64,000 bases of DNA, from contig CAVXYF010000020.1 of NCBI GenBank assembly GCA_963765835.1, positions 20,731 through 84,730 on the forward strand. The letters run 5' to 3'. The notes under the pieces are model-generated. The model searched no databases, had not been told where the DNA came from, and worked only from the letters and a program-made list of their open reading frames with translations. Shown in pieces: positions 1 to 64,000 of the stretch. Both the position numbers and the translations under genes were made by a program. This stretch comes from an uncultured Acidobacteriota bacterium. Lineage in GTDB: Bacteria > Acidobacteriota > Thermoanaerobaculia > UBA5066 > Gp7-AA6. How positions within the stretch are numbered: position 1 is the stretch's first letter; each line of letters opens with the position of its first letter.

Positions 1-512
1 ACAGCATCTGGAACTGCGCCATCTGCGCGAGGAAGCCCACGGCGCCGCCGATCGTCGCCGCGATCGTCCCGACGAGCGTGTCGCGGTTCTTCACGTGTGA
101 CAGCTCGTGGGCGAGCACGCCCCGAAGCTGGCGCTCGTCCATGAGTCTCGAGGATCCCCGTCGTGACCGCGATCGCACTGTGGGCCGGATCGCGGCCCGT
201 GGCGAAGGCGTTCGGCTCCGGCCGATCGACGATGTACATACGCGGCACGGGAATGCCGGCGCGGTGCGACAGCTCGGTCACGATCGAGCGCAGCTTCGGC
301 GCCTCGCCGAGGCCGAGCTCCCGGGCGCCGTTCGCCTTTAGGGCGAGGGTGTCGCTCTTCCAGTAGACGAAGCCGTTCAGCGCGACGGCAAGAAGGAGGG
401 CAACGACCATCCCGCTCTGGCCGCCTAGCAGCCCGCCGACGAAGACGAGCAGCGCGCCGAGCGCGGCGAGCAGCGTCCACGTCTTGATGGTGTTGGTAAA
501 CCCGGTGGTCAT
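1..512 (-). CDS. htpX: HtpX-like M48 zinc metalloprotease; runs off the window start and has an apparent one-base frameshift near 145-150
   Basis: Hand translation from ATG 512 gives MTTGFTNTIKTWTLLAALG...YWKSD...RMYIV...PNAFATGRDPAHSAIAVTTGILE. The zinc motif LMDERQLRGVLAHELSHVKNRD follows only after a one-base shift. Confidence 0.85.
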   Translation of the reverse strand, partial: MTTGFTNTIKTWTLLAALGALLVFVGGLLGGQSGMVVALLLAVALNGFVYWKSDTLALKANGARELGLGEAPKLRSIVTELSHRAGIPVPRMYIVDRPEPNAFATGRDPAHSAIAVTTGILETHGRAPASGRARPRAVTREEPRHARRDDRGDDRRRRGLPRADGAVPDA

Positions 513-680
513 CGGTTCATCAAAGGTCTGTCGCGCCGGCGGCGCGGCCCCTCGTTCTCAGGGCACGATCGGACCCGATGGCTCGGGTCGTCGAGACCAA
601 TCTTGCCGTCTCGACGCATCGGCGCCAAGGCAGACGCGGGCAAGATTCGTTGAAGATTTCTCCACATCGCCCGCGGTGGC

Positions 681-744
681 GCGACCCTCGGCACGACCCG
701 GTGATTACCGGCGACCCGCGGCACGACCCGGTGATTACCGGCGA
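681..744. repeat. 30-bp tandem repeat, 2 copies plus a partial (GCGACCCkCGGCACGACCCGGTGATTACCG)
   Basis: 681-710 and 711-740 are identical except at 688/718. Each unit contains the near-palindrome CGGTGATTACCG. Confidence 0.9.
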
Positions 745-1005
745 TGATCGAAAACGAGCTCAACCACCCGGCATCGGTCTGGAGCGCGTCCCAGCGGTCG
801 CGGCTCAGTCTTCCCGGTCATCAAAACGAGGCCCAGGAGGTCCGGGACCCCATTCCGGGCCGGTTGCGGCCGAGATCGATAACCGGGAGTACTCACGTCG
901 GGCGGCCGGCGCACACGTGACCGCTGGCGGCTGGTAAATCGACGGCAGACCACGCGAAATCGGTCTGCCGGACCAGCCAGTTGTCGGAACGTGTCGGCCC
1001 TTGTA

Positions 1006-1347
1006 TCAAGTCGAGGCCGACCGGGCGGCAGCTCGAGCCGCTTGCGCATCTGATCTCGGGAGTACCCAGCTGGCGGCCGGCAGGGTGTTGTCGCTGACGG
1101 TCCCGGTCCCGGAGACGACCGCGATGCCACCTCCACAGACCGTCGCGTAGTCGTCGACCAGATGCATTTGCGAGGTCGCTCCGCCACCGCCGAATGCGGC
1201 CGTCTGGTTGCTCAGGTCGCCGATCGGTCCGGGCGGATCGTCGATCGATTTCCAGGCGCCCGTGAACGGATCCGGCGCCGAAATGGCAGGACCGGCCGTC
1301 ACGGCGACGACGAGGATGACGAGGACGCATGCCGCGAGACGCTTCAT
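1006..1347 (-). pseudogene. Small secreted protein, apparently frameshifted in its C-terminal part
   Basis: Signal peptide MKRLAACVLVILVVAVTAGPAISA is followed by DPFTGAWKSID...DDYATVCGGG...GTGTVSDNTL. A plausible continuation (EIRCASG) lies in another frame. Confidence 0.45.
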
Positions 1348-1445
1348 CGCGGGCCTCCAGCTGCGCGCCGGCGCGGGGCCGGCAGACCACCCCCGGCTCG
1401 GAGCACCCTAGCGGTGCCGCGTCACACCTGCGTCTCGCCGTGCCC

Positions 1446-1563
1446 TCAGGCCCGACTGCGCGTCGGCTCCGAGAGTCGGCCGTCGCGGAGCTCGAGCACC
1501 CGGTCGGCCACGTCGAGCATCATCGGGTCGTGCGTCGCGACGATGGCGGTGACGCCTTCGGCT
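1446..1563 (-). pseudogene. Orphan C-terminal fragment of an ABC-transporter ATP-binding protein (LolD/MacB-like)
   Basis: AEGVTAIVATHDPMMLDVADRVLELRDGRL contains the H-loop and terminal strands. There is no Walker A/B upstream, where the sequence is decarboxylase. Confidence 0.7.
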
Positions 1564-2668
1564 GGAGGTTCCGCCGGAACGGGGCGATGCCGTGCATCGC
1601 GACGGGGAGCCACACGCGGAGACCTCGCCAGTCGCGCGACAGCTCCGGCGAGATGAGGTTGAAGTCGACGAGATCCGAGTCGTCCTGCATCGGCGGCATG
1701 TAGTCCGCGGACAGGGCGTGCGCCCGGCGCAGCGTGTCGCGGTTGCGGACGAGAAGCGACCCCGTCCCGTAGGGCAGGAAGAGCCCCTTGTGGGGGTCGA
1801 GGACGATCGAGTCGGCGCGCGAGATCCCGGCGAGCGTCCGGCGTCCCTCCTCCGTGAGGAGAAAAAAGCCGCCGTACGCGGCGTCGACGTGGAGCCACAG
1901 GCGTTCGCGCGCGCACAGGTCGGCGAGGCCCTCCAGGTCGTCCACCGCGCCCGTGTTGGTCGTGCCGGCGCTTCCGACGACGAGGAAGGGCCGCGCTTCC
2001 GCGGCTCGGTCCGCCGCGATCGCCGCCTCGAGCGCGTCGAGGCGGATCCGGTAGGCGCCGTCGGTGGGGACGATTCGGACGTTCTTCTCCGGGAAACCGG
2101 CGAGCATCGCGGCCTTCGCGACCGAGTGGTGCACCTGGTCCGACGCGTAGAGTGTTCCGGAGAGGAAGTCCTCGGGCAGGAGCTCGCGACGCGCAGCCAC
2201 GACGGCCGAGAAGTTCGCGAGCGATCCTCCGCTCGTCAGGATCCCGCCGGCGTCCGCCGGATAGCCGACGATGTCGCAGAACCAGCGCACGACGTTGGCC
2301 TCGATCTGCGCGAGGCCGGGAGCAGCGGCGAAGACGCCCACGTACCGGTTGACGGCGTCCGCGATGAAGTCCGCGACCGCCGAGTGGACGATGCCGCCCC
2401 CCGGGATGTACGCGAGGTAGCCCGGCCCCGAGGTGCCGAACCCCTTCGTGACGACGCGCTCGAAGAGGAGATCGAGGAGCTCGGCGTACGGCCGCCCGGA
2501 TTCCGGGAGCGGCTCGACGAGGGAGCGTGCGAGCTCCGCGCTGCCTTCGGTGTCCGCGGACGGCTGCTTGGGCAGAGACTCGACGAAGTCGAGCACCCGC
2601 TCGGTCGCCGCTTCGACGAGCGCCCGGAGCTCCTCGCGGGAGAGCTCGAGCTCCCGGTCGGAGCTCAT
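1520..2668 (-). pseudogene. Group II PLP-dependent (aromatic-L-amino-acid-type) decarboxylase; homology stops at about 1563
   Basis: Start MSSDRELE at ATG 2668. Motifs YLAYIPGGG, GILTSGGSLAN, VGSAGTTNTGAVDDL, HVDAAYGG and LDPHKG (PLP Lys). Only ~368 aa are homologous before the junction. Confidence 0.8.
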
Positions 2669-2747
2669 GGGATAAAAAGACGCGCGATGGGAAGGATTCC
2701 CGCGATGACCGCCGGCGCTTTCACGGGGCGCCAATTGAATCACTGAT

Positions 2748-4082
2748 TTGAGCGGCGCGGACCTGGTCCTGACGAGCCGGAGGGTGGTGACGCCGTCCGG
2801 CACACGCGCGGCAGCGGTCGTCGTCGCGGGCGGCGTGATCGAGTCGGTCCGGGAATCGGCGCCGGCGGGCGCGCCCGTCGTGGACGTCGGCGACTCCGTC
2901 CTCATGCCGGGCCTCGTCGACACGCACGTGCACGTCAACGAGCCGGGGCGGACGGACTGGGAAGGCTTCGAGACCGCCACCCGGGCTGCGGCGGCCGGCG
3001 GCGTGACCACGATCTTCGACATGCCGCTCAACAGCGTTCCCGCGACGACGTCCTCGGAGGCGATGCGCGTCAAGCTGGCGGCGGCGGAGGGCAAGTGCTC
3101 GGTCGACGTCGGATTCTGGGGCGGGCTCGTCCCGGGCAACGCCGGAGAGCTCCGTCCCATGAAGGAGCTCGGAGCGCCCGGCTTCAAGTGCTTCCTCGTT
3201 CCGTCGGGCGTCGCGGAATTCGAGCACGTCGGGGATGGCGAGCTGGCGCACTCGCTGCGCGAGGTCGCGAGGATCGGCGCGGTGCTTCTCGTGCACGCGG
3301 AGGACCCGCGGTCGATTCGCACAACCTCGGGTGGGAGCCCACGGCAGTACGCGACCTATCTCGAGACGCGTCCACCGCGCGCCGAGGACGACGCCGTGGC
3401 GCTGCTCGTTCGGCTCTGCCGCGAGACGGGTGCCCGCATCCACGTCGTCCACCTCTCGTCGGCGGGTGCAATTGCGCAGATCGCCGGAGCCCGGGCGGAG
3501 GGGCTTCCGCTCTCGGCGGAGACGTGCCCGCACTACCTCTTCTTCGACGCGGAGGAGATCCCCGACGGCGCCACGGAGTTCAAGTGCGCTCCGCCGATCC
3601 GGGACCGCGCGAACCGCGAGCAGCTCTGGGCCGGGCTCGAGAGCGGCGCCGTCGAAATGGTGGTGTCGGACCACTCGCCCTCCCCGCCGGAGGGGAAGTG
3701 CCGCGACACCGGCGACTTTCTCGCCGCGTGGGGTGGCATATCGTCGCTTCAGCTGCGGCTGCCGGCCGTGTGGACGGCGGCGGGGCCGCGGGGTCACCCT
3801 TTCGACCGCCTCGGGGAGTGGCTGGCGGCGGCTCCGGCGCGGCTCGCCGGCCTGGGGGCGCGCAAGGGAGCCATCTCGCCCGGTTTCGACGCCGACTTCG
3901 TGGTCTGGAGACCGGAGCAGACGTTCGACGTCCGACCCGAATCGCTCCACCACCGTCACAAGCTCTCGCCCTACCTGGGACGGCCGCTCTCCGGCGTCGT
4001 GGAGTCGACGTACCTCGCGGGTGAGAAGATCTTCGAACGCGGCCGGTTCGTCGGGCCGCCGAGGGGAGAGTTACTCCTTTGA
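2748..4082 (+). CDS. allB: Allantoinase
   Basis: DTHVHVNEPGRTDWEGF, DMPLNSVP, GFKCF, ETCPHYL, FKCAPPIR and SDHSP; adjacent to allantoicase. Confidence 0.93.
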   Translation: MSGADLVLTSRRVVTPSGTRAAAVVVAGGVIESVRESAPAGAPVVDVGDSVLMPGLVDTHVHVNEPGRTDWEGFETATRAAAAGGVTTIFDMPLNSVPATTSSEAMRVKLAAAEGKCSVDVGFWGGLVPGNAGELRPMKELGAPGFKCFLVPSGVAEFEHVGDGELAHSLREVARIGAVLLVHAEDPRSIRTTSGGSPRQYATYLETRPPRAEDDAVALLVRLCRETGARIHVVHLSSAGAIAQIAGARAEGLPLSAETCPHYLFFDAEEIPDGATEFKCAPPIRDRANREQLWAGLESGAVEMVVSDHSPSPPEGKCRDTGDFLAAWGGISSLQLRLPAVWTAAGPRGHPFDRLGEWLAAAPARLAGLGARKGAISPGFDADFVVWRPEQTFDVRPESLHHRHKLSPYLGRPLSGVVESTYLAGEKIFERGRFVGPPRGELLL

Positions 4083-5065
4083 CGGATTTTACCGAACTGG
4101 TCGATCTTGCCTCCGAACGCCTGGGCGGAGCGGCAGTCTCCGCGAACGACGAGTTCTTCGCCCCCAAGGAGAACCTCGTCAAGACGGCGCCTCCGATCTT
4201 CCGGGAAGACGAGTACACCGACCGGGGCAAGTGGATGGACGGCTGGGAGACGCGGCGCCGGCGCGAGCCCGGCCACGACTGGTGCGTGGTGCGCCTCGGC
4301 CTGCCGGGCGTGATCCGCGGAATCTGCGTCGACACGGCCTTCTTCCGCGGCAACTTCCCGGAGGCCTGCTCGCTCGAGGCGGGTGATGGTCCGGACGGTC
4401 CCTGGGTCGAGGTCCTGCCGAAGTCGGCGCTGAAGGGCGATGCCGAAAACCTCTTCCCGGTCGAGAGCGGGCGCCGGACCACGCACGTGAAGCTCCACAT
4501 CTATCCGGATGGCGGCGTGGCCCGGCTGCGCGTCTACGGGCTCGTATCTCCGGAGAAGGCGTCCGTGCCGCACGCCGCGGAAATCGACCTCGCCGGGCTG
4601 GAGAACGGCGGACTCGTCGTCGCCGCGAGCGACATGTTCTTCGGCGCGAGGCACAACCTGATCCTGCCGGGCCCTCCGCTCGGCATGCACGACGGGTGGG
4701 AGACGCGGCGGCGCCGCGGGCCCGGGCACGACTGGGCTCTCCTGCGTCTGGGTCACCGCGGCGCGATCCGGCGGATCGAGGTCGACACCCGGTACTTCAA
4801 GGGGAACTCTCCGGGGAGCTGCTCGCTCGAAATCCTGGAGCAGGGTGACCCTCTCTCTCCGCAGGGGAAGTGGCGCGAAGTCCTGCCGCAGGTGCCGCTC
4901 CGGCCGGACTCCGTGCACCGGTTCGAGGCCGAGGTCCTGCCGTCGCCGGCCGCCACGCACGCGCGTTTCCACATCTACCCGGACGGGGGCGTCGCGAGGC
5001 TCCGGCTCATCGGGGAAGTCGCGGGGACAGGTCCCTTCGGGGGCCTGCACCCGCCACCGGATTAA
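4079..5065 (+). CDS. alc: Allantoicase
   Basis: Two repeats of the motif set DGWETRRRR / GHDW / VDT..F.GN / IYPDGGVARLR. The last ~15 aa are encoded by a palindromic repeat copy. Confidence 0.95.
   Translation: MTDFTELVDLASERLGGAAVSANDEFFAPKENLVKTAPPIFREDEYTDRGKWMDGWETRRRREPGHDWCVVRLGLPGVIRGICVDTAFFRGNFPEACSLEAGDGPDGPWVEVLPKSALKGDAENLFPVESGRRTTHVKLHIYPDGGVARLRVYGLVSPEKASVPHAAEIDLAGLENGGLVVAASDMFFGARHNLILPGPPLGMHDGWETRRRRGPGHDWALLRLGHRGAIRRIEVDTRYFKGNSPGSCSLEILEQGDPLSPQGKWREVLPQVPLRPDSVHRFEAEVLPSPAATHARFHIYPDGGVARLRLIGEVAGTGPFGGLHPPPD
5017..5058 (+). repeat. Dispersed palindromic repeat copy forming the 3' end of alc
   Basis: AGTCGCGGGGACAGGTCCCTTCGGGGGCCTGCACCCGCCACC; its flanks match those at 5299, 12452, 54383 and 55473. 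Confidence 0.88.
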
Positions 5066-5082
5066 ACGGTCGAGGCGTCGCC

Positions 5083-5712
5083 CTGACGGTCGCCCTCGAG
5101 GAGTTGAACGCGCTTCCCCCGACGGAGGCGCAGCGGCGATTCCTCTCCTGCTGTGGTTCGTCGGAGTGGGCGCGGCGTATGACGGAGGCGCGTCCCTTTG
5201 GAAGTGTCGAGTCGCTCGCCGAGACGGCCGACCGGACCTGGCGCGGGCTGTCGAGGCAGGACTGGCTGGAGGCGTTCCAGGCGCATCCCCCCATAGGAGT
5301 CGCGGGGACAGGTTTTAACCTGCACCCGCCGCCGAACTCAGCGGGGACAGGTTTTAACCTGCACCCGCCGCCGAACTCAGCGGGGACAGGTTTTAACCTG
5401 CACCCGCCTCCGAACTCAGCGAACTCGAACCTTGATCGGTCCGTTCACTGGGCCCGGCAGGAACAGTCCGGCACGGCGGGCGCGGACGCGGAGACGCGGG
5501 CGGGGCTCGCGCTCTTGAACCGCGAGTACGCCGAGCGGTTCGGCCACGTCTTCCTCGTCTGCGCGACCGGGAGGAGCGCGCCGGAGATGCTTGCTCTGGG
5601 GCGGCAGAGGCTCCGGAACGACCCGGCGACGGAGCTCGCGACCGCCGCGGAAGAGCAGCGTAAGATCACTCGGCTTCGGCTGGAGAAACTTCTTTCGCCG
5701 ATCGAGCGATGA
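5083..5712 (+). CDS. uraD: OHCU decarboxylase (start uncertain: CTG 5083 or TTG 5104), with an in-frame 3 x 13-aa insertion
   Basis: LNALP...FLSCCGSSEWARRM..ARPF, AFQAHPPIG, RQEQSG, Y.ERFGHVFLVCATG, EEQRKITRLRL; lies between alc and uraH. Confidence 0.9.
   Translation: MTVALEELNALPPTEAQRRFLSCCGSSEWARRMTEARPFGSVESLAETADRTWRGLSRQDWLEAFQAHPPIGVAGTGFNLHPPPNSAGTGFNLHPPPNSAGTGFNLHPPPNSANSNLDRSVHWARQEQSGTAGADAETRAGLALLNREYAERFGHVFLVCATGRSAPEMLALGRQRLRNDPATELATAAEEQRKITRLRLEKLLSPIER
5299..5418 (+). repeat. 39-bp tandem array x3 of the dispersed repeat inside uraD (encodes AGTGFNLHPPPNS x3)
   Basis: Units 5302-5340, 5341-5379 and 5380-5418 read GCGGGGACAGGTTTTAACCTGCACCCGCCGCCGAACTCA, with one mismatch in the third unit. 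Confidence 0.95.
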
Positions 5713-6044
5713 GCGCCATCACCACCCACGTCCTCGACACGTCGCGCGGGCAACCGGCCGCGGGCGTCTCGGTCACCCTCGAGTTCCTGGCCGAAGACGG
5801 GTGGAAGTGGCTCGGGGGCGGCCGGACTGACGACGACGGGCGAGTCCGGGACCTCTTCGGAGGCGATGTCCTGTTCGGGAAGTATCGCCTGACCTTCGAC
5901 ACGGGCACTTACTTCGAGTCATCCGGTACGGAAGGTTTTTTTCCGCTGGTGCAGCTCGTTTTCACGGTCCACGATCCCGAGCGGGACTATCACGTGCCCC
6001 TGCTCCTGTCGCCCTACGGCTACTCGACCTATCGCGGTTCGTGA
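5709..6044 (+). CDS. uraH: 5-hydroxyisourate hydrolase (transthyretin-like)
   Basis: N-terminal ITTHVLDTSRG and C-terminal YHVPLLLSPYGYSTYRGS. Confidence 0.96.
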   Translation: MSAITTHVLDTSRGQPAAGVSVTLEFLAEDGWKWLGGGRTDDDGRVRDLFGGDVLFGKYRLTFDTGTYFESSGTEGFFPLVQLVFTVHDPERDYHVPLLLSPYGYSTYRGS

Positions 6045-6859
6045 TGCTGGGTCGGAACAGCTACGGAAAGTCGGGAATCCGGCTCGTTCGGGTGGACCGC
6101 GCTTCCCCGGACCACGCCGTGTCCGACCTCACGGTTGCGGTCCGGCTGGAGGGCGACTTCGAGGCGGTGCACGTCGCCGGCGACAACTCCGGTCTCGTCG
6201 CGACCGACACGATGAAGAACACGGTCTACGCGCATGCGAAGGAGCTCTCCGGCCGCGAGATCGAGGACTTCGCGCTGTCGCTCTCGGACCACTTCCTCCG
6301 GGAGAACCCGTCGCTGTCGGGGTCCGAGGTGTCGATCGAGGAGCGGATCTGGGATCGCTTGAGCAGCTCCTCGTTCGAAGGGTCGCGCGAGGAACGCCGA
6401 ACCGCGCGCGCCGTCCGGTCCCGCGAAACCGCCATCCTGTGGTCGGGGCTCCGGGACCTCCTCATCCTGAAGACCGCGCACTCCGGGTTTTCGGGGTTCG
6501 CGCGGGACCGCTACACGACGCTGCCGGAGACCCGCGACCGCCTGCTGGCGACCTCGCTCACGGCGGAGTGGACGCACGCTTCCGCGGCCGGACCTTTCGT
6601 CGGGCGATGGAAGGCGGTCCGCAGCACGCTGCTCGACACCTTCGCCGGCCACGACAGCGCGTCGGTCCAGCACACGCTGTATGCGATGGGGGAGGCGGCG
6701 CTCGCGGCGCACCCCGGCATCCGGGAGATCCGTCTCACGATGCCGAACCGCCACCACCTGCTCGTGGACCTGTCCCCCTTCGGTCTGAAAAACGAGAACG
6801 AAATCTTCGTGGCCACCGCGGAGCCCTACGGACTCATCGAGGCGACGGTGACGCGGTAG
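6041..6859 (+). CDS. pucL: Cofactor-independent urate oxidase (uricase)
   Basis: NSYGKSGIRL, ATDTMKNTVY, LKTAHSGFSGF.RD.YTTLPET.DR, SVQHTLY, MPNRHH, EPYGLIEATV. Confidence 0.94.
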   Translation: MMLGRNSYGKSGIRLVRVDRASPDHAVSDLTVAVRLEGDFEAVHVAGDNSGLVATDTMKNTVYAHAKELSGREIEDFALSLSDHFLRENPSLSGSEVSIEERIWDRLSSSSFEGSREERRTARAVRSRETAILWSGLRDLLILKTAHSGFSGFARDRYTTLPETRDRLLATSLTAEWTHASAAGPFVGRWKAVRSTLLDTFAGHDSASVQHTLYAMGEAALAAHPGIREIRLTMPNRHHLLVDLSPFGLKNENEIFVATAEPYGLIEATVTR

Positions 6860-6885
6860 ATCGATACACCGGAAAGGAGACACCC

Positions 6886-7188
6886 ATGGTCAAGTATCAG
6901 ACGTCGTGCGCCAAGGGACAGCAGGGAGAGATTCTCGTCAACGGCCTGTACGTCAGCGGTACGGAACCCGCGTGGATCGAGCGCGTCATCCTCGAGGAGC
7001 TGGACGCTGCGGGAAACGCCATCGGGTCCTGGACGTTCCACGTCGACCGATATGTGGATCCCGTCGTGCAGAGCTCGCAGATGCTCGTTTCCAAGATGCC
7101 GTCCGGTAGCAACGTGAAGGGCGCGCGGGCCACCGCGTACTGGATCGAGATCGACAAGGTGTCGAAGTCCGCGATCTTGAACCTCTAG
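6886..7188 (+). CDS. Hypothetical 100-aa protein
   Basis: Strong SD (AAAGGAG) upstream of ATG 6886, 26 bp after the uricase stop. No family recognised. Confidence 0.65.
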   Translation: MVKYQTSCAKGQQGEILVNGLYVSGTEPAWIERVILEELDAAGNAIGSWTFHVDRYVDPVVQSSQMLVSKMPSGSNVKGARATAYWIEIDKVSKSAILNL

Positions 7189-7191
7189 ATC

Positions 7192-7213
7192 CCGCTCGTT
7201 CTTCTCCGAGCGG
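7192..7213. terminator. Hairpin between convergent operons
   Basis: CCGCTCG-N8-CGAGCGG; no clear U-tract on either side. Confidence 0.4.
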
Positions 7214-7227
7214 CGCACCAAAAGTTC

Positions 7228-8574
7228 TTAGAGCTTCCGGCTCTTCAGGATTCTCACGAACGAGCGTCCTCGCAGCTCGTCTGAGGCGAGCCCGCTCATC
7301 TCGACGGCTTCCTCCTCCGTGATTGCCCCGCAGCCCCAGGCGCGGAGGAAGTGGTTCAACAGGCCCTGCCCGGTCGCCGCGTCGTCGAAGACTTCACCGA
7401 CGAGAGTCGCCTGGCCCGCCTTCTGGACAAAGTTCTTCAGCCTCGCCGACGCTGCATCGATCCCCTCCAGGAAGAACGCGTAGAGCGCGGCGTACCGTGT
7501 CGGGAGCTGCGCGGGGTGCAGGTCCCACCCCTGGTAGAAGCCGTGCGCGAGCGAGTGCCGGACGTGGTCGTAGTGGAGCTTCCATGCCGCGTGGACCGCC
7601 CGGCGGTTCGCCTCGGCCTCCGCAGCGCCGAGCGGGCGTCCCTCCGAAGCGCGGTGCGGCGGCACCGGTAACACGTTCGTCGAGCCGTCCGAGATCCAGA
7701 CGCCGGTGCCGGCGAGCGCGACCTGGAGAACGCTCTTGGCGAAGTCGCACGCGGGATGAGTCATCGTCTGGTACGCCGCGGTGATGTTCAGGGACGCCGT
7801 GTAGTCGTACGTGCCGAAGTGCGCGGCGACGCAGCGGCGCCGCGACGCGCCCACCAGGCGCTGGATCGACGCCGTCCCCTCATCGTCGAGGATCGCCTGC
7901 GGCGTCTCGACCATGATCTCGAACGGAAGGGCGCGTTCGGGCAGGCGGAGGTGGCGCTCGAGCTGGTCGAGCAGCTGCGCCAGCGCGGAGACCTGTTCCG
8001 CCACCGTGACCTTTGGAAGGGTGACGACGAAGTTGTCCGGCAGGCGGCCGCCGGTTTCCCGGGTCAGCGCGGTCAGGAAGAGGTCGAGCGTGCGCACCGC
8101 GCGCGCCTTCAGCTCTTCGGTGAAAGGCTTGATGCGGATCCCGAGGTAGGGCGGCAGCGTTTCGGCCGCGAGACCTCTCGCCACCTCCACCGCGGCGGAC
8201 TCCGCGTGGCCGTCCTCTTCCGCGTCGGGGCGGTTGCCGTAACCGTCCTCGAAGTCGATGCGGAAGTCCTCGACCGGCTCGCGGGAGAGCTTCCGCGCGA
8301 CACGGTCGTAAATCGTCTCGGCGAGCATCCCGGGCAGGTCGAGCGCCCGGGCGAAGTCCCCCGGCTCCGGGGCGTACTCCTCGAGGGAGCGCCGCGCGAA
8401 GGCGCCCAGCCGCGGCGCGGTGTCGGAGCGGAACACCTGGGCGCCGCCGTACACGGTGTGCACGGGCTGCCGCCGATCGGAGTCGCCCGGGAAGCGCTTC
8501 GCGAAGTCGCGGTTCGCCTCCGCGATCTGCGCCAATACCATCTGAAATTCTTCGGGCGCGAGGGTCTGCTTCAC
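7228..8574 (-). CDS. HpcH/CitE aldolase-citrate lyase superfamily protein (DUF6986-like)
   Basis: GTG start overlaps the upstream stop. Motifs VHTVYGGA, RIDFEDGYG, TLPKV, EIMVETPQ, HFGTYDY, SDGSTN, QGWDLHPAQL. Confidence 0.8.
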   Translation of the reverse strand: MKQTLAPEEFQMVLAQIAEANRDFAKRFPGDSDRRQPVHTVYGGAQVFRSDTAPRLGAFARRSLEEYAPEPGDFARALDLPGMLAETIYDRVARKLSREPVEDFRIDFEDGYGNRPDAEEDGHAESAAVEVARGLAAETLPPYLGIRIKPFTEELKARAVRTLDLFLTALTRETGGRLPDNFVVTLPKVTVAEQVSALAQLLDQLERHLRLPERALPFEIMVETPQAILDDEGTASIQRLVGASRRRCVAAHFGTYDYTASLNITAAYQTMTHPACDFAKSVLQVALAGTGVWISDGSTNVLPVPPHRASEGRPLGAAEAEANRRAVHAAWKLHYDHVRHSLAHGFYQGWDLHPAQLPTRYAALYAFFLEGIDAASARLKNFVQKAGQATLVGEVFDDAATGQGLLNHFLRAWGCGAITEEEAVEMSGLASDELRGRSFVRILKSRKL

Positions 8575-9395
8575 GGAGCCGTTTCCCTCCAGAACTGCTC
8601 GAGGAGATTTCCGGAGACGCGCCGGCGATACTCCGCCGTCGAGCGCAGGTCGTCGATCGGATTGATCTCGGCGTCCAGCGCGCGGCGGGCGTCGGCGATG
8701 CCGGCGCCGGAGGCGAGCACGGCCTCCGTCTCCGGCAGGCGCACGACCGTGGGCGCCACGCTTCCGAGCGACACGCGGGGGCGGTCGGACCGGACTGCCG
8801 CCATGACCACCTTGGAAATCGCCTGAGCCGCCCGCGTCCCGACCTTGCGGAACCACTGGCGCCCCTCGACCCGCGGGATCTCGACCGCCGTGATGAGCTC
8901 GTCGGGGCGGAGGACGCTCTGGCGATAGCCCGTGTAGAAGGAGTTGAAGGAAACGCGCCGGTCGCCGCCCGCGCTCGCGAGGATCAGGTTCGCCTCGGCG
9001 ACCGCGAGGACAGGCAGGCTGTCTCCGGCGGGGGAGCCGTTGGCGACGTTGCCGCCGAGCGTGCCGCGGTTCTGGATCTGGACTCCGCCGATCTCTCCCG
9101 CGGCCGCGGCGAGAATGGGCAGCCGGCGCCGCACGAGGGCCGAACGCATGATTTCCGTGTAGGTGGCCAGCGCGCCGATCGAGAGGGCGCCTTCCGAGAT
9201 GCCGATCCGGCGCAGCTCGGCGAGCGGCCAGAGGTCCAGGAACCTTTTGGCCGGCAGTGTCCCGAAGTTCAGTCCAACGTAGACGTCGGTGCAGCCGGCC
9301 AGCGGAACGAGGGGACCCTCGTCGCGCAACATCTCGAGCGCCTCTCGCACGGTGCGGGGCTGCAGGAGCTCGAGCCGCGAGACGGCGGTCCTCAT
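8571..9395 (-). CDS. Xanthine dehydrogenase family FAD-binding subunit
   Basis: LAGCTDV, LSIGALATY, IGGVQIQNRGTLGGNVANGSPAGD, RAAQAISKV, PIDDLRSTAEYRR. Confidence 0.9.
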   Translation of the reverse strand: MRTAVSRLELLQPRTVREALEMLRDEGPLVPLAGCTDVYVGLNFGTLPAKRFLDLWPLAELRRIGISEGALSIGALATYTEIMRSALVRRRLPILAAAAGEIGGVQIQNRGTLGGNVANGSPAGDSLPVLAVAEANLILASAGGDRRVSFNSFYTGYRQSVLRPDELITAVEIPRVEGRQWFRKVGTRAAQAISKVVMAAVRSDRPRVSLGSVAPTVVRLPETEAVLASGAGIADARRALDAEINPIDDLRSTAEYRRRVSGNLLEQFWRETAP

Positions 9396-9880
9396 GAAGA
9401 CGCCTCCGCGCGAACTCGGGGGATCCAGCGGGGGACGGCGTTGCGGTACTCCTCGTACTCGTCGCCGAACGCGCCGGCGAGGTGGGGTTCCTCGTAGAGG
9501 ATCACGAAGAGGTGAAAGACGAGCCACGCCACGGCGGCGAAGATCCCGATCGATCTCGACTCGAAGAAGAGCGCCTCTCCGACGAGCGTGGTCACGACCC
9601 CGACGTACATCGGGTTCCTCACGTAGCGGTAGAGGCCGACCGAGACCAGCTTTCGGGGAGGATCGACCGGAGCGAGCGTCCCGCGCCCCTTGCGGGCAAA
9701 GTCCACGATGCACGCGAGCAGCACGGCGGCCCCGGCCGCCATCAAGGGAACCCCGGCCCATCGCCAGGTTCCCAGGTGGGCGCTTCCGGCATCCCGGGCC
9801 GCGAGCATCCGGGGAATCCACACCACGGCCGTCCCCGGCATAAGAACCGTGAAAAACAGGGCCCGCAGGAAGAGGATCAT
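9392..9880 (-). CDS. Isoprenylcysteine carboxyl methyltransferase / PEMT-family membrane protein
   Basis: Hydrophobic helices with GRGTLAPVDPP.KLV..GLYRYVRNPMYVG and YEEPHL...FG.EYEEY...VPRWIP. Confidence 0.85.
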   Translation of the reverse strand: MILFLRALFFTVLMPGTAVVWIPRMLAARDAGSAHLGTWRWAGVPLMAAGAAVLLACIVDFARKGRGTLAPVDPPRKLVSVGLYRYVRNPMYVGVVTTLVGEALFFESRSIGIFAAVAWLVFHLFVILYEEPHLAGAFGDEYEEYRNAVPRWIPRVRAEASS

Positions 9881-10329
9881 CGCTTTTCGCGGCGCCCGCG
9901 ACGGGTCGCCGCCTGGTCCACCGCCCGGTAGATCGCGGTGTACCCGGTGCACCGGCAGATGTTCCCGGCGAGACCCCGCCGGACGTCGTCGAGGGTCGCA
10001 CCTCGCGGCAACGCCGCAGCCGCAAGAATCATCCCCGGCGTACAGATACCGCACTGCGCTCCGCCTTCGACGACGAAGGCCTCCTGCAGCGGGTGACGGC
10101 CGCCGAGTCCCTCGATCGTGGTCACGGTGCAGCCGCGCACCTGCGCGAACGGGACGAGGCACGAGTTGACCGGCATTCCGTCGACGAGGACCGTGCAGGC
10201 GCCGCACTCTCCCTCGCCGCACCCCTCCTTGGTCCCGGTCAGGCCGCACTCCTCGCGCAGGACGTCCAGCAGCCGCTTCATCGGGGCGGCCTTCACGTCG
10301 CGCGCCTTTCCGTTGAGCGCGAACCTCAC
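9877..10329 (-). CDS. Xanthine dehydrogenase family 2x[2Fe-2S] subunit
   Basis: GTKEGCGEGECGACTV, NSC, QCGICTPG and NICRCTGY; GTG start overlaps the upstream stop. Confidence 0.92.
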   Translation of the reverse strand: MRFALNGKARDVKAAPMKRLLDVLREECGLTGTKEGCGEGECGACTVLVDGMPVNSCLVPFAQVRGCTVTTIEGLGGRHPLQEAFVVEGGAQCGICTPGMILAAAALPRGATLDDVRRGLAGNICRCTGYTAIYRAVDQAATRRGRREKR

Positions 10330-12437
10330 GCGGCGGACCGGCCGGACGACGCGGCCATCACCCGCTCCGGCGTCGCCGGAATCTCGCGGACGTCGATGCC
10401 CAGGCTGCGGATCGCGTTGACGACCGCGGGAGCGGGTCCGTCGATCGGCATCTCGCCGACGCCCTTCGCGCCGAACGGCCCGTGCTCGTAGGGGTTCTCC
10501 AGGATCGCGACGTCGATCGGCGGTGTGTCGAGCGTCGTCGGCACCAGGTAGTTCGTGAGCTGCGCGTTGGCCATGCGGCCGTCCCGCATCGCGACCTCTT
10601 CGAGCAGCGCGTAGCCGAGGCCCTGCGCGGTTCCTCCCTCGATCTGGCCGGCGGCCAGCGTCGGGTGGATGGCCTTGCCGATCTCCTGGACCGCCGTGAT
10701 CCGCGTGGGCCGGATCTCGAACGTGACGGGGTCCCTCTCGACCTCGACGACGTCGCAACCCCAGCCGTACGCGCCGTACGCGTCGCCGCGGTAGGTGTCG
10801 TCGTCCCAGTAGAGGCCGTCGGGCCCGGTGTACTCCTTCGTGACGACGAGCGGCCCGTTCGCCGCGAGGTAATCGCGCGGTGACATTGTTCCGAGCTTCT
10901 GCCGGATCTCGGCCGCGCACCGTTCCAGGATCCGCCCCACGACCATGCACGTCCGCGAGGCGACCGTGGGTCCGCTGTCCGGAACGCGCGCCGTGTCCGC
11001 GGCCTCGACCTCCACGTTCTCGTAGGGGATGCCGAGCGCGTCCGCGACGATCTGCGCGTGCATGGTGCGCGTCCCCTGGCCGATCTCGGTGGAGGCGACG
11101 AGGATGCGCGCGCCGGTGGGCGTGAGCTCCAGGGAGGCCTTCGAGGCGAGCTTGACCTCCCCGCCCCCCGTGAACCCCGAGCCGTGGAAGAAGAGAGCGA
11201 GACCGATGCCCCGGTCCGTGCCGCGCCACGCCTTGCGCTTCGCGCGAAAGTCGCTCCGCTTCACCGCCTCGCGCAGCACCTTCAAGGCGCTGCAGTCCTT
11301 CTCGAGCTTCTGTCCGGTCGCGGTGGTGTCGCCCGGCCGGAAGGCGTTCGTCTCGCGCAGCCGCACCGGATCCATCTCGAGAGCCTCGGCGATCCGCTCC
11401 ATCTGCACTTCCGCTGCGAACTGCGTCTGCGGCGCGCCGAAGCCTCGGAAGGCGCCGTTCGGCGGCGTGTTGGTCCGGACGACGCGGCCGTGGATGCGGA
11501 CGTTGTCGCACCGATACGGCCCGGTCGCGTGGATCACGCCGCGCGAGAGGACGACCGGCGACAACGTCATGTAGGCCCCGCCGTCTAAGAGCACGTCGAT
11601 CTCGATCGCGGTCAGCCGTCCGTCCCGCGCGACGCCGGTCGAGTGTCGGATGACGCCCGGATGCCGCTTCGTCGTCGCAACCATGTCCTCGACGCGGTCG
11701 TACACGAGCTTGACCGGACGGCCCGACTTGATCGCGAGGATCGCGGCGTGCCCCGCGATCATGGAGGGGTACTCCTCCTTGCCGCCGAATCCGCCGCCGG
11801 TCTCGGTCTGAACGACGCGGACCTTCTCCTCCGGCAGGTCAAGAAGGACCCGGAGGGCCCGGTGGACGTAGTACGGACACTGGAGCGAGCCGTAAACCGT
11901 GACCCCGCCGTTCTCGGGCACCGCGATGACGCCGTTCGTCTCGATGTAGAGCTGCTCCTGCAGCCCGACGCGGTATTCCCCCTCGACGATACGGTCCGCC
12001 TCGGCGAGGCCGCGGGCGAGGTCCCCCTTCTCGATCACGATTTCCTTGAAGCAGAGGTCCGATTGCGCGGGGTCGTAGATCGGTTCGGACGGAACGCAGT
12101 CGATGCGGATGCCGGCTTCCGCCTCGATCAGCTTTTCCCGGTCCTCGTGCGCGATCAGCAGGATCGGCTCGGCGAAGTGTCGGATCTCGCGCTCGGCGAG
12201 ACAGGGCTGGTCGAGCTCGATCAGTGCGATCGTGTTCCGCCCCGGAATGTCGCGGCAGTCGGCGACCGTGAAGCCTTTGCGGTCGAATCCCAGATGGATC
12301 CCTGTGATCGCGCCGCGAGGAATCGTCGAGCGGATCGTCCTCGCGTGGAGCATGCCCGGAAAGGAGATGTCGTCGACGTACAGCGCCTGCCCCGTGACCT
12401 TCGCGCGCCCCTCCTTGCGGGGGACGTTCCGGCCCAC
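10326..12437 (-). CDS. Xanthine dehydrogenase family molybdopterin-binding subunit
   Basis: GGGFGGKEE, AFRGFGAPQ, EIGQG, GPTVASR, GQIEGG and GAKGVGE carry the Glu/Arg/Glu positions typical of xanthine-oxidising enzymes. An alternative start at 12509 would include a repeat copy. Confidence 0.9.
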   Translation of the reverse strand: MGRNVPRKEGRAKVTGQALYVDDISFPGMLHARTIRSTIPRGAITGIHLGFDRKGFTVADCRDIPGRNTIALIELDQPCLAEREIRHFAEPILLIAHEDREKLIEAEAGIRIDCVPSEPIYDPAQSDLCFKEIVIEKGDLARGLAEADRIVEGEYRVGLQEQLYIETNGVIAVPENGGVTVYGSLQCPYYVHRALRVLLDLPEEKVRVVQTETGGGFGGKEEYPSMIAGHAAILAIKSGRPVKLVYDRVEDMVATTKRHPGVIRHSTGVARDGRLTAIEIDVLLDGGAYMTLSPVVLSRGVIHATGPYRCDNVRIHGRVVRTNTPPNGAFRGFGAPQTQFAAEVQMERIAEALEMDPVRLRETNAFRPGDTTATGQKLEKDCSALKVLREAVKRSDFRAKRKAWRGTDRGIGLALFFHGSGFTGGGEVKLASKASLELTPTGARILVASTEIGQGTRTMHAQIVADALGIPYENVEVEAADTARVPDSGPTVASRTCMVVGRILERCAAEIRQKLGTMSPRDYLAANGPLVVTKEYTGPDGLYWDDDTYRGDAYGAYGWGCDVVEVERDPVTFEIRPTRITAVQEIGKAIHPTLAAGQIEGGTAQGLGYALLEEVAMRDGRMANAQLTNYLVPTTLDTPPIDVAILENPYEHGPFGAKGVGEMPIDGPAPAVVNAIRSLGIDVREIPATPERVMAASSGRSAA

Positions 12438-12451
12438 GGCTCCGGGAGGTC

Positions 12452-12493
12452 GGCGGCGGGTGCAGGCCCCCAAAGGGACCTGTCCCCGCGACT
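12452..12493 (-). repeat. Dispersed palindromic repeat copy between preA and the Mo subunit
   Basis: Reverse complement reads AGTCGCGGGGACAGGTCCCTTTGGGGGCCTGCACCCGCCGCC, near-identical to 5017-5058. Confidence 0.88.
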
Positions 12494-12539
12494 TTCGAGA
12501 GGCGCCCACGGTTGGGCGCGGATGCTACCGCACCGGGCG

Positions 12540-13682
12540 CTATTTCGGCGGTGCGCCCTTCAGTGTCCCGCTTCCGGCCGCGGCGGGCTCCTCGGTGTCA
12601 TATCCGCCGTGGTAGTGGGCCTCGTCCGGGCGCTTGATCTTGGAGTGCGAGACGATCCGGTTGCGCCGGATGCCCCGGAAGTCGTCCAGCTTCTGCCAGC
12701 CCCGGTGCGCGTTCTTCTCCAGGAACTCCTCCATCCCGCGGAGGAGGTTCTTGATGACCGTGGGTCCGACCGCGTGATCGAGCATGGCCGCGGTGCAGAC
12801 CTGGACAGTTCCGCACCCGAGCAGAAAGTAGTTCAGGGCGTGCGGGAACTCGGAGATGCCGCCGATCCCGGAGAACTCCTTGTCCTCGAACGCGCCCGTC
12901 ATCTGCGCCATCTTCGCGAGGGAGAGCGGAAGGATGGCGGGGCCGCCGAGGCCGCCGGTCGACACCAGGCCCTCCACGTTCATCTCGAACTCGAGAGTCT
13001 CCGGATCGATCACGGGCAGCGACGTGAACGTGTTGGAGGAGGAGATGGCGTCCGCGCCGCCGAGGAAGGCCCCCCGCGCCTCGACGACGATGTCGGTCGT
13101 GGACGGCGTGAGCTTCGCCCACACCGGGATCGTCGCCACTTCCTTCACCACCTGCGTGACGACCGAGATCAGCTCGTCGTCCTTTCCGATGTTCGAGCCC
13201 ATGTCCGGCCGGTCCATGTGGGGGCAGGAGAGGTTCAGCTCGAGCGCGTCGGCGCCGTCGTCCTGGCAGGCTTTCGCGAGGGTCTGCCAGTGGCGCATCT
13301 CCTCGTCGGAGCCGGAGCCCGCCATGATCGAAGCAATGAGGATCTTTTCGGGGTGCGCCTTCTTGATCCGCGCGAGGCGGCCGATCCACCAGTCGAGCGG
13401 CTTGTCCGAGATGAGCTCCCAGTTCCACGAGGAGTGGAGGGCCGCGCCCGGCTTCTTCTTCATCGAGATGTGGCCCGACGTCGGATCCGTGCGCATGAAG
13501 TTGGTCTTGGGACCCTTCACGTTGACGACGGGGTGCACGCCGATCGTCTTGGTGACCACGCCGGCCCAGCCCGCCTCGAACGCCCGGAGGATGTTCGCCT
13601 CCGACTCCGTGGGGGGCGCCGACGAGAGAAGGAAGGGATTCTCGAACCGGATCCCGGTGAACGTGACGGATAAGTCGGACAT
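12540..13682 (-). CDS. preA: Dihydropyrimidine dehydrogenase FMN subunit lacking the C-terminal ferredoxin domain
   Basis: ENPFLLSSAPPT, WAGVVTKT, NWELISD, ELNLSCPH, VWAKLTP, GGLGG, FSGIGG, VQVCTA. No CxxCxxC in the C-terminus. Confidence 0.85.
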   Translation of the reverse strand: MSDLSVTFTGIRFENPFLLSSAPPTESEANILRAFEAGWAGVVTKTIGVHPVVNVKGPKTNFMRTDPTSGHISMKKKPGAALHSSWNWELISDKPLDWWIGRLARIKKAHPEKILIASIMAGSGSDEEMRHWQTLAKACQDDGADALELNLSCPHMDRPDMGSNIGKDDELISVVTQVVKEVATIPVWAKLTPSTTDIVVEARGAFLGGADAISSSNTFTSLPVIDPETLEFEMNVEGLVSTGGLGGPAILPLSLAKMAQMTGAFEDKEFSGIGGISEFPHALNYFLLGCGTVQVCTAAMLDHAVGPTVIKNLLRGMEEFLEKNAHRGWQKLDDFRGIRRNRIVSHSKIKRPDEAHYHGGYDTEEPAAAGSGTLKGAPPK

Positions 13683-13684
13683 GG

Positions 13685-15022
13685 CTAGCTCGCTCCCGCA
13701 GCTTCGAAAGATTCGTGAAGAATCGACAGCGCTTCCGAGATTTCAGAAGCGTTGACCGTCAGAGCCGGCGCGATGCGGAATGCGTTCCCCTCGAGGCCGC
13801 CCTTGCCGATCAGGAGACCGCGCCTTCGAGCCTCTTCGAAGATCTTGTTGGTCAGCTCCTTCGCGGGCGTGCGGTCGCGAGCCGTCTCGTCGACCACGAG
13901 CTCCACCGCCTGCATGAGCCCCATGCCCCGGACGTCCCCCAGGTTCTTTGGAAACCTCCGCTTCAGCTCCTCGAGGCCGGCGCGCAGCAGATCGCCCATC
14001 GTCTGAGCATTGGCGGGCAGGCCCTCTTCCTCGATGAACTGGACGGTCGCGTTCCCCGCCGCGCACGAGATCGGGTTTCCGCCGAAGGTCGAGATCGTGA
14101 GCGACTTCAGCGACGCCGCGATCTCGGGCGTGCAGACCGTGACGCCGAGCGGGAGACCGTTCGCCACGCCCTTGGCCATCGTCATGATCTCGGGCTCGAC
14201 TCCCCAGTGCTCGATGCCCCACATCTTCGTCCCGGTGCGGCCGAAGCCGGTCTGGACCTCGTCGCAGATGAAGACTCCGCCGTACTTGCGCACGATCGCG
14301 ACCGCGGCCTCGAAGTACTCGGGCGGCGGCGTGATGAAACCCCCGACTCCCTGGATGGGCTCGGCGATGAACGCCGAGATACGGCCGGTGGTGGTCGTGC
14401 GGATGATGTCCTCGATGTCGGTCGCGCAGGCGATCCCGCACGAGGGGTACGTCAGGTGCATCGGGCAGCGGTAGCAGTACGGCGTCGGTGCGTGCTTGAT
14501 GCCGGCGATCTTGGTCGAGAGCGGCCGCCACGTGGAGTGGGCGGTCAACGATTGCGCGAGCGTCGAACGGCCCGAGTATCCGTGGCGGAGCGCGATGACT
14601 TCCGACCGCCCCGTGAAGAGCTCCGCCATCATCACGGCGGTTTCGTCCGCCTCCGTGCCCGAGGCCGTGAAGTACATCTGGCGCAACTTGCCCGGCGCGA
14701 TCCGCGCCAGCCGCTCCGCGAGCTCGACTACCGGAAGCGTGGGATAGAGCGTCGAGATGTGGGAGAGCCGGTCGACCTGCGCCTTGATCGCGGCGTTGAC
14801 CTTCTCGTTCCCATGCCCGACCGACACCGTCAGGATCCCGCCGAAGAAGTCGAGGTACTCGTTTCCGTCCGCGTCGCGCACCCGGAGCCCCTTCGCGTCC
14901 GTGACGACGATCGGCTCCTGGTAATACTGGATCGTGGCCGGGAAGAGGTACTCCTTGTGCTTCTCCCGGACGCTCTTCGTGAGGTCGGACGTGGGGCGGG
15001 TTTCGCGGCTGACAGTGCTCAT
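13685..15022 (-). CDS. Class III aminotransferase (AGXT2/PYD4-like; probable beta-alanine aminotransferase)
   Basis: YLDFFGGI.TVSVGH, SGTEADE, YSG, EPIQGVGG, DEVQTGFGRTG, MAKGVANG, STFGGNP; pathway context. Confidence 0.85.
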   Translation of the reverse strand: MSTVSRETRPTSDLTKSVREKHKEYLFPATIQYYQEPIVVTDAKGLRVRDADGNEYLDFFGGILTVSVGHGNEKVNAAIKAQVDRLSHISTLYPTLPVVELAERLARIAPGKLRQMYFTASGTEADETAVMMAELFTGRSEVIALRHGYSGRSTLAQSLTAHSTWRPLSTKIAGIKHAPTPYCYRCPMHLTYPSCGIACATDIEDIIRTTTTGRISAFIAEPIQGVGGFITPPPEYFEAAVAIVRKYGGVFICDEVQTGFGRTGTKMWGIEHWGVEPEIMTMAKGVANGLPLGVTVCTPEIAASLKSLTISTFGGNPISCAAGNATVQFIEEEGLPANAQTMGDLLRAGLEELKRRFPKNLGDVRGMGLMQAVELVVDETARDRTPAKELTNKIFEEARRRGLLIGKGGLEGNAFRIAPALTVNASEISEALSILHESFEAAGAS

Positions 15023-16431
15023 GACCTGGGACTCCTCTTCAGGAATGAGCCGGCGCCGGCTCTTCCGGTGAACTTTCCGTTCTCGACGACCACTTTGCCG
15101 CGGGAGAGGACCGTGTCGGACACTCCCGTGACCTCCCGCCCCTCGTAAGGGTTGTAGTCCACCTTCATGTGGAGCGTCTTCGCCGACAGCGTCTGTTTCC
15201 GGTTGGGGTCGAAGACGACGAGGTCCGCGTCGGAGCCCGGTGCGATCGTGCCCTTTCGGGGGAAGAGGCCGAAGATCTTCGCGGGCGACGTGGACGTCAG
15301 CTCCACGAACCGGTTCCACGAGATCTTTCCGGTCCGGACGCCTCCGTCGTGGACGAGGCTCATCCGCGTCTCGATCCCCGGCGCGCCGTTGGGGATCTTC
15401 GAGAAGTCGTCGCGGCCCAGCTCCTTCTGCTCCTTCATGCAGAACGGGCAGTGGTCCGTCGAGATGGCCTGCAGGTCGTTGGACGCGAGGCCCCGCCAGA
15501 GGCGGTCCTGCGTCTCCTTCGGCCGAAGCGGCGGGCTCATGACGTACTTCGCGCCCTCGAAGCCGGGCTCCTCGTAGTTGTCGTAGGAGAGGAAGAGGTA
15601 CTGCGGGCAGGTCTCGGCGTAGGCGGGAAGGCCGCGATCGCGCGCCTCCGTCACCATCTCGAGGGCCTCCGCCGCGGAGAGGTGGACGATGTAGATCGGA
15701 ACGCCGGCGATCTCGGCGAGAGCGATCGCCCGGTGCGTCGCCTCGGCTTCGGCGCGCGCCGGCCGGGTGAGGGCGTGGTACTTCGGAGCCGTATTCCCCT
15801 CGGCGAGCGCGCGCTGTACCAGCACGTCGATGACGCCGCCGTTCTCGGCGTGCATGCAGATCGTGCCGCCGTTCTCCCGGGTTCGCAGGAGAGCGCGGAA
15901 GATCGACGCGTCGTCCAGCATGAAGACGCCGGGGTAGGCCATGAAGAGCTTGAAAGACGTCACGCCCTCGCGGACGAGCTCGTCCATCTCGCGTTCGACC
16001 GAGTCGTTCAGGTCCGTGACGATCATGTGGAAGCCGTAGTCGATCGCGGCCTTGCCGTCGGCCTTGGCCCTCCAGGCGTCGAGCGCGTGCCGGAGCGTCT
16101 GGCCGCGGTACTGGATCGCGAAGTCGACGACCGACGTCGTGCCGCCGTGGGCCGCGGCGATCGTGCCGGACTCGAAGTCGTCCGCGGACGTCGTGCCGCC
16201 GAAGGGCATGTCGAGGTGCGTGTGGACGTCGATGCCCCCCGGGATCACGAACTTGCCGGCGGCGTCGATCGTCCGGTCGAGGGTCTGATCCGCGTGGGTC
16301 TGATCCCCGAAGGGGGTCAGATCCACATTTGGTGCCATCACCGCCGAAATCTTCTCGTCCTCGATGAGGACGTCGCCCCGGTACAAGTCGGTCGCGGTGA
16401 CGACGGTGCCGCCGCGGATCAGGGTCTTCAA
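15019..16431 (-). CDS. hydA: Dihydropyrimidinase
   Basis: GGIDVHTHLDMPFGGT, SFKLFMAY, MHAENG, ETCPQYL, YVMSPPLR, STDHCPF, IPNG.PG.ETR; TTG start overlaps the upstream stop. Confidence 0.94.
   Translation of the reverse strand: MKTLIRGGTVVTATDLYRGDVLIEDEKISAVMAPNVDLTPFGDQTHADQTLDRTIDAAGKFVIPGGIDVHTHLDMPFGGTTSADDFESGTIAAAHGGTTSVVDFAIQYRGQTLRHALDAWRAKADGKAAIDYGFHMIVTDLNDSVEREMDELVREGVTSFKLFMAYPGVFMLDDASIFRALLRTRENGGTICMHAENGGVIDVLVQRALAEGNTAPKYHALTRPARAEAEATHRAIALAEIAGVPIYIVHLSAAEALEMVTEARDRGLPAYAETCPQYLFLSYDNYEEPGFEGAKYVMSPPLRPKETQDRLWRGLASNDLQAISTDHCPFCMKEQKELGRDDFSKIPNGAPGIETRMSLVHDGGVRTGKISWNRFVELTSTSPAKIFGLFPRKGTIAPGSDADLVVFDPNRKQTLSAKTLHMKVDYNPYEGREVTGVSDTVLSRGKVVVENGKFTGRAGAGSFLKRSPRS
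16281..16325 (-). repeat. Palindromic repeat variant inserted in frame near the hydA N-terminus
   Basis: Minus strand reads GATCTGACCCCCTTCGGGGATCAGACCCACGCGGATCAGACCC (DLTPFGDQTHADQT), sharing the core of the 62327 array. Confidence 0.75.
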
Positions 16432-17300
16432 GTGGCGATCTCGGCCATCGGCTGGTAGGTCTCGGGACGGCGGTCGCGGAAGAACTGCCAGACCCGCCGG
16501 ACCTCCTCGATCATGTCGAGGTCCATCTCCGCCGTGATGAGCTCGTCCTTCTCCTCGGAGGCGACGGCGAGGAAGTTGCCGCGCGGGTCCACGAAGTAGG
16601 ACGAACCGTAAAAGCGCCCCAGGTTCCACGGCGACTCAACGCCCACGCGATTGCTGCACGCCATGAAGTAGCCGTTGGCCACGGCGTGCGCCGGCTGCTC
16701 CAGCTTCCACAGGTACTGCGAGAGCCCCGCGACCGTAGCCGAAGGGTTGAAGACGATCTCCGCGCCGTTCAAACCGAGAAGGCGGGCGCCCTCCGGGAAG
16801 TGGCGGTCGTAGCAGATGTACACGCCGACCTTCGCGTAGCGCGTCTCGAAGACGGGGTAGCCGAGGTTACCCGGCTTGAAGAAGTACTTCTCCCAGAAGC
16901 CGGACGTATGGGGAATGTGGTTCTTGCGGTACTTCCCGAGATAGGAGCCGTCGGCGTCGTAGACCGCGGCGGTGTTGTAGTACACGCCGGCCTGCTCGCG
17001 CTCGTAGACCGGGACGACCATCGCCATCTGGTACTTCTTCGCGTACTGCGCCATCCGCTCGGTCGTGGGCCCGGGCACCGGTTCCGCCATGTCGTACCAG
17101 TGCGGATCCTGGGACGGGCAGAAGTAGGGACCGTTGAAGATCTCCTGCAGGCCGAGAATCTGGACGCCGTTCCGGCCGGCTTCTTCGATCATGTGGATGT
17201 GCCGGGAGATCGCGTCCTCCCGCACCTGCTCGATCGGGACGGACGGGTCCGAGAGCGGCGTCGCGCACTGGATCAGGCCGCCGGTGACTTTACGGGGCAT
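16428..17300 (-). CDS. Beta-ureidopropionase (nitrilase/C-N hydrolase family)
   Basis: Catalytic triad motifs LQEIFNGPYFC, YRKNHIP and ICYDRHFPEG; lies between mmsA and hydA. Confidence 0.9.
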   Translation of the reverse strand: MPRKVTGGLIQCATPLSDPSVPIEQVREDAISRHIHMIEEAGRNGVQILGLQEIFNGPYFCPSQDPHWYDMAEPVPGPTTERMAQYAKKYQMAMVVPVYEREQAGVYYNTAAVYDADGSYLGKYRKNHIPHTSGFWEKYFFKPGNLGYPVFETRYAKVGVYICYDRHFPEGARLLGLNGAEIVFNPSATVAGLSQYLWKLEQPAHAVANGYFMACSNRVGVESPWNLGRFYGSSYFVDPRGNFLAVASEEKDELITAEMDLDMIEEVRRVWQFFRDRRPETYQPMAEIAT

Positions 17301-17321
17301 CTAAGAGCCTCCAGGTCGGTC

Positions 17322-17394
17322 GGAACACGGGACACGGGACACGGGACACGACCCGGGTGCTCTTCGTGTTCCGTGTTCCCTGTCCCGTGTCCCG
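17322..17394. repeat. Inverted array of GGGACAC/GGAACAC heptamers forming an intercistronic stem-loop
   Basis: GGAACACGGGACACGGGACACGGGACACG, a spacer, then CGTGTTCCGTGTTCCCTGTCCCGTGTCCCG. Confidence 0.85.
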
Positions 17395-17396
17395 GC

Positions 17397-18905
17397 TCAG
17401 AACCATCGGGAAATGACTACCTTCTTATCGGTATAGAACTCATAAGCATCGCGTCCGTGCACCTTCAGGTCGCCGAAGAAGCTGTCCTTGGCGCCGCCGA
17501 ACGGAAAGTACGCCATCGGAGCGGCGACGCCGATGTTCACGCCCACCATCGATGCCGACGCCATCCGCGCGAACTCGCGCGCGGCCTTGCCGCTCGTGGT
17601 GAAGATGGACGTCGCGTTCGCGTTGGGATGCGCGTGCATGACCTCGATCGCCTCCTCCAGGCTCTTGACCGGGGAGATCGACGCCACGGGGCCGAAGATC
17701 TCCTCGTGGCCGATCGTCATCGAGGGAGAAACCTCGTCGAAGAGCGTGGGGCCGAGAAAGAACCCTTTCTCGCTGCCCTCGACCGAGAGCTCGCGACCGT
17801 CCACGACGAGGCGGGCCCCCTCCTGCACGCCCCTGTCGATGTAGGAGAGCACGCGCTCCCGGTGCCGCCCGCTGATGACCGGCCCCATCTCGACGTCCTC
17901 CGCCATTCCGTCGCCGACCCGGAGGGCCTTCGTGGACGCGGCCATGCGGTCCCGCGCCTCGCCGTGCGCCTCTCCAACCGGAACGAGGATGCTTCCGGCG
18001 AGACAGCGCTCGCCGGCGCAGCCGTAGAACGACTCCGTGATGACGTCGATCGAGCGATCCCAGTCAGCGTCCGGCATGACGACGATGAAGTTCTTGGCTC
18101 CGCCGAGCGCCTGCACGCGTTTTCCGGCGTGGGTCGCGCGCCGCCAGACCGCCTTCGCGACCGGCGTCGAGCCGACGAAGGAGACCGCACGGATCTCAGG
18201 GTGGTCGCAGATCGCCTCGACCACCTCGCGGCCGCCGTTGACCAGGTTCACCACGCCCGGCGGGAGGCCGCACTTCTCCAGCAGGCGGAAGATCAGCCGC
18301 TGGGAGAGCGGAACCTGCTCGGACGGCTTGACGATGATGGTGTTCCCGGTGCCGACCGCGAACGGCAAAAACCAGAGAGGAACCATGGCCGGGAAGTTGA
18401 ACGGCGCGATCGCGGCACAGACGCCCACGGGTTGACGGATCACCTGGCAGTCGATGCCGGAGGAGATGTTCTCGAGGCCGTAACCCATCATGAGCGACGG
18501 GGAGCCGCACGCCACCTCGACGCACTCGATTCCGCGGCGCACGCTGCCCCGGGATTCGCCGATGGTTTTTCCGTGCTCGGTCGTGACCGTGCGCGCGAGC
18601 TCCTCGAAGTTTTCCTCGAGGAGCTGCCGGAACGAAAACAAAGCTCGGGCCCGCACGACCGCGGGCGTGTCGCGCCACGCCGGAAACGCCTTCTTCGCGG
18701 CGAGAACCGCAGCGTCCAGGTCTTCACCGGTCGAGAGCGGCGTCTTCGCGATGATCTCGCCGCGAGCGGGGTTGTACACGTCGAGGAACTCGCGGGCGCG
18801 AGAGTCGACCCACCGGCCCCCGATGAAGTTCTGGAGGACTTCGGCGTCTCTCGAGGAGCCGGCCCTGGCGCTCGTCGCGTCCGTTGCGACCGCCGAATCC
18901 GTCAT
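17397..18905 (-). CDS. mmsA: CoA-acylating (methyl)malonate-semialdehyde dehydrogenase
   Basis: PFNFPAMVPLW, KPSEQVP, SFVGST, QALGGAKNF, GCAGERCLA, EEIFGPV, FPFGGAKDSFFGD. Confidence 0.93.
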   Translation of the reverse strand: MTDSAVATDATSARAGSSRDAEVLQNFIGGRWVDSRAREFLDVYNPARGEIIAKTPLSTGEDLDAAVLAAKKAFPAWRDTPAVVRARALFSFRQLLEENFEELARTVTTEHGKTIGESRGSVRRGIECVEVACGSPSLMMGYGLENISSGIDCQVIRQPVGVCAAIAPFNFPAMVPLWFLPFAVGTGNTIIVKPSEQVPLSQRLIFRLLEKCGLPPGVVNLVNGGREVVEAICDHPEIRAVSFVGSTPVAKAVWRRATHAGKRVQALGGAKNFIVVMPDADWDRSIDVITESFYGCAGERCLAGSILVPVGEAHGEARDRMAASTKALRVGDGMAEDVEMGPVISGRHRERVLSYIDRGVQEGARLVVDGRELSVEGSEKGFFLGPTLFDEVSPSMTIGHEEIFGPVASISPVKSLEEAIEVMHAHPNANATSIFTTSGKAAREFARMASASMVGVNIGVAAPMAYFPFGGAKDSFFGDLKVHGRDAYEFYTDKKVVISRWF

Positions 18906-19023
18906 GCGGACCTCCGTACCTCGGTTGAGGAAAGGCGCAATAGTATTCCCGGCACTTGAGCCCCGCAAGCTTCTCACCCGGTGGAGTTTGCGACGGCGCG
19001 ACGCCGCCGGCGCGCCCGAAAAA

Positions 19024-19045
19024 CTGGCAGGCAATGTGCTAATCT
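19024..19045 (+). promoter_or_regulatory. Candidate promoter for the RRM gene
   Basis: CTGGCAGGCAATGTGCTAATCT has GG-N10-GC (sigma54-like spacing) overlapping an extended -10 (TGnTAATCT). Confidence 0.3.
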
Positions 19046-19192
19046 GTACCTCGTTCTCGTTCCGCTCGCTTTGCCAGACCTGCTCTGACGAATTCCGAAC
19101 GATAAGAAAACGGGAAGGCGCGACGCGCGCGGCGGCGGTCGCGTCCGGGCAACGCCGGGGTTGCTGCTGGCCCGCCGGCAGGAGGAATTCGG

Positions 19193-19495
19193 ATGAAACT
19201 GTACGTCGGCAATCTTTCCTACTCCACGACAGAGGACGACCTCCGTCAGCTCTTCGGGGCCTATGGCACTCCCGAATCGGTTTCGGTCATCTCCGACCGG
19301 GGCACGGGACGCTCGAAGGGCTTCGGCTTCGTCGAGTTCTCGAAGGACGAGGAAGCCAAAGCGGCCATGTCCGCGCTGAACGGCAAGGAAATCGACGGAC
19401 GGGCGCTGACCGTTTCGGAAGCCCGTCCGCGGACGGAGCCGAGCGGAAATCGGGGCGGAGGCGGTGGTGGCGGCGGCCGGGGCGGCCGCTACTGA
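19193..19495 (+). CDS. RRM RNA-binding protein with Gly-rich tail
   Basis: RNP2 LYVGNL, RNP1 KGFGFVEF, a GGGGGRGGRY tail, and SD AGGAGG. Confidence 0.95.
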   Translation: MKLYVGNLSYSTTEDDLRQLFGAYGTPESVSVISDRGTGRSKGFGFVEFSKDEEAKAAMSALNGKEIDGRALTVSEARPRTEPSGNRGGGGGGGGRGGRY

Positions 19496-19593
19496 TCCTC
19501 GGCGGAATGCGAAAATCGTCGTCGGGATCGCGGACGGGGCGTTGAAGCACCTCGCAAAAGCGATCTCACTTTCTGAAGGGACCTGACGCGCTC

Positions 19594-20727
19594 ATGGAAA
19601 AACACCAAAAAAAGGACTGGACGAACATCCTTTTCCTGTCGCTGACCCCGATCGTCGGGATCTTCGGCACCGCTGCCTATGCCTTGAAGTTCGGCGTCCA
19701 GTGGTGGCAGCCGGTCCTGTTTCTCCTCTCGTACCTGCTGGTCGGCCTGTCCGTCACGGCGGGCTACCACCGCCTCTTCGCGCACAAGGGTTACGAGAGC
19801 CACCCTCTCGTTCAGGCCTTCTTCCTCTTCTTCGGTGCGATGGCGCTGCAGAATTCGGTTCTCAAGTGGGCGTCGGACCACCGGACGCACCACAAGTACG
19901 TCGACAAGGACTGGGATCCGTACTCGATCAAGCGGGGCGGGCTCTCCGCCCACATCTTCTGGCTCTTCTACAAGGACCCGGACGGCCACAAGTTCGACAA
20001 CGTGCCGGACCTCCAGGCCAACCGGCTCGTGATGTGGCAGTACCGCTACGCGTCCTGGATCGGAATCCTCTTCGGGCTGGGCATCCCCACTTTGATTGGC
20101 GCCGCTTTCGGCAGCCCGATGGCGGGACTTCTCTGGGGCGGGTTCCTCCGGATCGTCGTCATCCACCACACGACCTTCTTCGTCAATTCCATCGCGCACA
20201 TGTACGGCTCGCGCCCGTACACGGACGAGAACTCGGCGCGGGACAACTGGCTGCTCGCCTTCGTGACGAATGGCGAGGGTTTCCACAATTTCCACCACCG
20301 TTTCCCGACCGACTACCGCAACGGCATCCGCTGGTTCGACTGGGACCCCACGAAGTGGTTGATCCGGACGTTCGCGGCGCTCGGCCTGGCGCGCGATCTC
20401 CGAGCGACCCCCCGCCCCATCATCGAGAAGGCGCGCCTGAAGATGGCGGCGCTCGAGGTGCAGTCACGCCTTCCGGGCGTGCCGGCCGAGGTCGGTGAGA
20501 TGGTTCGTGCCCGGCTGGACCGCGCGGCACAGTTCCTGGAGCGCGCAACGTCGCACTGGAACCGCGCGCAGGAAAAGAAGCGGGCCTGGATGGAAAAGAG
20601 GGCATCGTCGGCCTACGCCCGGAGCTGGAAGAAGAACCTCCGCGCGCAGAAGGGCTGTCTCGCCCGCGCGCGGCAGGAGTGGCAGGGCGCGCTCGCGCTC
20701 CTCTCCCGGAATCCCGAAGCCGCCTGA
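19594..20727 (+). CDS. Delta-9-type acyl-CoA/acyl-lipid desaturase
   Basis: His boxes YHRLFAH, HRTHH and FHNFHH, plus DWDPTKWLI. Confidence 0.92.
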   Translation: MEKHQKKDWTNILFLSLTPIVGIFGTAAYALKFGVQWWQPVLFLLSYLLVGLSVTAGYHRLFAHKGYESHPLVQAFFLFFGAMALQNSVLKWASDHRTHHKYVDKDWDPYSIKRGGLSAHIFWLFYKDPDGHKFDNVPDLQANRLVMWQYRYASWIGILFGLGIPTLIGAAFGSPMAGLLWGGFLRIVVIHHTTFFVNSIAHMYGSRPYTDENSARDNWLLAFVTNGEGFHNFHHRFPTDYRNGIRWFDWDPTKWLIRTFAALGLARDLRATPRPIIEKARLKMAALEVQSRLPGVPAEVGEMVRARLDRAAQFLERATSHWNRAQEKKRAWMEKRASSAYARSWKKNLRAQKGCLARARQEWQGALALLSRNPEAA

Positions 20728-20735
20728 AAACCGGG

Positions 20736-20762
20736 AGGCGGTAGGCGGTAGGCGGTAGGCGG
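20736..20762 (+). repeat. Intergenic heptamer tandem repeat (AGGCGGT) x ~4
   Basis: AGGCGGTAGGCGGTAGGCGGTAGGCGG. Confidence 0.9.
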
Positions 20763-20784
20763 AAGGACGGGAGAGCCCGGCTCG

Positions 20785-21225
20785 ATGGACGACCGCGCGC
20801 TGCTCGAGGTCGCGATCCAGGAGGCCCGGCGGGGACTCTCGGAGGGAGGGATCCCGATCGGCGCCGCGCTCTTCGACGTCGAGGGCAACCTCCTCGGGCG
20901 CGGGCACAACCGGCGCATCCAGGAGAACGACCCCTCGGTCCACGGCGAAACCGACGCGTTCCGGAAGGCGGGCCGCCAGCGCGGTTACCGGGACAAAACG
21001 ATGGTGTCAACGCTCGCGCCGTGCTGGTACTGCAGCGGCCTCGTCCGGCAGTTCGGCATCGGCCGCGTGATCGTGGGGGAGTCGATCAACTTCGCCGGCG
21101 GTCTCGACTGGCTCCGGGACAACGGCGTGCAGGTCGTCGACCTCGCCTCGCTCGAGTGCATCGAGATGCTGGGGGAGTGGATCGCCGCACATCCGGATGT
21201 CTGGAATGAGGACATCGGCCGGTAG
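20785..21225 (+). CDS. Cytosine/nucleoside deaminase (yeast Fcy1-like, CDA fold)
   Basis: EGGIPIGAAL, GHNRRIQ, HGETDAFRKAG, TLAPCWYCSG, WNEDIG. Confidence 0.9.
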   Translation: MDDRALLEVAIQEARRGLSEGGIPIGAALFDVEGNLLGRGHNRRIQENDPSVHGETDAFRKAGRQRGYRDKTMVSTLAPCWYCSGLVRQFGIGRVIVGESINFAGGLDWLRDNGVQVVDLASLECIEMLGEWIAAHPDVWNEDIGR

Positions 21226-21392
21226 CTCAGGGCTGCCACTTTTTGGATTCCGGGGCTGCGGGAATTCGTCAATTTGAGCGTTCCGGCTCCAGTCCGTTCA
21301 CCCATCCTCTTTCCCTTCAGAGAGATCGGCGAGTATGGCCCGGGGAACGCGTCTTGCACTTCTCCGAGTTCACCAAAGGTACGGTGAACAAA

Positions 21393-21659
21393 ATGTCTGC
21401 TGACCGACGAACTGCCGAACGTCTCATTGTTCCGAGCGAGAGCCTGGAGCGAATCTCGATGCACGAGGTCGCGAGCGGCGACGAGGAGCCGGAGGAGCAG
21501 ACGCAGCCGCTGCGCCTGTCCTTCCTGGCGCTCCTCGCCGAGCGCGACCCGGCGGTCCAGGCCCGGTTGACGCTGCGACGGAAGCTCGCGCTGGCCGAGC
21601 TACCGGCAGACGACGACCGGCCGACGGACCCGATGCTGGAGCTCGACGAGCCGGCCTGA
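21393..21659 (+). CDS. Hypothetical acidic protein
   Basis: The ORF fills the gap before convergent glgC. No family recognised; start uncertain. Confidence 0.45.
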   Translation: MSADRRTAERLIVPSESLERISMHEVASGDEEPEEQTQPLRLSFLALLAERDPAVQARLTLRRKLALAELPADDDRPTDPMLELDEPA

Positions 21660-21671
21660 GGCCGGCGTCGA

Positions 21672-22967
21672 TCAGCGCGGCGGCGAGGCCGGCGAGGTCG
21701 CCGACGCCGCCGCGGCCAGGCGCATTTTCCGGGCCCGTGTTCGCTGTCGCAGCGCGGGCGCCGAAAAATACTCGGGGGTCGCGTCCGCATCGATCACGGC
21801 TCCCCGTTTGACGCAGATCCGGTCCGGAATCTGCGCGTTCTTTCCAACCGCGGTGATTCCGGGTCCCTCTCCAGCTTTCGGCCTCTGACCCACCCGGGCG
21901 CGTTTCCCGATGCGCACGAGCTTGTCGACGATCGAACGGTCGACGCGCGCGCCCTCCTCGATGACCGAGTCCGTCAGGATCACCGAGTCGCGGACGAGCG
22001 CATTCGGGCCGATCCAGACGCCCGCGGAGAGCACGCTCCTTTCGACGCGAGCGCCCGGAGAGATCACGCAGCCGTCCGTGATCATGCTGTCCTTGACGAT
22101 CGCCCCCTCCTGGATGGTGACGGGCGGGCGCTCTTCCGACTGCGTGTGCACGACCCAGCGGCGATCGTTCAGGTCGAGCGGGGGCGGGTGCTTCAGCAGG
22201 TCCATGTGGGTCTGCCAGTACGCCTCCGTCGTTCCGACGTCCACCCAGTAGCCCTCGAAGGGGTAGGCGAAAACCCGCATCCCGCCGCCGACCATGCGCG
22301 GAAGGATGTCCTTCCCGAAGTCGTGGGAGGAGTCGCGCCGCTTCGCGTCCTCGGTGAGCATTTGCGCGAGCGTCTTCAGCCCGAAGACGTAGATCCCCAT
22401 CGAGGCCAGCGTGCCCGGCGGATCCGCGGGCTTCTCGACGAACTGCGTGACCTTCGACTCCCCGTCGATCGCCAGGATCCCCATCCGGGTCGCTTCCTCG
22501 CGCGAGACGTTCAGCGTTCCGATCGTCACGTCTGCGTTCTGCTCGACGTGAAAGGCCACGAGCGCCCCGTAGTTCATCTTGTAGATGTGGTCGCCCGCGA
22601 GCACGAGGACGAGATCGGGAGCTCCGCGCTCGACGAAAGAGAGGTTCTGGTAGATCGCGTCCGCGGTACCCCGGTACCAGTCCGTGTCGAGCCGCCCGCG
22701 GTAGGGCTGGTACACGTGAACGCCGCCCGTGAAGCCGCGGTCGAGGTCCCAGGGCCGGCCCGCGCCGATGTGCTCGATCAGAGAGTGCGGCCGGTACTGC
22801 GTCAGGATCATGAGGTCGAAGATGCCGGAGTTCACGCAGTTCGAAAGCGTGAAGTCGATGATGCGGTACTTGCCGGCGAAGGGAACCGCAGGTTTTGCGC
22901 GGCGATCGGTCAGAACGCCCAGACGTTGACCCTCTCCCCCGGCGAGAATGACCGCCCGGGTCCTCAC
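21672..22967 (-). CDS. glgC: Glucose-1-phosphate adenylyltransferase
   Basis: ILAGGEGQRL, RAKPAVPFAGKYRIIDF, WYRGTADA, GDHIYKM, SMGIYVF, DFGKDI, YWVDVGT. Confidence 0.96.
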   Translation of the reverse strand: MRTRAVILAGGEGQRLGVLTDRRAKPAVPFAGKYRIIDFTLSNCVNSGIFDLMILTQYRPHSLIEHIGAGRPWDLDRGFTGGVHVYQPYRGRLDTDWYRGTADAIYQNLSFVERGAPDLVLVLAGDHIYKMNYGALVAFHVEQNADVTIGTLNVSREEATRMGILAIDGESKVTQFVEKPADPPGTLASMGIYVFGLKTLAQMLTEDAKRRDSSHDFGKDILPRMVGGGMRVFAYPFEGYWVDVGTTEAYWQTHMDLLKHPPPLDLNDRRWVVHTQSEERPPVTIQEGAIVKDSMITDGCVISPGARVERSVLSAGVWIGPNALVRDSVILTDSVIEEGARVDRSIVDKLVRIGKRARVGQRPKAGEGPGITAVGKNAQIPDRICVKRGAVIDADATPEYFSAPALRQRTRARKMRLAAAASATSPASPPR

Positions 22968-22986
22968 GCGCGCACCCTCGTCGTCG

Positions 22987-24429
22987 TCACGGAGGGGAAC
23001 CGCGGCGGTAGCGCAGCGCCTCGCGGTAGAGGCCCTCGTACTGCGCGGCCGACCGATCCCACCCGAAATCCCGTCCCATTCCGCGCCGCTGGAGCTCGAT
23101 CCATTCTTCGGGCTGAGCGTACACCCGCCGGGCGCGGTCGAGCGCGTGGGCGAGCGAGAGCGGGTCGTACCCATCGAACAGAAAACCCGTGCCCCCCGGG
23201 TCCCCCGCGTCCGTGATCGTGTCCGCCAGTCCCCCCGTCCGCCGCGCGATCGGGACTGCGCCGTAACGCATGGCGATCATCTGCGTCAGGCCGCACGGTT
23301 CGTAGCGCGATGGAATGAGGATGGCGTCGGCTCCCCCGTAAATCCGGCGCGAGTGAGGTGGATCGAAACGCAGGCGGACGCTCGCCCGTCCGGGGAAGCC
23401 GAGCTCCAGGGAAGCCAGAGCGCCCTCGATCGCGGGGTCGCCGCTGCCGAGCGCGACGAACTGGCCGCCGGCCTGGATCCAGTTCGGCAGAACGGGGATC
23501 GCGAGGTCGAAGCCCTTTTGGGAGTCGAGGCGTGACACGACGCCCAGGAGAAACGCCCCGGCCTCCGGCTGCAACCCCGTCTCCTCCTGGAGCGCGGTCT
23601 TGTCCGCGGCGCGGAGCTCCACGCTGCCGGCGTTGAAACGCGCGCGCAGGACTTCGTCCGTTTCGGGATTCCAGCTCTTGGTGTCGATGCCGTTCAACAC
23701 GCCGTGAAGGCGGTCGCTCCGGGCGCGGAGGACGCCGTCGAAACCGTAACCGCCCTCCGGAGTCTGAATCTCGCGCGCATACGTTGGACTGACGGTGGTC
23801 AGAACGTCGGCGCTCGCCAGCCCGATACCGAGAAGAGAGTCCCTCGCCCACTCCGGGACTGATCCAAGAATCGGGCTCGTCGGCAGGCCGTACTCGCCGA
23901 GAAATCGTCCGGCGCCGCGGCCCGTATAGGGGAGGTTGTGGATCGTGAAGAGCGTCGCCGTGTCCTGGAAGAACGCGTCGGTGCCGCGCGCGACCGCGAG
24001 CCGGTAGACCGCCGGGCCGGTGTGCCAGTCGTTGGCGTGGACGATATCCGGCCGGAAGTCGAGCGCCCGGCAGGCCTCGAGCGCCGCGAGGGAGAAGAAG
24101 ACGAACTTGCGCCCGTCCTCCTCGATGGAGCTGCCGTAGATCCTGCTGTCGGTCGGGATCGGCGGTCCGGTGATCAAGTAGACCGGCACTCCATCGAAGC
24201 TCGTCTCCCAGACCTGCCCGGTCTGCGGCCCTCCCGCGTGATTCACGTCGAAGCGGTCCACGCGGCGGGGGCGGAACCGGGCCCAGTCGATGGCCCCGTA
24301 GCCCGGAATCGCGACGCGGACGTCGTGGCCGAGCGCGGCCAGGGCTCGCGGGAGAGATCCGGCAACGTCCCCCAGTCCGCCCACCTTGACGAACGGGGAG
24401 GCCTCAGCCGCCAGAAAAAGGACCTTCAA
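22987..24429 (-). CDS. glgA: Glycogen synthase
   Basis: KVGGLGDV, HANDWHT, FTIHNL, NGID, SRLDSQKG, PSRYEPCGLTQM, TGGLADT. Confidence 0.96.
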   Translation of the reverse strand: MKVLFLAAEASPFVKVGGLGDVAGSLPRALAALGHDVRVAIPGYGAIDWARFRPRRVDRFDVNHAGGPQTGQVWETSFDGVPVYLITGPPIPTDSRIYGSSIEEDGRKFVFFSLAALEACRALDFRPDIVHANDWHTGPAVYRLAVARGTDAFFQDTATLFTIHNLPYTGRGAGRFLGEYGLPTSPILGSVPEWARDSLLGIGLASADVLTTVSPTYAREIQTPEGGYGFDGVLRARSDRLHGVLNGIDTKSWNPETDEVLRARFNAGSVELRAADKTALQEETGLQPEAGAFLLGVVSRLDSQKGFDLAIPVLPNWIQAGGQFVALGSGDPAIEGALASLELGFPGRASVRLRFDPPHSRRIYGGADAILIPSRYEPCGLTQMIAMRYGAVPIARRTGGLADTITDAGDPGGTGFLFDGYDPLSLAHALDRARRVYAQPEEWIELQRRGMGRDFGWDRSAAQYEGLYREALRYRRGSPP

Positions 24430-24601
24430 GGGGCGCGATTATGAGCCGGATCACACGTCCGGCCGGGGCCCGGCGTTACAATCGAACAGTTCAGCCATGA
24501 AACATTTCGGGTTTCGCCGGGGTATGCAGCCGGTGTCTTTCCGGCCGGGAGTGTTCTTTTCTGGAACGCTCTCCGCGGCCACCCGGTTGTCGAAAAGAGT
24601 C

Positions 24602-26452
24602 ATGGAAGCCGGGCCGATGCTCCGAAACGTCGGATCTTTCCTCGCGGGCCGCCGCACGAAGACGGCCGTCGCGGTTTTCGTCTTCTTTCTCGTGCTGGGG
24701 ATCGCTCTCCCCAACTCGCCGGGGCGCGCCCGCTCCGTCGCAATCGCGATGGCCAACACGAGAAGCTCGGGCCTCCTCGCCGTCGCCGAGAAGGAGTACT
24801 GGGGCTTTCTCCAGAAGCGGAGTCTCGAGCTGCGACTCCGCCTCGGCCTGCCGGTGGAGGAGCTGCCGGACCTGACGGAAGGCCGCGCGCGTGCGGACGC
24901 GGTCTACGGCGCGGCGCTTCTCCAGAAGCTGCGGGGTCTTCGGGAGCTCGAGCTCTCTCACGAGGAGTCCCTCTCCTTCGCGATGCTCCGGGATGCCGCG
25001 CACCAGCTCGCGGCCTCGCGGCGCGACTACTGGCTCACGTTTCCGATGACGCCGTACGCGTCTCCGGTGCGGGAGGTCCATCAGGCGTTCACCACCTGGC
25101 AGTTCCGGACGCCGGACGACCTGGACCGCTACGCCGCGCTGCTCAACCGTTACGCCGGGTTCATCCGCCAGATGGAGGAAAAGCTCCGAAACCAGGCGAA
25201 GCGCGGAATCCGGCTTCCGAAGGCGGAGACCGCGCTCGTTGCCGACTTCTATCGCGCGGCGGTCGCGAAGCCCGCGGAGAGCATCTTCTGGGTCTCGCCG
25301 GAGCGGCTCGCGCGGGAGCCCGAGCAGGACCGCACCCCGTTCACTCGGCGGGTCGAGGGGCTCATCGCGACCCGCGTCAACCCCGCGCTCGAGAGCCTGG
25401 CCGCGTACGTCTCCGGGGAGTACGCCGCGCGAGCGCCGCAGGCCGTCGGCCTGGGACAGTATCCGGGTGGGAAGGCGTACTACCGGCGGCTGGTGCGCTT
25501 CCACACGACTCTCGACGTGACGCCGGAAGAAGTCCACGAGCTCGGTCTCGCCGAAGTCGAAAGGCTGAATCGCGAGCTCGAGGAGGTGCGGACCGCCGTC
25601 GGCTTCGAGGGGACGTCGGCGGAGTTTCGATCCGAGCTCCGCGCCGATCCGCGATTCGTTCCCGCGACCGCCGACGAGATCGGCGACCGGCTTCTCGAAG
25701 CGCAGAAGCGGATCATGACCAAGATTCCGTTCTTCTTCGGGAAAATGCCGTCGTCGCCGGCCGGCATCCGGCGGCTCGCCCCGAACCTCGAGGGCGCGAT
25801 GACTTCCGGCTACTACCAGGAGCCCACGGCGACCGACCCGCGCGGTTACTACTTCTACAACGGCTCGTCGCTCGCCGACCGGTCGCTACTCTCCTCGGCG
25901 GGGCTCATCTATCGCGAGCTCGTTCCGGGCCACCACTTCCAGAAGTCCCTCCAGCTGGAGAACGCCGACCTGCCGGGCTTCCGGAGAGAGGCGGCTTGGA
26001 CGGCGTACACGGAGGGCTGGGGCGAGTACGCCTCGTCGCTCGCGGGCGAGATGGGAATGTACGAGGACCCCTACGACCGCGCCGGGCGAATCGGCATGGA
26101 GCTCTTTCTTTCCGCGCGCCTCGTCGTGGACACCGGGATGAACGCTCTCGGGTGGTCGCGCGCCCGCGCGACCGCGTACCTCCGAGAGAACACGCTCGAG
26201 TCCGACGCGGTGATCGCCAACGAGACTCTGCGCGACTCCTGCGACACTCCGGGCGAGGCGCTCGCTTACAAGCTGGGGTCCGCGAAGATCCGGGAGCTGC
26301 GGCGGAAGTCGGAGCGGGCCCTGGGTCCGGACTTCGACGTGCGCCGCTTCCACGACGCCGTGCTGGGTTCGGGCCCGATGCCGCTGGCGCTGCTCGAGCG
26401 GCACGTCGACTGGTTCATCGGCACCGAGAGGACGCGGATCGCCAGTCGCTAG
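24602..26452 (+). CDS. DUF885 family protein (start uncertain)
   Basis: VPGHHFQ, AYTEGWGEYA, RLVVDTG.N..GWSR, QALAYKLG-like motif, FHD.VL..GPMPL. The usual HE reads RE in LIYRELVPGHH. Confidence 0.85.
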   Translation: MEAGPMLRNVGSFLAGRRTKTAVAVFVFFLVLGIALPNSPGRARSVAIAMANTRSSGLLAVAEKEYWGFLQKRSLELRLRLGLPVEELPDLTEGRARADAVYGAALLQKLRGLRELELSHEESLSFAMLRDAAHQLAASRRDYWLTFPMTPYASPVREVHQAFTTWQFRTPDDLDRYAALLNRYAGFIRQMEEKLRNQAKRGIRLPKAETALVADFYRAAVAKPAESIFWVSPERLAREPEQDRTPFTRRVEGLIATRVNPALESLAAYVSGEYAARAPQAVGLGQYPGGKAYYRRLVRFHTTLDVTPEEVHELGLAEVERLNRELEEVRTAVGFEGTSAEFRSELRADPRFVPATADEIGDRLLEAQKRIMTKIPFFFGKMPSSPAGIRRLAPNLEGAMTSGYYQEPTATDPRGYYFYNGSSLADRSLLSSAGLIYRELVPGHHFQKSLQLENADLPGFRREAAWTAYTEGWGEYASSLAGEMGMYEDPYDRAGRIGMELFLSARLVVDTGMNALGWSRARATAYLRENTLESDAVIANETLRDSCDTPGEALAYKLGSAKIRELRRKSERALGPDFDVRRFHDAVLGSGPMPLALLERHVDWFIGTERTRIASR

Positions 26453-26483
26453 GGGCGGTCCGAAGCTTGCAGCCTCCGGGAGC

Positions 26484-26966
26484 GTGGCTGCCCGACTCGA
26501 CCGGAAAACCGTACTCGCGACGCTCGTTGGAGCGCTGATCTTCGCTCTCTCCGCGACACGGTGCGCCTCCGCCTTCGCGAAGCCGGAGCTCCAGTTCCGA
26601 GGGCTGCGGATCAACTCGATCGGCCTCGGCGGAGCGTCGATCGACGTCGTCGTGGACGTCTACAACCCCAACTCCTTTCGGCTGGGCCTCGACCGGTTCT
26701 CGTACGACCTGGAGATCGAGAACGTTCACTTCGGCGGGGGAGAGATCGACGCCCCGGTTTCGGTCGCAGGAGGGAGCACGGCAACTGTCCGACTGCCCCT
26801 CGACCTGAACTGGTCAGTCCTGGGCGACGTGGGCCGGGGAGTGCTGAATACCGGGAACGTCCACTACGGTGTGACCGGGGAGATGATCGTCTCGACCGCC
26901 TTCGGGAAGTCCCGCGTGCCCTACTCGAAGGCCGGGCAATTCTCGGTGCTGGGGAGCGGGCGCTAG
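26484..26966 (+). CDS. LEA type 2 (WHy domain) exported protein
   Basis: Signal peptide followed by KPELQFRGL...VDVYNPNSF.L.LD..SYDL. Confidence 0.82.
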   Translation: MAARLDRKTVLATLVGALIFALSATRCASAFAKPELQFRGLRINSIGLGGASIDVVVDVYNPNSFRLGLDRFSYDLEIENVHFGGGEIDAPVSVAGGSTATVRLPLDLNWSVLGDVGRGVLNTGNVHYGVTGEMIVSTAFGKSRVPYSKAGQFSVLGSGR

Positions 26967-26967
26967 C

Positions 26968-27348
26968 TCACTGGACGGAGACGGCGTAGCCGTTCTCGAA
27001 CACGATCTTCTTCCCGACGCTGCGGTAGATCCAGGTCTCCTGCGGGATTCCGGCGGCGGAGTATCCCGAGCTCGTCTCGTCGGGAGCGCCCATCATCGCC
27101 CGCACCTCCGACGGGGTCATGTTCTCGTGAACGCGTCCGGCTTCACGCTCGCTGGCGACCGCATCGCGGCCCATCCGATCCAGCTCCGACTGGCGGGCCT
27201 CCGACCGGTGCGCCGCCGCCCTCGCCTTCTCGAGTGGCGCCTGGGACGCCGGTTCCGGAGCGTTCGTTCCGAGAAGTCCGCCAGCCGAGTTCTTGTATAG
27301 CCAGAGGCCAACACCGACGACCAGGAGGAGAAGAATGAGTCGGCTCAT
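26968..27348 (-). CDS. Small membrane-anchored protein with SmpA/BamE-like C-terminus
   Basis: N-terminal hydrophobic helix; MTPSEVRAMMGAPD...ETWIY; start overlaps the Rrf2 stop. Confidence 0.65.
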   Translation of the reverse strand: MSRLILLLLVVGVGLWLYKNSAGGLLGTNAPEPASQAPLEKARAAAHRSEARQSELDRMGRDAVASEREAGRVHENMTPSEVRAMMGAPDETSSGYSAAGIPQETWIYRSVGKKIVFENGYAVSVQ

Positions 27349-27836
27349 GGTCTGCTCTCCGTTTCTACGTGTTTCGAGTAAGCCGGAAGCGAGGCGCCCG
27401 AAGGAAAGACGTTCATTTCCTGCTCCGACACGAGGAGGTCCTTCAGCGTGATCCTGGCGAGAACCTGGTCGACCGCGTTCTGCAGCATCCGCCACACGGA
27501 GCGGATCGAGCAGTCGGGCATGTGAGTGCAGAGTTTTCCGAGACCGCCGTGGGTGTCGCAGAACGAGGGCTCGTAGAGCCGCCCGCCGAGGGTCGCGAGG
27601 ACCTCGCCCACGTTGATCTGCTCGGGTGTCCGCGAGAGGGCGTAGCCGCCGGCCTGGCCGCGGGTCGACGTCACGAACCCGCCCTCGCGAAGCACGCGCA
27701 TCATCTTCGCGACGTTTGGCTCCGAGATTCCCTCGGCGCGCGATAGCTCCGCGATCGTGATGCTTCCGGCGGTGCCCCGGCTTCCGACCCGGAGCAGACA
27801 CCGGAGCCCGTACTCCTCGCCTGAGCTCAACTTCAT
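27345..27836 (-). CDS. Rrf2/IscR-family Fe-S transcriptional regulator
   Basis: EYGLRCLL, STRGQAGGYALSR and three Cys (FC...LC...DC). Confidence 0.9.
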   Translation of the reverse strand: MKLSSGEEYGLRCLLRVGSRGTAGSITIAELSRAEGISEPNVAKMMRVLREGGFVTSTRGQAGGYALSRTPEQINVGEVLATLGGRLYEPSFCDTHGGLGKLCTHMPDCSIRSVWRMLQNAVDQVLARITLKDLLVSEQEMNVFPSGASLPAYSKHVETESRP

Positions 27837-27849
27837 CTCGGCCCCCCCG

Positions 27850-28395
27850 TCACATCATTCCGAGTTGCAGCTTCGCCGCGTCCGACATCATTCCCATGCT
27901 CCACGGCGGGTCGAAGAGGACCTGGACGTCCGCCTCCGCGATGCCCGGCACGGTGAGCAGTTTCTGACGGATGTCTTCCCGCAGAACGTCGCCCATCCCG
28001 CAGCCCGGCGCGGTGAGCGTGAACCGGACGTCGACCTTGTTTCCGCCCCCCGGGAGCGGAGTCAGCTCGACTCCGTAAACGAGTCCCAGGTCCACGATGT
28101 TGACCGGGATCTCCGGGTCATAGCAGGTGCGGAGCTGGTCCCAGCAGAGCTCTTCGATCGGCTTCGCGGGGCCGGCCTCTTCGGCCGGCTTCGCGGCGAT
28201 CTCCTCGCCGATCGCGTCGGCGTCCTTGCCGTCGATCCGCGCGAGATATCCCATCGGGACCATCACGGTGTAGGAACCGCCGAGCGACTGCGTGATCTGC
28301 AGCCGCGTCCCGGCCGGAATCGTGAAACGGGTGCCGGCGGGGATTTCGCTGGCCTCGAGGTCACGGGTCGTCATCGCTTCCTTCTGGGACCACAT
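27850..28395 (-). CDS. sufT: Fe-S assembly protein SufT (DUF59)
   Basis: TQSLGGSYTV, CYDPEIPVNIVDLGL, TLTAPGCGMG, FDPPW. Confidence 0.92.
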   Translation of the reverse strand: MWSQKEAMTTRDLEASEIPAGTRFTIPAGTRLQITQSLGGSYTVMVPMGYLARIDGKDADAIGEEIAAKPAEEAGPAKPIEELCWDQLRTCYDPEIPVNIVDLGLVYGVELTPLPGGGNKVDVRFTLTAPGCGMGDVLREDIRQKLLTVPGIAEADVQVLFDPPWSMGMMSDAAKLQLGMM

Positions 28396-28397
28396 GG

Positions 28398-28892
28398 TCA
28401 GGCTCCTCCGCTTTCGGCCTTGGGGCCCTCGGTGAGCTCCGTCGACACCGTCGTTTCCGCGCCGGCGAGCGCCGCGCGAAGGGTGTGCCAGGGGAGGGTC
28501 GCGCACTTCACGCGAACCGGAAACTCGCGCACGCCCGAAAACACGGTGAGCTTGCCGAGCTCCGGAGCACCGGCCGTCTCGTTTCGTCCATCCTTGCCGG
28601 TGATCAGGTCGTGGAAGCGTTCGAAGAGCGCCTCCGCCTGAGCGCGCGACTTTCCCTTCACGGCCTCGGTCATCATCGAGGCGGACGCGGTGGAGATGGC
28701 GCAGCCGGCTCCCCGGAACCCGACGTCCTTCAGGAGATCGTCCTCGAGTCGAATGAAGACCGTCTCCCGGTCGCCGCACAGCGGGTTATACCCATCGGCC
28801 CGGCGGTTCGCTCCCGCGAGCTCGCCGAAATTCCGCGGCCTCTTGCTGTGATCCAGGATGACTTCCTGGTACAGCTCGCGCAGCTCGCCCAT
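28398..28892 (-). CDS. sufU: SufU-type NifU scaffold / sulfur-transfer protein
   Basis: LYQEVILDH, NPLCGD, GCAISTASASMM, RVKCATLPW. Confidence 0.93.
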   Translation of the reverse strand: MGELRELYQEVILDHSKRPRNFGELAGANRRADGYNPLCGDRETVFIRLEDDLLKDVGFRGAGCAISTASASMMTEAVKGKSRAQAEALFERFHDLITGKDGRNETAGAPELGKLTVFSGVREFPVRVKCATLPWHTLRAALAGAETTVSTELTEGPKAESGGA

Positions 28893-30151
28893 CAGCGGAA
28901 CATCCTCTGGACCTTGTGGATCCCCTCGGTCAGCGCGTCGATTTCCCCGCGGGTGTTGTAGATCGCGAGCGACGCCCGCGCGGTCGCCGGGATCCCGAAG
29001 AACTCCATGACCGGCTGCGCGCAGTGGTGCCCGGTCCGGATCGCGATCCCCTCCTGGTCGAGCACGGTCCCGATGTCGTGGGGGTGGATGCCCTCCAGAG
29101 TGAAGGAGAGAACGCCGATCTTCTCCCGCGCGGTCCCGATCACGGTGAGGCCGGGCAGCGCCGTGAGGGACGACGTCGCGTAGTCGAGGAGGTCCTGCTC
29201 GTGCGCCGTGACGTTTTCGATTCCGATCCCGGAGATGTAGTCGACCGCGGCCCCGAGCCCGACGGCCCCCGCGATGTCGGGCGTGCCCGCCTCGAACTTG
29301 TACGGGAGGACGTTCCACGTCGTCTTCTCGAACGTCACGGAGCTGATCATGTCGCCGCCCCCCTGGAACGGGGGCATCGCCTCGAGGAGATCCGCGCGGC
29401 CGTAGAGGACTCCGATCCCGGTCGGGCCGTACATCTTGTGCGCCGAGAAGGCGTAGAAGTCGCAGCCGATTTCCCGGACGTCCACCGCGAGCCGCGGCAC
29501 CGCCTGGGCCCCGTCGATCGCTACCGGGACTCCGCGGGCGTGCGCGATCTCCACGATCCGCCGCACCGGCAGGAGCGTCCCGAGCGCGTTCGAGACGTGA
29601 CCGACGGAAACGATGCGCGTGCGCGGAGTCAGGATCCGCTCGAGCTCCTCGATCCGGACCTCTCCAGTCCGGTCGATCGGCACCACCTTCAGGTGCGCCT
29701 TCTTCTCGTCGCAGAGGAGCTGCCAGGGAACGATGTTCGAGTGGTGCTCGAGCGCGGTGATGACGACCTCGTCCCCCTCGCCGACCCGCTGGCGCCCGAA
29801 CGTCTGGGCGATCAGGTTGATGCCCTCGGTCGTGCCGCGGACGAAGACGATTTCGCGCACGTCCGCGGCGTTGATGAACGCGCGCACTTTTTCGCGGGCC
29901 TGCTCGTACGCGTCCGTCGCCTCCACGGAGAGCTGGTGCACTCCGCGGTGGATGTTTCCGTAGGACCGGCGGTACATGTCGGCGCCCGCGCTGATGACGG
30001 CCTCCGGCTTCTGGGTCGTCGCGGCGTTGTCGAGGTAGACGAGAGGCCGGCCGTGGACCTGGCGCGACAGGATCGGGAAGTCGCGGCGCAGGGCCTCCAC
30101 GTCGAGGCGGTGGCCGCTCCCCGCGGGGCGGACGCGCGCGGAGGAGCTCAT
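28892..30151 (-). CDS. sufS: Cysteine desulfurase
   Basis: YLDNAATTQKP, LEHHSN, DGAQ, SAHKMYGPTG, RTGHHCAQP. Confidence 0.96.
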   Translation of the reverse strand: MSSSARVRPAGSGHRLDVEALRRDFPILSRQVHGRPLVYLDNAATTQKPEAVISAGADMYRRSYGNIHRGVHQLSVEATDAYEQAREKVRAFINAADVREIVFVRGTTEGINLIAQTFGRQRVGEGDEVVITALEHHSNIVPWQLLCDEKKAHLKVVPIDRTGEVRIEELERILTPRTRIVSVGHVSNALGTLLPVRRIVEIAHARGVPVAIDGAQAVPRLAVDVREIGCDFYAFSAHKMYGPTGIGVLYGRADLLEAMPPFQGGGDMISSVTFEKTTWNVLPYKFEAGTPDIAGAVGLGAAVDYISGIGIENVTAHEQDLLDYATSSLTALPGLTVIGTAREKIGVLSFTLEGIHPHDIGTVLDQEGIAIRTGHHCAQPVMEFFGIPATARASLAIYNTRGEIDALTEGIHKVQRMFR

Positions 30152-31464
30152 CGCCCGCCTCCCGGCAGCCGCAGACCGAGGTGCTGCTCGACCAGCGCCC
30201 GGAGGGGCGCGACGCGAATCCTCGAGGCGACGTCGCTCGCGAAGGCGTATACGAGGAGGTTCCGGGCCTCGTCCTCTCCGATCCCCCGGGACTGCAGGTA
30301 GAACATTGCTGCCGCGTCCAGCTGCCCGATCGTCGAGCCGTGCCGGCACTTCACGTCGTCCGCGAAGATCTCGAGCGCCGGCTCCGAGTTGACCAGCGAC
30401 TCCTTCGACAGCAGGAGGTTCTTGTTCGTCTGCATCGCGTCGGTCTTCTGCGCGTCGGGGCGCACGATGATCGTCCCGTGGAAGATTCCTCGGGATTTCC
30501 CGTCGAGGATCCCCTTGTAGAGCTCCCGGCTCGTGCCGTGCGGCATCGCGTGATCGATGAGCGTGTGATTGTCGAGGAGCTGCGTGCCGTTCCCCAGGAA
30601 CAGGCCGTTCAGCGTGCAGTCGGCGCCCTCGGCGTCGAGCCGGACGTTCAGGTCGTGGCGCGCGAGCGCGCCGCCGAGCGAGATCGAGTGCGACGTGAAG
30701 TTGCTGTTGCGTCCGAGGCTCACCGCCGTCGTCCCCACGTGGAAGGCCGCGTCCCCCTCGCGCTCGAGGCGGGAGAAGTCGAGCACCGCGCCGTCGCCGA
30801 GGACGATCTCGGTGACGGAGTTCGTGAAGTACGCCTCTCCCGCGGTCCCCAGGTACGTTTCGACCACCGCGGCCTGGCTGCCGGCCTCGGCGACGATGAG
30901 GTTCCGGGGGTGCGACACCGTGGGGCCGAACGTCGGTTCCGAAAGAAACACGAGGTGGATCGGGTCGGGCACCTGGGTGCGCGCCGGGATCCGGAGGAAA
31001 ACCCCGTCCTCCACGAACGCCGAGTTCAGCTGCGCGAAGGCGTTGCCGTCGCGGACGATCTTCGCCAGGTGCGGTTCGACCGCTTCGGGCCTCGACGCCA
31101 GCAGGTCCGCGAGGCTCGCGACCTCGAGACCCCCGGTGAGAAGGCCCACCGAAGACAGGTCCGGCGCGTAGCGGCCGTTGACGAAGACGATCTGAACTCC
31201 AGCCTCCGCCGGCAGAGGAATCTGACTCCCGAAGGATCCCCGCTCGGCGTCTGCCAGCTGGTAGGGAACCTTCACGAAGGGCGCGACGTTCGTGTACTTC
31301 CAGGCGTCCTGGCGAACGGTGGGGAAGCCCGTCGCGCGGAACCGCTCCATTCCGGCGCGGCGGATCTCCGCGAGCCAGCCCGGGTCGCGGGCCGACCGCC
31401 GCTCGCGGTACGACTCGGAGATCGAGCGCTCGAGGCCGGCGGTCTCGGTGGCGACCGCTTCCAT
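30148..31464 (-). CDS. sufD: Fe-S assembly protein SufD
   Basis: WKYTN, KGIL.GKSRGIF.G.I.V...AQKT, PALEIFADDVKCRHGSTIG. Confidence 0.95.
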   Translation of the reverse strand: MEAVATETAGLERSISESYRERRSARDPGWLAEIRRAGMERFRATGFPTVRQDAWKYTNVAPFVKVPYQLADAERGSFGSQIPLPAEAGVQIVFVNGRYAPDLSSVGLLTGGLEVASLADLLASRPEAVEPHLAKIVRDGNAFAQLNSAFVEDGVFLRIPARTQVPDPIHLVFLSEPTFGPTVSHPRNLIVAEAGSQAAVVETYLGTAGEAYFTNSVTEIVLGDGAVLDFSRLEREGDAAFHVGTTAVSLGRNSNFTSHSISLGGALARHDLNVRLDAEGADCTLNGLFLGNGTQLLDNHTLIDHAMPHGTSRELYKGILDGKSRGIFHGTIIVRPDAQKTDAMQTNKNLLLSKESLVNSEPALEIFADDVKCRHGSTIGQLDAAAMFYLQSRGIGEDEARNLLVYAFASDVASRIRVAPLRALVEQHLGLRLPGGGR

Positions 31465-32251
31465 CAGGCGACCGTCAGGGGGGCGGGCGAGGTCTTCGCC
31501 GGGGGCTCCTTCTCGAGCCAGGAGTACCCCTTCTCCTCGAGCTCCAGCGCGAGCTCCTTGCCCCCCTCCAGCACGATGCGGCCCTCGACCAGGACGTGAA
31601 GGAAGTCCGGAACGATGTAGTTGAGGAGCCTCTGGTAGTGGGTCACGACGATCATCGCCCTCTTCGGCGTTCGCAGAGAGTTCACGCCGGCCGCGACGAT
31701 GCGCAAGGCGTCGATGTCGAGACCGGAGTCCGTCTCGTCCAGGATCGCGAGCGTCGGGTCGAGGATCGCCATCTGGAAGATCTCGTTGCGTTTCTTCTCG
31801 CCCCCCGAAAAGCCCTCGTTGACCGGGCGCTTGACGAGCTCCTCGTCGATGTCGACGAGCTGCGCCCGTTCCTTCACGAGCGACAGGAACTCGAACGCGT
31901 CGAGCTCCGGCAACCCGCGGTGCTTCCGGACCGCGTTCAGCGCGTTCTTGAGAAAGTAGACGTTCGACACGCCCGGGATCTCGACGGGGTACTGGAACGC
32001 GAGGAAGACTCCCTCGCGGGCGCGGAGCTCCGGCGCCATGGTCAGCAGGTTCTGTCCCTTGAACAGGACCTCCCCGGCGGTGACCTCGTAACCGGGGCGT
32101 CCGGCGAGGACGTGGGCCAGAGTGCTCTTCCCGGAGCCGTTGGGTCCCATGATCGCGTGGACCTCTCCGGCGTTCACCGTGAGGTCGACTCCGCGGAGGA
32201 TTTCGTTGCCGGCGACTCTCGCGTGGAGGTTCCGGACCTCGAGGAGCGCCA

Positions 32252-32252
<1 letters not shown>
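31464..32252 (-). CDS. sufC: Fe-S assembly ATPase SufC
   Basis: GPNGSGKS, FQYPVEIPGV, NEGFSGGEKKRNE, LDETDSGLDID, VTHYQRLL. Confidence 0.97.
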
Positions 32253-33697
<1,445 letters not shown>

Positions 33698-33721
33698 CGC
33701 AGGTTCTCCATTCCGCTCTGG

Positions 33722-33791
33722 AGCTTATGCAATCTGTACGGAGAAGTCAAGATTGAGCCCATAGCTAAATCGAGTGTGGAGAGTGATTTAG
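33722..33791 (-). promoter_or_regulatory. Sigma70-like suf promoter with an upstream inverted repeat
   Basis: Minus strand TTGACT (33745-50), N17, TAAGCT (33722-27). CTAAATC-N13-GATTTAG at 33765-33791. Confidence 0.55.
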
Positions 33792-33817
33792 GGGCACCGG
33801 AGGCATAGACTGCGCCC

Positions 33818-35698
33818 GTGGGAACGCGTTTACCTCCGGTCGCGTCACCCCCCGATCGGCCCCTGGTCGTCTTCGACGGCGACTGCGAGTTCTGCCGCTT
33901 CTGGATCGCGCGGTGGAAGAGCGTCACGGGCGACCGCCTGGACTATGCGCCCTACCAGGAGGTCTCCGCGCGCCTCCCGGAGATCCCGGTCGAGGAGTTC
34001 CGCCGCGCGGTCGCGATCGTCCTTCCCACCGGCGAATCCTTCTCGGGAGCCGACGCCGTGGTCCGCGCGCTGGCGCACGTGCCCGGCCGCGGCCTGTGGC
34101 AGTGGATCTACGAGCGCGTGCCGGGCGCGCGTCCCGCCGCCAACGGCGTCTACCGCGCGATCGCGGACCACCGGGGCGCGGCCACCCGCGTCACCCGCCT
34201 TCTCTGGGGCACGGTCTCCGACGAGCCCACGTACTTCCGGTCGAGCTCGCTGTTCGTCCGGCTCCTTGCGCTCTGCTACCTCGCGGCATTTCTGTCGCTG
34301 TGGATCCAGGTTGACGGGCTGATCGGACCACGGGGGATCCTCCCGGCGGAGCGCTACCTCGAGTGGGTGAGGTCACAGCTCGGCGCCGAACGGCTGTGGT
34401 GGGTTCCCACCCTCGCGTGGCTCTCCGCGGGCCCCGGCATGCTCCACTTTCTCTGCGCGGGCGGGGCCGCGGCCGCGCTCCTGGTTTTCCTGGGCTTCGC
34501 CCCGACGCTCGGTTTGGCCGTCGCGTGGGCGTTCTACCTGTCGCTCTCGTCGATCTCGCAGACTTTTCTCTCCTACCAGTGGGATGCCCTGCTCCTGGAG
34601 GCGGGTCTGCTCGCGATCTTCCTCTCGCCGCCGGCCTGGCGGCTGCGGTTCTCGCCGTCGTCCCCGCCCTCGGCAACGACGCTTCTTCTCCTTCGCTTCC
34701 TGCTCTTCCGGCTGATGTTCTCCTCCGGCATCGTCAAGCTCGGGAGCGGCGATTCCGCGTGGCGCTCGCTCACCGCTCTCCGGTACCACTACGAAACCCA
34801 GCCCCTGCCCACGTGGGTCGGTTGGGCGTTTCACCAGCTCCCGCTCTCGTTCCAGAAGGTGTCGTGCGTCTTCCTCTTTTTCGTCGAGATCGCGGTTCCC
34901 TTTCTCGTCTTTCTCCCGCGCCGGGCCCGTCACGTCTCGTTTGGATTCTTCATCGCCCTCCAGGCTCTGATCGCGCTGACCGGCAACTACGCCTTCTTCA
35001 ACGTGCTCGCCATCGCGCTTTGCCTCCTTCTGCTGGACGACGCGGTGTTCCCCCGCCTGTCATCCCGAGCGCAGCGAGGGATCTCTCCCTCGATTCGCGG
35101 CAACGGGGCCCATCGGCAATGGCCGCGATGGCTCCTGATTTCGGTCGCGGCCGTCCTTCTCACGGCCGGCGCCGTGCAGCTCGCGCTCACGGTCCGGCGG
35201 AGCGCGGACGGCCTGCCCCGCGCCGCGGTCCGGTTCGTCGAGTTGATCTCGCCGCTCCAGAGCGTGAACCGCTACGGTCTGTTCGCCGTCATGACGACGC
35301 GCCGTCCCGAGATCGTCGTCGAGGGCAGCGCGGACGGCGTGACGTGGAAGCCGTACGAGTTCCGCTGGAAGCCGGGGGACGTCCGGGGGCGGCCCGGGTT
35401 CGTGGCGCCTCACCAGCCGCGCCTCGACTGGCAGATGTGGTTCGCAGCGCTCGAACGCTGTGGCGGGAATTCGTGGGTCCTGAACTTTCTGGGACGCCTC
35501 CTCCAGGGGGAGCCGGCCGTGCTCCGGCTGCTCGCGACGAACCCTTTTCCGGCCGAGCCGCCGCGCTACGTCCGCACGCTTCTCTACGAGTACCGGTTCA
35601 CGGACCGGACGACGCGCCGCGAGACCGGAGCGTGGTGGACGCGGCAGCTCCAGGGGCCGTACTGCCCCGTCCTTTCCCGGGAGATGCTGACGCGATAG
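33818..35698 (+). CDS. DCC1-like thiol-disulfide domain fused to a lipase maturation factor (LMF1) family membrane protein
   Basis: N-terminal FDGDCEFC; LMF1 motifs QWDALLLEAG, FRLMFSSGIVK, HYETQPLP, TGNYAFFN, YGLFAVMT, PHQPRLDWQMWF. Confidence 0.9.
   Translation: MGTRLPPVASPPDRPLVVFDGDCEFCRFWIARWKSVTGDRLDYAPYQEVSARLPEIPVEEFRRAVAIVLPTGESFSGADAVVRALAHVPGRGLWQWIYERVPGARPAANGVYRAIADHRGAATRVTRLLWGTVSDEPTYFRSSSLFVRLLALCYLAAFLSLWIQVDGLIGPRGILPAERYLEWVRSQLGAERLWWVPTLAWLSAGPGMLHFLCAGGAAAALLVFLGFAPTLGLAVAWAFYLSLSSISQTFLSYQWDALLLEAGLLAIFLSPPAWRLRFSPSSPPSATTLLLLRFLLFRLMFSSGIVKLGSGDSAWRSLTALRYHYETQPLPTWVGWAFHQLPLSFQKVSCVFLFFVEIAVPFLVFLPRRARHVSFGFFIALQALIALTGNYAFFNVLAIALCLLLLDDAVFPRLSSRAQRGISPSIRGNGAHRQWPRWLLISVAAVLLTAGAVQLALTVRRSADGLPRAAVRFVELISPLQSVNRYGLFAVMTTRRPEIVVEGSADGVTWKPYEFRWKPGDVRGRPGFVAPHQPRLDWQMWFAALERCGGNSWVLNFLGRLLQGEPAVLRLLATNPFPAEPPRYVRTLLYEYRFTDRTTRRETGAWWTRQLQGPYCPVLSREMLTR
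35058..35084 (+). repeat. REP-like half element embedded in frame in the LMF1 gene
   Basis: TGTCATCCCGAGCGCAGCGAGGGATCT resembles the GTCATyCCGAGCGnAGCGAGGrATC class of bacterial repeats; recognised from memory. Confidence 0.55.
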
Positions 35699-35701
35699 TC
35701 G

Positions 35702-37750
35702 TCAGACCCCGAACCGCTCGGGCTCCCAGGTGAGACCGAGCTCGCCCGGCGGCGCCATGTACCCGAGGAGGGCGGACGCCGCGACGACGGCGGGGCTCGC
35801 GAGGTAGCCCTCTCCGCCCACGCCCATCCGGTTCTGCCAGTTCCGGTTGAACGACGTGATCGCGCGCTGTCCCGCGGCGAGGCGGTCGGGCCCCTGGCCG
35901 AAGCACGGCCCGCACCACGACTGGCGGATCTCTCCGCCCACGGATCGGAAGACGTGCGCGATCGACTCCCCGCCGAGACGGGGGTCTGCCGCTTCGATCT
36001 GGGTCCCCACTCCGCCCGAGCCCGGAAAGACCGCCAGCGACTTCGCCACTTCGCCAAAGCCCTGCTCGCGGGCGGCGCGCAGGACGAGCGCCGCGGAGAG
36101 AAGGTCGTCGTAGCTGCCGTTCGTGCAGGAGCCGATCAGGGCCTTGTCGAAAGTGAGCCGCTCCCGCGCCACGTCCTCCGCGGGGTACGCGTTGCCCGGC
36201 GAGTAGGGCTTCGCGATCATCGGCTGGACGGAGTCGAGCTCGATCCTCTCGTCGACCTCGTACGAAGCGTCGCGGCCCGGAGAAACGCGCGGATAGGGCA
36301 GATCCCCCGGCTCGATGCCCTTGGCGCGGTACCAGGCATCCGTGACTTCGTCCGCCGCGAAGATGCCGTTCAACGCCTCGCCTTCGGCCATCATGTTGGC
36401 GATCGTGTTGCGGTACGCGATCGGGAGCTGCCGTTCCTCGTCGACGAACTCGACCGACATCCCGCCGGACTGCTTCGCTCCCCAGCGGCGCAGCAGCTCG
36501 AGGACGATGTCTTTGCCGCTCACCCACGGCTGCAGCGCGCCGCGGAAGACGACCCGCCGCTGTTTCGCGACCGTGAAGTAGATGTAGCCGGTCGACCAGC
36601 CGAAGCCGAGCGTCGTGGAACCGACCCCGAACCCCACCGCACCGTAGGCGCCGTACGCCCGACTGTGGGAGTCGGCTCCCGGGATGAACTGCCCGGGGAG
36701 CACCAGGCCCTGCTCCGGGAAGTAGAAGTGGAAGATCCCGTCCCCGGGCGTCGCGTAGTACGGCTTCTCGATCCCGTGGACCTTCGCGAACTCGCGACCG
36801 ATCGCGGTCTGGCGGTCGTCCGACTCCTTCCCCGTGAAGACGAAGTGGTCGTTGGCGATCGCGGCCTGCCTCGGAAAGATGGACTTGCCTCCGCTGATCT
36901 GGTTGAAGGTGTGGATTGCGAACGGCGCGGTTCCGTCGGACGCCGGCAGAAGGTCCGCGTACACGCGCAGGGTCGCGCCCGGCGCGACGATCGCGTCCTT
37001 GTCGACGCGGTGCGCCCAGACGATCTGTTCCGTGGTCGTCAGGCGGCGGGCGGTCTCCGGATCCGGCCAGGAGATCTCCGGAGGAGTCTCGACCGAGCGC
37101 CGGAACTCCCGGCGGCCGACCGCGAAGATCCCGCCGCTCCTCCGGATCTCCTCCTCCTTCGGAGTGAGCGGGAGCGCGTCGTAGCTTTTTGCCTTCGTCT
37201 CGTTCGTCAACCGGCGGGTCACCGGGTCGAGCGAGAACGCGTCGCCGTCCTCCGCGTCGGCCACCGCTTCGGAGCTCTGGACCACCTGCAGGCCCAGGTT
37301 GAACGCGTTGCGCCGAAAGATGTCGCCCATGTTCGCGCCGCACACGACGACGAGCTCGAGGCCGACCTCTTCGGCGACGCCCTTCAGGCCCGCCGGGCTC
37401 ATTTCCCGGGACGAGCCGATCGCGAAGCGGTCGCCCGCGACGACGAAGGTATCGCCGCGGTGGACCCTTTCGCGGAAGTTCGGCATGAGATAGCGAAACG
37501 CCCCGATCTTCCAGCGCTCGTCCAGACGGTCGAGGCTCTCGGAGACGCAGTCCGCCGCGGGCGTGATCTGGTCGGTATCGATCGCGTCGAACTTCTTGCC
37601 CGGGACCTTCGGGTCCCAGAAGACGAGAGCCCGGCCCCGGATGGGCTGTGAGGAGCCGGCGTCCGCGGAGACGATGTCGGACGGCCGCGGACCCGGGAGA
37701 TCGGCGGAGGTGACCCCGGGTTTCAGCCTCGCCGGCTCAACTCGTTGCAT
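35702..37750 (-). CDS. Aconitase-superfamily protein with a LeuD-like swivel domain N-terminal to a LeuC-like domain
   Basis: N-terminal DTDQITP and GSSRE; C-terminal DGIFH, GADSHS, GSCTNG, CGPC, TSFNRN and LASPAVVAASAL. Confidence 0.85.
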   Translation of the reverse strand: MQRVEPARLKPGVTSADLPGPRPSDIVSADAGSSQPIRGRALVFWDPKVPGKKFDAIDTDQITPAADCVSESLDRLDERWKIGAFRYLMPNFRERVHRGDTFVVAGDRFAIGSSREMSPAGLKGVAEEVGLELVVVCGANMGDIFRRNAFNLGLQVVQSSEAVADAEDGDAFSLDPVTRRLTNETKAKSYDALPLTPKEEEIRRSGGIFAVGRREFRRSVETPPEISWPDPETARRLTTTEQIVWAHRVDKDAIVAPGATLRVYADLLPASDGTAPFAIHTFNQISGGKSIFPRQAAIANDHFVFTGKESDDRQTAIGREFAKVHGIEKPYYATPGDGIFHFYFPEQGLVLPGQFIPGADSHSRAYGAYGAVGFGVGSTTLGFGWSTGYIYFTVAKQRRVVFRGALQPWVSGKDIVLELLRRWGAKQSGGMSVEFVDEERQLPIAYRNTIANMMAEGEALNGIFAADEVTDAWYRAKGIEPGDLPYPRVSPGRDASYEVDERIELDSVQPMIAKPYSPGNAYPAEDVARERLTFDKALIGSCTNGSYDDLLSAALVLRAAREQGFGEVAKSLAVFPGSGGVGTQIEAADPRLGGESIAHVFRSVGGEIRQSWCGPCFGQGPDRLAAGQRAITSFNRNWQNRMGVGGEGYLASPAVVAASALLGYMAPPGELGLTWEPERFGV

Positions 37751-37795
37751 GCGCCCGAGAATAACGCGGGTGCTATCCGGGGCATTCTCCGCCGG

Positions 37796-40342
37796 TCAGT
37801 CGCTCCAGTCGTTCCCGTCGTGGCTCTTCAGCCGCGCCTGCGCCTGGCGGAACCGCGGATCCCCTCGGAGGTTGTCGAGGTCTTCGTCCCCCCGGAGATT
37901 TCCATTTGCGTCGAAGCCCGCGTCGAGCGCCTTGAACAGCCAGTTGAACGCCTCGTCCTTGCGCTCCATCAGGGAGTAGGCGCACGCGAGGTTGTACATC
38001 GTGGCCGGCTTCCGATAGTTGCGCTCCAGGGCCCGCTGGAATGCCGGGATCGCCTCGGCGGGCCGGTCCCCCTCGATGCGTGCGAAGCCCAGGTTGTACC
38101 AGGCGCGCGCGCTCTCCGGGTGGCGGCGGGTGTACTGGTCGAAGTGCTGCTCGACCTCGCGCCATGCGGCGACCCGCGTCGAGCGCAGCCACTTCTTGTG
38201 GCCGGCGACGCCGAAGTCGTCGAAGCGGTGGAGCTCCAGGTCCGCCGCCATCTGGAGGAGCTCGCGATAGCGCGGCTCTCCGCGCACGTTGTCAAGGTCC
38301 TCGTCCTTCCGGACCTGGTCGGGGTCGTCGAACCCGGCCTCGATCCCCTTCTGAAGGAAGTCGAGCGCGCGGGCCTTGTCGCCCTTCAGCGAGAGAGCGC
38401 ACGCCGTGTTGTACAGGGAGGCGCCCTCACTAAATCCGCGGGCGGCGGACGTCTGGAAAGCCTGCGCCGCCAGATCGTAGCGGCCCACCCCGAGCAGGTC
38501 CTTCCCGATCTCGTAATACGCCTTGCCTCGGGCGGCCGGCGTCGCCTTCAGGCGGGAATACCTTGCCGCAATCCGCTCGGCCTGCGCGCGATCGCCTTCC
38601 TCGTTGTTCTTCCGCGCGGTCCGCCGGATCTGCGCGAAGCGCGGATCGGAACGCAGCGAGTCGAGGTCGTCGTCCTTCGCGAGATAGGACTCGGCGTCGA
38701 AGCCTTCGTCGACCGCCTTCTGCAGCCACTCGAATGCCCGCGCGCTGTCGCCCTTCCTCGCGTAGCCGCACGCAATGTTGTAGGTCGCGGCGTCGACCTT
38801 CTCGCCCTCTTCGATCGAGTGCTGAAAGGCTGCGATCGCTTCGTCGTAGCGCTCCTCGTTGTGAAGCTCCATGCCCTTGGAGTACCAGGAACCGCCGTGG
38901 CTCTTCCGCTTGGACGCCGGAACGTAGCCGGAGACGGGCGCCTCCGCGGGTTCCGGAACTTCGGGCGCGATCGCCGCCTCGGGAGCGACTGCGGGTTTCG
39001 CCGGAGGGGGAACCTCGGGAACCTCGGGTGTCTCGGGCGCTTCTTCCGCGACCGCGTCCACGGGCTCCGCGGCGGGAGTCGCCTCCTCGTCCGTGTTTCC
39101 GTCGCAGGGCTCGTCCGCGTTGTCCGGAGTCACGACGGAGTCGGCGGTCCACGTCGAGTCCGTCGAGTCGGCGTCCGCGTAGAAACCCGACCGATCGGAG
39201 GCCGAGGCCTCCGCCGGCCGCGCGGACCACGGCTGGAAAGCTGCGAGGACGAGAACTGAGGCCAGCAGCGCTCCGCCGGCGAGCCGCGCCTGGACCGGCG
39301 AGACGACACGCCGCTTCACGTCCGGATCCAGGATCGCGCGCATCCGGCCGTCCCAGTAGGACCGGCGCGCCATGGCCACCGCGGGAAGGGCGCGCTGCCG
39401 GGAGAGCCGCAGCGAGCGGATGATCGAGAGCAGGTGGGCCGCGTAAACCGAGGCCCGGGTTCCGGACGCGAGCACCAGGTCGTCGCACGCGCGCTCGCAG
39501 TCCCGCCGCATCTGGACGCGGACGGACCAGGCGAGGGGGTGGAACCAGTAGAGGGCTCCGGCGACCTGTCCGATGACGAGCGCCACCCAGTCCGCCCGCT
39601 TCACGTGCGCGAGCTCGTGGAGCAGAACGACCCGCCGCCGTTCCTCGTTCCACCGCCGGGCGGTTTCGGGAAGCAGGACGATCGGGCGGGATACGCCGGT
39701 CGTAACCGGAACCGCGAGATCTTCGCTGAAGAGGAGCCGGATGGGCCTCGAGATCCCGAGCTTTGCGGAGAGCTCCGCGACGAGCGGGCGCCACTCGCCC
39801 GCGGCATCGGAAGACGCTCCCCGGCAGACCCGCCGCACGCGGGCCGCGCCGAGCGCGAGCCGGCCGAGCGAGAAGGCCATCCCCGCCGCCCAGCCCGCGA
39901 GGATCAGGAGCATCCCCGTCGTGCGGGAGATCGGAAGGCGCGCAGGAGTCGTCTCGGCGGCAACCGGCAGCGGAGCCGTTGAAACTTCGTTCGTCTCCTC
40001 GGGCAGCGAGACCGGTGCGGCCGCCGTGAGCTTTTCGTCCCGGATGAACGCCGCGTTCGGATCGACGGGGGGCGCCCACTCTTCTCTCGAATCCATCGCG
40101 GACTCCGACGACGGGGCCGGGACGGGGTTCGGTACCAGCGGAATCTCCCACCGCGGCGCGACGAGCGTCACGGCCGGCAGAAGAAGAGCGCCCGCGAGAC
40201 CGAGCGTTGCAACGAGCTGTCGGGCGGAGGCCGACGCGCGTCGGAGCGCGGCGAGCGCGACGCCCGTCATCAACAGGAGGACGGTCGCCTTGAGGGCGAT
40301 GTCCAGGGCGAAACGGACGGCGTTGGCGAGGTTCATTTCCAT
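37796..40342 (-). CDS. BlaR1-like M56 peptidase with an acidic/Pro linker and C-terminal TPR region
   Basis: VLLHELAHVKRAD, WFHPLAW and ERACDD, then three YN.AC..S/A...D.DL..LR.DPR-type TPR modules. Confidence 0.88.
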   Translation of the reverse strand: MEMNLANAVRFALDIALKATVLLLMTGVALAALRRASASARQLVATLGLAGALLLPAVTLVAPRWEIPLVPNPVPAPSSESAMDSREEWAPPVDPNAAFIRDEKLTAAAPVSLPEETNEVSTAPLPVAAETTPARLPISRTTGMLLILAGWAAGMAFSLGRLALGAARVRRVCRGASSDAAGEWRPLVAELSAKLGISRPIRLLFSEDLAVPVTTGVSRPIVLLPETARRWNEERRRVVLLHELAHVKRADWVALVIGQVAGALYWFHPLAWSVRVQMRRDCERACDDLVLASGTRASVYAAHLLSIIRSLRLSRQRALPAVAMARRSYWDGRMRAILDPDVKRRVVSPVQARLAGGALLASVLVLAAFQPWSARPAEASASDRSGFYADADSTDSTWTADSVVTPDNADEPCDGNTDEEATPAAEPVDAVAEEAPETPEVPEVPPPAKPAVAPEAAIAPEVPEPAEAPVSGYVPASKRKSHGGSWYSKGMELHNEERYDEAIAAFQHSIEEGEKVDAATYNIACGYARKGDSARAFEWLQKAVDEGFDAESYLAKDDDLDSLRSDPRFAQIRRTARKNNEEGDRAQAERIAARYSRLKATPAARGKAYYEIGKDLLGVGRYDLAAQAFQTSAARGFSEGASLYNTACALSLKGDKARALDFLQKGIEAGFDDPDQVRKDEDLDNVRGEPRYRELLQMAADLELHRFDDFGVAGHKKWLRSTRVAAWREVEQHFDQYTRRHPESARAWYNLGFARIEGDRPAEAIPAFQRALERNYRKPATMYNLACAYSLMERKDEAFNWLFKALDAGFDANGNLRGDEDLDNLRGDPRFRQAQARLKSHDGNDWSD

Positions 40343-40343
40343 C

Positions 40344-40739
40344 TCAGCGGCCCTCCTGCCTGGCCTCTTCGATCAATCGCGAAAGACGTTGCAACTCGTC
40401 GTCGGTCATTTCGGTACGGGAGATTTCGAGGAGGGCGGCGACCGCCTTTTCCGTGGAGCCGTCGAAGAAGGTCTTCAACATGTTCTGGAGCGCCGAGCGG
40501 CTCGCGCGGCCGCGGCCGAGCGTGGGCACCCAGACGTAGCTCTTTCCCTCCAGGACGTGGCGGAGGTGGCCCTTGGTTTCCAGGACGCGGAGCATCGCGC
40601 GGACTGCCGAGTAGCTGGGAGGATCCGGCATTCCCGAGAGGACGTCGGTCGCGGTCGCGCGACCCCGGCCGTAAACGACGTCCATGATCTGGCGTTCCCG
40701 CCGGCTCAGGTGAATCAGGGCCCGTTCGTTCAACGCCAA
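40344..40739 (-). CDS. BlaI/MecI/CopY family repressor
   Basis: LSRRERQIMD, PPSYSAVRAMLRVLE.KG, FFDGS; adjacent to the M56 gene. Confidence 0.92.
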   Translation of the reverse strand: MALNERALIHLSRRERQIMDVVYGRGRATATDVLSGMPDPPSYSAVRAMLRVLETKGHLRHVLEGKSYVWVPTLGRGRASRSALQNMLKTFFDGSTEKAVAALLEISRTEMTDDELQRLSRLIEEARQEGR

Positions 40740-40767
40740 CCTCCCCGTTATTCGGTCGGAAGCCTAC

Positions 40768-40792
40768 TGCTAAAAAACCAGCACATGCTAAA
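40768..40792. promoter_or_regulatory. Candidate BlaI-family operator
   Basis: Overlapping imperfect palindromes TGCTA-N6-CAGCA and CAGCA-CA-TGCTA in an AT-rich patch upstream of blaI. Confidence 0.4.
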
Positions 40793-41007
40793 GAAGTAGC
40801 GGCAAGTCGTCAAGGGATACGGAGGGCCGGGAGAAAGGTTCCGGGGAGGGGACAAGGGACGCGGAACACGGGACACGGATGCGGCGCCTCGGCAATCCGC
40901 AATCGACGCAATCCTCTCTCGCGCCGCAACTTCCACCGCGTGCTCTCCGTCGAATTCCTGGAGTGAGCAGGCGGGTCATCGTAGGATCGACAAAGAGGGA
41001 CTGCCGA

Positions 41008-41364
41008 ATGCGCCGCAGACCGCGTTTTTCGATCGTCGCGCTGGCGATGGCCGGAGTCCTGGCGTCGACGTCCTGCCGGCCGAGCCAGACGCTGGAACGT
41101 CAGACCGACGACGCCGCCATCGAGGCCCGGATCAAGGCGAAGCTCGCGACCGACGTCGGCGCCGCGACGATCACGTCGGTCGAGGTGAACGTGACCAACG
41201 GGGTCGTCACGCTCGCGGGTCCGGTCAGCTCGCAGGACGAGAAGCAGAGGATCGAGGCGGTCGCGCGGTCGGTCGAGGGGGTCCGGAGCGTCACGGACAA
41301 CATCCAGGTCACGGCGGCCGAGGTTCCGTCGCCGCAGCCGGCCACGACCTCGCTTCCCAACTGA
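41008..41364 (+). CDS. BON-domain lipoprotein
   Basis: Lipobox-like LASTSC, DDAAIEARIKAKL, V.V.NGVVTLAG, VEGVRSV.DNI. Confidence 0.88.
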   Translation: MRRRPRFSIVALAMAGVLASTSCRPSQTLERQTDDAAIEARIKAKLATDVGAATITSVEVNVTNGVVTLAGPVSSQDEKQRIEAVARSVEGVRSVTDNIQVTAAEVPSPQPATTSLPN

Positions 41365-41371
41365 CCCCGGG

Positions 41372-43045
41372 CTACTTCTTCTTCCGCAGGAAGCCGAGCT
41401 GCCGTTCGAAGCCCGGCAGGATTGCCTTGATGAAGGCGTTCTCGATCAGCTTCCCGATGATCTGCATCGTGCTCGAGTGCGGGTCGCTGACCGGCCCCGA
41501 GATGTCGGCAACCGTGGCGACCTTGTCCGTCTTCCGGTTCTCGAAGACGTCGGCGACGCCCTCCACGATCCCCTCGTAGAGCTTCTTGAAGAAGGGCTTC
41601 TTCGCGTCCTGTTTCTTGTCGTAGACGTTGACGTCCTTGAAGACCGGCTTGACGTAGCCGTCGATCCTCCCATTCTTCACGCGAAGCTGCGAGTAGATCG
41701 CCAGGGACCCGCCCACCACGTCGAACTTGCCGTACGCGCGCCAGATGTCGTTCATCGCCGCCATCTGGGTCCCCTCGATCGTCAGGTTGAGGTCGAAATC
41801 GGGACCGCTCTTGTCGGGCCGGTAGCTCGCCTTGGCGCTCGTCGCTCCGCTCCCCATGAATTTTCCGGTGAGCGTCGCGCGCGCCGGTCCGTCCTTGAAC
41901 TGGTTCGAGAGGTTCGTGACGTTCAGGTTGGCGCCGGTCACGAAGACGCGGTAGTCCGGGCTCTTCGTCCGGTCGATCCAGCCCACGTTGCTGTTGGTGA
42001 GGCGGAACTGGTCCAGGCGCAGAAGGAGCCTCGGCTCGTTGCTCGCTTTGCGAACCGCCTTCTGGACCTTGCCCTCGTCCGGCCGGCTCGCGGCGGAGTG
42101 GACGTAGTCGAGCCGCACGCGATCGATCAGGAGGTCCTCGACGTGCGCGACCTTCACGGTGGGCGCGTACTCGACCCGGCCGTGCGAGGAGAGGAAGCCG
42201 TTGCGGATCGACAGGTGCGCGCGCGAGAGCATCGGCCGGAAGTAGTCGAGGGGCACGTTTTCCAGGGTGAAGATCGAGTTGACTCCGGCGTAGGGCCGGG
42301 CGAGGAAGTTCGCGTGACCGTCGATCTCTCCGCGGCCCGTACCGAAGACGATGCCCTCCGCGTGAATCGGAGAGGGGTAGACGCGTTCGGGCGCACGGAT
42401 GTTGCGGATGTTGTTTGCCTGAACGAAGAGGTGCGTCAGCTGCAGCGGGCGCTTCGGGTCCGTATCGATGTAGGTGAACGCGCCGTCGTTGATCTGGAGG
42501 AGGTTGACCTTCAGGGGGTAGATGTCTTCCAGCGCCTCCTGCCATCCCTTCTTCTGGACCGGGACTTTGTCCCTGTTCTCCTGCCGGATCTGGGCGAGGT
42601 TCAGGTAGACCTTCGGCTGATCGATCTGGAAGTCCGAGACGAGCTTCAGCTTGACGAGCTCGGTCCACTGGACGCTCGCGCGCAGGCGCGGAATGAGGGC
42701 CACCGCCGGCTCCGGGTGTGCCTCCTGCCGGATCGAGACGTCGTGCAGCGTGACGGAGAATCCGATGAGGTGGAAGTCGAGATCCCGGATCCGGGCGTCG
42801 TACCCGGTCAGGTGCTCGTTCATCGACTTCTCCATCGCGCGCCGCATGGGCTCGTCCACGAAGAAGGACGCGAGGATGATGAGGAGAACCACGGCGAGGA
42901 GGATTCCGAGAAGCTGCAGCGTGTGCTTGGAGAAGTGAAAACCGGCGTGTCCGACTTTGCCGAGAAGCGTCTTGTGCTTCGACAGCCCGCGCTTCGGCTG
43001 CGGGTCTTGCGAGGGCTCGCGGCGTTCCGGGGCAGAGACTGCCAT
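41372..43045 (-). CDS. DUF748/AsmA-like protein
   Basis: N-terminal TM helix followed by beta-rich repeats; C-terminal IENAFIKAILPGF. Confidence 0.75.
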   Translation of the reverse strand: MAVSAPERREPSQDPQPKRGLSKHKTLLGKVGHAGFHFSKHTLQLLGILLAVVLLIILASFFVDEPMRRAMEKSMNEHLTGYDARIRDLDFHLIGFSVTLHDVSIRQEAHPEPAVALIPRLRASVQWTELVKLKLVSDFQIDQPKVYLNLAQIRQENRDKVPVQKKGWQEALEDIYPLKVNLLQINDGAFTYIDTDPKRPLQLTHLFVQANNIRNIRAPERVYPSPIHAEGIVFGTGRGEIDGHANFLARPYAGVNSIFTLENVPLDYFRPMLSRAHLSIRNGFLSSHGRVEYAPTVKVAHVEDLLIDRVRLDYVHSAASRPDEGKVQKAVRKASNEPRLLLRLDQFRLTNSNVGWIDRTKSPDYRVFVTGANLNVTNLSNQFKDGPARATLTGKFMGSGATSAKASYRPDKSGPDFDLNLTIEGTQMAAMNDIWRAYGKFDVVGGSLAIYSQLRVKNGRIDGYVKPVFKDVNVYDKKQDAKKPFFKKLYEGIVEGVADVFENRKTDKVATVADISGPVSDPHSSTMQIIGKLIENAFIKAILPGFERQLGFLRKKK

Positions 43046-43104
43046 GTCAATTCGAGGGGCAAGCCACGTGCCAGACGGGGGGTCGGCGGCATAACCTCTT
43101 GCCT

Positions 43105-43626
43105 ATGAGCAGCGAAGATCTCTTCGAGGGGGAGCACCTGGTTTTCAAGCGCCGTAAGGGCTGGGAGTACGTCGAGCACCGGACTGCGAAGGAGTCGGTG
43201 ATGCTGGTCGCCCTCACGGACGACGGCGCGGTCGTGCTGGTCGAAGAATTTCGTCCGGCGGTGGATGCGTCCGTCATCTGCCTTCCGGCCGGACTCGTGG
43301 GAGATGAAGGGCCCGAGGAAGCGGAGAGCGCGGCGCGGCGCGAGCTCTCCGAGGAAACGGGTTACGAGGCCGGCGCGCTCGAGCTCCTCGGCCGCGGACC
43401 CGGCTCCGCCGGCATGTCCTCGGAGATCGTGCACTTCTATTTCGCGCCGGGCGTGCGCCTCGCGGGGCCGCAGGGTGAGCGGGAGAGCATGGAGATCCGC
43501 GTGCACGTCGTCCCCCTGGCCGGGCTCGCGGCGTGGGCTCGCGACTGCGAAGCGGCAGGCATCCTCGTCGACCCCAAAGTCTGGGCGGGGCTCTGTCTCG
43601 CCCGCATCGCGGGAGCCGTCGAATGA
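43105..43626 (+). CDS. NUDIX hydrolase (ADP-ribose pyrophosphatase-like)
   Basis: Nudix box PAGLVGD...AARRELSEETG. Confidence 0.88.
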   Translation: MSSEDLFEGEHLVFKRRKGWEYVEHRTAKESVMLVALTDDGAVVLVEEFRPAVDASVICLPAGLVGDEGPEEAESAARRELSEETGYEAGALELLGRGPGSAGMSSEIVHFYFAPGVRLAGPQGERESMEIRVHVVPLAGLAAWARDCEAAGILVDPKVWAGLCLARIAGAVE

Positions 43627-44297
43627 CGCGCGCGTACGAAGTCGTCACGTTCGACTGCTACGGGACGCTCATCGACTGGGAGGACGGGATCGTTTCGGCG
43701 TTCACCCGGGAGGCGGCGGCGGACGGCCTCGCTCTCGCACGCTCCCGCATCGTCGCCGCCTACCACGAGACCGAGCCGGCCGTCGAAGCGGAAAGGTACG
43801 AGCCGTACCGCGACGTGCTCGCCCGCACCGCCCGGCGTGTGGCGGAGAGGCTGGGCTGGGATCTCTCCGAGGAGCGCTCCCGGTTTCTTCCCGACTCGCT
43901 GCCGGACTGGAGTCCCTTCCCTGACACGAATCCGGCTCTCGTCGATCTCGTCGGGGCCGGCTTCCGCCTCGGCATCCTGTCGAACGTGGACGATGACCTC
44001 CTCGAAAAGACGCGCCGCCACTTTGCTGTGAACTTCGAAATCGTCGTGACCGCGGCGCAGGTCCGGTCCTACAAGCCGGCGCACGGGCACTTCCTCGAGG
44101 CGCGCCGCCGCATCGGGTCGGCCCCCTGGCTGCACGCCGCGCAGAGCTGGTTTCACGACGTCGTGCCGGCGCACGAGCTCGGGATCCCGGTCGCGTGGGT
44201 TAACCGCAAGAACGAGATTCGTTCCCCCGACGCGGAGCCGGATGCCGAAGTGTCGAACCTGACGGGACTGGCGGATTGGCTCGAGGCCGGACGCTAG
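43623..44297 (+). CDS. HAD-superfamily hydrolase (haloacid dehalogenase type II-like)
   Basis: FDCYGTLIDWE, ILSNVD, SYKP, WLHAAQSWFHDV; ATGA overlap with the NUDIX gene. Confidence 0.88.
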   Translation: MTRAYEVVTFDCYGTLIDWEDGIVSAFTREAAADGLALARSRIVAAYHETEPAVEAERYEPYRDVLARTARRVAERLGWDLSEERSRFLPDSLPDWSPFPDTNPALVDLVGAGFRLGILSNVDDDLLEKTRRHFAVNFEIVVTAAQVRSYKPAHGHFLEARRRIGSAPWLHAAQSWFHDVVPAHELGIPVAWVNRKNEIRSPDAEPDAEVSNLTGLADWLEAGR

Positions 44298-44298
44298 G

Positions 44299-45312
44299 TC
44301 AGGAGACGCGCGCCGGAGCGGAAGCCGCGGAGACCTCCCGCGAAACGAGGCGCAGGTCGGTGACCAGCATCGCGTAGAGCCGCTCCTGCCCGGCGGCGTC
44401 TTCGGCCCGCAATACCGCCGACGGGTGCAGCGTCGCCATGGCCTTGGGCGCCCAGCCGGTGTCGAAAAAGATCTGCCCGTGCTGCTTCATGATCCGGAAG
44501 TCGCCGCCGAGGAGCGCCTTCGCAGCGGTCCCGCCGAGACACACGACCATCTCCGGACGGATGAGAGCGAGCTCGGCTTCGAGCCACGGCCGGCACGCGC
44601 CGATCTCGACGGTGCCGGGGGTCTGGTGGATGCGGCGCCGGGGAGTCCGCTGGAACTTGAAGTGCTTGACGGCGTTCGTGACGTACACGTCGCTTCGCGG
44701 CAGGCCGGCCTCCACGAGGGCGCGATCCAGGACCTCACCCGCCGGACCCACGAACGGAGCGCCCTGCAGGTCCTCCTGGTCGCCCGGCGCCTCACCGACG
44801 AGGACCGCGCGGGCCGTTCGGGGTCCGACCCCGAAGACGGTCTGCGTCGCGTCGCGGTAGAGGTCGCAGCCGCGGCAGGAAGCGGCGGCTCGACGCAGAT
44901 CCTCCAGGTCGTCCGTCTTCGGGACGAACTGCGCCGCGCCCGGCGTCCGCGCCGCGAGGTCTGCCTCCTGGATCGGCTTCGCGAGCCTCCGCAGCCGGAC
45001 GAGGTCCCCGTCGATCTCGGAAGAGAGAAGGTCCGGGTTCGTGCGGACCAGACGCCAGAGCACGGAGTAGAGCAGGCGCCAGCGCTCGGGGTCCGTGCTC
45101 CGCGACGCCACTCCCGCGAGCTCGACGAAAGCGCGGGGGACGCGGAAGTCGGCGGCGCCGGAGGTGTCGCGGATGATCTCGGGTTCGAAGAGCCCGCCCT
45201 GGGTCGCCGCCTCGCGCCAGACGATTTCGTCGGGCGGGATCCCGTCCGCGAGGAGCTTTCTCGCCGCCGCGCGCCAGCTGTCGAGCGTCGGCTGAATGAC
45301 GACGTCGCGCAT
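44299..45312 (-). CDS. udgX: UdgX-family uracil-DNA protein with an N-terminal DUF4130-like segment
   Basis: C..C (SCRGC), GEAPGDQED, FVGPAG, TNAVKHF, the R-loop RRRIH, CRPWL and TLHPS. The N-terminus WRAAARKLL..GIPP..IVW...RWRLLYSVLWR resembles DUF4130. Confidence 0.85.
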   Translation of the reverse strand: MRDVVIQPTLDSWRAAARKLLADGIPPDEIVWREAATQGGLFEPEIIRDTSGAADFRVPRAFVELAGVASRSTDPERWRLLYSVLWRLVRTNPDLLSSEIDGDLVRLRRLAKPIQEADLAARTPGAAQFVPKTDDLEDLRRAAASCRGCDLYRDATQTVFGVGPRTARAVLVGEAPGDQEDLQGAPFVGPAGEVLDRALVEAGLPRSDVYVTNAVKHFKFQRTPRRRIHQTPGTVEIGACRPWLEAELALIRPEMVVCLGGTAAKALLGGDFRIMKQHGQIFFDTGWAPKAMATLHPSAVLRAEDAAGQERLYAMLVTDLRLVSREVSAASAPARVS

Positions 45313-45348
45313 GAGTCGGATGTTATCGCCGGGAGAGGGGCTCGGGCC

Positions 45349-47928
45349 CTACTTCAACCCCTCCACGAGAACCAGCTCGTCCAGCGTCCGGCGGTACGAG
45401 TACACATAGGACTTCCCGTCGGGCGTCATGACGATGGGACCCATGGTGAGGACTCCGGCGGGGTCCGGCGGCGTCAGCTCTCTCCAGAGCTTCCGTTCAC
45501 CGCTCGTCATGTCCACCTGGTAGATCTTCGTGGGCACTTCGCTCGGCCGGTAGACCCACATGGCGCGCCCGTCCGGAGTCCATCGGATGGGCAGCTCGTC
45601 CGGCTGCAGACCCGGCGCGGGACGCGGCTCACCCGGCTCCGACGGGTACAACATGATTCGGCGGTCCGGACCGAGCGCAGGGATCGTGCGCCCGTCCGGC
45701 GAAACGGTGCCGCTCGTGGGAAGAAGCGTCACTCCCTCCGGCGTGATCGGCCTCGGTTTCGAGCCGTCCAGCGCGAGCACGTAGAGGCGGGAGCGATGGC
45801 CGGGCTCGCTGCCCGCCGCCACGATCCGCCGGCCGTCCGGGAAAAAGGCGCAACCCTGATAGACGACCGTCCCGGTCGCGATCGACCGCGGCTGGCCGGC
45901 GCCGGTCGGCAGAAGCGACAACTTTTTCTGTTCCGCGTCCGCAACCAGGGCCCACTTTCCGTCCGGAGAAAGGTCGATCGAGTGGTACTTGCCGAGGAGC
46001 ACGGCCGGCGAACCGTCCATCTTTCGCAGATACGCCTGATAGGTCGGCAGATTCTGCTCGTCGAAGAGAACGACGCTTCCGTCGGCCGACAACGCCGTCG
46101 GAAAGGACCAGTCGAGCCACGTCAGGTTGCGCTCCTTCGTCTCGCCCGGCGCGAGCCCGATGATCTCCCGCCGCCAACTCGCTCTGGAAAGGATCACGCG
46201 ACCATCGCGCGCGACGTCGTGGAGCACAGTGAATCCGGTGATTAGGTTCGCGACCAGTCGCCTTTTTCCCGAGAGGTTCGTGGCGTTGAGAGAACCGGGC
46301 GTCGCGTACCAGATCTCCCGACCGTCTTTCGACCAGGCGATTCCGTTGCCCCCCGGGGCACCGTCCAGCCGCTTCTTCCCGTCCGAGTCGAAGACGACCA
46401 CACGACCGACGTTGTCGCCGCGCTGCGGGTTGTCGACAATCGCGACGAGCTTTCCGTCGGGCGACACGCGAGGATGACTCATCCAGCTGGCCGTCTCGTA
46501 GAGACGTTTGCCGATCGGGAACTCGAGGTGCCGCGCGACCCCGGTGTCCCGCACGACCGCGAGCTCCTTCCCGTCGGGAGACCAGTCGGCGGCCATCACG
46601 TTTTCCAGGATCTCCCGGGGAGCGCCGCCTTCGAGGGGGACACGCGCGAGTGTCCCGAGACTCTCCCAGCCGACCACCTGGCGCCAGCCGAGGGAGACCG
46701 CGAGGTCGCCGGTCGGAGAGACCGATAAAAGGGAGGCAGGCGACAGTCCGAGCGACCGCGACTCCGGACTCTCCGGCCGCGTCGTATACAGCCCCATCGG
46801 TTGCCCGTCCCACGCCGCCGAGAAGACGACTGACTGCCCGTCCGGCGCGAAGCGGGCGGAAAGAATCGATCCGCGCCGAAAGGTCAGACGACTCGTTCGG
46901 ACCTCCTCAGATGCCGTTCGGCTTCCCGCGAGAAGCTTCGCTCCGAGCAAGGCGAGCGCCGCGCCGACGACGAGCGCGACCGCGGGGACGAGCCACGCCG
47001 GCAGGCCCTTCTTCGACGCCGCCGCGCGTGCCGGAGTCACGGTCTCCGTCGCCGACGTCTCGGAGAGATGGTCGCGCAGGCTGCGCAGGTCGCGCGCAAG
47101 GTCCTTCGTCGACGCGAAACGCTCTTCGGGCTCCTTCGCCAGGCAGCGCTCCACGATCCACCGCACCGGCGCGGGGACCCGCGGGTTCGCCTGGCCGATC
47201 GGTTGCGGCTCCTCGCGGATGATCGCGGTCAGCGTCTCGGCCCCCGTGTTTCGCTGGAACGCCCGCTGTCCGGTCGCGAGCTCGTAGAGGATCGAGCCGA
47301 GGGAGAACTGGTCGGAGCGGAAGTCGACGTCGCGCCCGCTCGCCTGCTCCGGCGACATGTAGCCGACGGTCCCCATCACGGTGCCGGGGACGGTCCCCGG
47401 TGCGCCCGCCAGGGTCTGCAATGTCGAGCCGCCACTGGAGCCCGTCATCTCGGTGAGCTTCGCGAGCCCGAAGTCGAGGATCTTGACGAAGCCGTCCTTC
47501 GAGACGATCAGGTTCTCGGGCTTCAGGTCCCGGTGGACGAGACCCGCGTCGTGCGCCTTGGCAAGACCCTCCGCGACCTGTACGGCGACGTCGAGCATCT
47601 TCCGGGAAGGCAGCGCGCCGTCGACGAGCAGCTCCCGCAAGGTCCGTCCCTCGACGAGCTCCATCGCGAGGTAGATAGTCGAGTCGACCGACCCAACGTC
47701 GTAGACCGTGACAATGTTGGGGTGGTTCAGCGCGGACGCGCTTCGCGCCTCCTGTTCGAATCGCAGACGGCGGGAGTCGTCGGCCGAGACTTCCGGCAGG
47801 AGCACCTTGACCGCGACGTCGCGGCCCAGACGCGTGTCCCGCGCGCGGTAGACCTCGCCCATGCCGCCGGCGCCGAGCGGGGCGACGATCTCGTAGGGGC
47901 CGAGTCGTGTGCCCGCGTTCAGAGACAT
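45349..47928 (-). CDS. Hanks-type Ser/Thr kinase with TM helix and C-terminal beta-propeller
   Basis: [28 protein letters not shown] and YMSPEQ, then repeated P.VSPDGK / DLSPDGK motifs. Confidence 0.93.
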
Positions 47929-47993
47929 GCGCGGGGGAGATTATCCCGGCGGAGGGCAGGGCGTGTCCCCGACGCCTCCGCCGGAGGATCGAA

Positions 47994-50474
47994 TCAGTGC
48001 GCCAGCGGCCCTTCCGCCTCTTCCGCGTTCGCGGCCGCGAACATCAGGCGTCCGTCCTCGAACGCGGTATCGCGGAGCGTCACGGCCAGTGCCTCGCCGA
48101 GCGTCTCGACGGGGTGCACGTCCAGCTTCGCGCGCACCTCCTCGTTCAGGTCCTCGAGGTCGGCCTCGTTTTCCTTCGGGATCACGATGGTCGTGATTCC
48201 CGCGCGCACGGCCCCGAGGATCTTCTCCTTCAGGCCGCCGATCGGGAGCACCCGTCCGGAGATCGTGATCTCGCCGGTCATCGCGACGTCGTTGCGCACC
48301 GCGCGCTTCGACAACGCTGAGACGAGCGCCGACGCCATCGCGATTCCGGCGGAGGGGCCGTCCTTGGGGATCGCCCCGGCCGGGACGTGCACGTGGACGT
48401 CGCGCCGGAAGTCGGTCTCGTCGATGCCGAGCCACCCCGCGTGGGACCGCGCGAACGTCCACGCTGCCCGCGCCGACTCCTTCATCACGTCGCCCAGCTG
48501 GCCGGTCAAGATCAACTCACCCTTGCCGCGCATGAGCGACGCCTCGACGAACATGATGTCTCCGCCGGCCGGCGTGTAGTACATGCCGGTCGCGATTCCG
48601 ACCTGGTCCTCGCGAGCCATCTTCTCGGGATGGACCCGCGGCCGGCCGAGGAGTCCGCGGACGTCCTCCTGCTTGACGGTCTGCGTCTCGACGTCGTGAG
48701 CCGCGATCCGGCGGGCCACCTTCCGCGCCAGCTTCCCGAGCTCGCGCTCGAGCTGCCGGACCCCGGACTCCCGCGTGTAGCTCGAAATGACTTCCAGGAC
48801 GGCGCCCTCTTCCATCGAGAGCTGCGCCGCGGAGAGGCCGTTCTCCTCCAGCTGCCGCGGAACGAGATAGCTCTTCGCGATCTGGAGCTTCTCCTCCTCG
48901 GTGTAGCCGGCGAACGTGACCGTCTCCATCCGGTCGAGCAGCGGTCCCGGGATGTTCTGGATGAAGTTGGCCGTGGCGATGAAGAGGACCTCCGAGAGGT
49001 CGAACGGAACCGCCAGGTAGTGATCCGTGAAGCTGTCGTTCTGCGCGGGGTCCAGGACCTCGAGCAGCGCCGACGCGGGGTCGCCCTGGTACGAGACGCC
49101 CAGCTTGTCGACCTCGTCGAGAAGGAAGACCGGGTTCAACGTCCCCGCCTGCTTCATACCCTGGAGGATCCGCCCGGGCATCGCACCGATGTACGTCCGC
49201 CGGTGGCCGCGGATGTCGGCCTCGTCCCGCGCGCCGCCGAGGGAAATGCGGACGTACTTGCGTCCCATCGCGCGCGCGATCGACTTCGCGATCGAGGTCT
49301 TGCCCACGCCCGGGGGGCCGGCGAACAGGAGAATGCGTCCGCGCGCCCGCGCGGACTTGCGCAGCGCGTCCTTGGGAGCGCCCGGCTCCGGAGAGGGTTC
49401 CGCCTCGACGGCGGCCTCGGTCTCCTTCGCCTTCTCGGTCGCCTGGGTCAGCTGCCGGACCGCGAGGAACTCGAGGATCCGGTCCTTCACGTCCTTCAGG
49501 CCGTAGTGGTCCTCGTCCAGGACTCTCGCGGCTTCCTGCACATCCAGGTGCTCTTCGCTTCGCGAGTTCCACGGCAGCTCCGCGATCGTCTCCACGTAGG
49601 TGCGGATGACCTGCGACTCCATGGACTCGCGGCCGATGCGGGTCAGCCGCGCCCACTCGCGGTCGACTTCCTTGCGCGCTTCCTCGGGGAGGTCGAGCGC
49701 ATCGAGCTTCGCGCGCAGCTCCTTCAGGGACTCGTCGTCGGCGCCTTCTCCCTCGCCGAGCTCGCGCTGGATCGCCTTAAGTTGCTCGCGCAGGTACATC
49801 TCGCGCTGCCGGCCGCCCAGCTCCTCCTTCACCTTCTCCTGGATGTCCTCCTGCGCCGAGAGGACGTCGATCAGCCGCTGCACGTGAATGAGAACGCGGC
49901 GAAGCCGGTCCTCCACGGAAAGGGTCTCGAGCAGGGCCTGGCGCTCGGCGGGCGGGATCTCGATGTAACCGGCCACGAGGTCCGCGAGCCGGCCCGGCTC
50001 GTCGACCTCGGCGAGGATCTGGTTGACCGCCTCCTCCGGGAGGCCCATCTTCTTGCCGAGCTCCGCGGCACGCTCGCGCGCCTCGCGGTGCAGGGCCATG
50101 AATGCCGCGTCGTGCGAGTCGAGCGGCGTCATCTCGCGGGCTTCCTGAACGGTTGCCTCGAGATACCCCTTCTTCGACGCGTAGCGCAGCGCGATCCCCC
50201 TCGACTCGCCCTGGAGCAGGAGGCGGATGCCGCCCAGTCCCCGCTGGACCGAGCCGAGCGTGGCGATCGTGCCGATGGTGTAGAGATTCTCCGGGGCGAC
50301 TTCGTCGCCGTCCTGGCGCTGCGCCACCGCGAAAACGCGCTTGTCCGAGCCGTTCATGGCGGCCTCGATCGCGCGAAGCGTGAAAGGCCGTCCGGCGTTG
50401 ATCGGAAGTCCGACGCCCGGGAAGAGAACCGAGTTGCGCATCGGGACGACCGGTAAGTTCAGAGATTCCGACAT
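47994..50474 (-). CDS. lon: Lon protease
   Basis: N-domain [11 protein letters not shown], Walker [17 protein letters not shown], catalytic PKDGPSAG and GGLKEK. Confidence 0.97.
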
Positions 50475-50649
50475 GTCTTCAAGCCCCTTCCTGATGAAAC
50501 GAATTCACACTCGAAATACGACGCCGCCTCCCGACCGGGTTCCGGGTGGCCGCGACCTGCCGTTGCGGGGCGTCTGCGGCGTGTCGGGAGGCGAAAGATC
50601 CGGGGATCGAAACGAACCCGTCGTCGCGCGAATTCCGAGGCGCCGGGGG

Positions 50650-51222
50650 CTAGCGGCCCTTCGGCCGGCGCCGGGGCGCTGACTTTTTCGCTCGCCGGCT
50701 GCGCCCGGGGAAGTCCGACGCCTTCGCCCGCTGCGTCCGTCCGAGATCCGGCTTCTTCCCGGTGACCATTCCTCTCAAGAGCTCGAAGAGCACGACGGGC
50801 TGGGGCTTCTTGATGTCGAGGAAGCTCGCGGAGTGCGCCCGGACCTTGATGAGGATCATTCGCGGATCTTCGGGGCCGCCGTCCTTCTTTCCGCCCTCGT
50901 CTCCGAACCACGCTTTCCAGTCGGGCTCGTAGAGCTCCCGGATCTTGCGGCGATTCTTGGTCGTCTCCGCTATACCCGAAACAGAAACGTATTCCCGGGT
51001 CCGGTCTTTGTAGTACGAGAGGTTCACGTGGGGATCGCGGGCGATCTCGCCCAGCTTGGCCGCGCCCTCGTACGTGACGAACCAGAAGTCCGCGCCGGGG
51101 GAGCGCTTCTGGGTCGCCATGGGCCGCGAGACGAGGTGGCCGTCGCGCCGCCGCGTCGTGAACATCGCGGTTTCGATTCCCTCGACGAGATCGTAGAGCT
51201 CACGGATCTTGCGGGATGCCAC
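50650..51222 (-). CDS. Pyridoxamine 5'-phosphate oxidase-like / general stress protein 26
   Basis: AMFTT...GHLVSRPM, FWF, VSVSG.A, W..WF..G..DP. Confidence 0.82.
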   Translation of the reverse strand: MASRKIRELYDLVEGIETAMFTTRRRDGHLVSRPMATQKRSPGADFWFVTYEGAAKLGEIARDPHVNLSYYKDRTREYVSVSGIAETTKNRRKIRELYEPDWKAWFGDEGGKKDGGPEDPRMILIKVRAHSASFLDIKKPQPVVLFELLRGMVTGKKPDLGRTQRAKASDFPGRSRRAKKSAPRRRPKGR

Positions 51223-51283
51223 GCGGACTCCTTTCGTTTTCGCGACTCCGCAGGGAGCAAGAAGTGAGCCACGAGACGGTGAG

Positions 51284-51727
51284 TCAGCCGCTCCGAGGGG
51301 GAGGGTTCGACGTCTCCTCCACGAATGGCGCGAGCCTCTCGCGGATTTCGGACGGCACGGGAACCTTCCCGAAATCCTTCTGACGCACGCAGACCAGGAC
51401 GTAGCGGCCGCTCGCGACGACCTCCGGCTCCGACTTGCGCCGCACTTCGAAGTCGAGGTGCACCGACGTGCGGCCGATCCGGCTGAAGTACGCCTCGACC
51501 ACCAGAAGCTCGTCGAGCTTGACCGGCCGGAAGAAGCTGCACTCGACCCGGACGCGCGGCAGCCAGATCCCGAGCGACTCGAACAGGTACCGGTAGTTCA
51601 ACCCGGCCGACCGCAGGAGCTCCGCTTCCGCCAGCGCGAAGAACCGAAGGTACGCCTGGTAGTTGATGATGCCGGCGGCGTCGATGTCCTCCCAGCGGAC
51701 GTATTCCTCGATCGAGTAGCGGGCCAC
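51284..51727 (-). CDS. Hot-dog fold acyl-CoA thioesterase (YbgC/4HBT-like)
   Basis: VRWEDIDAAGIINYQAY, C.FFRPVKLDE, IGRTS. Confidence 0.88.
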   Translation of the reverse strand: MARYSIEEYVRWEDIDAAGIINYQAYLRFFALAEAELLRSAGLNYRYLFESLGIWLPRVRVECSFFRPVKLDELLVVEAYFSRIGRTSVHLDFEVRRKSEPEVVASGRYVLVCVRQKDFGKVPVPSEIRERLAPFVEETSNPPPRSG

Positions 51728-51767
51728 GGCGCGAGCTTACGCCGCCGCTCGGCGAAAACTGGGGCGG

Positions 51768-52580
51768 CTACGCCACCGCCGCCGGGCGGCAGGCCTCGCA
51801 CGGGCGGTAGCCGGCCTCCAGCGCCTCGCGATGCGACGCGAAGTGCACGCGGTTGTCGCGCATGAGCGCGTCGATGCCGCCACAGGTCGGGAAGCAGAAG
51901 TACTTCTCCTCTTCGTTCCCAAAGTAGCGAACGCCGGAGGAGGCGAGCTTCTCGAGCGTTGCGGGCTGCGCGCCCTCGGCCTCGAGGAGCGTCCTCTTGT
52001 TGCGCGGTCCGCCCAGGGAGTAGTTGCCGATGTGGCCGTCGCTGCGCACCACCCGGTGGCAGGGGATCAGCACGGGCACCGGGTTCTTGGCGAGCGCCGA
52101 TCCCGTCGCGCGCACCGCGTCGGGGTGACCGATCTCGCGCGCGATCCAGCTGTACGGCCGAACCTCGCCGCGCGGAATCTCGAAGGCCTTCCGGAGGACC
52201 GACTGTTCGAACTCCGAGAGGCCCCGGAGGTCGAAACGCAGGTTGGCGTCCCGCGCCCGGAGGCGCCCCGCCACCACGGCCCGGACGTTGGACGGCGGCT
52301 GCCCGGTATCCGATTCGATGGGACGCCCCGTCCGGCTCTCGAACGCCCTTTCGAAGTCGCGCGCCGTCCGCGCCCGCGAGACCATCGAGATCCCCTGACG
52401 GCTGCGGGCCACGTAGATGCGGCCGATCGGAGTCTCGATCGGCCAGTAGGTGTCGTTCAGGCCGACCCGCTTCAGCACCGCCGGCAGCAGGGACCGGGGA
52501 GCGCGCTCGCGGGGCAGCGCGGACAGGGAACGCGCCATGGCGAGGGTCTCCGAGGCGGTGGCTTTCTCGTTCGTTTTCAT
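51768..52580 (-). CDS. O6-alkylguanine-DNA alkyltransferase fused to a C-terminal Ada zinc-binding domain
   Basis: EIPRGEVRPY..IA..IG.P.AVRATG.AL..NPVP..IPCHRVV, then FCFPTC...FAS..EALEAGYRPCEACRP with four Cys. No AraC HTH. Confidence 0.92.
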   Translation of the reverse strand: MKTNEKATASETLAMARSLSALPRERAPRSLLPAVLKRVGLNDTYWPIETPIGRIYVARSRQGISMVSRARTARDFERAFESRTGRPIESDTGQPPSNVRAVVAGRLRARDANLRFDLRGLSEFEQSVLRKAFEIPRGEVRPYSWIAREIGHPDAVRATGSALAKNPVPVLIPCHRVVRSDGHIGNYSLGGPRNKRTLLEAEGAQPATLEKLASSGVRYFGNEEEKYFCFPTCGGIDALMRDNRVHFASHREALEAGYRPCEACRPAAVA

Positions 52581-53260
52581 GATGTCGACCTCTTGGCGCG
52601 CCGGGAGTCGGTGATGGCTCGGCGCAGAAGATTAACGGCGCGGTGGACGTTCGATTTCGCGGTGCCCAGCGGTTGCTTCAGAATCGTCGCGACTTCTTCG
52701 AGCCGCAGTCCCTCGACGTAGCGCAGGATGATCGCCGCGCGGTAGCGCTCCGGAAGCGTCGCCACGAGCGTCGCCAGTCCGGCGCGATCCTGCTCCTGCT
52801 CGAGGCGGGAGTCCGGGCGCCGGCCGGCGTCGTCCGGCGCTTCCCAGGCCTGGCGCGCCGCCTCGCCGTCGGCGCCGCCGTTCTCGAACGACACCAGGCG
52901 AACTCGTTTCCCCCTCCACTTGTTGCGCGCGACGTTCAACGTGATCCGGTAGAGCCACGCCTGGAGCGAGAGTGCACGGATGCGCTCCGCGGGATACGTC
53001 TTCAAAGCTCGATACGCGCGGACGAAGGAGTCCTGCGCGACCTCCTCGGCGTCCTCCCGGTTTCCGCAGAGGCGTAGGGCGAACGAGAACAGGCGGTCCT
53101 GAAAGGTGCGGACCAGCGACTCGAACGCCGCGTCGAGGTCGGCGGCGAGGTCCAGGGCCAGGGAGTCGGCCGGAGGCATCGCTGCGTGTCCTTTCACGAG
53201 CCGGAGCCCGGATGAGTCAAATGGAGTCGGAGAACCCTCGGTCAGGCACGTCGTGCTCAT
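52577..53260 (-). CDS. ECF sigma factor
   Basis: Region 2 DAEEVAQDSFVRAY...AWLYRITLNVARN; region 4 LPERYRAAIILRYVEGL..EEVA.IL..PLGT.KS..HRA; ATGA overlap with the downstream gene. Confidence 0.93.
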   Translation of the reverse strand: MSTTCLTEGSPTPFDSSGLRLVKGHAAMPPADSLALDLAADLDAAFESLVRTFQDRLFSFALRLCGNREDAEEVAQDSFVRAYRALKTYPAERIRALSLQAWLYRITLNVARNKWRGKRVRLVSFENGGADGEAARQAWEAPDDAGRRPDSRLEQEQDRAGLATLVATLPERYRAAIILRYVEGLRLEEVATILKQPLGTAKSNVHRAVNLLRRAITDSRRAKRSTS

Positions 53261-53280
53261 GGCGACCTCTCATGAGGAAA

Positions 53281-53307
53281 AACACGCCCGAGCTCGAAAA
53301 GGTTGCA
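53281..53307 (-). promoter_or_regulatory. Candidate ECF-type (autoregulatory) promoter
   Basis: Minus strand TGCAACC-N14-CGTGTT ends ~20 nt before ATG 53260, which has SD GAGAGG. Confidence 0.4.
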
Positions 53308-53322
53308 GGGTAAAACCGCGGG

Positions 53323-54315
53323 TCAGGCCGGCACCCGGACGTGCTGGAGGCGCTCCTCGATCGCCCGCGCGATCCAGGCAGCGTGGTGCCGGCTGTTCTC
53401 GATGAAGATGTGCCCCACGTCGGTCCCGCCGAGGATCGCGCCGGCCAGGTAGAGGCCCGGGACGTTCGACTCGAGCGTTTCGCCGTCGTGCGCGGGGACT
53501 CTCTGGGGTCCCTGGAGCCGGATCCCGCAGCGCTCGAAGAGGGCGAAGTCCGGCTCGTAACCGATCAACGGAAAGACCGCGTCCGCATGGACCGACTCGC
53601 TTCCGGCCGGCGTCTCGATCCGGACGGTATCCGGGGTGATCTCCACGATCCGGGCATCGAAGAACGCCCCCACCGAGCCGGCCCGGATCCGGTTCTCCAG
53701 GTCCGGCTTGATCCAGTACTTCACCCTCTCCGAAATAGCGGGGCCGCGCACGAGGAGCGTGACCCGGGCGCCGTGCCGATAGAGATCGAGCGCCGCTTCC
53801 GCCGCGGAGTTCTTACCGCCGATGACGACGACCCGGAGGCCGTGGAAGGGATACCCGGAGACGAAACGGCGCCGGACGTGGGGGAGATCCTCGCCCGGAA
53901 CGCCCAGACGGCGCGGGTTGCGAAAGAAGCCGGTCGCGAGGATCGCGGCGGGGGCCGCGAATCGCCGGTCCCCAAGGCGGCCGCGAACCGAGACGTCGAG
54001 GGCGCCGTCTGTCCGCGGCTGGATCGCGACGATCTCCGTGTCCGGGACCGTCCGGACGTCGAATTTTTCGGCGACGCTCCGGTAGTAGGCCAGGCTCTCC
54101 AGCCGAGTCGGGTGCGCGTCGGGAACTCCGAACGGCACTCCGGCGATGTCGAGAAGGTCACGCGTCGAGAACCAGCGCATCTCCTCCGGGAAGTCGTAAA
54201 TCGACTGGAGGATGTGGCCGCGGTCGTAGCAGGTCGCGTCGATGCCCCGTTTTCCGAGCTCGATCGCGCAGGCGATTCCGGTCGGACCCGCTCCGACGAT
54301 CGCGACGGGTTCCAC
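53323..54315 (-). CDS. ypdA: YpdA-family putative bacillithiol disulfide reductase
   Basis: IVGAGPTG, SIYDFP..M.WFST, VIGGKNSA, YWIKPD.ENRI, YLAG, FIENSR.H. Confidence 0.85.
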   Translation of the reverse strand: MEPVAIVGAGPTGIACAIELGKRGIDATCYDRGHILQSIYDFPEEMRWFSTRDLLDIAGVPFGVPDAHPTRLESLAYYRSVAEKFDVRTVPDTEIVAIQPRTDGALDVSVRGRLGDRRFAAPAAILATGFFRNPRRLGVPGEDLPHVRRRFVSGYPFHGLRVVVIGGKNSAAEAALDLYRHGARVTLLVRGPAISERVKYWIKPDLENRIRAGSVGAFFDARIVEITPDTVRIETPAGSESVHADAVFPLIGYEPDFALFERCGIRLQGPQRVPAHDGETLESNVPGLYLAGAILGGTDVGHIFIENSRHHAAWIARAIEERLQHVRVPA

Positions 54316-54356
54316 GGACCGATTCTATGGGTCGGGACGCGGCCGTAGCGCCCCTT

Positions 54357-54427
54357 GGACTGCGGCGGGTGCAGACCTTTTTGGACTGCTGCGGGTGCAG
54401 GCCCCTTCGGGACCTGTCCCCGCGACT
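54357..54427 (-). repeat. Dispersed palindromic repeat, one partial and one full copy, after the DUF4097 stop
   Basis: GGACTGCGGCGGGTGCAGACC, then TTTTT, then GGACTGCTGCGGGTGCAGGCCCCTTCGGGACCTGTCCCCGCGACT. Confidence 0.88.
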
Positions 54428-54430
54428 TGC

Positions 54431-55387
54431 TTAGAGGCCCTGGATGCGGACTCCGCCGCCGCTCGTCCGCAACCGCAGCAGCTCGCCGCCGCCTCCCATG
54501 TTTCCCTGCAGCTTCCCGCGGGAAATCGAGCCCTCCACGGTGATGGGGACGTCCGCCCTGACCGAGTTTCCCGACGCGTCGATATGCAACCCGACGGCCG
54601 GGTCGATCGAGACCTCGATTCCGCCGCCCGAAGTCTCCAGCGTTCCGCCGCGCCCGTTGCCGCGCGCGAAAGAGGCTTCGATGCCGCCGCCGGACGTGTC
54701 GGCCTCGATGCGGCCGCCCGCCTCGAAGATATGAATGCCGCCCCCGGAGCTGTGCGCGCGGATGTCGCCCGAGACGCGGTCCAGGCGCACGGAGCCTCCG
54801 CTCGTGTCCGCGTCGATCGGGCCGTCGATCTCGCGGCCCTCGATTCCGCCGCCCGAGGTCTCGACGTTCACCCGCCCCCGGATTCGCTCCAGGTCGATCC
54901 CGCCGCCCGACGTGTGTCCCTCGAGGTCGCCGGAGAGATCCTGAACGTGGATTCCGCCGCCGGAGGTTTCGAGCTTCGCCTCCGACCGCAGGGCCGCGAT
55001 CCGGATCGCCCCGCCCGACGTATCGATGTCGACCGCCGTCTGGGTGGGGACCTGGATCTCGAAGTGGACGTCTCCGCCCGAACGATTCCAGGGGAAGAGG
55101 TGCCCGTGCCGGCGCCGCGCGGTGACGGAGACCGCTCCGGCGTCCTCCCGGAAGGTGAACCGGAGCAGCTCGTCGAGCTCGCGCCTGCGGGAGGTCACGA
55201 CCAGCCGGGCCCCCGGAGCGCTCGTACCCGTGACGGTGACGCTGCCGAGGTCGGTCTGAATGGAGAACCGTCCGCCGGGATCGAGCCGAAGCGCCTTTTC
55301 CATCCGGGATTCCGCCCGGGCGCCCAGAGCCGGAAGGACGATTCCTGCGAAAAGGAGCGCGGCGCGGCCGGTGTTCGGCAGTTTCAT
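54431..55387 (-). CDS. DUF4097 family beta-strand repeat protein (exported)
   Basis: Signal peptide plus about 8 (D/E/H)TSGG.I repeats. Confidence 0.9.
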   Translation of the reverse strand: MKLPNTGRAALLFAGIVLPALGARAESRMEKALRLDPGGRFSIQTDLGSVTVTGTSAPGARLVVTSRRRELDELLRFTFREDAGAVSVTARRRHGHLFPWNRSGGDVHFEIQVPTQTAVDIDTSGGAIRIAALRSEAKLETSGGGIHVQDLSGDLEGHTSGGGIDLERIRGRVNVETSGGGIEGREIDGPIDADTSGGSVRLDRVSGDIRAHSSGGGIHIFEAGGRIEADTSGGGIEASFARGNGRGGTLETSGGGIEVSIDPAVGLHIDASGNSVRADVPITVEGSISRGKLQGNMGGGGELLRLRTSGGGVRIQGL

Positions 55388-56427
55388 GGAGACCTCCGTC
55401 TGCGGATGTCTAACGCAGGCGGGGGCCGAAGGTTCCTCCAAAGTGGCAAGTGGAGGCTTAAACACCGTCGCTGGACTGTTGCGGGTGCAGACCCCTTCGG
55501 GATCTGTCCCCGCGACTCTTCCTGGGTGGGGACGTCCGCGCCCTCAGGCTTGGTCTTCGCCCCCTTCTCCGGGGGGACAACGTGTTTCTCGATCCGCTCG
55601 GAGTAGGCCCGGGTGAACTCCGCGCCGAGCAGGACGATGAACGAGGCGTAGTAGACCCACAGGAGGATGACGATGACGGAGCCCGCCGCGCCGTACGTGG
55701 AGGAGATGGCGGCGCGGCCGAGGTAGAGGCCGATCGCCCACTTGCCGACGACGAAGAGGAGAGCGGTCACGAGCGCCCCGAGCCACACGTCGCGCCACGG
55801 AATCTTCCGGTCCGGGAGAACGCGGAAGACCAGCGCGAAGAGGACCGCGACCAGCAGGAACGAGACGATCGCGTTCAGCCACCCGAGCCACGCGGCCTGC
55901 GTCGCGAAGTAGCTCGCGACCCGGCTCTGAACCGCCTCCAGGCCGGCCGACAGGACCAGGGAGACGAGGAGGATGAACCCGATCGCGACGACGACCGCGA
56001 AGGACAGCAGGCGTTTCCGGAGGAAGTCCTTGATGAAGTGCCCGCTCTTCGGCTTGACCTCCCAGATGCGGTTCAGCGAGGCCTGGAGCTGGGCGAAGAC
56101 GGCTGTCGCGCTGACGATCAGCAGGATCGCTCCAAAAATCGCGGCCAGCCCGCTCGCCGGGTCGGTATTCGCCTTGGTCAGAACCGTCTGGACGAAGCCG
56201 GCCTGATCGCGACCCATCAGGCCTTCGAACTGCCGGACGAGGCGGCCCCGAACCGCGTCGGCGCCGAAAATCGAGCCGGCCACGGCGACTACGATGACCA
56301 GCAGGGGAGCGAGCGAGGAGACCGTGTAGAAAGCGAGCGCGGCGCTCTCCGACGTCGAGTCGTGCGCGAACCAGTTCTTGAAGGTGCGGACGATGACGTC
56401 GCGCCAGCGCTTGAACTTCACCTTCAC
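55384..56427 (-). CDS. YihY/BrkB family membrane protein; C-terminus extended through a repeat
   Basis: SAALAFY...SLAPLL, QLQASLNRIW, YGAAGS.IV.LLWVYY.S.I.LLGAEF. Confidence 0.9.
   Translation of the reverse strand: MKVKFKRWRDVIVRTFKNWFAHDSTSESAALAFYTVSSLAPLLVIVVAVAGSIFGADAVRGRLVRQFEGLMGRDQAGFVQTVLTKANTDPASGLAAIFGAILLIVSATAVFAQLQASLNRIWEVKPKSGHFIKDFLRKRLLSFAVVVAIGFILLVSLVLSAGLEAVQSRVASYFATQAAWLGWLNAIVSFLLVAVLFALVFRVLPDRKIPWRDVWLGALVTALLFVVGKWAIGLYLGRAAISSTYGAAGSVIVILLWVYYASFIVLLGAEFTRAYSERIEKHVVPPEKGAKTKPEGADVPTQEESRGQIPKGSAPATVQRRCLSLHLPLWRNLRPPPALDIRRRRSP
55409..55436 (-). promoter_or_regulatory. ECF-type promoter for the DUF4097 gene
   Basis: Minus strand GGAAC-N16-CGTTAG, followed by SD GGAGG and ATG 55387. 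Confidence 0.6.
55473..55517 (-). repeat. Dispersed palindromic repeat copy in the yihY 3' end
   Basis: GGACTGTTGCGGGTGCAGACCCCTTCGGGATCTGTCCCCGCGACT; a direct repeat of 54383-54427 with 3 mismatches. Confidence 0.9.
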
Positions 56428-56477
56428 GCGGCCCGATATCGCAAAGGATGTGCCCGGCGTCTGCTAGATTTCGAATC

Positions 56478-58430
56478 GTGGCGAGAGCGTCGGTCCGGAT
56501 TCGACCGCTCGTCGCCCTCGTGTTTCTCGTCCCCGTCCTCTCGTGCGGCCCGGCCGCGAGCCCCCGGCGCCCCGTCCCCGGCCCGCGGCCTGCCGGTCGC
56601 GCGGTCCTCATCTCGTTCGACTCGCTCGCGGGGGCGCGGCTGGAGCGCCTCCTGTCCGACCCGGCGAAGCTGCCCACCGGAGCGTTCCGCCGCCTGGCGG
56701 CCCGCGGGTTTCACGCCATCCGCTCGGTGCCTCCGACGCCGTCCCTGACCGCGGTCTCGCACATCACGCACGTCACCGGGGCGCTGCCCGAGCGCTCGGG
56801 CATCGTCTCGAATACGTTCCGCGACTTCTCCAAACCGTTTCCCGCCACGATCTCGGGCTTCGCCGCTCCCATCCGCGCCGAGACCCTCTGGCAGGCGGCC
56901 CGCCGCCAGGGCCGGCGCGTCGGCGTCATGAGCTATCCCGGGGCCGACGGCAACGGGCCCGCGCGGACCGCGGACTGGATGATGACGTGGCCCGGAGATC
57001 CGCTCGCGTGGGGTCGCATGGAGACCCTTCCGAAGACCGCGTGGGAGGCGGTGGCGTCGGGCGCGCCGGCCGGAAGTTTTTCGCCGGTCCGCCGGGCGAC
57101 CCTGGCATTTGGAAAAACCTCTCACCGCGTCCGCCTCTTCGCGCTCGACGGAACCGACGACGGGCGCGTCGACTACGACCGCGTCATCGTCGAGGAGGGG
57201 GGCAGTGAGGCGCGCATCGGCGCGTGGTTCCCGGTCGAGGTCGCGAGCCCCGAAGGGAGGACGGGAGCCTGGTGCCGGCTGATGGCGCTCGCCCCGGACC
57301 TCTCGGCCGCCGAGATCTACCTGGGGCCGCTGTCCCGGTCCACGGGCTTTCCGGAGTCCTGGGTGCGCACGCTGGACGAACGAGTCGGCTTCTGGCCGGG
57401 TGCGCCGGACTCGACGACGTTCGGCGCGGACAGCAGTCGGCCGGAGCTCTTCCTGGAGCAGGCGGACCGCCTCGTGGACTTTTTGACGCGGGCCAGCCTC
57501 CTTGCGGTCGCCCGCACCGACTGGGACCTCCTCCTCATCTACCAGCCGGAGATCGACGAGACCGGCCACGAATTTCTTCTCGTCGACCCGCGGCAGCCGC
57601 GCTTCACGCCGGAGCGCTCCGCCCGCTTTCTGGGGCTCGTGGAACAGAGCTACGCCCTCGCGGACCGCTCTCTCGACGCGATCGAAAGAGCTCTACGCCC
57701 GGACGACTCTCTCTTCGTGACGGGGGACCACGGAATGACCGCGATCTGGGCGGAGATTTCGATCATCGACATTCTCCGGGAGGCAGGTCTCGTGGCTCTC
57801 GACGCGGAACGGAAAGTCCTGGGATCGTCTCCGCTCCTGCCGGTTCCGACCAGCGGCATCGTCCACATCTACCGGAACCCGCGCGCCGCGCCGGTCACGA
57901 TCGACCGGGCCGAGCGGATCGTGCGGGACTTCCGCGTCGGCGGCGAGTCCCCCTTCGACCGGATCGTGCGCCGCGAGAACGCCGGGGACCTCGGCCTCGA
58001 GGCGCCGGAGTCCGGCGACTTGATCGTGCTCGCCCGGCCGGGCTACCAGTTCGCGAGGGAGGCGCGCGCCGACGGGGCGCTCGTGGGCGAGCGCGCCGAC
58101 TACGGCGGCCACGGGTACCGCAACGTGTACCCCGAGGTGGACGCCACTCTCTTCGCGGCGGGGCCGGGCATCCCCCACGAGACCGTGGACTCGATCGGCT
58201 CGTGGGAGATCGCGGCTCGCGTCGCGAAGGCGCTGGGCATCTCCCCGCCTCGGGACGCGTCGCGCTCGCTTGCTCGGGACCTGCTCACGCACCGGCGAGC
58301 GGCTCGCCAAGCCGGGCTCGACCGCTCGCTTGGTCCCTTCGCTGCGCTCGCGCTCCCGCGGCGCGAGGCTCCTCCCTCGATTACCTCGGGAGACTCCTCG
58401 CGCCGCGACGGGAGACTGCGAGAACCGTAG
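56478..58430 (+). CDS. Alkaline phosphatase superfamily (NPP-type) lipoprotein
   Basis: Lipobox VLSC, ISFDSL, PSLTAVSH.T..TG, DETGH, TGDHG, GGHGY. The last ~55 aa are low-complexity and repeat-derived. Confidence 0.82.
   Translation: MARASVRIRPLVALVFLVPVLSCGPAASPRRPVPGPRPAGRAVLISFDSLAGARLERLLSDPAKLPTGAFRRLAARGFHAIRSVPPTPSLTAVSHITHVTGALPERSGIVSNTFRDFSKPFPATISGFAAPIRAETLWQAARRQGRRVGVMSYPGADGNGPARTADWMMTWPGDPLAWGRMETLPKTAWEAVASGAPAGSFSPVRRATLAFGKTSHRVRLFALDGTDDGRVDYDRVIVEEGGSEARIGAWFPVEVASPEGRTGAWCRLMALAPDLSAAEIYLGPLSRSTGFPESWVRTLDERVGFWPGAPDSTTFGADSSRPELFLEQADRLVDFLTRASLLAVARTDWDLLLIYQPEIDETGHEFLLVDPRQPRFTPERSARFLGLVEQSYALADRSLDAIERALRPDDSLFVTGDHGMTAIWAEISIIDILREAGLVALDAERKVLGSSPLLPVPTSGIVHIYRNPRAAPVTIDRAERIVRDFRVGGESPFDRIVRRENAGDLGLEAPESGDLIVLARPGYQFAREARADGALVGERADYGGHGYRNVYPEVDATLFAAGPGIPHETVDSIGSWEIAARVAKALGISPPRDASRSLARDLLTHRRAARQAGLDRSLGPFAALALPRREAPPSITSGDSSRRDGRLREP
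58262..58414. repeat. Structured element with a duplicated CGCTCGCTTG and a long hairpin, in the 3' end of the phosphatase ORF
   Basis: CGCTCGCTTG at 58263 and 58323; arms TCCCGCGGCGCGAGG ... CCTCGCGCCGCGACGGGA. Confidence 0.6.
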
Positions 58431-58469
58431 CGATCGAGTTGTGGAGCTCCGGGGAGTTTCGAGCGGAGA

Positions 58470-59525
58470 CTACCCACCCAACTTCTTCAGGATCCCGTCG
58501 ATCCTCTTCTTCTGGTCGGGATCCTTCGTCATCGCCGCCGCCTTGCGATAGTTGTCGGCGGCGAGCTTCTTGTCGCCCTTCCGGTCGTACGCCTCGCCCA
58601 GGCTGTCGTACGTGTTCCAGCTGGCCGGATGGTCCTTCACGTTCTTGCGGAACATCTCGATGGCCTCGTCGGTCTTGCCCGTGCCGAGGAGCTGGTAGCC
58701 ATACGCGTTGATGTCGGCCTCCGTGGCGATCTTCATCGCCTTGTCCCGCAGGGGTCCGGCGGCCGCGGTGTCGCCCTTCGCCTCGAGGATTCCGGCCTTC
58801 GTCCGCAAGTTGTTGAAGTTCTCCTGCATCGCGATCGAGCGGTCGGCCCACGTCAGCGCCTCGTCGAGGTTGACCTTGTTGCGCATCGCGTAGGCCGCGG
58901 CGCCGTTCCACCCCTGCCAACCGAAACGGGGCAGGTCCCGCAGCTCCTTGCGCAGGCTCGCGACGACCACGGCGGGCGTGTCCACCTCGACCGTGAACGG
59001 GACCGCGAGCTTCTCCCACCGCAGGACGACGTCGACCGATTTCTCCGTGGGGTCGTCGAAGCTGTACGAGAGGCGCTCCTGGAACTCGGCCGGCCGAGGT
59101 TTCGCGGTCACGCGCAGAGCGTCTTCCTTTTCGTCGTAGCTGAAGCTGCCCCACGCCCAGCTCACGTTGGAGAAGGCGATCGTCCAGTCACCCGCCGCCG
59201 TCGGAATCATGTGGAGTCCGTACGTTCCCGCCGCGAGCGGCTTGCCGTTGACGGTTACCGGCGAGGAGAAGGAGATCGTGGTGTTCTGGTTGGCGCCCGC
59301 GCGCCACACCTCGCCGTAAGGCACGAGGTCTCCCCAGACCGTCCGCTTGTTCACCGCCGGCCGGTGGTAGATCAGCGAGATGTCGGTCAGACCGACGGTC
59401 TGGGTGAACGAGGCCTTCGGGCTCGCCTGCGGAAGCGTCAGGGGTTGTTGGGCCGAGGCGGAAGCCGCGACCAGAAGCGAGACCCCGAGGAGCAGTCCGC
59501 TCCCACGGTAGACAAAACGTCCCAT
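58470..59525 (-). CDS. DUF2911 domain protein with C-terminal TPR
   Basis: PQASP.A...QTVG.TDI...Y.RP.V..R, VPYG.VWRAGAN, then INAYGY.LL...WNTYDSLGEAY. Confidence 0.88.
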   Translation of the reverse strand: MGRFVYRGSGLLLGVSLLVAASASAQQPLTLPQASPKASFTQTVGLTDISLIYHRPAVNKRTVWGDLVPYGEVWRAGANQNTTISFSSPVTVNGKPLAAGTYGLHMIPTAAGDWTIAFSNVSWAWGSFSYDEKEDALRVTAKPRPAEFQERLSYSFDDPTEKSVDVVLRWEKLAVPFTVEVDTPAVVVASLRKELRDLPRFGWQGWNGAAAYAMRNKVNLDEALTWADRSIAMQENFNNLRTKAGILEAKGDTAAAGPLRDKAMKIATEADINAYGYQLLGTGKTDEAIEMFRKNVKDHPASWNTYDSLGEAYDRKGDKKLAADNYRKAAAMTKDPDQKKRIDGILKKLGG

Positions 59526-59640
59526 GTGTCCCTCCTGTAATGCCGGGACGGCCCGGATGTCTTTTGACCGCCGCGGCGACCTTTCCGGATTCTTACGGCG
59601 GGGGCGGGGCCGGGTTTAGGCTTCCGGGAGGCGGGCGCGC

Positions 59641-60690
59641 ATGAAAAAGCTACCGGCCCTGCTCGCGTTCCTCTTCCTCTCTCTGCCGTCGGCGGCTCGC
59701 GGACCGGCGCCCGCGGAGTCCCCCATGGCGTCGGCCGCCCGGGCGTTTCTCGCAGCGTTGCGGCCGGATCTTCGCGCGCAGGCGCTTCTGGCTTTCGGCG
59801 ACGCCGATCGAACGAACTGGAGGTACGTCCCGGGCCGGCGCCGAGGCGTCAACCTGAAGCAGATGAGCTCATCGGAGCGCGCCGCGGCTCATGCGCTGCT
59901 AAAGGCCGGGTCGAGCGCCCGCGGCTACGAGAAGGCGGCGGGCGTGATCGAGCTCGAGGGGATCCTGCGCGGCCTCGAGTCGTTCGGGTGGTTTCGGGAT
60001 CCCGAGCTCTACTGGTTCACGATTTTCGGCGAGCCTTCGGACTCCGCGCCGTGGGGATGGAGATTCGAGGGTCACCACGTTTCCCTGAACTACCTCTCGA
60101 CGCGGGGCAAGTTAGCGGTCGCGACCCCCGCCTTCCTGGGCGCGAACCCGGCTCGCGTTCCGACAGGTGCCCGCGCCGGCTGGCGGTTGCTTCCGGCCGA
60201 AGAGGATCTCGCGCGCCGGCTGCTCGCGAGCCTGGCGCCGGGAGAGCGCGCCCGCGCGCTGCTTTCGGAGAGAGCGCCGGCCGACATCCTCATGGGACCG
60301 GGCCGTCGGTCGCCTCCGGAGCCCGCGGGACTCCCGGCGTCGGAGTTGACCGCCGTTCAGCGCGAAACGCTGATCGCGCTGGTCGCGGAGTACGCCCGCA
60401 ACGCCCGTCCGGAGATCGCGGAAGCGCGCTGGAAGAGGATCGAAGCCGCCGGCGTCGGGAAGATCCGTTTTGCGTGGGCCGGAAGCGACGCGGTCGGCAG
60501 CGGTCACTACTACCGGGTCCAGGGGCCGACGTTCGTGATCGAGTACGACAACACTCAGGACCGGGCGAACCACGTGCACTCGGTCTGGCGCGACCTGCCG
60601 GCCGACGGGGGAGCCGACCTTCTGCGCCGCCACTACGAGGAGAGCCCGCATCACGCCGCGGCTTGGAGGAGCGCGTCCCCGCCGCAGTGA
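59641..60690 (+). CDS. DUF3500 family exported protein
   Basis: WGWRFEGHH.SLN, TP.FLGANP, YYRVQGP.FVIEYDNTQ, NH.HSVWRD, LLRRHY. Confidence 0.88.
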   Translation: MKKLPALLAFLFLSLPSAARGPAPAESPMASAARAFLAALRPDLRAQALLAFGDADRTNWRYVPGRRRGVNLKQMSSSERAAAHALLKAGSSARGYEKAAGVIELEGILRGLESFGWFRDPELYWFTIFGEPSDSAPWGWRFEGHHVSLNYLSTRGKLAVATPAFLGANPARVPTGARAGWRLLPAEEDLARRLLASLAPGERARALLSERAPADILMGPGRRSPPEPAGLPASELTAVQRETLIALVAEYARNARPEIAEARWKRIEAAGVGKIRFAWAGSDAVGSGHYYRVQGPTFVIEYDNTQDRANHVHSVWRDLPADGGADLLRRHYEESPHHAAAWRSASPPQ

Positions 60691-60774
60691 AGGCGGTCCT
60701 TCGCCCGCGCCCATTCGTCCGAATCGCAAAACCTGCCGCTCTCTTTCCCCGTCTTCTCCACCGAGAGGTGCGGG

Positions 60775-62310
60775 ATGCGCCGTTTGCTTTTCCCGGGTCT
60801 CTGCCTCGTTGCCGCGACCTGCTTCGGTGAGGATTCTTCGGCCGCCGTCGGTCGGATCCGTACGACGCCCTACACGCTTCAGCCCCGCGACGGATCCCGC
60901 GCCGTGACCGCCGAGCTCGGCTGGCTCACGGTTCCCGAAAATCACGCGCGCCCCTCCGGTCCGACGATCGAGCTCGCGTTCCTCCGGTTCCGCACGGCCG
61001 CGCCCCGCCCGGGCTCTCCCGTCGTGTGGCTCGCGGGAGGTCCGGGAGGATCCGGGACGCACGATGCCGAGGGCGCCATCCTTCCGCTCCTCCAGGCGAT
61101 CTCCGAAACCGCCGACGTCATCGCGCTGGATCAGCGCGGAATGGGCCGCTCGCTGCCGCGACTCGACTGTCCGGGGAACTTCGATCTGCCTCTCGACCGG
61201 CCGATGGAACGCAACTTCGTCCTCGCCGCTTTCCGCGAACGCGCCGCGGAGTGCCGCGCGTACTGGGAAAAGCGGGGGGTGGACCTCGCGTCGTACAACA
61301 CGAACGAGAGCGCCCGCGACCTCGAAGACCTGAGGCGGGCCCTCGGGGTCCCGAAGTTGAGCCTCCTCGCGGGGAGTTACGGGACGCACCTCGCGCTGGC
61401 GGCGATCCGACTTTTCGAACCGTCGATCGAAAGGGCCGTCCTCTTCGGAATCCAGGGACCCGACCACATGGAGCGCCTGCCCGGCGACTTCCAGCACGTC
61501 CTCGAGCAGATCGACCTGCTCGTCCGGCGGACTCCGCTGCTCGCCGAACGTCTGCCGAGCTTCCTCGGAGCAATCAAGCTCGTGATGGACCGGCTCGAGC
61601 GCGACCCGATCGCCGCCGAAGCCGTGGATCCGGCGACCGGCTCCCGGCGGCCCGTGAAGCTGGGGAAGTTCGACCTCCAGTGCTTCACACGCAACCTCCT
61701 CGCTTCGGGGGACCAGATCTCGCGCCTCCCCGGGATCTACCTCGCGATGCTGCAGGGCGACTTTCACGAGCTCGCGGCGAGCTCGCTGACCAGCCGGCGA
61801 AGCGCCTCGCCTCCCGCGGTGGACTTCACCATGCGCTGCTCGTCCGGCGGCTCCGCGGGGCGGCGCGAGAAGATCCGGTCCCAGTCGCCGAAGACCGTTC
61901 TCGGGGAGGTCGCGGACTTTCCGATGCCCGAAGTCTGCGACTCCTGGGGAGTTCCCGACCTGGGTCCCGCGTTCCGCGCGCCCGTATCCTCCGCTGTGCC
62001 GGTCCTCTTCGTCAGCGGAACGCTGGACGCGCACACTCCCACTTCGAATGCGAAGGAGGTTCTGGCGGGATTTGCGAACGGCCGTCACCTGATCGTGGAC
62101 GGCGGCGCGCACTGCCTGCTCGGGTTCAGCCTGCCGAAGGGCCGCAAGCTGGCGGCGAAGTTCCTGCGGGGAGACTCGGTGTCGAACGCGCGCCTCGCGA
62201 CGCCGCCGTTCGGGTTCCGGGTCCCGGGTCTCGCGCGGGACGCCGCGATCGCGACCCAGTTCAGTCGTTCGCTTCGGCCGCCGCCCGGCTACGCGGGCTC
62301 CGGGCATTGA
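60775..62310 (+). CDS. Exported alpha/beta hydrolase (TAP-like aminopeptidase)
   Basis: LAGGPGGSG, DQRGMG, nucleophile GSYGT, D..TP, H. Confidence 0.85.
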   Translation: MRRLLFPGLCLVAATCFGEDSSAAVGRIRTTPYTLQPRDGSRAVTAELGWLTVPENHARPSGPTIELAFLRFRTAAPRPGSPVVWLAGGPGGSGTHDAEGAILPLLQAISETADVIALDQRGMGRSLPRLDCPGNFDLPLDRPMERNFVLAAFRERAAECRAYWEKRGVDLASYNTNESARDLEDLRRALGVPKLSLLAGSYGTHLALAAIRLFEPSIERAVLFGIQGPDHMERLPGDFQHVLEQIDLLVRRTPLLAERLPSFLGAIKLVMDRLERDPIAAEAVDPATGSRRPVKLGKFDLQCFTRNLLASGDQISRLPGIYLAMLQGDFHELAASSLTSRRSASPPAVDFTMRCSSGGSAGRREKIRSQSPKTVLGEVADFPMPEVCDSWGVPDLGPAFRAPVSSAVPVLFVSGTLDAHTPTSNAKEVLAGFANGRHLIVDGGAHCLLGFSLPKGRKLAAKFLRGDSVSNARLATPPFGFRVPGLARDAAIATQFSRSLRPPPGYAGSGH

Positions 62311-62321
62311 GTCTGCGCCGG

Positions 62322-62438
62322 GATCCGACCCCTTCGGGATCAGACCCCGGAGATTGCTGAGCCGAGGTCAGACCCCTTCGGGATCAGACCCCGGAGATTG
62401 CTGAGCCGAGGTCAGACCCCTTCGGGATCAGACCCCGG
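62322..62438. repeat. 44-bp tandem array (~2.5 units) containing the GACCCCTTCGGGATCAGACCCC palindromic core
   Basis: Cores start at 62327, 62371 and 62415; located between convergent genes. Confidence 0.92.
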
Positions 62439-62450
62439 GACGATCTCCGA

Positions 62451-64000
62451 TCAGTCCCCGCAGGGAACGATGCGGACTCCCGATTTCCAGGAATCCCCCT
62501 TCGAGTCGACCGCCACGAACTGCTTCCCGTAAGGTTCCCCGCCCGAAAGCGACAGGGGATAGCGGTAGAGCTCCTTCACGCCGCCGGGGCTCACGGAGAC
62601 CGGAACGGACGCGCCGGCGACCGGGCGGAGTCCACCGCGGCTGGACGACTCCTCCAGCCTCTGCACCTCGACGCGCGAGTCGCCTCCGTTCTCGAAGCGC
62701 ACCGTCACGAAGAACGGCTGGTCGTCCATGGGGCGTTCCGCCGAGAGCGCGACGTTGATTCGCATGAGTCCGGAGTCGGGCCGGGGCGCCTTGGTCGCCT
62801 CTCCGGAGAATCCCGCGGGGACGTCCCGGACGGTCCCCTGCTTGAAGACCGTGTCGTCGAACTGGGGGCAGTACCGCATGTTCGGATCGCTGCGCGGCGC
62901 GGCAGCAACGGCGCCGGGCGGCGTCGACGCCTGCTCTCCCGCCGGCGGCCGCGGTTCCTGCGCCGGGGCGGCTCTGGTCGGACGGAGGAGCGCCACGCGC
63001 GGGGCCGGAGTGGGCCTGGCCTTCGAGACGCTCGCGGGAGTGGGCTTCGCCTCGACGATCGTCGGGGCGACGGCCACCGCGACCGTCGGCTCCGGCGCCG
63101 GAACACTCAGGTCTTTCGCGTCGGACGTCCGGGGTTGCGCGGCCGGACCGCTGCTCTCGACGGGAACAGTCGTCGAAGCACTCCGGGAGAGGTCTTCGTT
63201 TCCCGCCGCGACCCGGCGGTCCCGTCCCGCGATCCAGACTCCGAATCCCACGAGCAGGGCGGCGAGCGCCGCGGCCACCAGGTATCCCGCGAAGTGGGGA
63301 CGCTTGGCTTCCGGCTCGGGAGCGCCCGCGACCGGCCGCGTGCTCGCCGTTTCGACCGGGCCGCGCGGAGCCGCAACCTCTTTGGTGCCGGGCAACCGGT
63401 GAGTCTCGCCCTCGGCGCCGGGTTGCGACGGCGTCGCCTCCGCCCACCTCGCGATCGTGCTGCGGACCTTCCGGTCGCTCGCCCCCGACTGCCCCAGCGA
63501 GTCGCGGGCTTCGAAGAGCGCCTTCACCGTGGGTTGCAGGTCCGCGCCGCTCCCCTCCGAGGCGGCGGCCCGCGAGAGCGCAAGCATCATGGCCTTGTCC
63601 ACGTACTCCGCGACGGCCTCGGCCGACTCTCCCCGGATGTCCGCGGCGGCAAGCGCCTCGAGGCTCTTTCCGAACTCGGAAGCGGTCTGGTATCGGTCCC
63701 CCGGCTTCGCGCGAAGCGCTTTCAGGACGATGTTCCGCACGGCGGGCGACAGGCGATCCTTCGGATCGGTCTTGCGGAAGGGGATCGGCGGCTGATTGAG
63801 CCGGTTCGCGACGATCTCGTGGATCGTCTCGCCGCCGTACGGGCGGACCCCCGTCAGGGTCTCGTAGAGAACGATCCCGAAGGAGAAGAGGTCGCTGCGG
63901 GCGTCGATCTGACCGGCCGACGTCAGCTGCTCGGGGGAGGAGTAGCGCAGCTTCCCGATGAACTCGTCGGCGCCGGTCAGCTCCTCCTTCGCCTGAGCGA
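62451..64000 (-). CDS. Hanks-type Ser/Thr kinase, 5'-partial, with TM helix, Pro-rich linker and C-terminal domain
   Basis: Hand translation from the window end: FIGKLRYSSPEQ...IDARSDLFSFGIVLYETLTG...KPGDRY; TM YLVAAALAALLVGFGVWIAG. Confidence 0.88.
   Translation of the reverse strand, partial: AQAKEELTGADEFIGKLRYSSPEQLTSAGQIDARSDLFSFGIVLYETLTGVRPYGGETIHEIVANRLNQPPIPFRKTDPKDRLSPAVRNIVLKALRAKPGDRYQTASEFGKSLEALAAADIRGESAEAVAEYVDKAMMLALSRAAASEGSGADLQPTVKALFEARDSLGQSGASDRKVRSTIARWAEATPSQPGAEGETHRLPGTKEVAAPRGPVETASTRPVAGAPEPEAKRPHFAGYLVAAALAALLVGFGVWIAGRDRRVAAGNEDLSRSASTTVPVESSGPAAQPRTSDAKDLSVPAPEPTVAVAVAPTIVEAKPTPASVSKARPTPAPRVALLRPTRAAPAQEPRPPAGEQASTPPGAVAAAPRSDPNMRYCPQFDDTVFKQGTVRDVPAGFSGEATKAPRPDSGLMRINVALSAERPMDDQPFFVTVRFENGGDSRVEVQRLEESSSRGGLRPVAGASVPVSVSPGGVKELYRYPLSLSGGEPYGKQFVAVDSKGDSWKSGVRIVPCGD

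Follow-up and report, generated by a model that had tools for sequence, protein, structure and literature searches.

The closest described counterparts of the locus reported here are the reductive pyrimidine pathway, known as PreTA in E. coli, pyd in Pseudomonas and PYD in eukaryotes, and the uricolytic clusters of Bacillus subtilis (puc), Pseudomonas (xdh/alc/allA) and Saccharomyces cerevisiae (DAL). The yeast DAL cluster, with its malate synthase DAL7, sets a precedent for linkage between allantoin genes and a gene of the malate-synthase type. The zebrafish malate-synthase-like protein DrMSL, which shows co-evolution with allantoicase, carries out the final reaction of purine degradation; as a ureidoglycolate lyase, this vertebrate protein is a precedent for the DUF6986 protein described below (PMC10120013). 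In the window analysed here, a 64,000-nucleotide stretch of DNA from an uncultured Acidobacteriota bacterium, genes for both routes lie together. We read them as a real, lineage-conserved nucleobase catabolism island, in which known pathways stand in an unusual arrangement, a DUF6986 protein most likely fills the last purine step and the two routes probably converge at glyoxylate, and we give this reading a probability of roughly 0.6.

The purine and pyrimidine genes named in a preliminary description of the locus were all recovered at the coordinates given (cut-offs quoted are NCBIfam equivalog cut-offs). On the plus strand, a urate-to-ureidoglycolate operon reads allB-alc-uraD-uraH-uox and ends in an orphan gene. 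It encodes an allantoinase (allB, 2748–4082; TIGR03178, 563.9 bits, cut-off 357.85), a two-repeat allantoicase (alc, 4079–5065; PF03561, E 4e-96; TIGR02961, 399.5 bits, cut-off 277.9), an OHCU decarboxylase (uraD, about 5104–5712, start chosen; TIGR03180, 167 bits, cut-off 139) whose translation holds an in-frame tandem repeat of three 13-amino-acid units (GTGFNLHPPPNSA), a 5-hydroxyisourate hydrolase (uraH, 5709–6044; TIGR02962, 136.7 bits, cut-off 87) and a cofactor-independent urate oxidase (uox, 6041–6859; TIGR03383, 308 bits, cut-off 168). The last gene, orf100 (6886–7188), had been missed after uox; it encodes a 100-amino-acid protein, has a GC3 frame signal and a good RBS, lacks any Pfam match and is restricted to the window's genus. 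The operon would carry urate through 5-hydroxyisourate, OHCU, allantoin and allantoate to ureidoglycolate and urea. Neither urease nor AllA was found in any of the 61 relatives searched, and a search for urea carboxylase found none. Given the lack of urease, purine nitrogen would exit as urea, and the label ‘scavenging’ needs care for this branch. Some relatives carry an NCS1 nucleobase permease.

Facing this operon convergently is a minus-strand operon of 10 genes, in the order mmsA, beta-ureidopropionase (bup), dihydropyrimidinase (hydA), aminotransferase, PreA-like, Xdh Mo, Xdh FeS, a membrane protein, Xdh FAD and DUF6986. The first gene, mmsA (17397–18905; TIGR01722, 556.6 bits, cut-off 448.5), encodes a CoA-acylating (methyl)malonate-semialdehyde dehydrogenase. 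Between it and bup lies a strong intercistronic hairpin with GGGACAC repeats (17319–17401, minus strand; dG -60.6 kcal/mol, z -4.6), which is followed by no U-tract and could split the transcript. From bup to DUF6986 the genes are joined by 4-nt overlaps, except that 30 nt separate the PreA-like gene from Xdh Mo, and xdh and DUF6986 thus appear translationally coupled to the pyrimidine genes. The bup product (16428–17300; PF00795) is a nitrilase-type (CN-hydrolase, eukaryote-like) enzyme that matches Drosophila beta-alanine synthase best among PDB entries (2vhh, E 2e-58), with human beta-ureidopropionase next. Next come hydA (15019–16431; TIGR02033, 634.7 bits, cut-off 393) and a class-III (omega) aminotransferase gene (13685–15022; PF00202, E 5e-95), presumed to encode a beta-alanine transaminase, with omega-/GABA-transaminases and AGXT2L-type enzymes as PDB neighbours. 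A yeast-type (FCY1-like) cytosine deaminase gene (20785–21225, plus strand) lies 1.9 kb past the operon, as had been described to within rounding, and its product aligns end to end with yeast 1uaq (E 3e-30); in other genera this gene directly adjoins the PreA-like gene. By homology, the deaminase would turn cytosine into uracil, the PreA-like flavoprotein would reduce uracil, and dihydropyrimidinase would open the ring ahead of decarbamoylation by the nitrilase-type beta-ureidopropionase; beta-alanine would then be transaminated and malonate semialdehyde converted to acetyl-CoA by MmsA.

The gene previously called preA (12540–13682, minus strand) does encode the FMN domain of a dihydropyrimidine dehydrogenase (DPD), but its product scores under the equivalog cut-off (NF006183, 302.8 bits against 335) and covers only profile positions 1–330 of 422, without the 4Fe-4S domain and with no Cys-rich tail in the translation. 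It aligns with pig DPD residues 531–838 and conserves N609, N668, C671 and N736. No PreT-type (Fer4_20) domain was found in the genome, and the first pyrimidine step is therefore left with no known electron source.

That the Xdh genes sit inside the pyrimidine operon, as first described, is confirmed by gene order and overlaps. The molybdopterin subunit (10326–12509; PF02738, PF20256, PF01315) is followed by the [2Fe-2S] subunit (9877–10329; PF01799, PF00111), by a PEMT/ICMT-like membrane protein (9392–9880; PF04191, E 2e-15) that the earlier gene list lacked and that is limited to part of the window's genus, and by the FAD-binding subunit (8571–9395; PF00941, PF03450), whose gene shares its first 4 nt with the membrane gene. 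XdhC is encoded away from the cluster, on contig C12. The Mo subunit has xanthine dehydrogenases as its top PDB matches, and its Q210, E245, R323, R355, F357, F446, T447 and E686 align to XDH Q767, E802, R880, R912, F914, F1009, T1010 and E1261. All purine-binding and catalytic residues are thus kept in what is the genome's sole XDH-family enzyme, and the proposal that this Mo enzyme acts on purines is well matched by its predicted active site.

Could the enzymes be mis-assigned, with the Mo enzyme hydroxylating a non-purine, or the ‘pyrimidine’ enzymes taking hydantoins, N-carbamoyl compounds or an intermediate of purine origin, so that the whole locus would be a single pathway for another substrate? 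The Xdh subunits do score far short of the equivalog cut-offs for XDH (486 bits against 784), bup matches N-carbamoylputrescine amidase nearly as well as beta-ureidopropionase, dihydropyrimidinases double as D-hydantoinases, and homologous ‘reaction modules’ are common to purine and pyrimidine routes (PMC4016543). We nevertheless consider this very unlikely: the XDH substrate-binding residues and the uracil-binding and catalytic residues of DPD are conserved, preA is accompanied by a yeast-type cytosine deaminase, MmsA and the aminotransferase suit a beta-alanine route, and the neighbouring operon requires urate.

Two relatives speak to why xdh lies where it does. In G020 and G032, allantoicase is absent and DUF6986 is lost or degraded, while the pyrimidine operon still contains intact xdh Mo, FeS and FAD genes (dN/dS 0.12–0.16), which ties Xdh to the pyrimidine genes themselves. 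Xdh might then be the electron-input module for the PreA-like flavoprotein that lacks both Fe-S domain and PreT, with hypoxanthine/xanthine oxidation driving uracil reduction directly (through Xdh FeS/FAD) or via a private carrier, so that the pathways would be redox-coupled beyond any co-regulation. The 30-nt spacing of xdh after preA fits this idea, as do a genus (g13) whose pyrimidine operon, standing alone, lacks both xdh and the short PreA, and a locus (L103) with a short PreA inside a uricase operon. We still regard redox coupling as unlikely, since preA lies ~10 kb from xdh in several genera (as a divergent pair with cytosine deaminase), the gain of NADH or reducing power could by itself explain why Xdh is kept, a flavoprotein with one domain could work with NAD(P)H by a ping-pong mechanism, and the loss of uricolysis in the two species may or may not be ancient. 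To our knowledge, no Xdh-PreA-type complex has been described.

The last gene of the minus-strand operon (7228–8574), which the preliminary description also missed, encodes a DUF6986 protein (PF22484, E 8e-188) of malate-synthase/CitE fold. Its AF2 model (pLDDT 95) retrieves CitE, malyl-CoA lyase, malate synthase and CLYBL in Foldseek, profile matches point to the same families, and every top fold match is a protein that binds an acyl-CoA together with glyoxylate or pyruvate. Its DFED, R147, LPK, E223, D257, W350-x-x-HP and DDAAT are collinear with DFED, R166, LPK, E250, D278, W365-x-x-HP and EDAAT (D447) of E. coli AceB. Of 40 long loci drawn from many phyla, about 30 have the gene beside uraH, alc and allB. 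Among 61 relatives, 27 hold both allantoicase and DUF6986, one holds allantoicase only, none DUF6986 only and 33 neither; that is, 27 of 28 allantoicase-bearing genomes have it, and in G032, where uricolysis was lost, fragments of it persist in the original place. It was said earlier that the cluster has no recognizable transporter, ureidoglycolate lyase, urease, XdhC or regulator. All of these absences hold within the window, as regards the lyase for the AllA type, but the statement overlooks DUF6986. No other gene is as good a candidate for the lyase thought ‘missing’ or for a step that handles glyoxylate, and the ureidoglycolate step is probably encoded by this gene. The protein would be a Mg-dependent enzyme that most likely splits ureidoglycolate into glyoxylate and urea; condensation of glyoxylate with an acyl-CoA may be an additional or an alternative activity. 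Its retained Asp and Arg, catalytic in malate synthase, are perhaps dispensable for a pure lyase and might count against a lyase-only role. The two pathways would probably meet at glyoxylate, which could take the amino group of beta-alanine through the aminotransferase to give glycine, or condense with acetyl-CoA.

The pathways had been said to occupy usually separate loci, and indeed, among 80 DUF6986/ureide loci spread over many phyla, only four hold at least two pyrimidine genes. What is widespread among phyla is a purine module (xdh, DUF6986, ureide genes), found in most of them without pyrimidine genes; in the window's own family of Thermoanaerobaculia, xdh has the pyrimidine genes joined to it. 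There the arrangement is kept in at least seven genera (g1, g2, g4, g6, g7, g8, g12), with dS of 0.5–0.9 between them, and at least three other orders mixing both pathways occur in other Acidobacteriota, where the pathways were joined independently: hydA and bup adjoin DUF6986, ureide genes and xdh (L075), a short PreA lies in a uricase operon (L103), or the order is bup-allB-alc-uraD-uraH-uox (L056). The synteny is therefore no accident of one contig. Even so, the pathways might be mere neighbours, separate modules that drifted together in a compact genome with independent regulation and use, which would leave the ‘supercluster’ functionally meaningless. The uricolytic operon, being convergent, has its own transcript, and the two operons would share at best a regulator; searches for a shared regulator, operator or riboswitch found none, and it is gene overlaps only that suggest co-regulation. 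Pyrimidine-only and purine-only loci exist, and the cluster of some relatives is interrupted by unrelated genes, namely an MFS transporter, a sigma/anti-sigma pair and a sensor. Set against the predicted translational coupling, the persistence across genera, the recurrent mixing elsewhere and a bup orthologue in every allantoicase-positive genome of adequate completeness, this view seems doubtful, and we favour a conserved catabolic island. As found in soil Acidobacteria, the cluster makes the linkage of the pathways and the roles of two unusual enzymes testable.

Compared with known reductive pyrimidine catabolism, the cluster shares the five chemical steps, the enzyme families and the pyrimidine-site residues of DPD, with HydA and MmsA above equivalog cut-offs. 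It differs from PreT/PreA in lacking the C-terminal 4Fe-4S domain and PreT, its beta-ureidopropionase is of the nitrilase (animal/plant) type, and its operon extends into xdh and DUF6986. With uricolytic clusters it shares the route through Xdh, uricase, HIU hydrolase, OHCU decarboxylase, allantoinase and allantoicase. Unlike them, it has no AllA/DAL3-type ureidoglycolate lyase and no urease, and its three-subunit Xdh, in L-S-M order, would be transcribed with pyrimidine genes, with XdhC unlinked. DUF6986 resembles DrMSL in its malate-synthase fold, its phyletic tie to allantoicase and its candidate place at the last purine-breakdown step, and both lack the Arg of the GRWDY motif; it is, however, a separate, shorter family (about 450 amino acids), nearer to CitE and malyl-CoA lyase, and retains equivalents of W365, the Mg ligands and the catalytic Asp, its activity being predicted. 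Similarity of sequence to malate synthase is marginal (hhalign probability 88% over 114 columns; no match of PF01274 to the DUF6986 protein), and several relatives encode DUF6986 alongside the canonical enzyme. With malate synthases A, G and H and the malyl-CoA lyase/CitE-like lyases, DUF6986 nonetheless shares the fold and the order of catalytic motifs.

Gene calling in the window (~68% G+C), based on frame plots of third-position G+C and on the context of start codons, gave two converging operons. The forward-strand, uricolytic one consists of allB (2748-4082), alc (4079-5065), uraD (about 5104-5712), uraH (5709-6044) and uox (6041-6859), all with products scoring above their NCBIfam equivalog cut-offs, and a sixth gene, orf100 (6886-7188), which has a good ribosome-binding site and belongs to no family. 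The reverse-strand operon has 10 genes: mmsA (18905-17397), the nitrilase-type beta-ureidopropionase gene bup (17300-16428), the dihydropyrimidinase gene hydA (16431-15019), a class-III aminotransferase gene (15022-13685), a gene for a PreA-like flavoprotein (13682-12540), the xanthine dehydrogenase (Xdh) genes for the Mo (12509-10326) and FeS subunits (10329-9877), a gene for a PEMT/ICMT-like membrane protein (9880-9392), the Xdh FAD subunit gene (9395-8571) and, last, a gene encoding a DUF6986 protein (8574-7228). Beyond mmsA lies a cytosine deaminase gene (20785-21225), whose product matches yeast cytosine deaminase over its full length (E 3e-30). A preliminary description of this cluster had named and placed every gene it listed correctly, but had overlooked the DUF6986, membrane protein and orf100 genes.

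The orphan orf100 (100 aa, 3' of the uricase gene) is conserved within the genus of the window only, at 50-62% identity, and the membrane protein gene, translationally coupled to the Xdh FeS and FAD genes, occurs in some species of this genus and in no other genus. A 13-aa unit (GTGFNLHPPPNSA) is present three times in tandem and in frame within uraD, as an insertion at 5299-5418 that cuts the Pfam match of the encoded OHCU decarboxylase in two; a GLHPPP string resembling this unit ends the allantoicase at its C-terminus. Between mmsA and a fatty-acid desaturase gene (19594-20727) lies the gene (19193-19495, +) for a small, glycine-rich protein whose motifs resemble those of an RRM (KGFGFVEF, recognized by eye); in this genus it stands between the reverse-strand operon and the cytosine deaminase gene. 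A group II PLP-dependent decarboxylase gene (1520-2672, -; PF00282, profile positions 26-338 of 375) is divergent from allB and only ~75 nt away, and a suf Fe-S assembly operon unrelated to the cluster (SufB, SufD, a SufC-like ABC ATPase, SufS and a SufT-like protein) occupies 27850-33697 (-).

A synteny survey anchored on DUF6986 covered 61 relatives and then twenty longer loci from DUF6986-positive relatives. Across the latter, seven genera of the family (g1, g2, g4, g6, g7, g8 and g12) share a common architecture in which the uricolytic operon converges on DUF6986-xdh-(preA)-aminotransferase-hydA-bup-mmsA, so the synteny is not confined to one contig. In some of the genera the cytosine deaminase gene is paired divergently with the PreA-like gene, adjoining mmsA, which indicates that the deaminase belongs to the module. 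The joining of the two pathways is nevertheless unusual: as the preliminary description held, they are generally separate loci, and only four of 80 DUF6986 loci from many phyla carry at least two pyrimidine genes. Mixing recurs in other Acidobacteriota in different orders, with hydA and bup adjoining DUF6986, ureide genes and xdh in one locus (L075), a short PreA within a uricase operon in another (L103), and the order bup-allB-alc-uraD-uraH-uox in a third (L056), a pattern better explained by a functional link than by chance adjacency. The conservation of the cluster and the placement of Xdh within the pyrimidine operon have stood, while the co-regulation and 'scavenging' purpose also proposed are still things that we infer.

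A conserved transporter or regulator was sought among the relatives and rejected, as the insertions vary (an MFS-MarR fusion, a diguanylate cyclase sensor, a sigma/anti-sigma pair). The first of these, an MFS transporter with a MarR-like C-terminal domain, lies between orf100 and DUF6986 in some species of the window's genus, namely in genome G010 (locus L024, 3944-6007) and also in G001 and G011; an NCS1 permease is found in genus g7 only. In two further genomes, G021 (locus L033) and G028, nearly all cluster genes are interrupted, either by frameshifts or by TGA stops, and the assemblies have four to five contigs. We did not conclude from G021 that both halves are decaying jointly, since almost every gene of this 4-contig assembly is frameshifted several times; the interruptions in both genomes probably stem from indel errors in long reads, not from true decay.

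The genes of the reverse-strand operon overlap by 4 nt at seven of their junctions and are separated by 30 nt and 96 nt at the other two; from the overlaps, mmsA to DUF6986 are predicted to be co-transcribed. A scan for internal terminators and promoters within this operon stayed at chance level. The 96-nt gap, which is that between mmsA and bup, holds a very stable 83-nt hairpin (17319-17401, -) with GGGACAC heptamer repeats (dG -60.6 kcal/mol, z -4.6) and no U-tract, which may function in processing or stability; no riboswitch or other Rfam family was found, the only sub-threshold match being that of this hairpin, by its shape, to a miRNA model. As a candidate operator shared by allB and mmsA, the sole common upstream 12-mer was rejected: it is a GC palindrome within coding sequence, taken as chance.

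The Xdh is complete in its three subunits, with Mo, 2x[2Fe-2S] and FAD modules all encoded; its XdhC/CoxI maturation gene lies on another contig (C12), unlinked to the cluster, and it is the sole XDH-family enzyme in the genome (92% complete). Among solved structures, the Mo subunit is closest to the mammalian and Rhodobacter xanthine dehydrogenases. Its best curated match, pucD, reaches 485.8 bits, well short of the cut-off of 783.65, and the FeS and FAD subunits likewise fall under the curated XDH equivalog cut-offs, marking the enzyme as a divergent member. By alignment, all substrate and catalytic residues of the purine-hydroxylating xanthine oxidase family (bovine/rat numbering) are present, with Q210, E245, R323, R355, F357, F446, T447 and E686 aligning to rat Gln767, Glu802, Arg880, Arg912, Phe914, Phe1009, Thr1010 and Glu1261, respectively. 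Glu802 and Arg880 separate purine hydroxylases from aldehyde oxidases. With this purine-type active site, the enzyme is predicted to oxidize hypoxanthine and xanthine to urate.

The AlphaFold model of the DUF6986 protein is confident (pLDDT 95) and has among its top PDB fold matches (Foldseek) only CitE-like lyases, malyl-CoA lyases, malate synthases A, G and H, and CLYBL, and profile searches return the same families. In an hhalign alignment with E. coli malate synthase A (AceB), E223 and D257 pair with E250 and D278, which bind Mg, and the invariant motifs are collinear with those of AceB (DFED with DFED, R147 with R166, LPK with LPK, W350-x-x-HP with W365-x-x-HP, and DDAAT with EDAAT, which carries the catalytic D447). 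The hallmarks of malate synthase are thus all represented, namely the TIM-barrel fold, the Glu and Asp Mg ligands, the catalytic Arg and the catalytic Asp in the C-terminal lid, with R147 and D398 matched to the catalytic Arg and Asp by motif order, not structural superposition. A search of the genome for the malate synthase family itself (PF01274) gave nothing at E <= 0.001, and only some DUF6986 homologues carry a precomputed match to it, a weak one. The DUF6986 family is large (about 700 clusters at 50% identity, E <= 1e-30), and a literature search for 'DUF6986' found no paper. Some homologues bear the NCBI name 'phosphoenolpyruvate kinase', for which the literature searched offered no enzymological backing; it is probably an echo of a superfamily label.

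The distribution of DUF6986 follows that of allantoicase. Among the 61 relatives, 27 encode both, one encodes allantoicase alone, none encodes DUF6986 alone and 33 encode neither (Fisher p 2e-16, uncorrected for phylogeny), the single exception being a fragmented assembly; AllA, the classical ureidoglycolate lyase, is absent from all 61. Across phyla, DUF6986 genes adjoin uraH, uraD, alc and allB, and urate oxidation is encoded there either by a uricase gene or by that of the membrane enzyme PuuD. Experiments have identified a malate-synthase-like protein of vertebrates as a ureidoglycolate lyase (PMC10120013). Taken together, the co-occurrence, the absence of AllA, the fold and the vertebrate precedent lead us to favour ureidoglycolate lyase as the role of DUF6986, a sequence-based prediction to which we assign a probability of about one half. 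Condensation of glyoxylate with an acyl-CoA ranks second, as a tentative reading with lower odds. DUF6986 and canonical malate synthase do not replace each other among the genomes: the two coexist in several genera, the presence of the latter is independent of DUF6986, and PF01274 is missing only from the genus of the window. The fold of DUF6986 is not that of the AllA cupin family (PF04115), so as a ureidoglycolate lyase it would count as an analogue outside that family. The widespread DUF6986 family is the best candidate for a bacterial replacement of AllA at the last stage of purine breakdown.

In the pyrimidine branch, HydA and MmsA score above their cut-offs, and the bup product is nearest to the Drosophila and human beta-ureidopropionases. 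The PreA-like protein aligns with the FMN/pyrimidine domain of pig dihydropyrimidine dehydrogenase (DPD) and keeps its uracil-binding Asn609, Asn668 and Asn736 and its catalytic Cys671 (as N87, N150, N217 and C153 in the alignment). The C-terminal 2x[4Fe-4S] ferredoxin domain of PreA is absent, the match spanning profile positions 1-330 of 422 and the C-terminal tail containing no Cys; the 120 closest homologues are likewise all 366-393 aa with PF01180 only. As the 92%-complete genome also has no match to the PreT/GltD-type domain Fer4_20 (PF14691) of a PreT-type partner, the enzyme for the first pyrimidine step is present with no known electron supply.

Relatives that have lost uricolysis bear on why Xdh accompanies these genes. 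A bup orthologue occurs in ~37 of the 61 relatives, some without allantoicase, and genus g13 has the pyrimidine operon alone, without xdh or short PreA. Two genomes of genus g7, G020 and G032, lack allantoicase and have DUF6986 lost or reduced to in-place fragments, and retain mmsA-bup-hydA-aminotransferase-xdhMo-FeS-FAD intact, followed by the NCS1 nucleobase permease gene. In G032, whose genome contains no uricolytic genes, DUF6986 pseudogene fragments (locus L130, 14456-14518 and nearby) directly follow the intact xdhFAD and precede the permease. Between the two genomes xdh has evolved with dN/dS 0.12-0.16 at dS 0.5-0.7. This pattern indicates that DUF6986 is dependent on the ureide pathway and that Xdh, kept with the pyrimidine genes even where that pathway is missing, is truly a part of their operon. 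One possible explanation is redox coupling, in which Xdh would replace PreT as the electron input of the Fe-S-less DPD (xanthine + uracil -> urate + dihydrouracil); if true, it would explain the intact xdh under purifying selection in the pyrimidine operon after loss of uricolysis, the absence of PreT in the family, and the short PreA genes within uricase operons. We regard it as unlikely, and the retention of Xdh is compatible with simple harvest of reducing power.

Neither this genome nor any of the 61 relatives of the order gave a match to urease (alpha subunit), although 28 of them encode the urea-releasing allantoicase. A urea carboxylase was rejected, as the sole CT_A_B match adjoins a LamB/YcsF-type gene and belongs to a 5-oxoprolinase-like set and not to urea amidolyase. 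If these absences hold, the nitrogen of the purine ring is lost as urea, and the pay-off of the purine branch may be carbon and electrons instead of nitrogen. That branch would yield electrons and glyoxylate, and the pyrimidine branch ammonia, an amino group and acetyl-CoA. The two could meet at glyoxylate, which might serve as amino acceptor of the aminotransferase, whose relatives include AGXT2-like enzymes, or might be condensed with acetyl-CoA.

As the hosts are abundant uncultured soil Acidobacteriota, the cluster bears on the recycling of nucleic-acid debris in soil, and, conserved and predicted to be a single transcription unit, it offers a concrete case in which to examine whether bacteria balance both pathways, and by what means. 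Purine and pyrimidine catabolism are textbook routes, normally encoded and studied apart. Set beside them, the cluster consists of known pathways in an altered arrangement, with three concrete and testable biochemical questions attached: DUF6986, a DPD without Fe-S centres or PreT, and a purine pathway without urease.

Follow-up and report, generated by a model that had tools for sequence, protein, structure and literature searches.

Hairpin repeats of a REP-like family at gene ends and within enzyme genes of uncultured Thermoanaerobaculia

Tagged REPs are found downstream of ORFs, their termini often provide a stop codon and intragenic in-frame copies occur, while G·T pairing in these repeats suggests that they are transcribed (PMC3733652). 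Those carrying a CGTC tag have no dedicated transposase and form a superfamily (Di Nocera et al., 2013) that includes dRS3 of Neisseria as well as RPE-4 and RPE-6 of Rickettsia (PMC3733652). GTAG-tagged REPs and REPINs are imperfect palindromes mobilised by RAYTs, which are IS200/IS605-type Y1 transposases. Rickettsia palindromic elements of the RPE-1 type, 100-150 bp long, found only in Rickettsia and not forming tandem arrays, lie in frame in housekeeping enzymes, where they add peptide in tolerated surface regions. Mycobacterial interspersed repetitive units (MIRUs) form direct tandem arrays of ~40-100-bp units between the genes of operons; they follow the gene orientation, their ends overlap neighbouring stop and start codons and their copy number varies, and in all these respects they resemble the repeats described here. 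MIRUs are not known to be hairpin palindromes, to have a covarying stem or to share sequence similarity with the present repeats.

The DNA analysed here (the window) is a stretch of 64,000 nt from an uncultured Acidobacteriota bacterium (GenBank assembly GCA_963765835.1, contig CAVXYF010000020.1, positions 20,731 to 84,730). Its hairpin repeats are a new family of the already known REP-like elements and not biology of a new kind. Post-ORF location, stop-codon supply, G·T pairing and intragenic copies in frame have all been described for GTAG- or CGTC-tagged REPs; REP and Rickettsia RPE elements, named in the initial annotation, are fitting analogues. That annotation had listed seven repeat loci, all of which are present, with coordinates that were exact or a few bases off (Table 1). 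The dispersed palindromic elements are genuine: the gapped pattern GCGGGGACAGN{4,24}CTGCACCCGC, that is GCGGGGACAG-N4-24-CTGCACCCGC, has seven exact matches in the window versus 0.00 expected from 100 dinucleotide-preserving shuffles. Five loci share, as first described, the flanks GTCGCGGGGACAG ... CTGCACCCGC enclosing a variable hairpin, and are called family A below. The loci at 16281 and 62322 do have in common the core CAGACCCC-TTCG-GGATCAGACCC (four window matches at up to three mismatches versus none expected), but neither has the two boxes conserved in the other five loci, and they do not belong to the single family originally proposed; they are the same kind of element from a different family, B, built on pairs of GGGGTCAGACCCC (GGGGTCAGACCCC-loop-GGGGTCAGACCCC). 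With a probability of roughly 0.6, the five GTCGCGGGGACAG...CTGCACCCGC loci represent a non-autonomous REP-like family of Thermoanaerobaculia (Acidobacteriota) that is mobilised in trans or copied by template switching and whose hairpin is kept through an effect on the mRNA.

Table 1. Hairpin repeats of families A and B in the window.
Feature	Positions	Strand	Description	Evidence
Family A, allantoicase end	5014-5065	+	last 17 codons of gene; flanks and hairpin at 5018-5065	sequence and translation
Family A array, OHCU decarboxylase	5299-5421	+	3 x 39 bp head-to-tail, in frame	TRF, 98% matches
Family A, intergenic spacer	12448-12492	-	core 12456-12489; noncoding	
Family A, 3' of DUF4097 gene	54357-54426	-	core 54391-54423	
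Family A, YihY/BrkB tail	55472-55516	-	core 55481-55513, hairpin variant ATCCCGAAGGGGT, tail AACAGTCCA	
Family B-type hairpin, dihydropyrimidinase	16281-16323	-	hairpin 16297-16323 (GATCTGACCCCCTTCGGGGATCAGACC, gene strand) and 15-bp partial duplication	
Family B array	62313-62438	+	2.9 x 44 bp, unit GGTCAGACCCCTTCGGGATCAGACCCCGGAGATTGCTGAGCCGA	

The unit of family A, about 45-55 bp long, is made up of five segments, namely an optional 5' extension, (C)TGAG[C/A]AA, an unpaired tag, [A/T/C]GTC, a hairpin, a loop of 2-6 nt (most commonly three) and a tail reading CGCAGTCCA, CACCGAACT(AA) or [A/C]TCCTTATT, tag and tail being defined from position-specific counts. In the hairpin, an invariant GA/CA internal loop separates an outer stem of 5 bp from an inner stem of 3-8 bp (7 bp in the 5+7-bp form), which varies through compensatory changes. 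Among 70 distinct copies of equal length, paired cells reach 99%, pair 18-26 is UA in 31, CG in 30, GC in 4 and UG in 4, pair 19-25 is CG in 65 and UA in 4, and the GA/CA loop is unchanged in 70 of 70. The covariation score of the stem exceeds 500 of 500 shuffles and all slid controls, although it is counted per sequence and not per event, so that a few ancestral hairpin subtypes could explain most of it. Compensatory changes in the stem thus maintain the hairpin of family A. Folding energies range from -29 to -41 kcal/mol (z -2.9 to -4.0), with -30.2 kcal/mol (z -2.96) for the RNA fold of the intergenic copy and -40.9 kcal/mol (z -4.0) for the copy beyond the DUF4097 gene; wobbles in the stems number 11 G·T versus one A·C (p = 0.006).

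Family A and the CGTC-tagged REPs have in common a short GC-rich hairpin behind an unpaired xGTC tag, an unpaired 3' tail with CCA, the post-ORF location, in-frame intragenic copies and the lack of a known associated transposase gene (PMC3733652). They differ in that the commonest first tag base of family A is A, not C, in that its 5 + 7-bp stem has an invariant 2x2 internal loop, whereas CGTC-tagged stems have 8-9 bp with A·T pairs first, and in that CCA lies 6 nt after the stem instead of directly after it. Family A moreover forms head-to-tail arrays, whereas such dimers are negligible and head-to-head ones predominant among CGTC-tagged REPs, and its Acidobacteriota host is not among the five phyla listed for CGTC repeats (PMC3733652). 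With GTAG-tagged REPs and REPINs, family A shares imperfect palindromes of similar size, a lineage-wide and apparently vertical persistence, a location mostly between unidirectional or convergent genes, termini able to give a stop codon, G·T pairs that suggest transcription, and a conserved asymmetry with a 5' tag, which are the features that a Y1 transposase reads on single-stranded DNA. In contrast to them, it has an NGTC tag, no inverted doublets and no RAYT in the ~1.4 Mb examined. RPE-1 elements are unrelated to the present repeats in sequence and resemble them as in-frame palindromes that add peptide to enzymes and are present or absent among related species, but coding copies are a minority here.

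Family A has spread through genomes of uncultured soil Acidobacteria, mainly to gene ends and sometimes in frame within enzymes. Many copies exist beyond the window, in at least 12 related genomes: after a scan of species-representative genomes, the window together with 67 fetched loci (68 sequences) contained at least 96 copies with a hairpin, and their sources were at least 12 Thermoanaerobaculia/Acidobacteriota MAG species and one MAG labelled Actinomycetota. The apparent conservation of the boxes is inflated by the demand of the scan for exact matches to both 10-mers. The copies often stand in head-to-tail arrays, and inverted REPIN doublets are absent among them. With gene calls approximated from GC3, 25 of the 80 arrays in the 68 loci listed (31%) begin 2-14 nt past the stop of a same-strand, high-GC3 ORF, compared with 1.7% at non-ORF positions (p ~1e-24). 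In sense, five further arrays are read through; in antisense, eight of the 80 precede an opposite-strand stop and two are read through. Family A is found preferentially within a few bases of a stop codon, about three times as often in sense as in antisense, and its ends can themselves provide the stop codon. The initial claim that the repeat colonises coding sequences holds for some copies, mainly in C-termini or a few tolerant loops; these are a minority, and the sense position after a stop is the typical one. In the window, each of the five copies runs in the sense direction of its gene. The one beyond the DUF4097 gene begins 4 nt past its TAA stop (54431-54433), its core adjoining a 26-bp partial duplication of right box and tail (54357-54390), and the intergenic one, co-oriented with both neighbours, follows a DHO_dh-like gene (stop at 12540) and precedes the gene of a xanthine-dehydrogenase-type Mo subunit, whose probable GTG start (~12437) was placed from an N-terminal motif.

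Between close relatives, family A is gained, lost and tandemly expanded. By alignment, the 3' site of the allantoicase gene is empty in the close relatives L221 and L224 (...TTTGG-C-ACGGTCGAGGCG...TGA), free of the element in the more distant syntenic loci L020, L074 and L080 (ending ...GTCGCGTGA), filled in the window and L222, and filled but degenerate in L223, while L075 carries an element ~21 nt away. Orthologs of the OHCU decarboxylase, 50-79% identical, hold 0, 1, 2, 3 or 4 in-frame copies in one loop (DNA was compared for relatives with 0, 1 and 2 copies), and L032 and L074 bear copies at sites empty in the window. Family A must insert or expand, since the allantoicase sites are cleanly empty or filled and the OHCU decarboxylase copies vary from 0 to 4 among close relatives; the comparison of orthologs proposed in the initial annotation indeed finds close ones without the insert. 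Copies also nest: a copy within a copy reads VAGTG-LSK-SRGQVPEGPAPATVQ-GLHPPPNS, where LSKS, back-translated from protein, would fit CTGAGCAAGTCG, and if so the TGAGCAAGTC extension moves with the element; in L038 a copy is nested in a 155-bp repeat. The empty and filled pairs compared have no common target sequence and no readable target-site duplication.

It is conceivable, though we consider it unlikely, that the repeats are immobile cis-regulatory RNA signals of the host at gene ends (3'-end protection, termination or control of terminating ribosomes), selected site by site and recognised by a shared binding protein. The ~3:1 sense bias, the adjacency to stop codons, the compensatory stem changes with an invariant internal loop and the excess of sense-strand G·T pairs would all be expected of such signals, as would copies at orthologous sites across several species (flanks of L078/L095, L014/L063 and L038/L046/L048). 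However, relatives that are ~90% identical differ in empty and filled sites, one gene end received two independent insertions 21 nt apart, nested copies exist, and copies in frame within enzymes or in antisense would have no such role. Family A copies have no T-tract, only one partial copy being flagged as terminator-like, and their hairpins have no match in Rfam. The reading is, besides, compatible with a mobile origin followed by co-option and not opposed to it.

If family A is a non-autonomous REP-like family, a trans-acting enzyme may read the asymmetric hairpin and its tag on a single DNA strand, in the way that REPs are read by HUH/Y1 transposases; copies could instead result from template switching at short matches to the element ends, which are seen at some target sites. 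The transcribed hairpin in the 3' untranslated region might then be retained through an effect on the mRNA, by 3'-end protection or by pausing of terminating ribosomes. A scan of ~58 window reading frames gave no match to any transposase, integrase or HUH family, in agreement with the earlier statement that the window has no transposase. A tblastn search with E. coli RayT gave nothing in ~750 kb around family A copies (window and fetched loci) or in 640 kb around family B copies, a sparse sample (~1.4 Mb in total) that a single-copy gene per genome could escape. That no dedicated enzyme is needed, replication slippage or template switching at short end matches producing both the arrays and the insertions at end-mimicking sites, seems unlikely. 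It would fit the variable copy number of the arrays, the one-arm partial duplications (54357-54390 and 16281-16296), the native OHCU decarboxylase GCGCACCCGCC (AHP) of L075, L020, L074 and L080, which resembles the right box CTGCACCCGCC, and the empty allantoicase site of L020 and L074, whose terminal GTCGCG resembles the element's left end. Yet the closest empty allantoicase site (L221, L224) has no such match, and dispersal to hundreds of unrelated sites with non-palindromic ends left intact, together with a loop that is both asymmetric and invariant, is more typical of protein-mediated recognition.

There is little to recommend the view that all seven loci form one family with 16281 and 62322 as divergent members. 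One of the four core matches is the hairpin of the family A copy at 55473, which differs from the 62322 core at 2 of 23 positions, and A and B alike are GC-rich hairpins whose loops read TTCG/GAA and which the same genomes carry at gene ends and within enzyme loops; the hairpin match has little weight because the inner hairpin is the variable part of A. Moreover, 16281 and 62322 lack GCGGGGACAG, CTGCACCCGC, the NGTC tag and the GA/CA loop, all invariant or nearly so in family A, and the core of B consists of two 13-nt palindromes, GGGGTCAGACCCC, preceded by a motif peculiar to it, (G)AACTGCT / AAAGGCT. In the metagenome collection scanned this core pattern is abundant, with at least 120 stretches matching and no family A copy among the 120 matches listed. 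The window array of family B lies directly past the stop of an alpha/beta hydrolase gene (62310), between convergent genes, and is absent from the syntenic locus L028. The dihydropyrimidinase insert, DLTPFGDQTHADQT, is in frame in an N-terminal loop, adding 10-12 residues relative to PDB 1YNY; orthologs of 458 residues (~90% identity) lack it and others have it in either orientation or nested, this loop being hypervariable and holding family B in both orientations.

Reading frames bear out the translated copies first reported in allantoicase, OHCU decarboxylase, dihydropyrimidinase and YihY/BrkB: a copy that joins the reading frame of a tolerant loop or a C-terminus is simply translated. The allantoicase copy consists of GGAAGTC, a core (5021-5054, GCGGGGACAG-GTCCCTTCGGGGGC-CTGCACCCGC) and the tail CACCGGATTAA, in which TAA (5063-5065) is the present stop codon, the C-terminus being VAGTGPFGGLHPPPD*. 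The OHCU decarboxylase cores (5302-5329, 5341-5368 and 5380-5407), with the short hairpin variant GTTTTAAC, encode 3 x AGTGFNLHPPPNS directly after the AHPxIG motif, splitting the Pfam match between profile positions 67 and 68 and leaving a ~38-residue gap against residues 83-88 of PDB 2Q37. The YihY/BrkB ORF runs through its copy as SRGQIPKGSAPATVQ, past the Pfam domain end (residue 278 of 347) and in another frame than the allantoicase copy; other proteins contain translated family A copies in several frames and in either orientation, for instance an internal tandem pair in MnmE. Selection on a peptide module AGTGPxxLHPPPNS, a linker or tag with DNA similarity as a by-product, is very improbable: OHCU decarboxylase arrays are in frame in all orthologs bearing them and the allantoicase C-terminus uses this same frame in the window, L222 and L075, but the majority of copies lie outside coding sequence, in arrays whose period is no multiple of three, at least four frames or orientations are translated in different proteins (VAGTG..., SRGQ..., WTAAGAG..., DCGGC...), copy-free close orthologs are common, and conservation is at the nucleotide level, third positions and hairpin symmetry included. 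The frame constraint on the array period is limited to coding copies, with multiples of three in OHCU decarboxylase, 39 in the window and L223 and 42 in L020 and L080, and periods of 40-47 in noncoding arrays.

Re-reading the sequence confirmed all seven repeat loci (see table) that the initial annotation had assigned to one palindromic family of about 45 bp. The repeats are genuine at every locus; they do not form a single family, however, since the loci at 16281 and 62322 lack both boxes, the tag and the internal loop of the other five. These five share a left box GTCGCGGGGACAG, a variable hairpin and a right box CTGCACCCGC, and are referred to as family A. The pattern GCGGGGACAGN{4,24}CTGCACCCGC has seven matches in the window (7 units, 5 loci, 64 kb) and none in 100 dinucleotide-preserving shuffles, and a fuzzy scan revealed no extra family A copies in the window. 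For the core shared by the remaining two loci (family B), 0 occurrences were expected. Family B shows the same behavior as family A, yet is a distinct family.

Positions of the family A and family B repeats in the window
Feature	Position	Strand	Evidence
Family A copy	5018	+	sequence reading
Family A array, three 39-bp units	5299-5421	+	TRF, 98% matches
Family A copy	12452-12492	-	sequence reading
Family A copy	54357-54426	-	sequence reading
Family A copy	55473-55516	-	sequence reading
Family B copy	16281-16323	-	CAGACCCC-TTCG-GGATCAGACCC core
Family B array, 2.9 x 44 bp	62313-62438	+	CAGACCCC-TTCG-GGATCAGACCC core

The window is core chromosome. Real reading frames, chosen by a GC3 filter and named by Pfam (~58 frames scanned), include genes for purine catabolism (amidohydrolase, allantoicase, OHCU decarboxylase, HIUase, uricase and xanthine-dehydrogenase-type subunits) and pyrimidine degradation (DHO_dh-like protein, aminotransferase, dihydropyrimidinase, CN_hydrolase and aldehyde dehydrogenase), together with Suf proteins, glycogen synthesis, Lon and others. 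The G+C content is 64-71%, and no tRNA or tmRNA was found in the window. Rfam gave no family at gathering score in the window, and relaxed thresholds around the family A copies and a 155-bp repeat (see below) produced no meaningful match.

The reading frames bear out the translation of four copies, in allantoicase, OHCU decarboxylase, dihydropyrimidinase and YihY/BrkB. The translated C-terminus of allantoicase is VAGTGPFGGLHPPPD followed by the stop, whereas OHCU decarboxylase carries 3 x AGTGFNLHPPPNS between Pfam positions 67 and 68, corresponding to a ~38-residue gap against PDB 2Q37 that immediately follows the conserved AHPxIG motif. Against PDB 1YNY, dihydropyrimidinase has 10-12 inserted residues, and the YihY/BrkB frame reads through the 55473 copy beyond its domain, which extends only to residue 278 of 347. 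The 12452 copy occupies an intergenic spacer, with the stop of the DHO_dh-like gene on one side and the Mo subunit, probably starting at a GTG, on the other. Note also that full-length OHCU decarboxylase has no canonical start codon in the region where its orthologs begin (window 5066-5130; M/V-S-x-x-L-x-x-LNALP), and that the gene recorded for this contig (protein P0001, 177 aa) starts at a downstream ATG and loses the conserved N-terminal segment LNALP...CCGSSEWARR. Either translation begins at a TTG (the L codon in EELNAL), or the start region was disturbed by the element inserted at the allantoicase end.

A species-representative genome collection was scanned with the family A pattern, both 10-mers being exact, and at least 99 stretches matched. 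The consensus does have further genomic copies: at least 96 hairpin-bearing copies are present in 68 sequences (the window and 67 fetched loci, hereafter given L-numbers), from at least 12 MAG species. Among the matches listed, the hosts are eight Thermoanaerobaculia 'SMAG' MAGs, four other Acidobacteriota/Thermoanaerobaculia MAGs and one MAG labelled Actinomycetota. The copy in the last of these (L081; CAVRMH010000044.1, a 240-kb contig) is typical, with a AGCAGTCCC tail, and may stem from a wrong label or a binning error instead of showing that the family truly occurs beyond Acidobacteriota. Matches in Streptomyces and other taxa lack the hairpin and look like chance, and two matches in viral contigs have box spacings of 4 and 22 nt, outside the 8-14 nt of family A. 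Judging from this distribution, the window almost certainly belongs to a Thermoanaerobaculia genome, in keeping with the NCBI names of the nearest relatives of its OHCU decarboxylase and dihydropyrimidinase. In the literature searched, no repeat families were described for Thermoanaerobaculia, and the sequence strings of families A and B did not occur in a repeat context.

Counted position by position next to the core, the bases define a family A tag, [A/T/C]GTC, often preceded by (C)TGAG[C/A]AA; in 73 first copies, positions -4 to -1 are A36/T22/C12/G3, G69, T53 and C65. The tag is followed by GCGGGGACAG, by an inner palindrome of 8-14 nt in ~40 variants (including GCCCTGCGGGC, GTCCTGCGGAC, GTCCCACGGAC, GTTTTAAC, GCTTCAGC and ATCCCGAAGGGGT), by the right box, and by a tail of one of three kinds: C[G/A]CAGT[C/T]CA (major), CACCGAACT(AA) or [A/C]TCCTTATT. 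The stem consists of 5 bp of G·C pairs, a GA/CA internal loop and a further 7 bp, closed by a hairpin loop that is most often 3 nt long, other forms having 2-6 nt; adjacent copies follow one another head-to-tail every 39-47 bp. Part of the apparent box conservation stems from ascertainment, because the scan demanded exact 10-mers. In a gapless alignment of 70 distinct equal-length copies among the matches listed, 99% of cells are paired, with pair 18-26 being UA 31, CG 30, GC 4 and UG 4 and pair 19-25 being CG 65 and UA 4, these counts referring to sequences and not to events. None of the 500 shuffles or slid controls reaches the covariation score of the alignment. All 70 copies have the same GA/CA internal loop, and because of it the two strands of the element differ. 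The 11 G·T wobbles, compared with one A·C (p = 0.006), point to selection acting on the strand as written. Folding energies of the window copies are -29 to -41 kcal/mol (z -2.9 to -4.0).

The positions of family A relative to genes were analyzed in 80 arrays among the matches listed, with ORFs called by GC3, an approximation of our own. Twenty-five of these arrays start 2-14 nt after the stop codon of a same-strand ORF, a distance that only 1.7% of non-ORF positions show (binomial p ~1e-24). A further 5/80 are read through in sense, with the stop just 3' of the element; in 8/80 the stop of an opposite-strand ORF lies 3-15 nt beyond the core, and 2/80 are read through in antisense. The third tail (CTCCTTA...) finds its explanation here, because the other strand reads ...TAAGGAG, which puts the stop of a convergent gene within a few bases of the core. 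Family A elements were not flagged as intrinsic terminators, with the exception of one partial copy, and the counts equal those of shuffles. A readthrough-encoded tag was considered and dropped, as the frame relation between upstream stop and element is spread over all three classes (12, 9 and 3; n=24). We would also like to point out locus L064 (MAG SMAG_U2733), where inverted family A copies at 773-803 (-) and 3243-3273 (+) bracket a gene, one lying just upstream of its start and the other overlapping its stop codon; the bracketed gene is priA, ruling out a transposase.

Comparison with relatives reveals how the elements come and go. Four fetched loci are syntenic with the window at ~70% identity. 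In DNA alignment A1, the 3' end of allantoicase lacks the element in L020, L074 and L080, where it ends ...GTCGCGTGA, and carries one in the window and in L075, at positions ~21 nt apart. DNA of relatives at ~90% identity was fetched through their OHCU decarboxylase proteins (alignment A7). Here the empty allantoicase site of L221 and L224 reads ...TTTGG-C-ACGGTCGAGGCG...TGA, and the filled site of the window and L222 contains a 52-nt or 49-nt block made of GGAAGTC, the core and CACCGGATTAA, whose own TAA is the present allantoicase stop. L032, unlike the window, carries a copy upstream of lon, and L074 has antisense copies at two gene junctions, each abutting or replacing the stop codon, both absent from the window. 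The inserts in OHCU decarboxylase, allantoicase and dihydropyrimidinase are all missing from close orthologs and from homologs of solved structure.

Among 60 OHCU decarboxylase orthologs, the AHPxIG motif is followed by no copy (at least 13 proteins), a remnant (P0019), or one, two, three or four copies, each copy adding 39 nt at the DNA level (alignment A7). Arrays in this gene have periods divisible by three (39 for the window and L223, 42 for L020 and L080), whereas noncoding arrays have periods of 40, 42, 43, 44, 45, 46 or 47, so the coding arrays are under frame constraint. Five OHCU decarboxylase proteins contain a family A copy nested within another copy and read in a different frame, VAGTG-LSK-SRGQVPEGPAPATVQ-GLHPPPNS. 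On back-translation of the protein, the LSKS of this form could be encoded by CTGAGCAAGTCG, in which case the moving unit would include the TGAGCAAGTC extension together with its TGA. A peptide search for translated family A, too insensitive for counting host families, gave 15 matches, mostly OHCU decarboxylases; other hosts include MnmE (internal) and small proteins (C-terminal tails). The MnmE case (P0126, a tRNA modification GTPase from a JGI metagenome) is an antisense in-frame tandem pair, DWTAAGAGPFGTCPRD x2, that separates the GTPase domain from the helical domain. In the OHCU decarboxylase loop that family A occupies at window 5299-5421, further orthologs carry a distinct peptide, ...GTDLF...(K)INLSPFS, in a long form (P0016, P0025, P0032, P0044 and P0050) or a short form (P0017, P0039, P0045 and P0046); back-translated, it looks like another palindromic element, GGGACAGATCTG...ATCAATCTGTCCCC, so several families seem to use the loop after AHPxIG as a landing site.

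A live alternative explanation for array growth and for some of these insertions is template switching where short stretches match the element ends. The native AHP codons GCGCACCCGCC of L075, L020, L074 and L080 resemble the right box of family A, and the empty allantoicase site of L020 and L074 ends in GTCGCG, but the closest empty allantoicase site has no such match. No convincing common target sequence or target-site duplication was found in five empty/filled pairs.

Family B was sought in metagenomes as TCAGACCCC-N2-6-GGGRTCAGACCC, giving at least 120 stretches and at least 136 copies. Among the matches listed it consists of two copies of a 13-nt palindrome, GGGGTCAGACCCC, 2-6 nt apart, with an upstream motif (G)AACTGCT or AAAGGCT that GATTGCTG of the window unit resembles; none of the 120 family B loci listed holds a family A copy or a RayT homolog. 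The hairpin at 55473 differs from the family B core by 2 mismatches in 23, a likeness given little weight because the match falls in the most variable part of family A. As with family A, presence is variable: the 62313-62438 array is absent from the syntenic locus L028, and 120 dihydropyrimidinase orthologs at 87-93% identity show several insert states. The 458-residue form without an insert reads ATSFEGVNADRTID; others have the insert DLTPFGDQT, its reverse complement translated as GLIPEGGQIP, or nested forms, DLTRGLIPEGGQIPSSLD. At the DNA level, the window and L228 have GATCTGACCCCCTTCGGGGATCAGACC, L227 has its reverse complement, and L226 lacks both; L228 contains a further, intergenic copy. 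A third repeat family is represented at window 58258-58412 (+) by a strongly structured unit of ~155 bp with two long hairpins (fold -90.8 kcal/mol, z -2.15); this unit forms the C-terminal tail of a phosphodiesterase-like ORF (56448-58430) whose Pfam domain ends at residue 557/660. Copies with 72-95% identity occur in L091, L057, L041, L038, L023, L065, L048 and L046, and in L038 a family A copy is nested inside the 155-bp repeat.

The closest described kinds of repeat to family A are the tagged REP superfamilies. Like the elements of REP/REPIN-RAYT systems, family A is a short imperfect palindrome in many dispersed copies. Those systems have an unpaired GTAG (GT[A/G]G) at the 5' foot of the hairpin where family A has [A/T/C]GTC, and REPINs are inverted doublets where family A copies stand head-to-tail; among the matches listed, opposite-strand copies occur in only two loci (L064 and L094), kilobases apart. 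A CGTC-tagged REP superfamily has been described with a terminal unpaired CGTC and variants TGTC and CCTC (PMC3733652). Compared with that tag, GTC is conserved in family A, but the base before it varies among first copies (A 49%, T 30%, C 16%). CGTC-tagged REPs have a stem of 8-9 bp starting with A·T pairs and a loop of 4-5 nt, neither of which describes family A, and their dimers are predominantly head-to-head instead of head-to-tail; their three-base unpaired tail is mostly CCA, which family A has at +7 to +9 of its major tail. By architecture, family A is nearest the CGTC type: xGTC tag, CCA-containing tail, intragenic copies and no known transposase. Tagged REPs are situated 3' of ORFs and often furnish the stop codon with their ends, their G·T pairing suggests transcription, and in-frame intragenic copies are known (PMC3733652). 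The behavior of family A is ordinary for REP-like repeats; what is new is the lineage, the head-to-tail arrays, the invariant internal loop, and several co-existing families that make two enzyme loops variable in copy number. Rickettsia palindromic elements insert in frame into conserved protein genes and are absent from orthologs, as are the family A and B inserts, a similarity of behavior and not of ancestry, given the lack of sequence relation and the different length class. The oriented direct arrays overlapping stops also recall MIRUs. A CRISPR array (unique spacers of ~30 bp or more) and a tyrosine-recombinase site (11-6-11 arms with a fixed asymmetric spacer) are ruled out, since family A units abut with conserved 8-16-nt linkers and their 8-14-nt inner region is itself palindromic.

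Family A is, then, a strand-specific, structure-conserving, non-autonomous repeat with a record of gain, loss, nesting and tandem expansion. Its copies cluster a few bases from stop codons, are able to provide the stop themselves, and are translated where they land in frame in tolerant places. In line with the initial annotation, which named no transposase in the window, transposase, integrase and HUH families went unmatched by Pfam in ~58 of its reading frames. Searching the window and 219 fetched loci by tblastn, with E. coli RayT as query, turned up only noise, the best weak match (L037) falling in CysK-like and JAB-like ORFs. HUH/Y1 transposases (RAYT, and TnpA of IS200/IS605) recognize an asymmetric hairpin plus tag on one strand, and a trans-acting protein with this kind of recognition would copy family A. 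Transcribed copies would be retained for their effect on mRNA, as the sense bias, the stop adjacency and the G·T excess together suggest. In E. coli, REPs shield upstream mRNA from 3' exonucleases, and REPs within ~15 nt of a stop codon reportedly stall terminating ribosomes, an observation credited to Liang and Deutscher in 2015. Going further, family A could be a portable gene-end module with stops at both ends (5' TGAGCAAGTC, 3' ...CACCGAACTAA) and a strong hairpin 4-7 nt past the stop, used genome-wide in Thermoanaerobaculia for mRNA 3' ends or for pausing of terminating ribosomes. It would be installed by an enzyme reading the invariant GA/CA loop, a host factor or a class of transposases so far unconnected with REP-type repeats, and the same machinery would make enzyme loops hypervariable; we consider this full reading improbable, at roughly 15%.

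At least three structured repeat families co-exist in the Thermoanaerobaculia genomes studied here and will affect gene calling, MAG assembly and ortholog comparisons. Frames run on through elements (allantoicase, YihY and the phosphodiesterase-like ORF), and the OHCU decarboxylase record begins at a downstream ATG. Near-identical OHCU decarboxylases and dihydropyrimidinases with 0-4 or nested copies, in either orientation, amount to a natural experiment on what such loops tolerate. Furthermore, a REP-like family that has head-to-tail arrays and a tag other than GTAG is a test case for what mobilizes repeats lacking RAYT, a question open in the REP literature.

The window also contains simpler repeats. 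Two short intergenic heptamer arrays, CGGGACA x4.3 and CGGTAGG x5.0, lie at 17321-17350 and 20732-20766, the former resembling the GGGGACAG left box of family A, and a 30-bp tandem duplication (2.1 copies, 97% matches) is found at 681-744.

What the first reader, a model, noticed from the sequence alone, without database searches (positions are those of the whole stretch)
7228..8574. CitE-like (DUF6986) enzyme as a candidate link between purine-derived glyoxylate and pyrimidine-derived acetyl-CoA
Seen: the last gene of the pyrimidine/Xdh operon, translationally coupled, with CitE-type ET and G..DY motifs. Established: the CitE superfamily includes malate synthase and malyl-CoA lyase; allantoin breakdown yields glyoxylate; MmsA yields acetyl-CoA from malonate semialdehyde. 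No aceB/glcB/gcl is present in the window. Inference: an unrecognised malate synthase/malyl-CoA lyase that condenses the two end-products, which would explain why the pathways are clustered.
Basis: inference. Interest (0 to 1): 0.68.

Follow-up and report, generated by a model that had tools for sequence, protein, structure and literature searches.

The report
CitE-fold enzyme in purine-breakdown clusters
An uncharacterised gene (DUF6986) with the catalytic core of malate synthase and malyl-CoA lyase sits in purine-breakdown gene clusters of several bacterial phyla, and its neighbours suggest it is not a new malate synthase but the missing enzyme that splits ureidoglycolate into glyoxylate and urea.

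Summary
Window 7228-8574 (-) encodes a 448-aa DUF6986 protein whose GTG start overlaps the stop of the upstream FAD-subunit gene. It keeps every catalytic residue of the CitE/malate-synthase superfamily, and a confident model matches those folds at only 12-19% identity.

The link to allantoin genes is real. Ureide genes lie within 10 kb in 45 of 69 close-relative loci and 25 of 36 actinobacterial-type loci with enough flank, including cultured Nocardia and Tsukamurella.

- Pyrimidine genes are neighbours in only 6 of 105 such loci.
- In 12 diverged loci DUF6986 follows a malate synthase A homologue (one scanned, above the equivalog cutoff).
- Glyoxylate carboligase genes are often in the same cluster.

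One step has no known gene in about 2 Mb of flanking DNA: ureidoglycolate to glyoxylate plus urea. DUF6986 sits beside the enzymes that make ureidoglycolate, or beside urease.

Best explanation (about 0.45): a Mg-dependent ureidoglycolate urea-lyase that works like malyl-CoA lyase on the aza-analogue of malyl-CoA. Two CoA-linked contexts keep a CoA-ester lyase as a rival.

The parts
7228..8574 (-). DUF6986 (PF22484) gene, 448 aa. It is a distinct family of the CitE/malate-synthase superfamily and the proposed ureidoglycolate urea-lyase.
   Evidence: Pfam E=3.9e-188. AF2 model with mean pLDDT 95.9. Foldseek matches CitE-like proteins, malyl-CoA lyases and malate synthases A/G/H at 12-19% identity.
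8571..8574 (-). GTGA start/stop overlap with the upstream FAD-subunit gene, consistent with translational coupling.
   Evidence: Sequence read directly.
8245..8256 (-). Codons for D107-F-E109-D110, the 'DxED' motif. In the superfamily this motif holds the catalytic Arg and the Mg-bound waters.
   Evidence: D, E and D are invariant in 73 of 73 sequences. The role is taken from PMC3832036.
8134..8136 (-). Codon for R147, in 'GIRIK'. This is the candidate catalytic Arg.
   Evidence: Invariant. It aligns with the 'GVRI' of the CitE-like protein 3r4i.
7804..7908 (-). Stretch from E223 ('VETP') to D257 ('GTYDY'), the two candidate Mg2+ ligands. Y256 precedes the Asp.
   Evidence: Both are invariant. 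They align with the Glu/Asp regions of malyl-CoA lyases, malate synthase G and AceB.
7381..7386 (-). Codons for D397-D398, in a flexible loop between two C-terminal helices. This is the candidate general acid/base, equivalent to the lid Asp.
   Evidence: D397 is invariant and D398 is D or E. Residues 391-400 have mean pLDDT 64. D398 aligns with an Asp in the C-terminal part of 3r4i.
8571..12437 (-). Mo-hydroxylase genes, xanthine-dehydrogenase-like: Mo subunit 10326-12437, 2Fe-2S subunit 9877-10329, FAD subunit 8571-9395. A PEMT/ICMT-like membrane protein gene (9392-9880) lies between the last two.
   Evidence: NCBIfam and Pfam scans. All xanthine-dehydrogenase equivalog scores are below cutoff.
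12540..18905 (-). Reductive pyrimidine-degradation genes upstream in the same direction: MmsA, beta-ureidopropionase-like CN hydrolase, dihydropyrimidinase, class III aminotransferase and a PreA-like protein. This is context only and is not a conserved neighbour of DUF6986.
   Evidence: These genes are neighbours in only 6 of 105 loci with enough flank.
2748..6859 (+). Ureide operon converging on DUF6986: allantoinase 2748-4082, allantoicase 4079-5065, OHCU decarboxylase 5104-5712, HIU hydrolase 5709-6044, uricase 6041-6859. It makes ureidoglycolate, and no known enzyme for the next step is present.
   Evidence: All five pass NCBIfam equivalog cutoffs. No AllA, AllC/UAH or AllD homologue is in the window.
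6886..7188 (+). Small ORF of 100 aa after uricase, with no family assignment.
   Evidence: No NCBIfam hit. Conserved in 4 related loci.

Best explanation
DUF6986 is a Mg2+-dependent lyase of the purine (ureide) pathway. It most likely converts (S)-ureidoglycolate to glyoxylate plus urea, which is the reaction of AllA (EC 4.3.2.3) carried out on a CitE/malyl-CoA-lyase scaffold.

Shown here:
- The fold, and the full superfamily catalytic set: D107/E109/D110, R147, E223, D257, and D397/D398 in a mobile C-terminal loop.
- The embedding in purine-catabolic clusters in at least four phyla.

Inferred mechanism:
- Ureidoglycolate, -OOC-CH(OH)-NH-CO-NH2, is the aza-analogue of malyl-CoA, -OOC-CH(OH)-CH2-CO-SCoA.
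- Its carboxylate and alpha-hydroxyl chelate the Mg2+ held by E223 and D257.
- R147 takes the hydroxyl proton and polarises the ureido carbonyl.
- The C-N bond breaks where malyl-CoA lyase breaks the C-C bond.
- The lid Asp protonates the leaving urea.
- Glyoxylate then goes to whichever consumer the organism has: malate synthase A plus malic enzyme, or Gcl-Hyi-GlxR-GlxK. In the window's organism that consumer is encoded elsewhere.
For: 1. Association with ureide genes.
- Set A (Acidobacteriota, Bacteroidota, Gemmatimonadota, Myxococcota and others): 45 of 69 loci with at least 6 kb of flank have ureide genes within 10 kb.
- Set B (actinobacterial-type metagenome loci): 25 of 36.
- Nocardia farcinica has one co-directional run: OHCU decarboxylase, HIUase, uricase, a GuaD-like gene, Xdh, DUF6986, allantoicase, PuuE.
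- Tsukamurella has Xdh, XdhC, GuaD, DUF6986 and the cupin, the last two overlapping.

2. The constant partners are the enzymes that make ureidoglycolate.
- Allantoicase is present in 42 set-A loci and 11 set-B loci.
- A cupin is present in 15 set-B loci, directly downstream of DUF6986 in 13. The Tsukamurella member was scanned and passes NF040771, 'bifunctional allantoicase/(S)-ureidoglycine aminohydrolase' (451 bits against a 350 cutoff).
- Allantoicase and the cupin never occur together.

3. No known ureidoglycolate-using enzyme is nearby. AllA, AllC/UAH and AllD give no hit better than E=0.2 in 2.07 Mb of flanking DNA or in the window.

4. In Proteobacteria AllA sits next to allantoicase. 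The gaps are 82 bp in a P. aeruginosa plasmid and 93 bp in an Ensifer replicon (coordinates). DUF6986 occupies that slot elsewhere.

5. Glyoxylate consumers vary and add up: none (window and set A), AceB (12 loci), Gcl (8 loci), or both (L112, L172, L174). Malic enzyme is also present in 9 loci.

6. The AceB-linked DUF6986 proteins keep all 11 invariant residues and are 45-74% identical to each other.

7. In Gordonia the gene is followed directly by the urease operon, which suits a urea-releasing enzyme.

8. All seven catalytic positions defined for the superfamily in PMC3832036 are conserved.
Against: - No biochemical test was possible.
- Two contexts point to CoA thioesters. In Gordonia (and metagenome locus L097) a hotdog PaaI thioesterase gene overlaps the DUF6986 start. 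In one divergent lineage (L086) the operon is a MaoC-like hydratase, a family III CoA-transferase and DUF6986.
- Every characterised member of the superfamily works on C-C bonds of CoA esters. A C-N lyase would be unprecedented there.
- Streptomyces sp. BHT-5-2 has an AceB / AllB-Alc cluster with neither AllA nor DUF6986. The ureidoglycolate step therefore need not be encoded in a cluster, and may be done by allantoicase or occur spontaneously.
- About a third of close relatives and several distant members have no purine neighbours.
- I could not inspect the model's coordinates to see whether a pantetheine tunnel exists.
- Whole-genome presence or absence of AllA could not be tested.
Confidence: 0.45

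Rival explanations
1. DUF6986 is a new type of malate synthase, or a malyl-CoA lyase working with a separate thioesterase. It would condense purine-derived glyoxylate with acetyl-CoA.
For: - The catalytic set of malate synthase and malyl-CoA lyase is complete.
- Profile and fold matches reach malyl-CoA lyases and malate synthases A, G and H.
- The residue before the Mg-binding Asp is a bulky Tyr, like the Trp of AceB and unlike the Ala of malyl-CoA lyases. PMC3832036 links a bulky residue at this position to exclusion of propionyl-CoA.
- No other glyoxylate consumer lies in the window or within 10 kb in 83 close relatives.
- In Gordonia a PaaI thioesterase gene overlaps the DUF6986 start.
- In L086 the gene is in a CoA-transferase and hydratase operon.
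- In six loci malic enzyme directly precedes DUF6986 with no AceB between them.
Against: - In 12 loci DUF6986 lies directly after a malate synthase A homologue. The one scanned is above the equivalog cutoff. In three of these loci (L112, L172, L174) a full Gcl pathway is in the same operon.
- This pairing persists across DUF6986 proteins only 45-74% identical to each other.
- Malate synthase G lies 9 kb away in Gordonia.
- Pyrimidine genes, the supposed acetyl-CoA source, are neighbours in only 6 of 105 loci.
- Scores against curated models are far below cutoff. The malyl-CoA lyase model NF041626 gives 21 bits against 500, and there is no malate synthase model hit.
Confidence: 0.2
2. DUF6986 is a beta-hydroxyacyl-CoA lyase or thioesterase with a side role. 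One example would be CLYBL-like removal of malyl-CoA or a related CoA ester formed when glyoxylate and acetyl-CoA are abundant. Another would be a lyase for a different 2-oxoacid and acyl-CoA pair.
For: - Fold match to human CLYBL (5vxc, TM 0.52 for the query and 0.75 for the target) and to Mycobacterium-type CitE-like lyases.
- The L086 and Gordonia contexts involve CoA enzymes.
- Stand-alone members outside purine clusters suggest a more general role.
- It could coexist with AceB without being redundant.
Against: - It does not explain why the conserved partners are allantoicase or the cupin, urate oxidase and Xdh rather than AceB. In 83 close relatives no AceB lies within 10 kb.
- No CoA-handling gene is nearby in 170 of about 173 loci.
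Confidence: 0.12
3. DUF6986 is a pyruvate- or 2-oxoacid-dependent class II aldolase of the HpcH/HpaI type. It would join glyoxylate to pyruvate, for example to give 4-hydroxy-2-oxoglutarate.
For: - A weak PF03328 hit.
- Malic enzyme, which makes pyruvate, lies upstream in 9 loci.
Against: - The DxED motif and the C-terminal lid Asp are CitE/malate-synthase features.
- The profile and fold matches listed are CitE-like proteins, malyl-CoA lyases and malate synthases. No characterised pyruvate aldolase is among the 24 profile hits or the top 50 fold hits. The two entries titled 'HpcH/HpaI aldolase' (4l7z, 6kin) are the Chloroflexus and Roseiflexus malyl-CoA lyases.
- No enzyme for the product is encoded nearby.
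Confidence: 0.05
4. DUF6986 is an accessory or maturation factor of the Mo-hydroxylase, standing in for XdhC.
For: - It lies directly downstream of Xdh genes in 19 loci, often with overlapping stop and start.
- The window operon has no XdhC.
Against: - It keeps an invariant Mg-binding and acid-base catalytic set typical of an enzyme.
- It occurs with ureide genes but without Xdh within 10 kb in many loci: ureide genes in 45 loci against Xdh in 30 in set A.
- It coexists with XdhC in Tsukamurella.
Confidence: 0.03

Closest known systems
Malyl-CoA lyase and other CitE-like beta-hydroxyacyl-CoA lyases (R. sphaeroides Mcl1 4L9Y/4L9Z, C. aurantiacus 4L80, M. extorquens 5UGR, human CLYBL 5VXC)
   Same: - TIM-barrel core with a C-terminal lid.
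- The DxED motif, the catalytic Arg, the Glu and Asp Mg ligands, and an Asp in a mobile C-terminal element.
- The proposed mechanism copies the retro-aldol step of these enzymes.
   Different: - Only 14-18% identity.
- 448 aa against about 320-350, with an extra N-terminal helical region of about 100 residues.
- Tyr instead of Ala before the Mg-binding Asp.
- Extra family-specific invariant polar residues: R247, D351, R360, R378.
- Far below the NCBIfam cutoff, 21 bits against 500.
- The proposed substrate is not a CoA ester, and the bond broken is C-N.
Malate synthases A, G and H (E. coli AceB 3CUZ, GlcB 1P7T, Haloferax 3OYX)
   Same: - The same superfamily and catalytic residues.
- 'LPK', 'ET' and 'G-x-aromatic-D-Y' motifs that align with AceB residues 210-283 (hhalign probability 92%).
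- Glyoxylate is the Mg-bound ligand.
   Different: - 12-15% identity.
- The window protein gives no PF01274 or TIGR01344 hit. Some homologues have a weak PF01274 hit on record.
- It sits in tandem with a malate synthase A homologue in 12 loci, so it is not a substitute for one.
Ureidoglycolate lyase AllA (EC 4.3.2.3, PF04115)
   Same: - The proposed reaction.
- The genomic slot next to allantoicase in purine clusters (compared).
   Different: - No sequence similarity.
- Different size: about 160 aa against 448.
- DUF6986 is proposed to work like AllA, not to be a member of its family.
Uncharacterised CitE-like proteins 3QQW (Reut_B4148) and 3R4I (Bxe_B2899)
   Same: The best structural and profile matches: Foldseek E=5e-9 for 3QQW and 1.6e-8 for 3R4I, hmmsearch E=1.3e-7 for 3R4I.
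   Different: - 15-19% identity.
- They are about 330 aa and their function is also unknown, so they give no functional transfer.

Membership tests
Pfam DUF6986 (PF22484) | Full-length match to the family HMM above the gathering score. | tested here: met
   625.8 bits against a cutoff of 27, covering residues 18-442 of 448.
CitE-like / malate synthase superfamily | beta8/alpha8 TIM barrel with a C-terminal lid domain. | tested here: met
   AF2 model with pLDDT 95.9. Every one of the top 50 Foldseek PDB hits is a CitE-like protein, a malyl-CoA lyase or a malate synthase.
CitE-like / malate synthase superfamily | Glu and Asp ligands of Mg2+ (Glu141 and Asp168 in R. sphaeroides MCL; PMC3832036). 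| tested here: met
   E223 and D257 are invariant in 73 of 73 sequences. They align with the corresponding regions of MCL, MSG and AceB.
CitE-like / malate synthase superfamily | The D-x-E-D motif (Asp42, Glu44, Asp45) and the catalytic Arg (Arg76). | tested here: met
   D107, E109, D110 and R147 are invariant. They align with 'LDCEDG' and 'GVRI' of 3r4i.
CitE-like / malate synthase superfamily | A catalytic Asp (or Glu) in the C-terminal lid (Asp299 in MCLR). | tested here: inconclusive
   D397 is invariant and D398 is D or E. They lie in a loop of low pLDDT between C-terminal helices, and D398 aligns with an Asp of 3r4i. Its position over the active site could not be checked without coordinates.
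Malate synthase (A/G/H) | Match to PF01274, TIGR01344 or TIGR01345 above cutoff. | tested here: not met
   The window protein gives no such hit. The similarity to AceB is remote and found only at profile level.
Malate synthase (A/G/H) | It acts as the glyoxylate consumer of its pathway, so it should replace rather than accompany a canonical malate synthase. | tested here: not met
   It lies in tandem with a malate synthase A homologue in 12 loci, three of them (L112, L172, L174) also with Gcl-Hyi-GlxR. The L174 homologue was scanned and passes the equivalog cutoff.
Malate synthase (A/G/H) | Acetyl-CoA plus glyoxylate gives malate plus CoA. | not testable with these tools
   This needs an enzyme assay.
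Malyl-CoA lyase | Match to a curated model (NF041626), and a small residue (Ala) before the Mg-binding Asp. | tested here: not met
   21.4 bits against a cutoff of 500. The residue is Tyr256, and it is Tyr in 61 of 73 members.
Ureidoglycolate lyase AllA (PF04115) | Homology to AllA. | tested here: not met
   No similarity was found. The claim is that it works like AllA, not that it is a member.
Ureidoglycolate lyase (function, EC 4.3.2.3) | (S)-ureidoglycolate gives glyoxylate plus urea. | not testable with these tools
   The support is from context only.

The most novel reading that the evidence does not exclude
A whole family of the malate-synthase/malyl-CoA-lyase superfamily has switched from C-C chemistry on CoA esters to C-N cleavage of a small ureide. 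It would be the non-homologous replacement of AllA that completes purine nitrogen recovery in Acidobacteriota, Actinomycetota, Bacteroidota and others. This would be the first non-CoA, C-N lyase in that superfamily, and it would fill a gap in the ureide pathway of these phyla.
Probability: 0.45. Interest if true: 0.75.

Novelty: new variant of a known kind. Interest (0 to 1): 0.62.

Why it matters
- The step from ureidoglycolate to glyoxylate releases the last two of the four purine-ring nitrogens. In many soil phyla no gene for it is annotated.
- DUF6986 is large. It has 705 clusters at 50% identity with E<1e-30 and more than 8000 clusters at 90% identity.
- Sources label it variously 'citrate lyase beta subunit', 'aldolase' or 'phosphoenolpyruvate kinase'. 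No paper in the searched library mentions it.
- Assigning it would correct thousands of annotations and improve metabolic models of nitrogen recycling in soil Acidobacteriota and Actinomycetota.
- If the C-N lyase idea holds, it would show a new reaction type on a well-studied catalytic scaffold.
- If the enzyme instead turns out to use a CoA ester, it would be a fourth kind of malate-synthase-like enzyme. That would be less surprising, but still new.

Tried and rejected
- An exact-sequence look-up of the window protein found no contig on record. Context came from homologues instead.
- Literature searches gave nothing. I tried 'DUF6986', 'phosphoenolpyruvate kinase' (all unrelated), combinations of citrate lyase, allantoicase and Xdh, ureidoglycolate with CitE or HpcH, and UGlyAH2.
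- The Deinococcus lead did not hold. PMC1978522 describes a 'second malate synthase', DR1155/Dgeo_2611, next to two cyclic amidases. No Deinococcus record was among the six plasmid-collection matches. I did not verify that the D. geothermalis megaplasmid is in that collection, so the lead is dropped rather than disproved.
- The NCBI label 'phosphoenolpyruvate kinase' has no NCBIfam model behind it. It probably comes from the superfamily name. That last point is my inference, not something tested.
- The terminator and promoter scan of 6800-19600 found nothing beyond chance.
- CoA-binding residues cannot be tested by sequence. PMC3832036 says CoA is held mostly by backbone and non-conserved basic residues.
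- Distant family members (L085, L089, L179-L183) gave uninformative contexts.
- Xdh-chaperone and pyruvate-aldolase readings were considered and ranked low (see the rival explanations).
Full report
**The gene.** Window 7228-8574 on the minus strand is a clear coding ORF. Its GC3 is 0.90 and it is the best frame. Its GTG start overlaps the TGA stop of the upstream gene as GTGA at 8574-8571. The 448-aa product matches Pfam DUF6986 over its full length (E=3.9e-188). It also gives a weak HpcH_HpaI/citrate-lyase hit just below cutoff and a 21-bit hit to a malyl-CoA lyase model whose cutoff is 500.

**The window's neighbourhood.** Ten co-directional genes on the minus strand, with 4-nt overlaps or short gaps, end in DUF6986:
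- MmsA
- a CN-hydrolase
- dihydropyrimidinase
- a class III aminotransferase
- a PreA-like protein
- the three subunits of a Mo-hydroxylase, with a PEMT-like membrane protein gene inserted between two of them
- DUF6986 itself

The Mo-hydroxylase scores below every xanthine-dehydrogenase cutoff, so 'Xdh' rests on context. Converging from the plus strand is a complete ureide operon: allantoinase, allantoicase, OHCU decarboxylase, HIU hydrolase and uricase. All five are above equivalog cutoffs. Neither AceB, GlcB, Gcl, AllA, AllC nor AllD has a homologue anywhere in the window.

**Superfamily.** An alignment of 59 diverse members, later extended to 73, has invariant D107, E109, D110, R147, K188, E223, D257, D351, R360, R378 and D397. 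D398 is D or E. PMC3832036 defines the catalytic set shared by CitE-like enzymes and malate synthases:
- an Asp-x-Glu-Asp motif
- a catalytic Arg
- Glu and Asp ligands of Mg2+
- an Asp in a C-terminal lid

DUF6986 has a counterpart for each. A profile of the family finds the CitE-like protein 3r4i (E=1.3e-7), malyl-CoA lyases (about 1e-6 to 1e-4) and malate synthases G and A (about 5e-4). hhalign against E. coli AceB gives 92% probability over the LPK / ET / G-x-W-D-Y region. The AlphaFold model is confident, with pLDDT 95.9 and pTM 0.92. Its best PDB matches are 3qqw, 3r4i, malate synthase A, malyl-CoA lyases, Haloferax malate synthase, malate synthase G and CLYBL, all at 12-19% identity. The protein is therefore a separate family inside this superfamily. 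It is not a member of any characterised family.

**Context in close relatives.** Set A comprises 83 loci from species genomes and metagenome contigs. They are mostly Acidobacteriota, with Bacteroidota, Ignavibacteria, Gemmatimonadota and Myxococcota. Among the 69 with at least 6 kb of flank:
- ureide genes lie within 10 kb in 45
- Xdh genes in 30
- pyrimidine genes in 5
- AceB, GlcB, Gcl, AllA, AllC and AllD in none

Where uricase is missing, a PuuD-like membrane urate hydroxylase is present (34 loci). In Bacteroidota and Ignavibacteria the gene lies in one direction with allantoinase, allantoicase and OHCU decarboxylase, directly after the last.

**Context in cultured Actinomycetota** (and follow-ups):
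- Nocardia farcinica has one run: OHCU decarboxylase, HIUase, uricase, a GuaD-like gene, Xdh, DUF6986, allantoicase, PuuE.
- Tsukamurella has Xdh, XdhC, GuaD and DUF6986, whose end overlaps a cupin gene. The cupin passes the NCBIfam model 'bifunctional allantoicase/(S)-ureidoglycine aminohydrolase'.
- Paenarthrobacter has a PuuE-like gene, DUF6986 and an NCS1 permease.
- Gordonia has a PaaI thioesterase gene overlapping DUF6986, followed by the urease operon.

**The decisive set.** A metagenome scan led by the actinobacterial sequences gave 80 loci, set B. Among them:
- DUF6986 is directly preceded on the same strand by a malate synthase A homologue in 12 loci.
- It is followed by the cupin in 13-15 loci.
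- It is clustered with GlxR in 15 loci, Hyi in 12, Gcl in 8 and GlxK in 6.
- A malic enzyme gene lies upstream in 9 loci.

L174 reads: OHCU decarboxylase, HIUase, uricase, (IclR), malic enzyme, AceB, DUF6986, cupin, Hyi, GlxR, Gcl, GlxK, AllB. Its AceB scores 711 bits on TIGR01344 against a cutoff of 594.5. The 12 AceB-linked DUF6986 proteins keep all invariant residues. They are 45-74% identical to each other, so the tandem is old. Allantoicase and the cupin never occur in the same locus.

**What this means.** The association is strong and spans phyla. The two specific predictions fail, however. The pyrimidine link is rare. The gene also accompanies canonical glyoxylate consumers rather than replacing them, sometimes two in one operon.

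One step has no known gene in any of about 173 loci (2.07 Mb): ureidoglycolate to glyoxylate. AllA, UAH/AllC-type and AllD homologues give no hit better than E=0.2. In Proteobacteria AllA sits within 100 bp of allantoicase (coordinates). DUF6986 sits in that position elsewhere, next to whichever enzyme makes ureidoglycolate. In Gordonia it sits next to urease.

Chemically, ureidoglycolate is malyl-CoA with CH2 replaced by NH and SCoA replaced by NH2. The malyl-CoA lyase mechanism described in PMC3832036 could therefore release urea instead of the acetyl-CoA enolate. In that mechanism Mg binds the hydroxy-acid, Arg acts on the hydroxyl, and Asp exchanges a proton with the leaving group. This transfer of mechanism is inference.

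**Caveats.**
- Two contexts involve CoA enzymes: the Gordonia thioesterase, and the L086 operon of MaoC-like hydratase, CoA-transferase and DUF6986. L086 is a lone divergent lineage, at most 44% identical to any other member.
- Streptomyces sp. BHT-5-2 has AceB and AllB-Alc with neither AllA nor DUF6986, so the step can go unencoded in a cluster.
- In Nonomuraea the gene is unlinked to the purine cluster.
- Several distant members stand alone.
- I could not inspect coordinates for a pantetheine tunnel.
- I could not run whole-genome phyletic profiles.

**Verdict.** The best explanation, at about 0.45, is a CitE-fold ureidoglycolate urea-lyase. A malate synthase or malyl-CoA lyase is at about 0.2, another CoA-ester role at about 0.12, and minor rivals are below that. 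No characterised member or paper was found. The family is large, with 705 clusters at 50% identity and E<1e-30, and it is inconsistently named.

Noticed in passing
window 9392-9880 (-): A PEMT/ICMT-like membrane methyltransferase gene is wedged, with 4-nt overlaps, between the 2Fe-2S and FAD subunit genes of the Mo-hydroxylase. It is conserved in relatives: two tandem copies in L002 and L003, one in L006. There is no obvious role in an Xdh operon.
   Followed up: partly
window 12540-13682 (-): The PreA-like dihydropyrimidine dehydrogenase subunit matches only positions 1-330 of the 422-position PreA profile. That leaves the C-terminal part of the profile unmatched, which I take from memory to be the 4Fe-4S region. 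The score is below cutoff (302.8 < 335) and there is no PreT partner in the operon. The gene lies directly upstream of the Mo-hydroxylase genes, so its electron partner is unclear.
   Followed up: no
window 10326-12437 (-): The Mo-hydroxylase large subunit scores below every xanthine-dehydrogenase equivalog cutoff (pucD 485 against 783.65). Calling it Xdh rests on the purine-cluster context.
   Followed up: partly
window 6886-7188 (+): A 100-aa ORF after uricase has no NCBIfam match. It is conserved in 4 related loci.
   Followed up: partly
window 1520-3322 (-) vs 2748-4082 (+): The longest ORF of the PLP-dependent decarboxylase overlaps the allantoinase gene by 575 nt. Its real start is probably internal, since the homologue in L002 is 493 aa.
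   Followed up: no
L093 8504-14856 (Gordonia polyisoprenivorans p174); also L097: A hotdog PaaI-family thioesterase gene overlaps the start of DUF6986, and the urease operon follows directly. Malate synthase G lies about 9 kb upstream.
   Followed up: partly
L086 3065-6498: In a divergent DUF6986 lineage the gene ends an operon of a MaoC-like hydratase and a family III CoA-transferase. The arrangement looks like itaconate or mesaconate-type CoA-ester degradation.
   Followed up: partly
homologues P0033, P0054, P0064 and others: NCBI names close homologues 'phosphoenolpyruvate kinase' and JGI names them 'citrate lyase beta subunit'. Neither name is backed by a curated model hit here.
   Followed up: partly
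L104, L112, L115, L120, L128, L134, L135, L162, L174: An ACT-domain NAD(P)-malic enzyme gene lies directly upstream of AceB-DUF6986, or of DUF6986 itself, in actinobacterial-type purine clusters. With AceB this suggests glyoxylate oxidation through malate to pyruvate.
   Followed up: partly
L011 5744-6562 and 33 other set-A loci: A PuuD-like membrane urate hydroxylase replaces soluble uricase in most Pyrinomonadaceae-type clusters.
   Followed up: partly
L070 11604-13280 and 29 other set-A loci: A secreted zinc metallopeptidase of about 558 aa (HExxH motif) lies directly downstream of DUF6986 in Pyrinomonadaceae-type loci. This is probably lineage synteny without a functional link.
   Followed up: no
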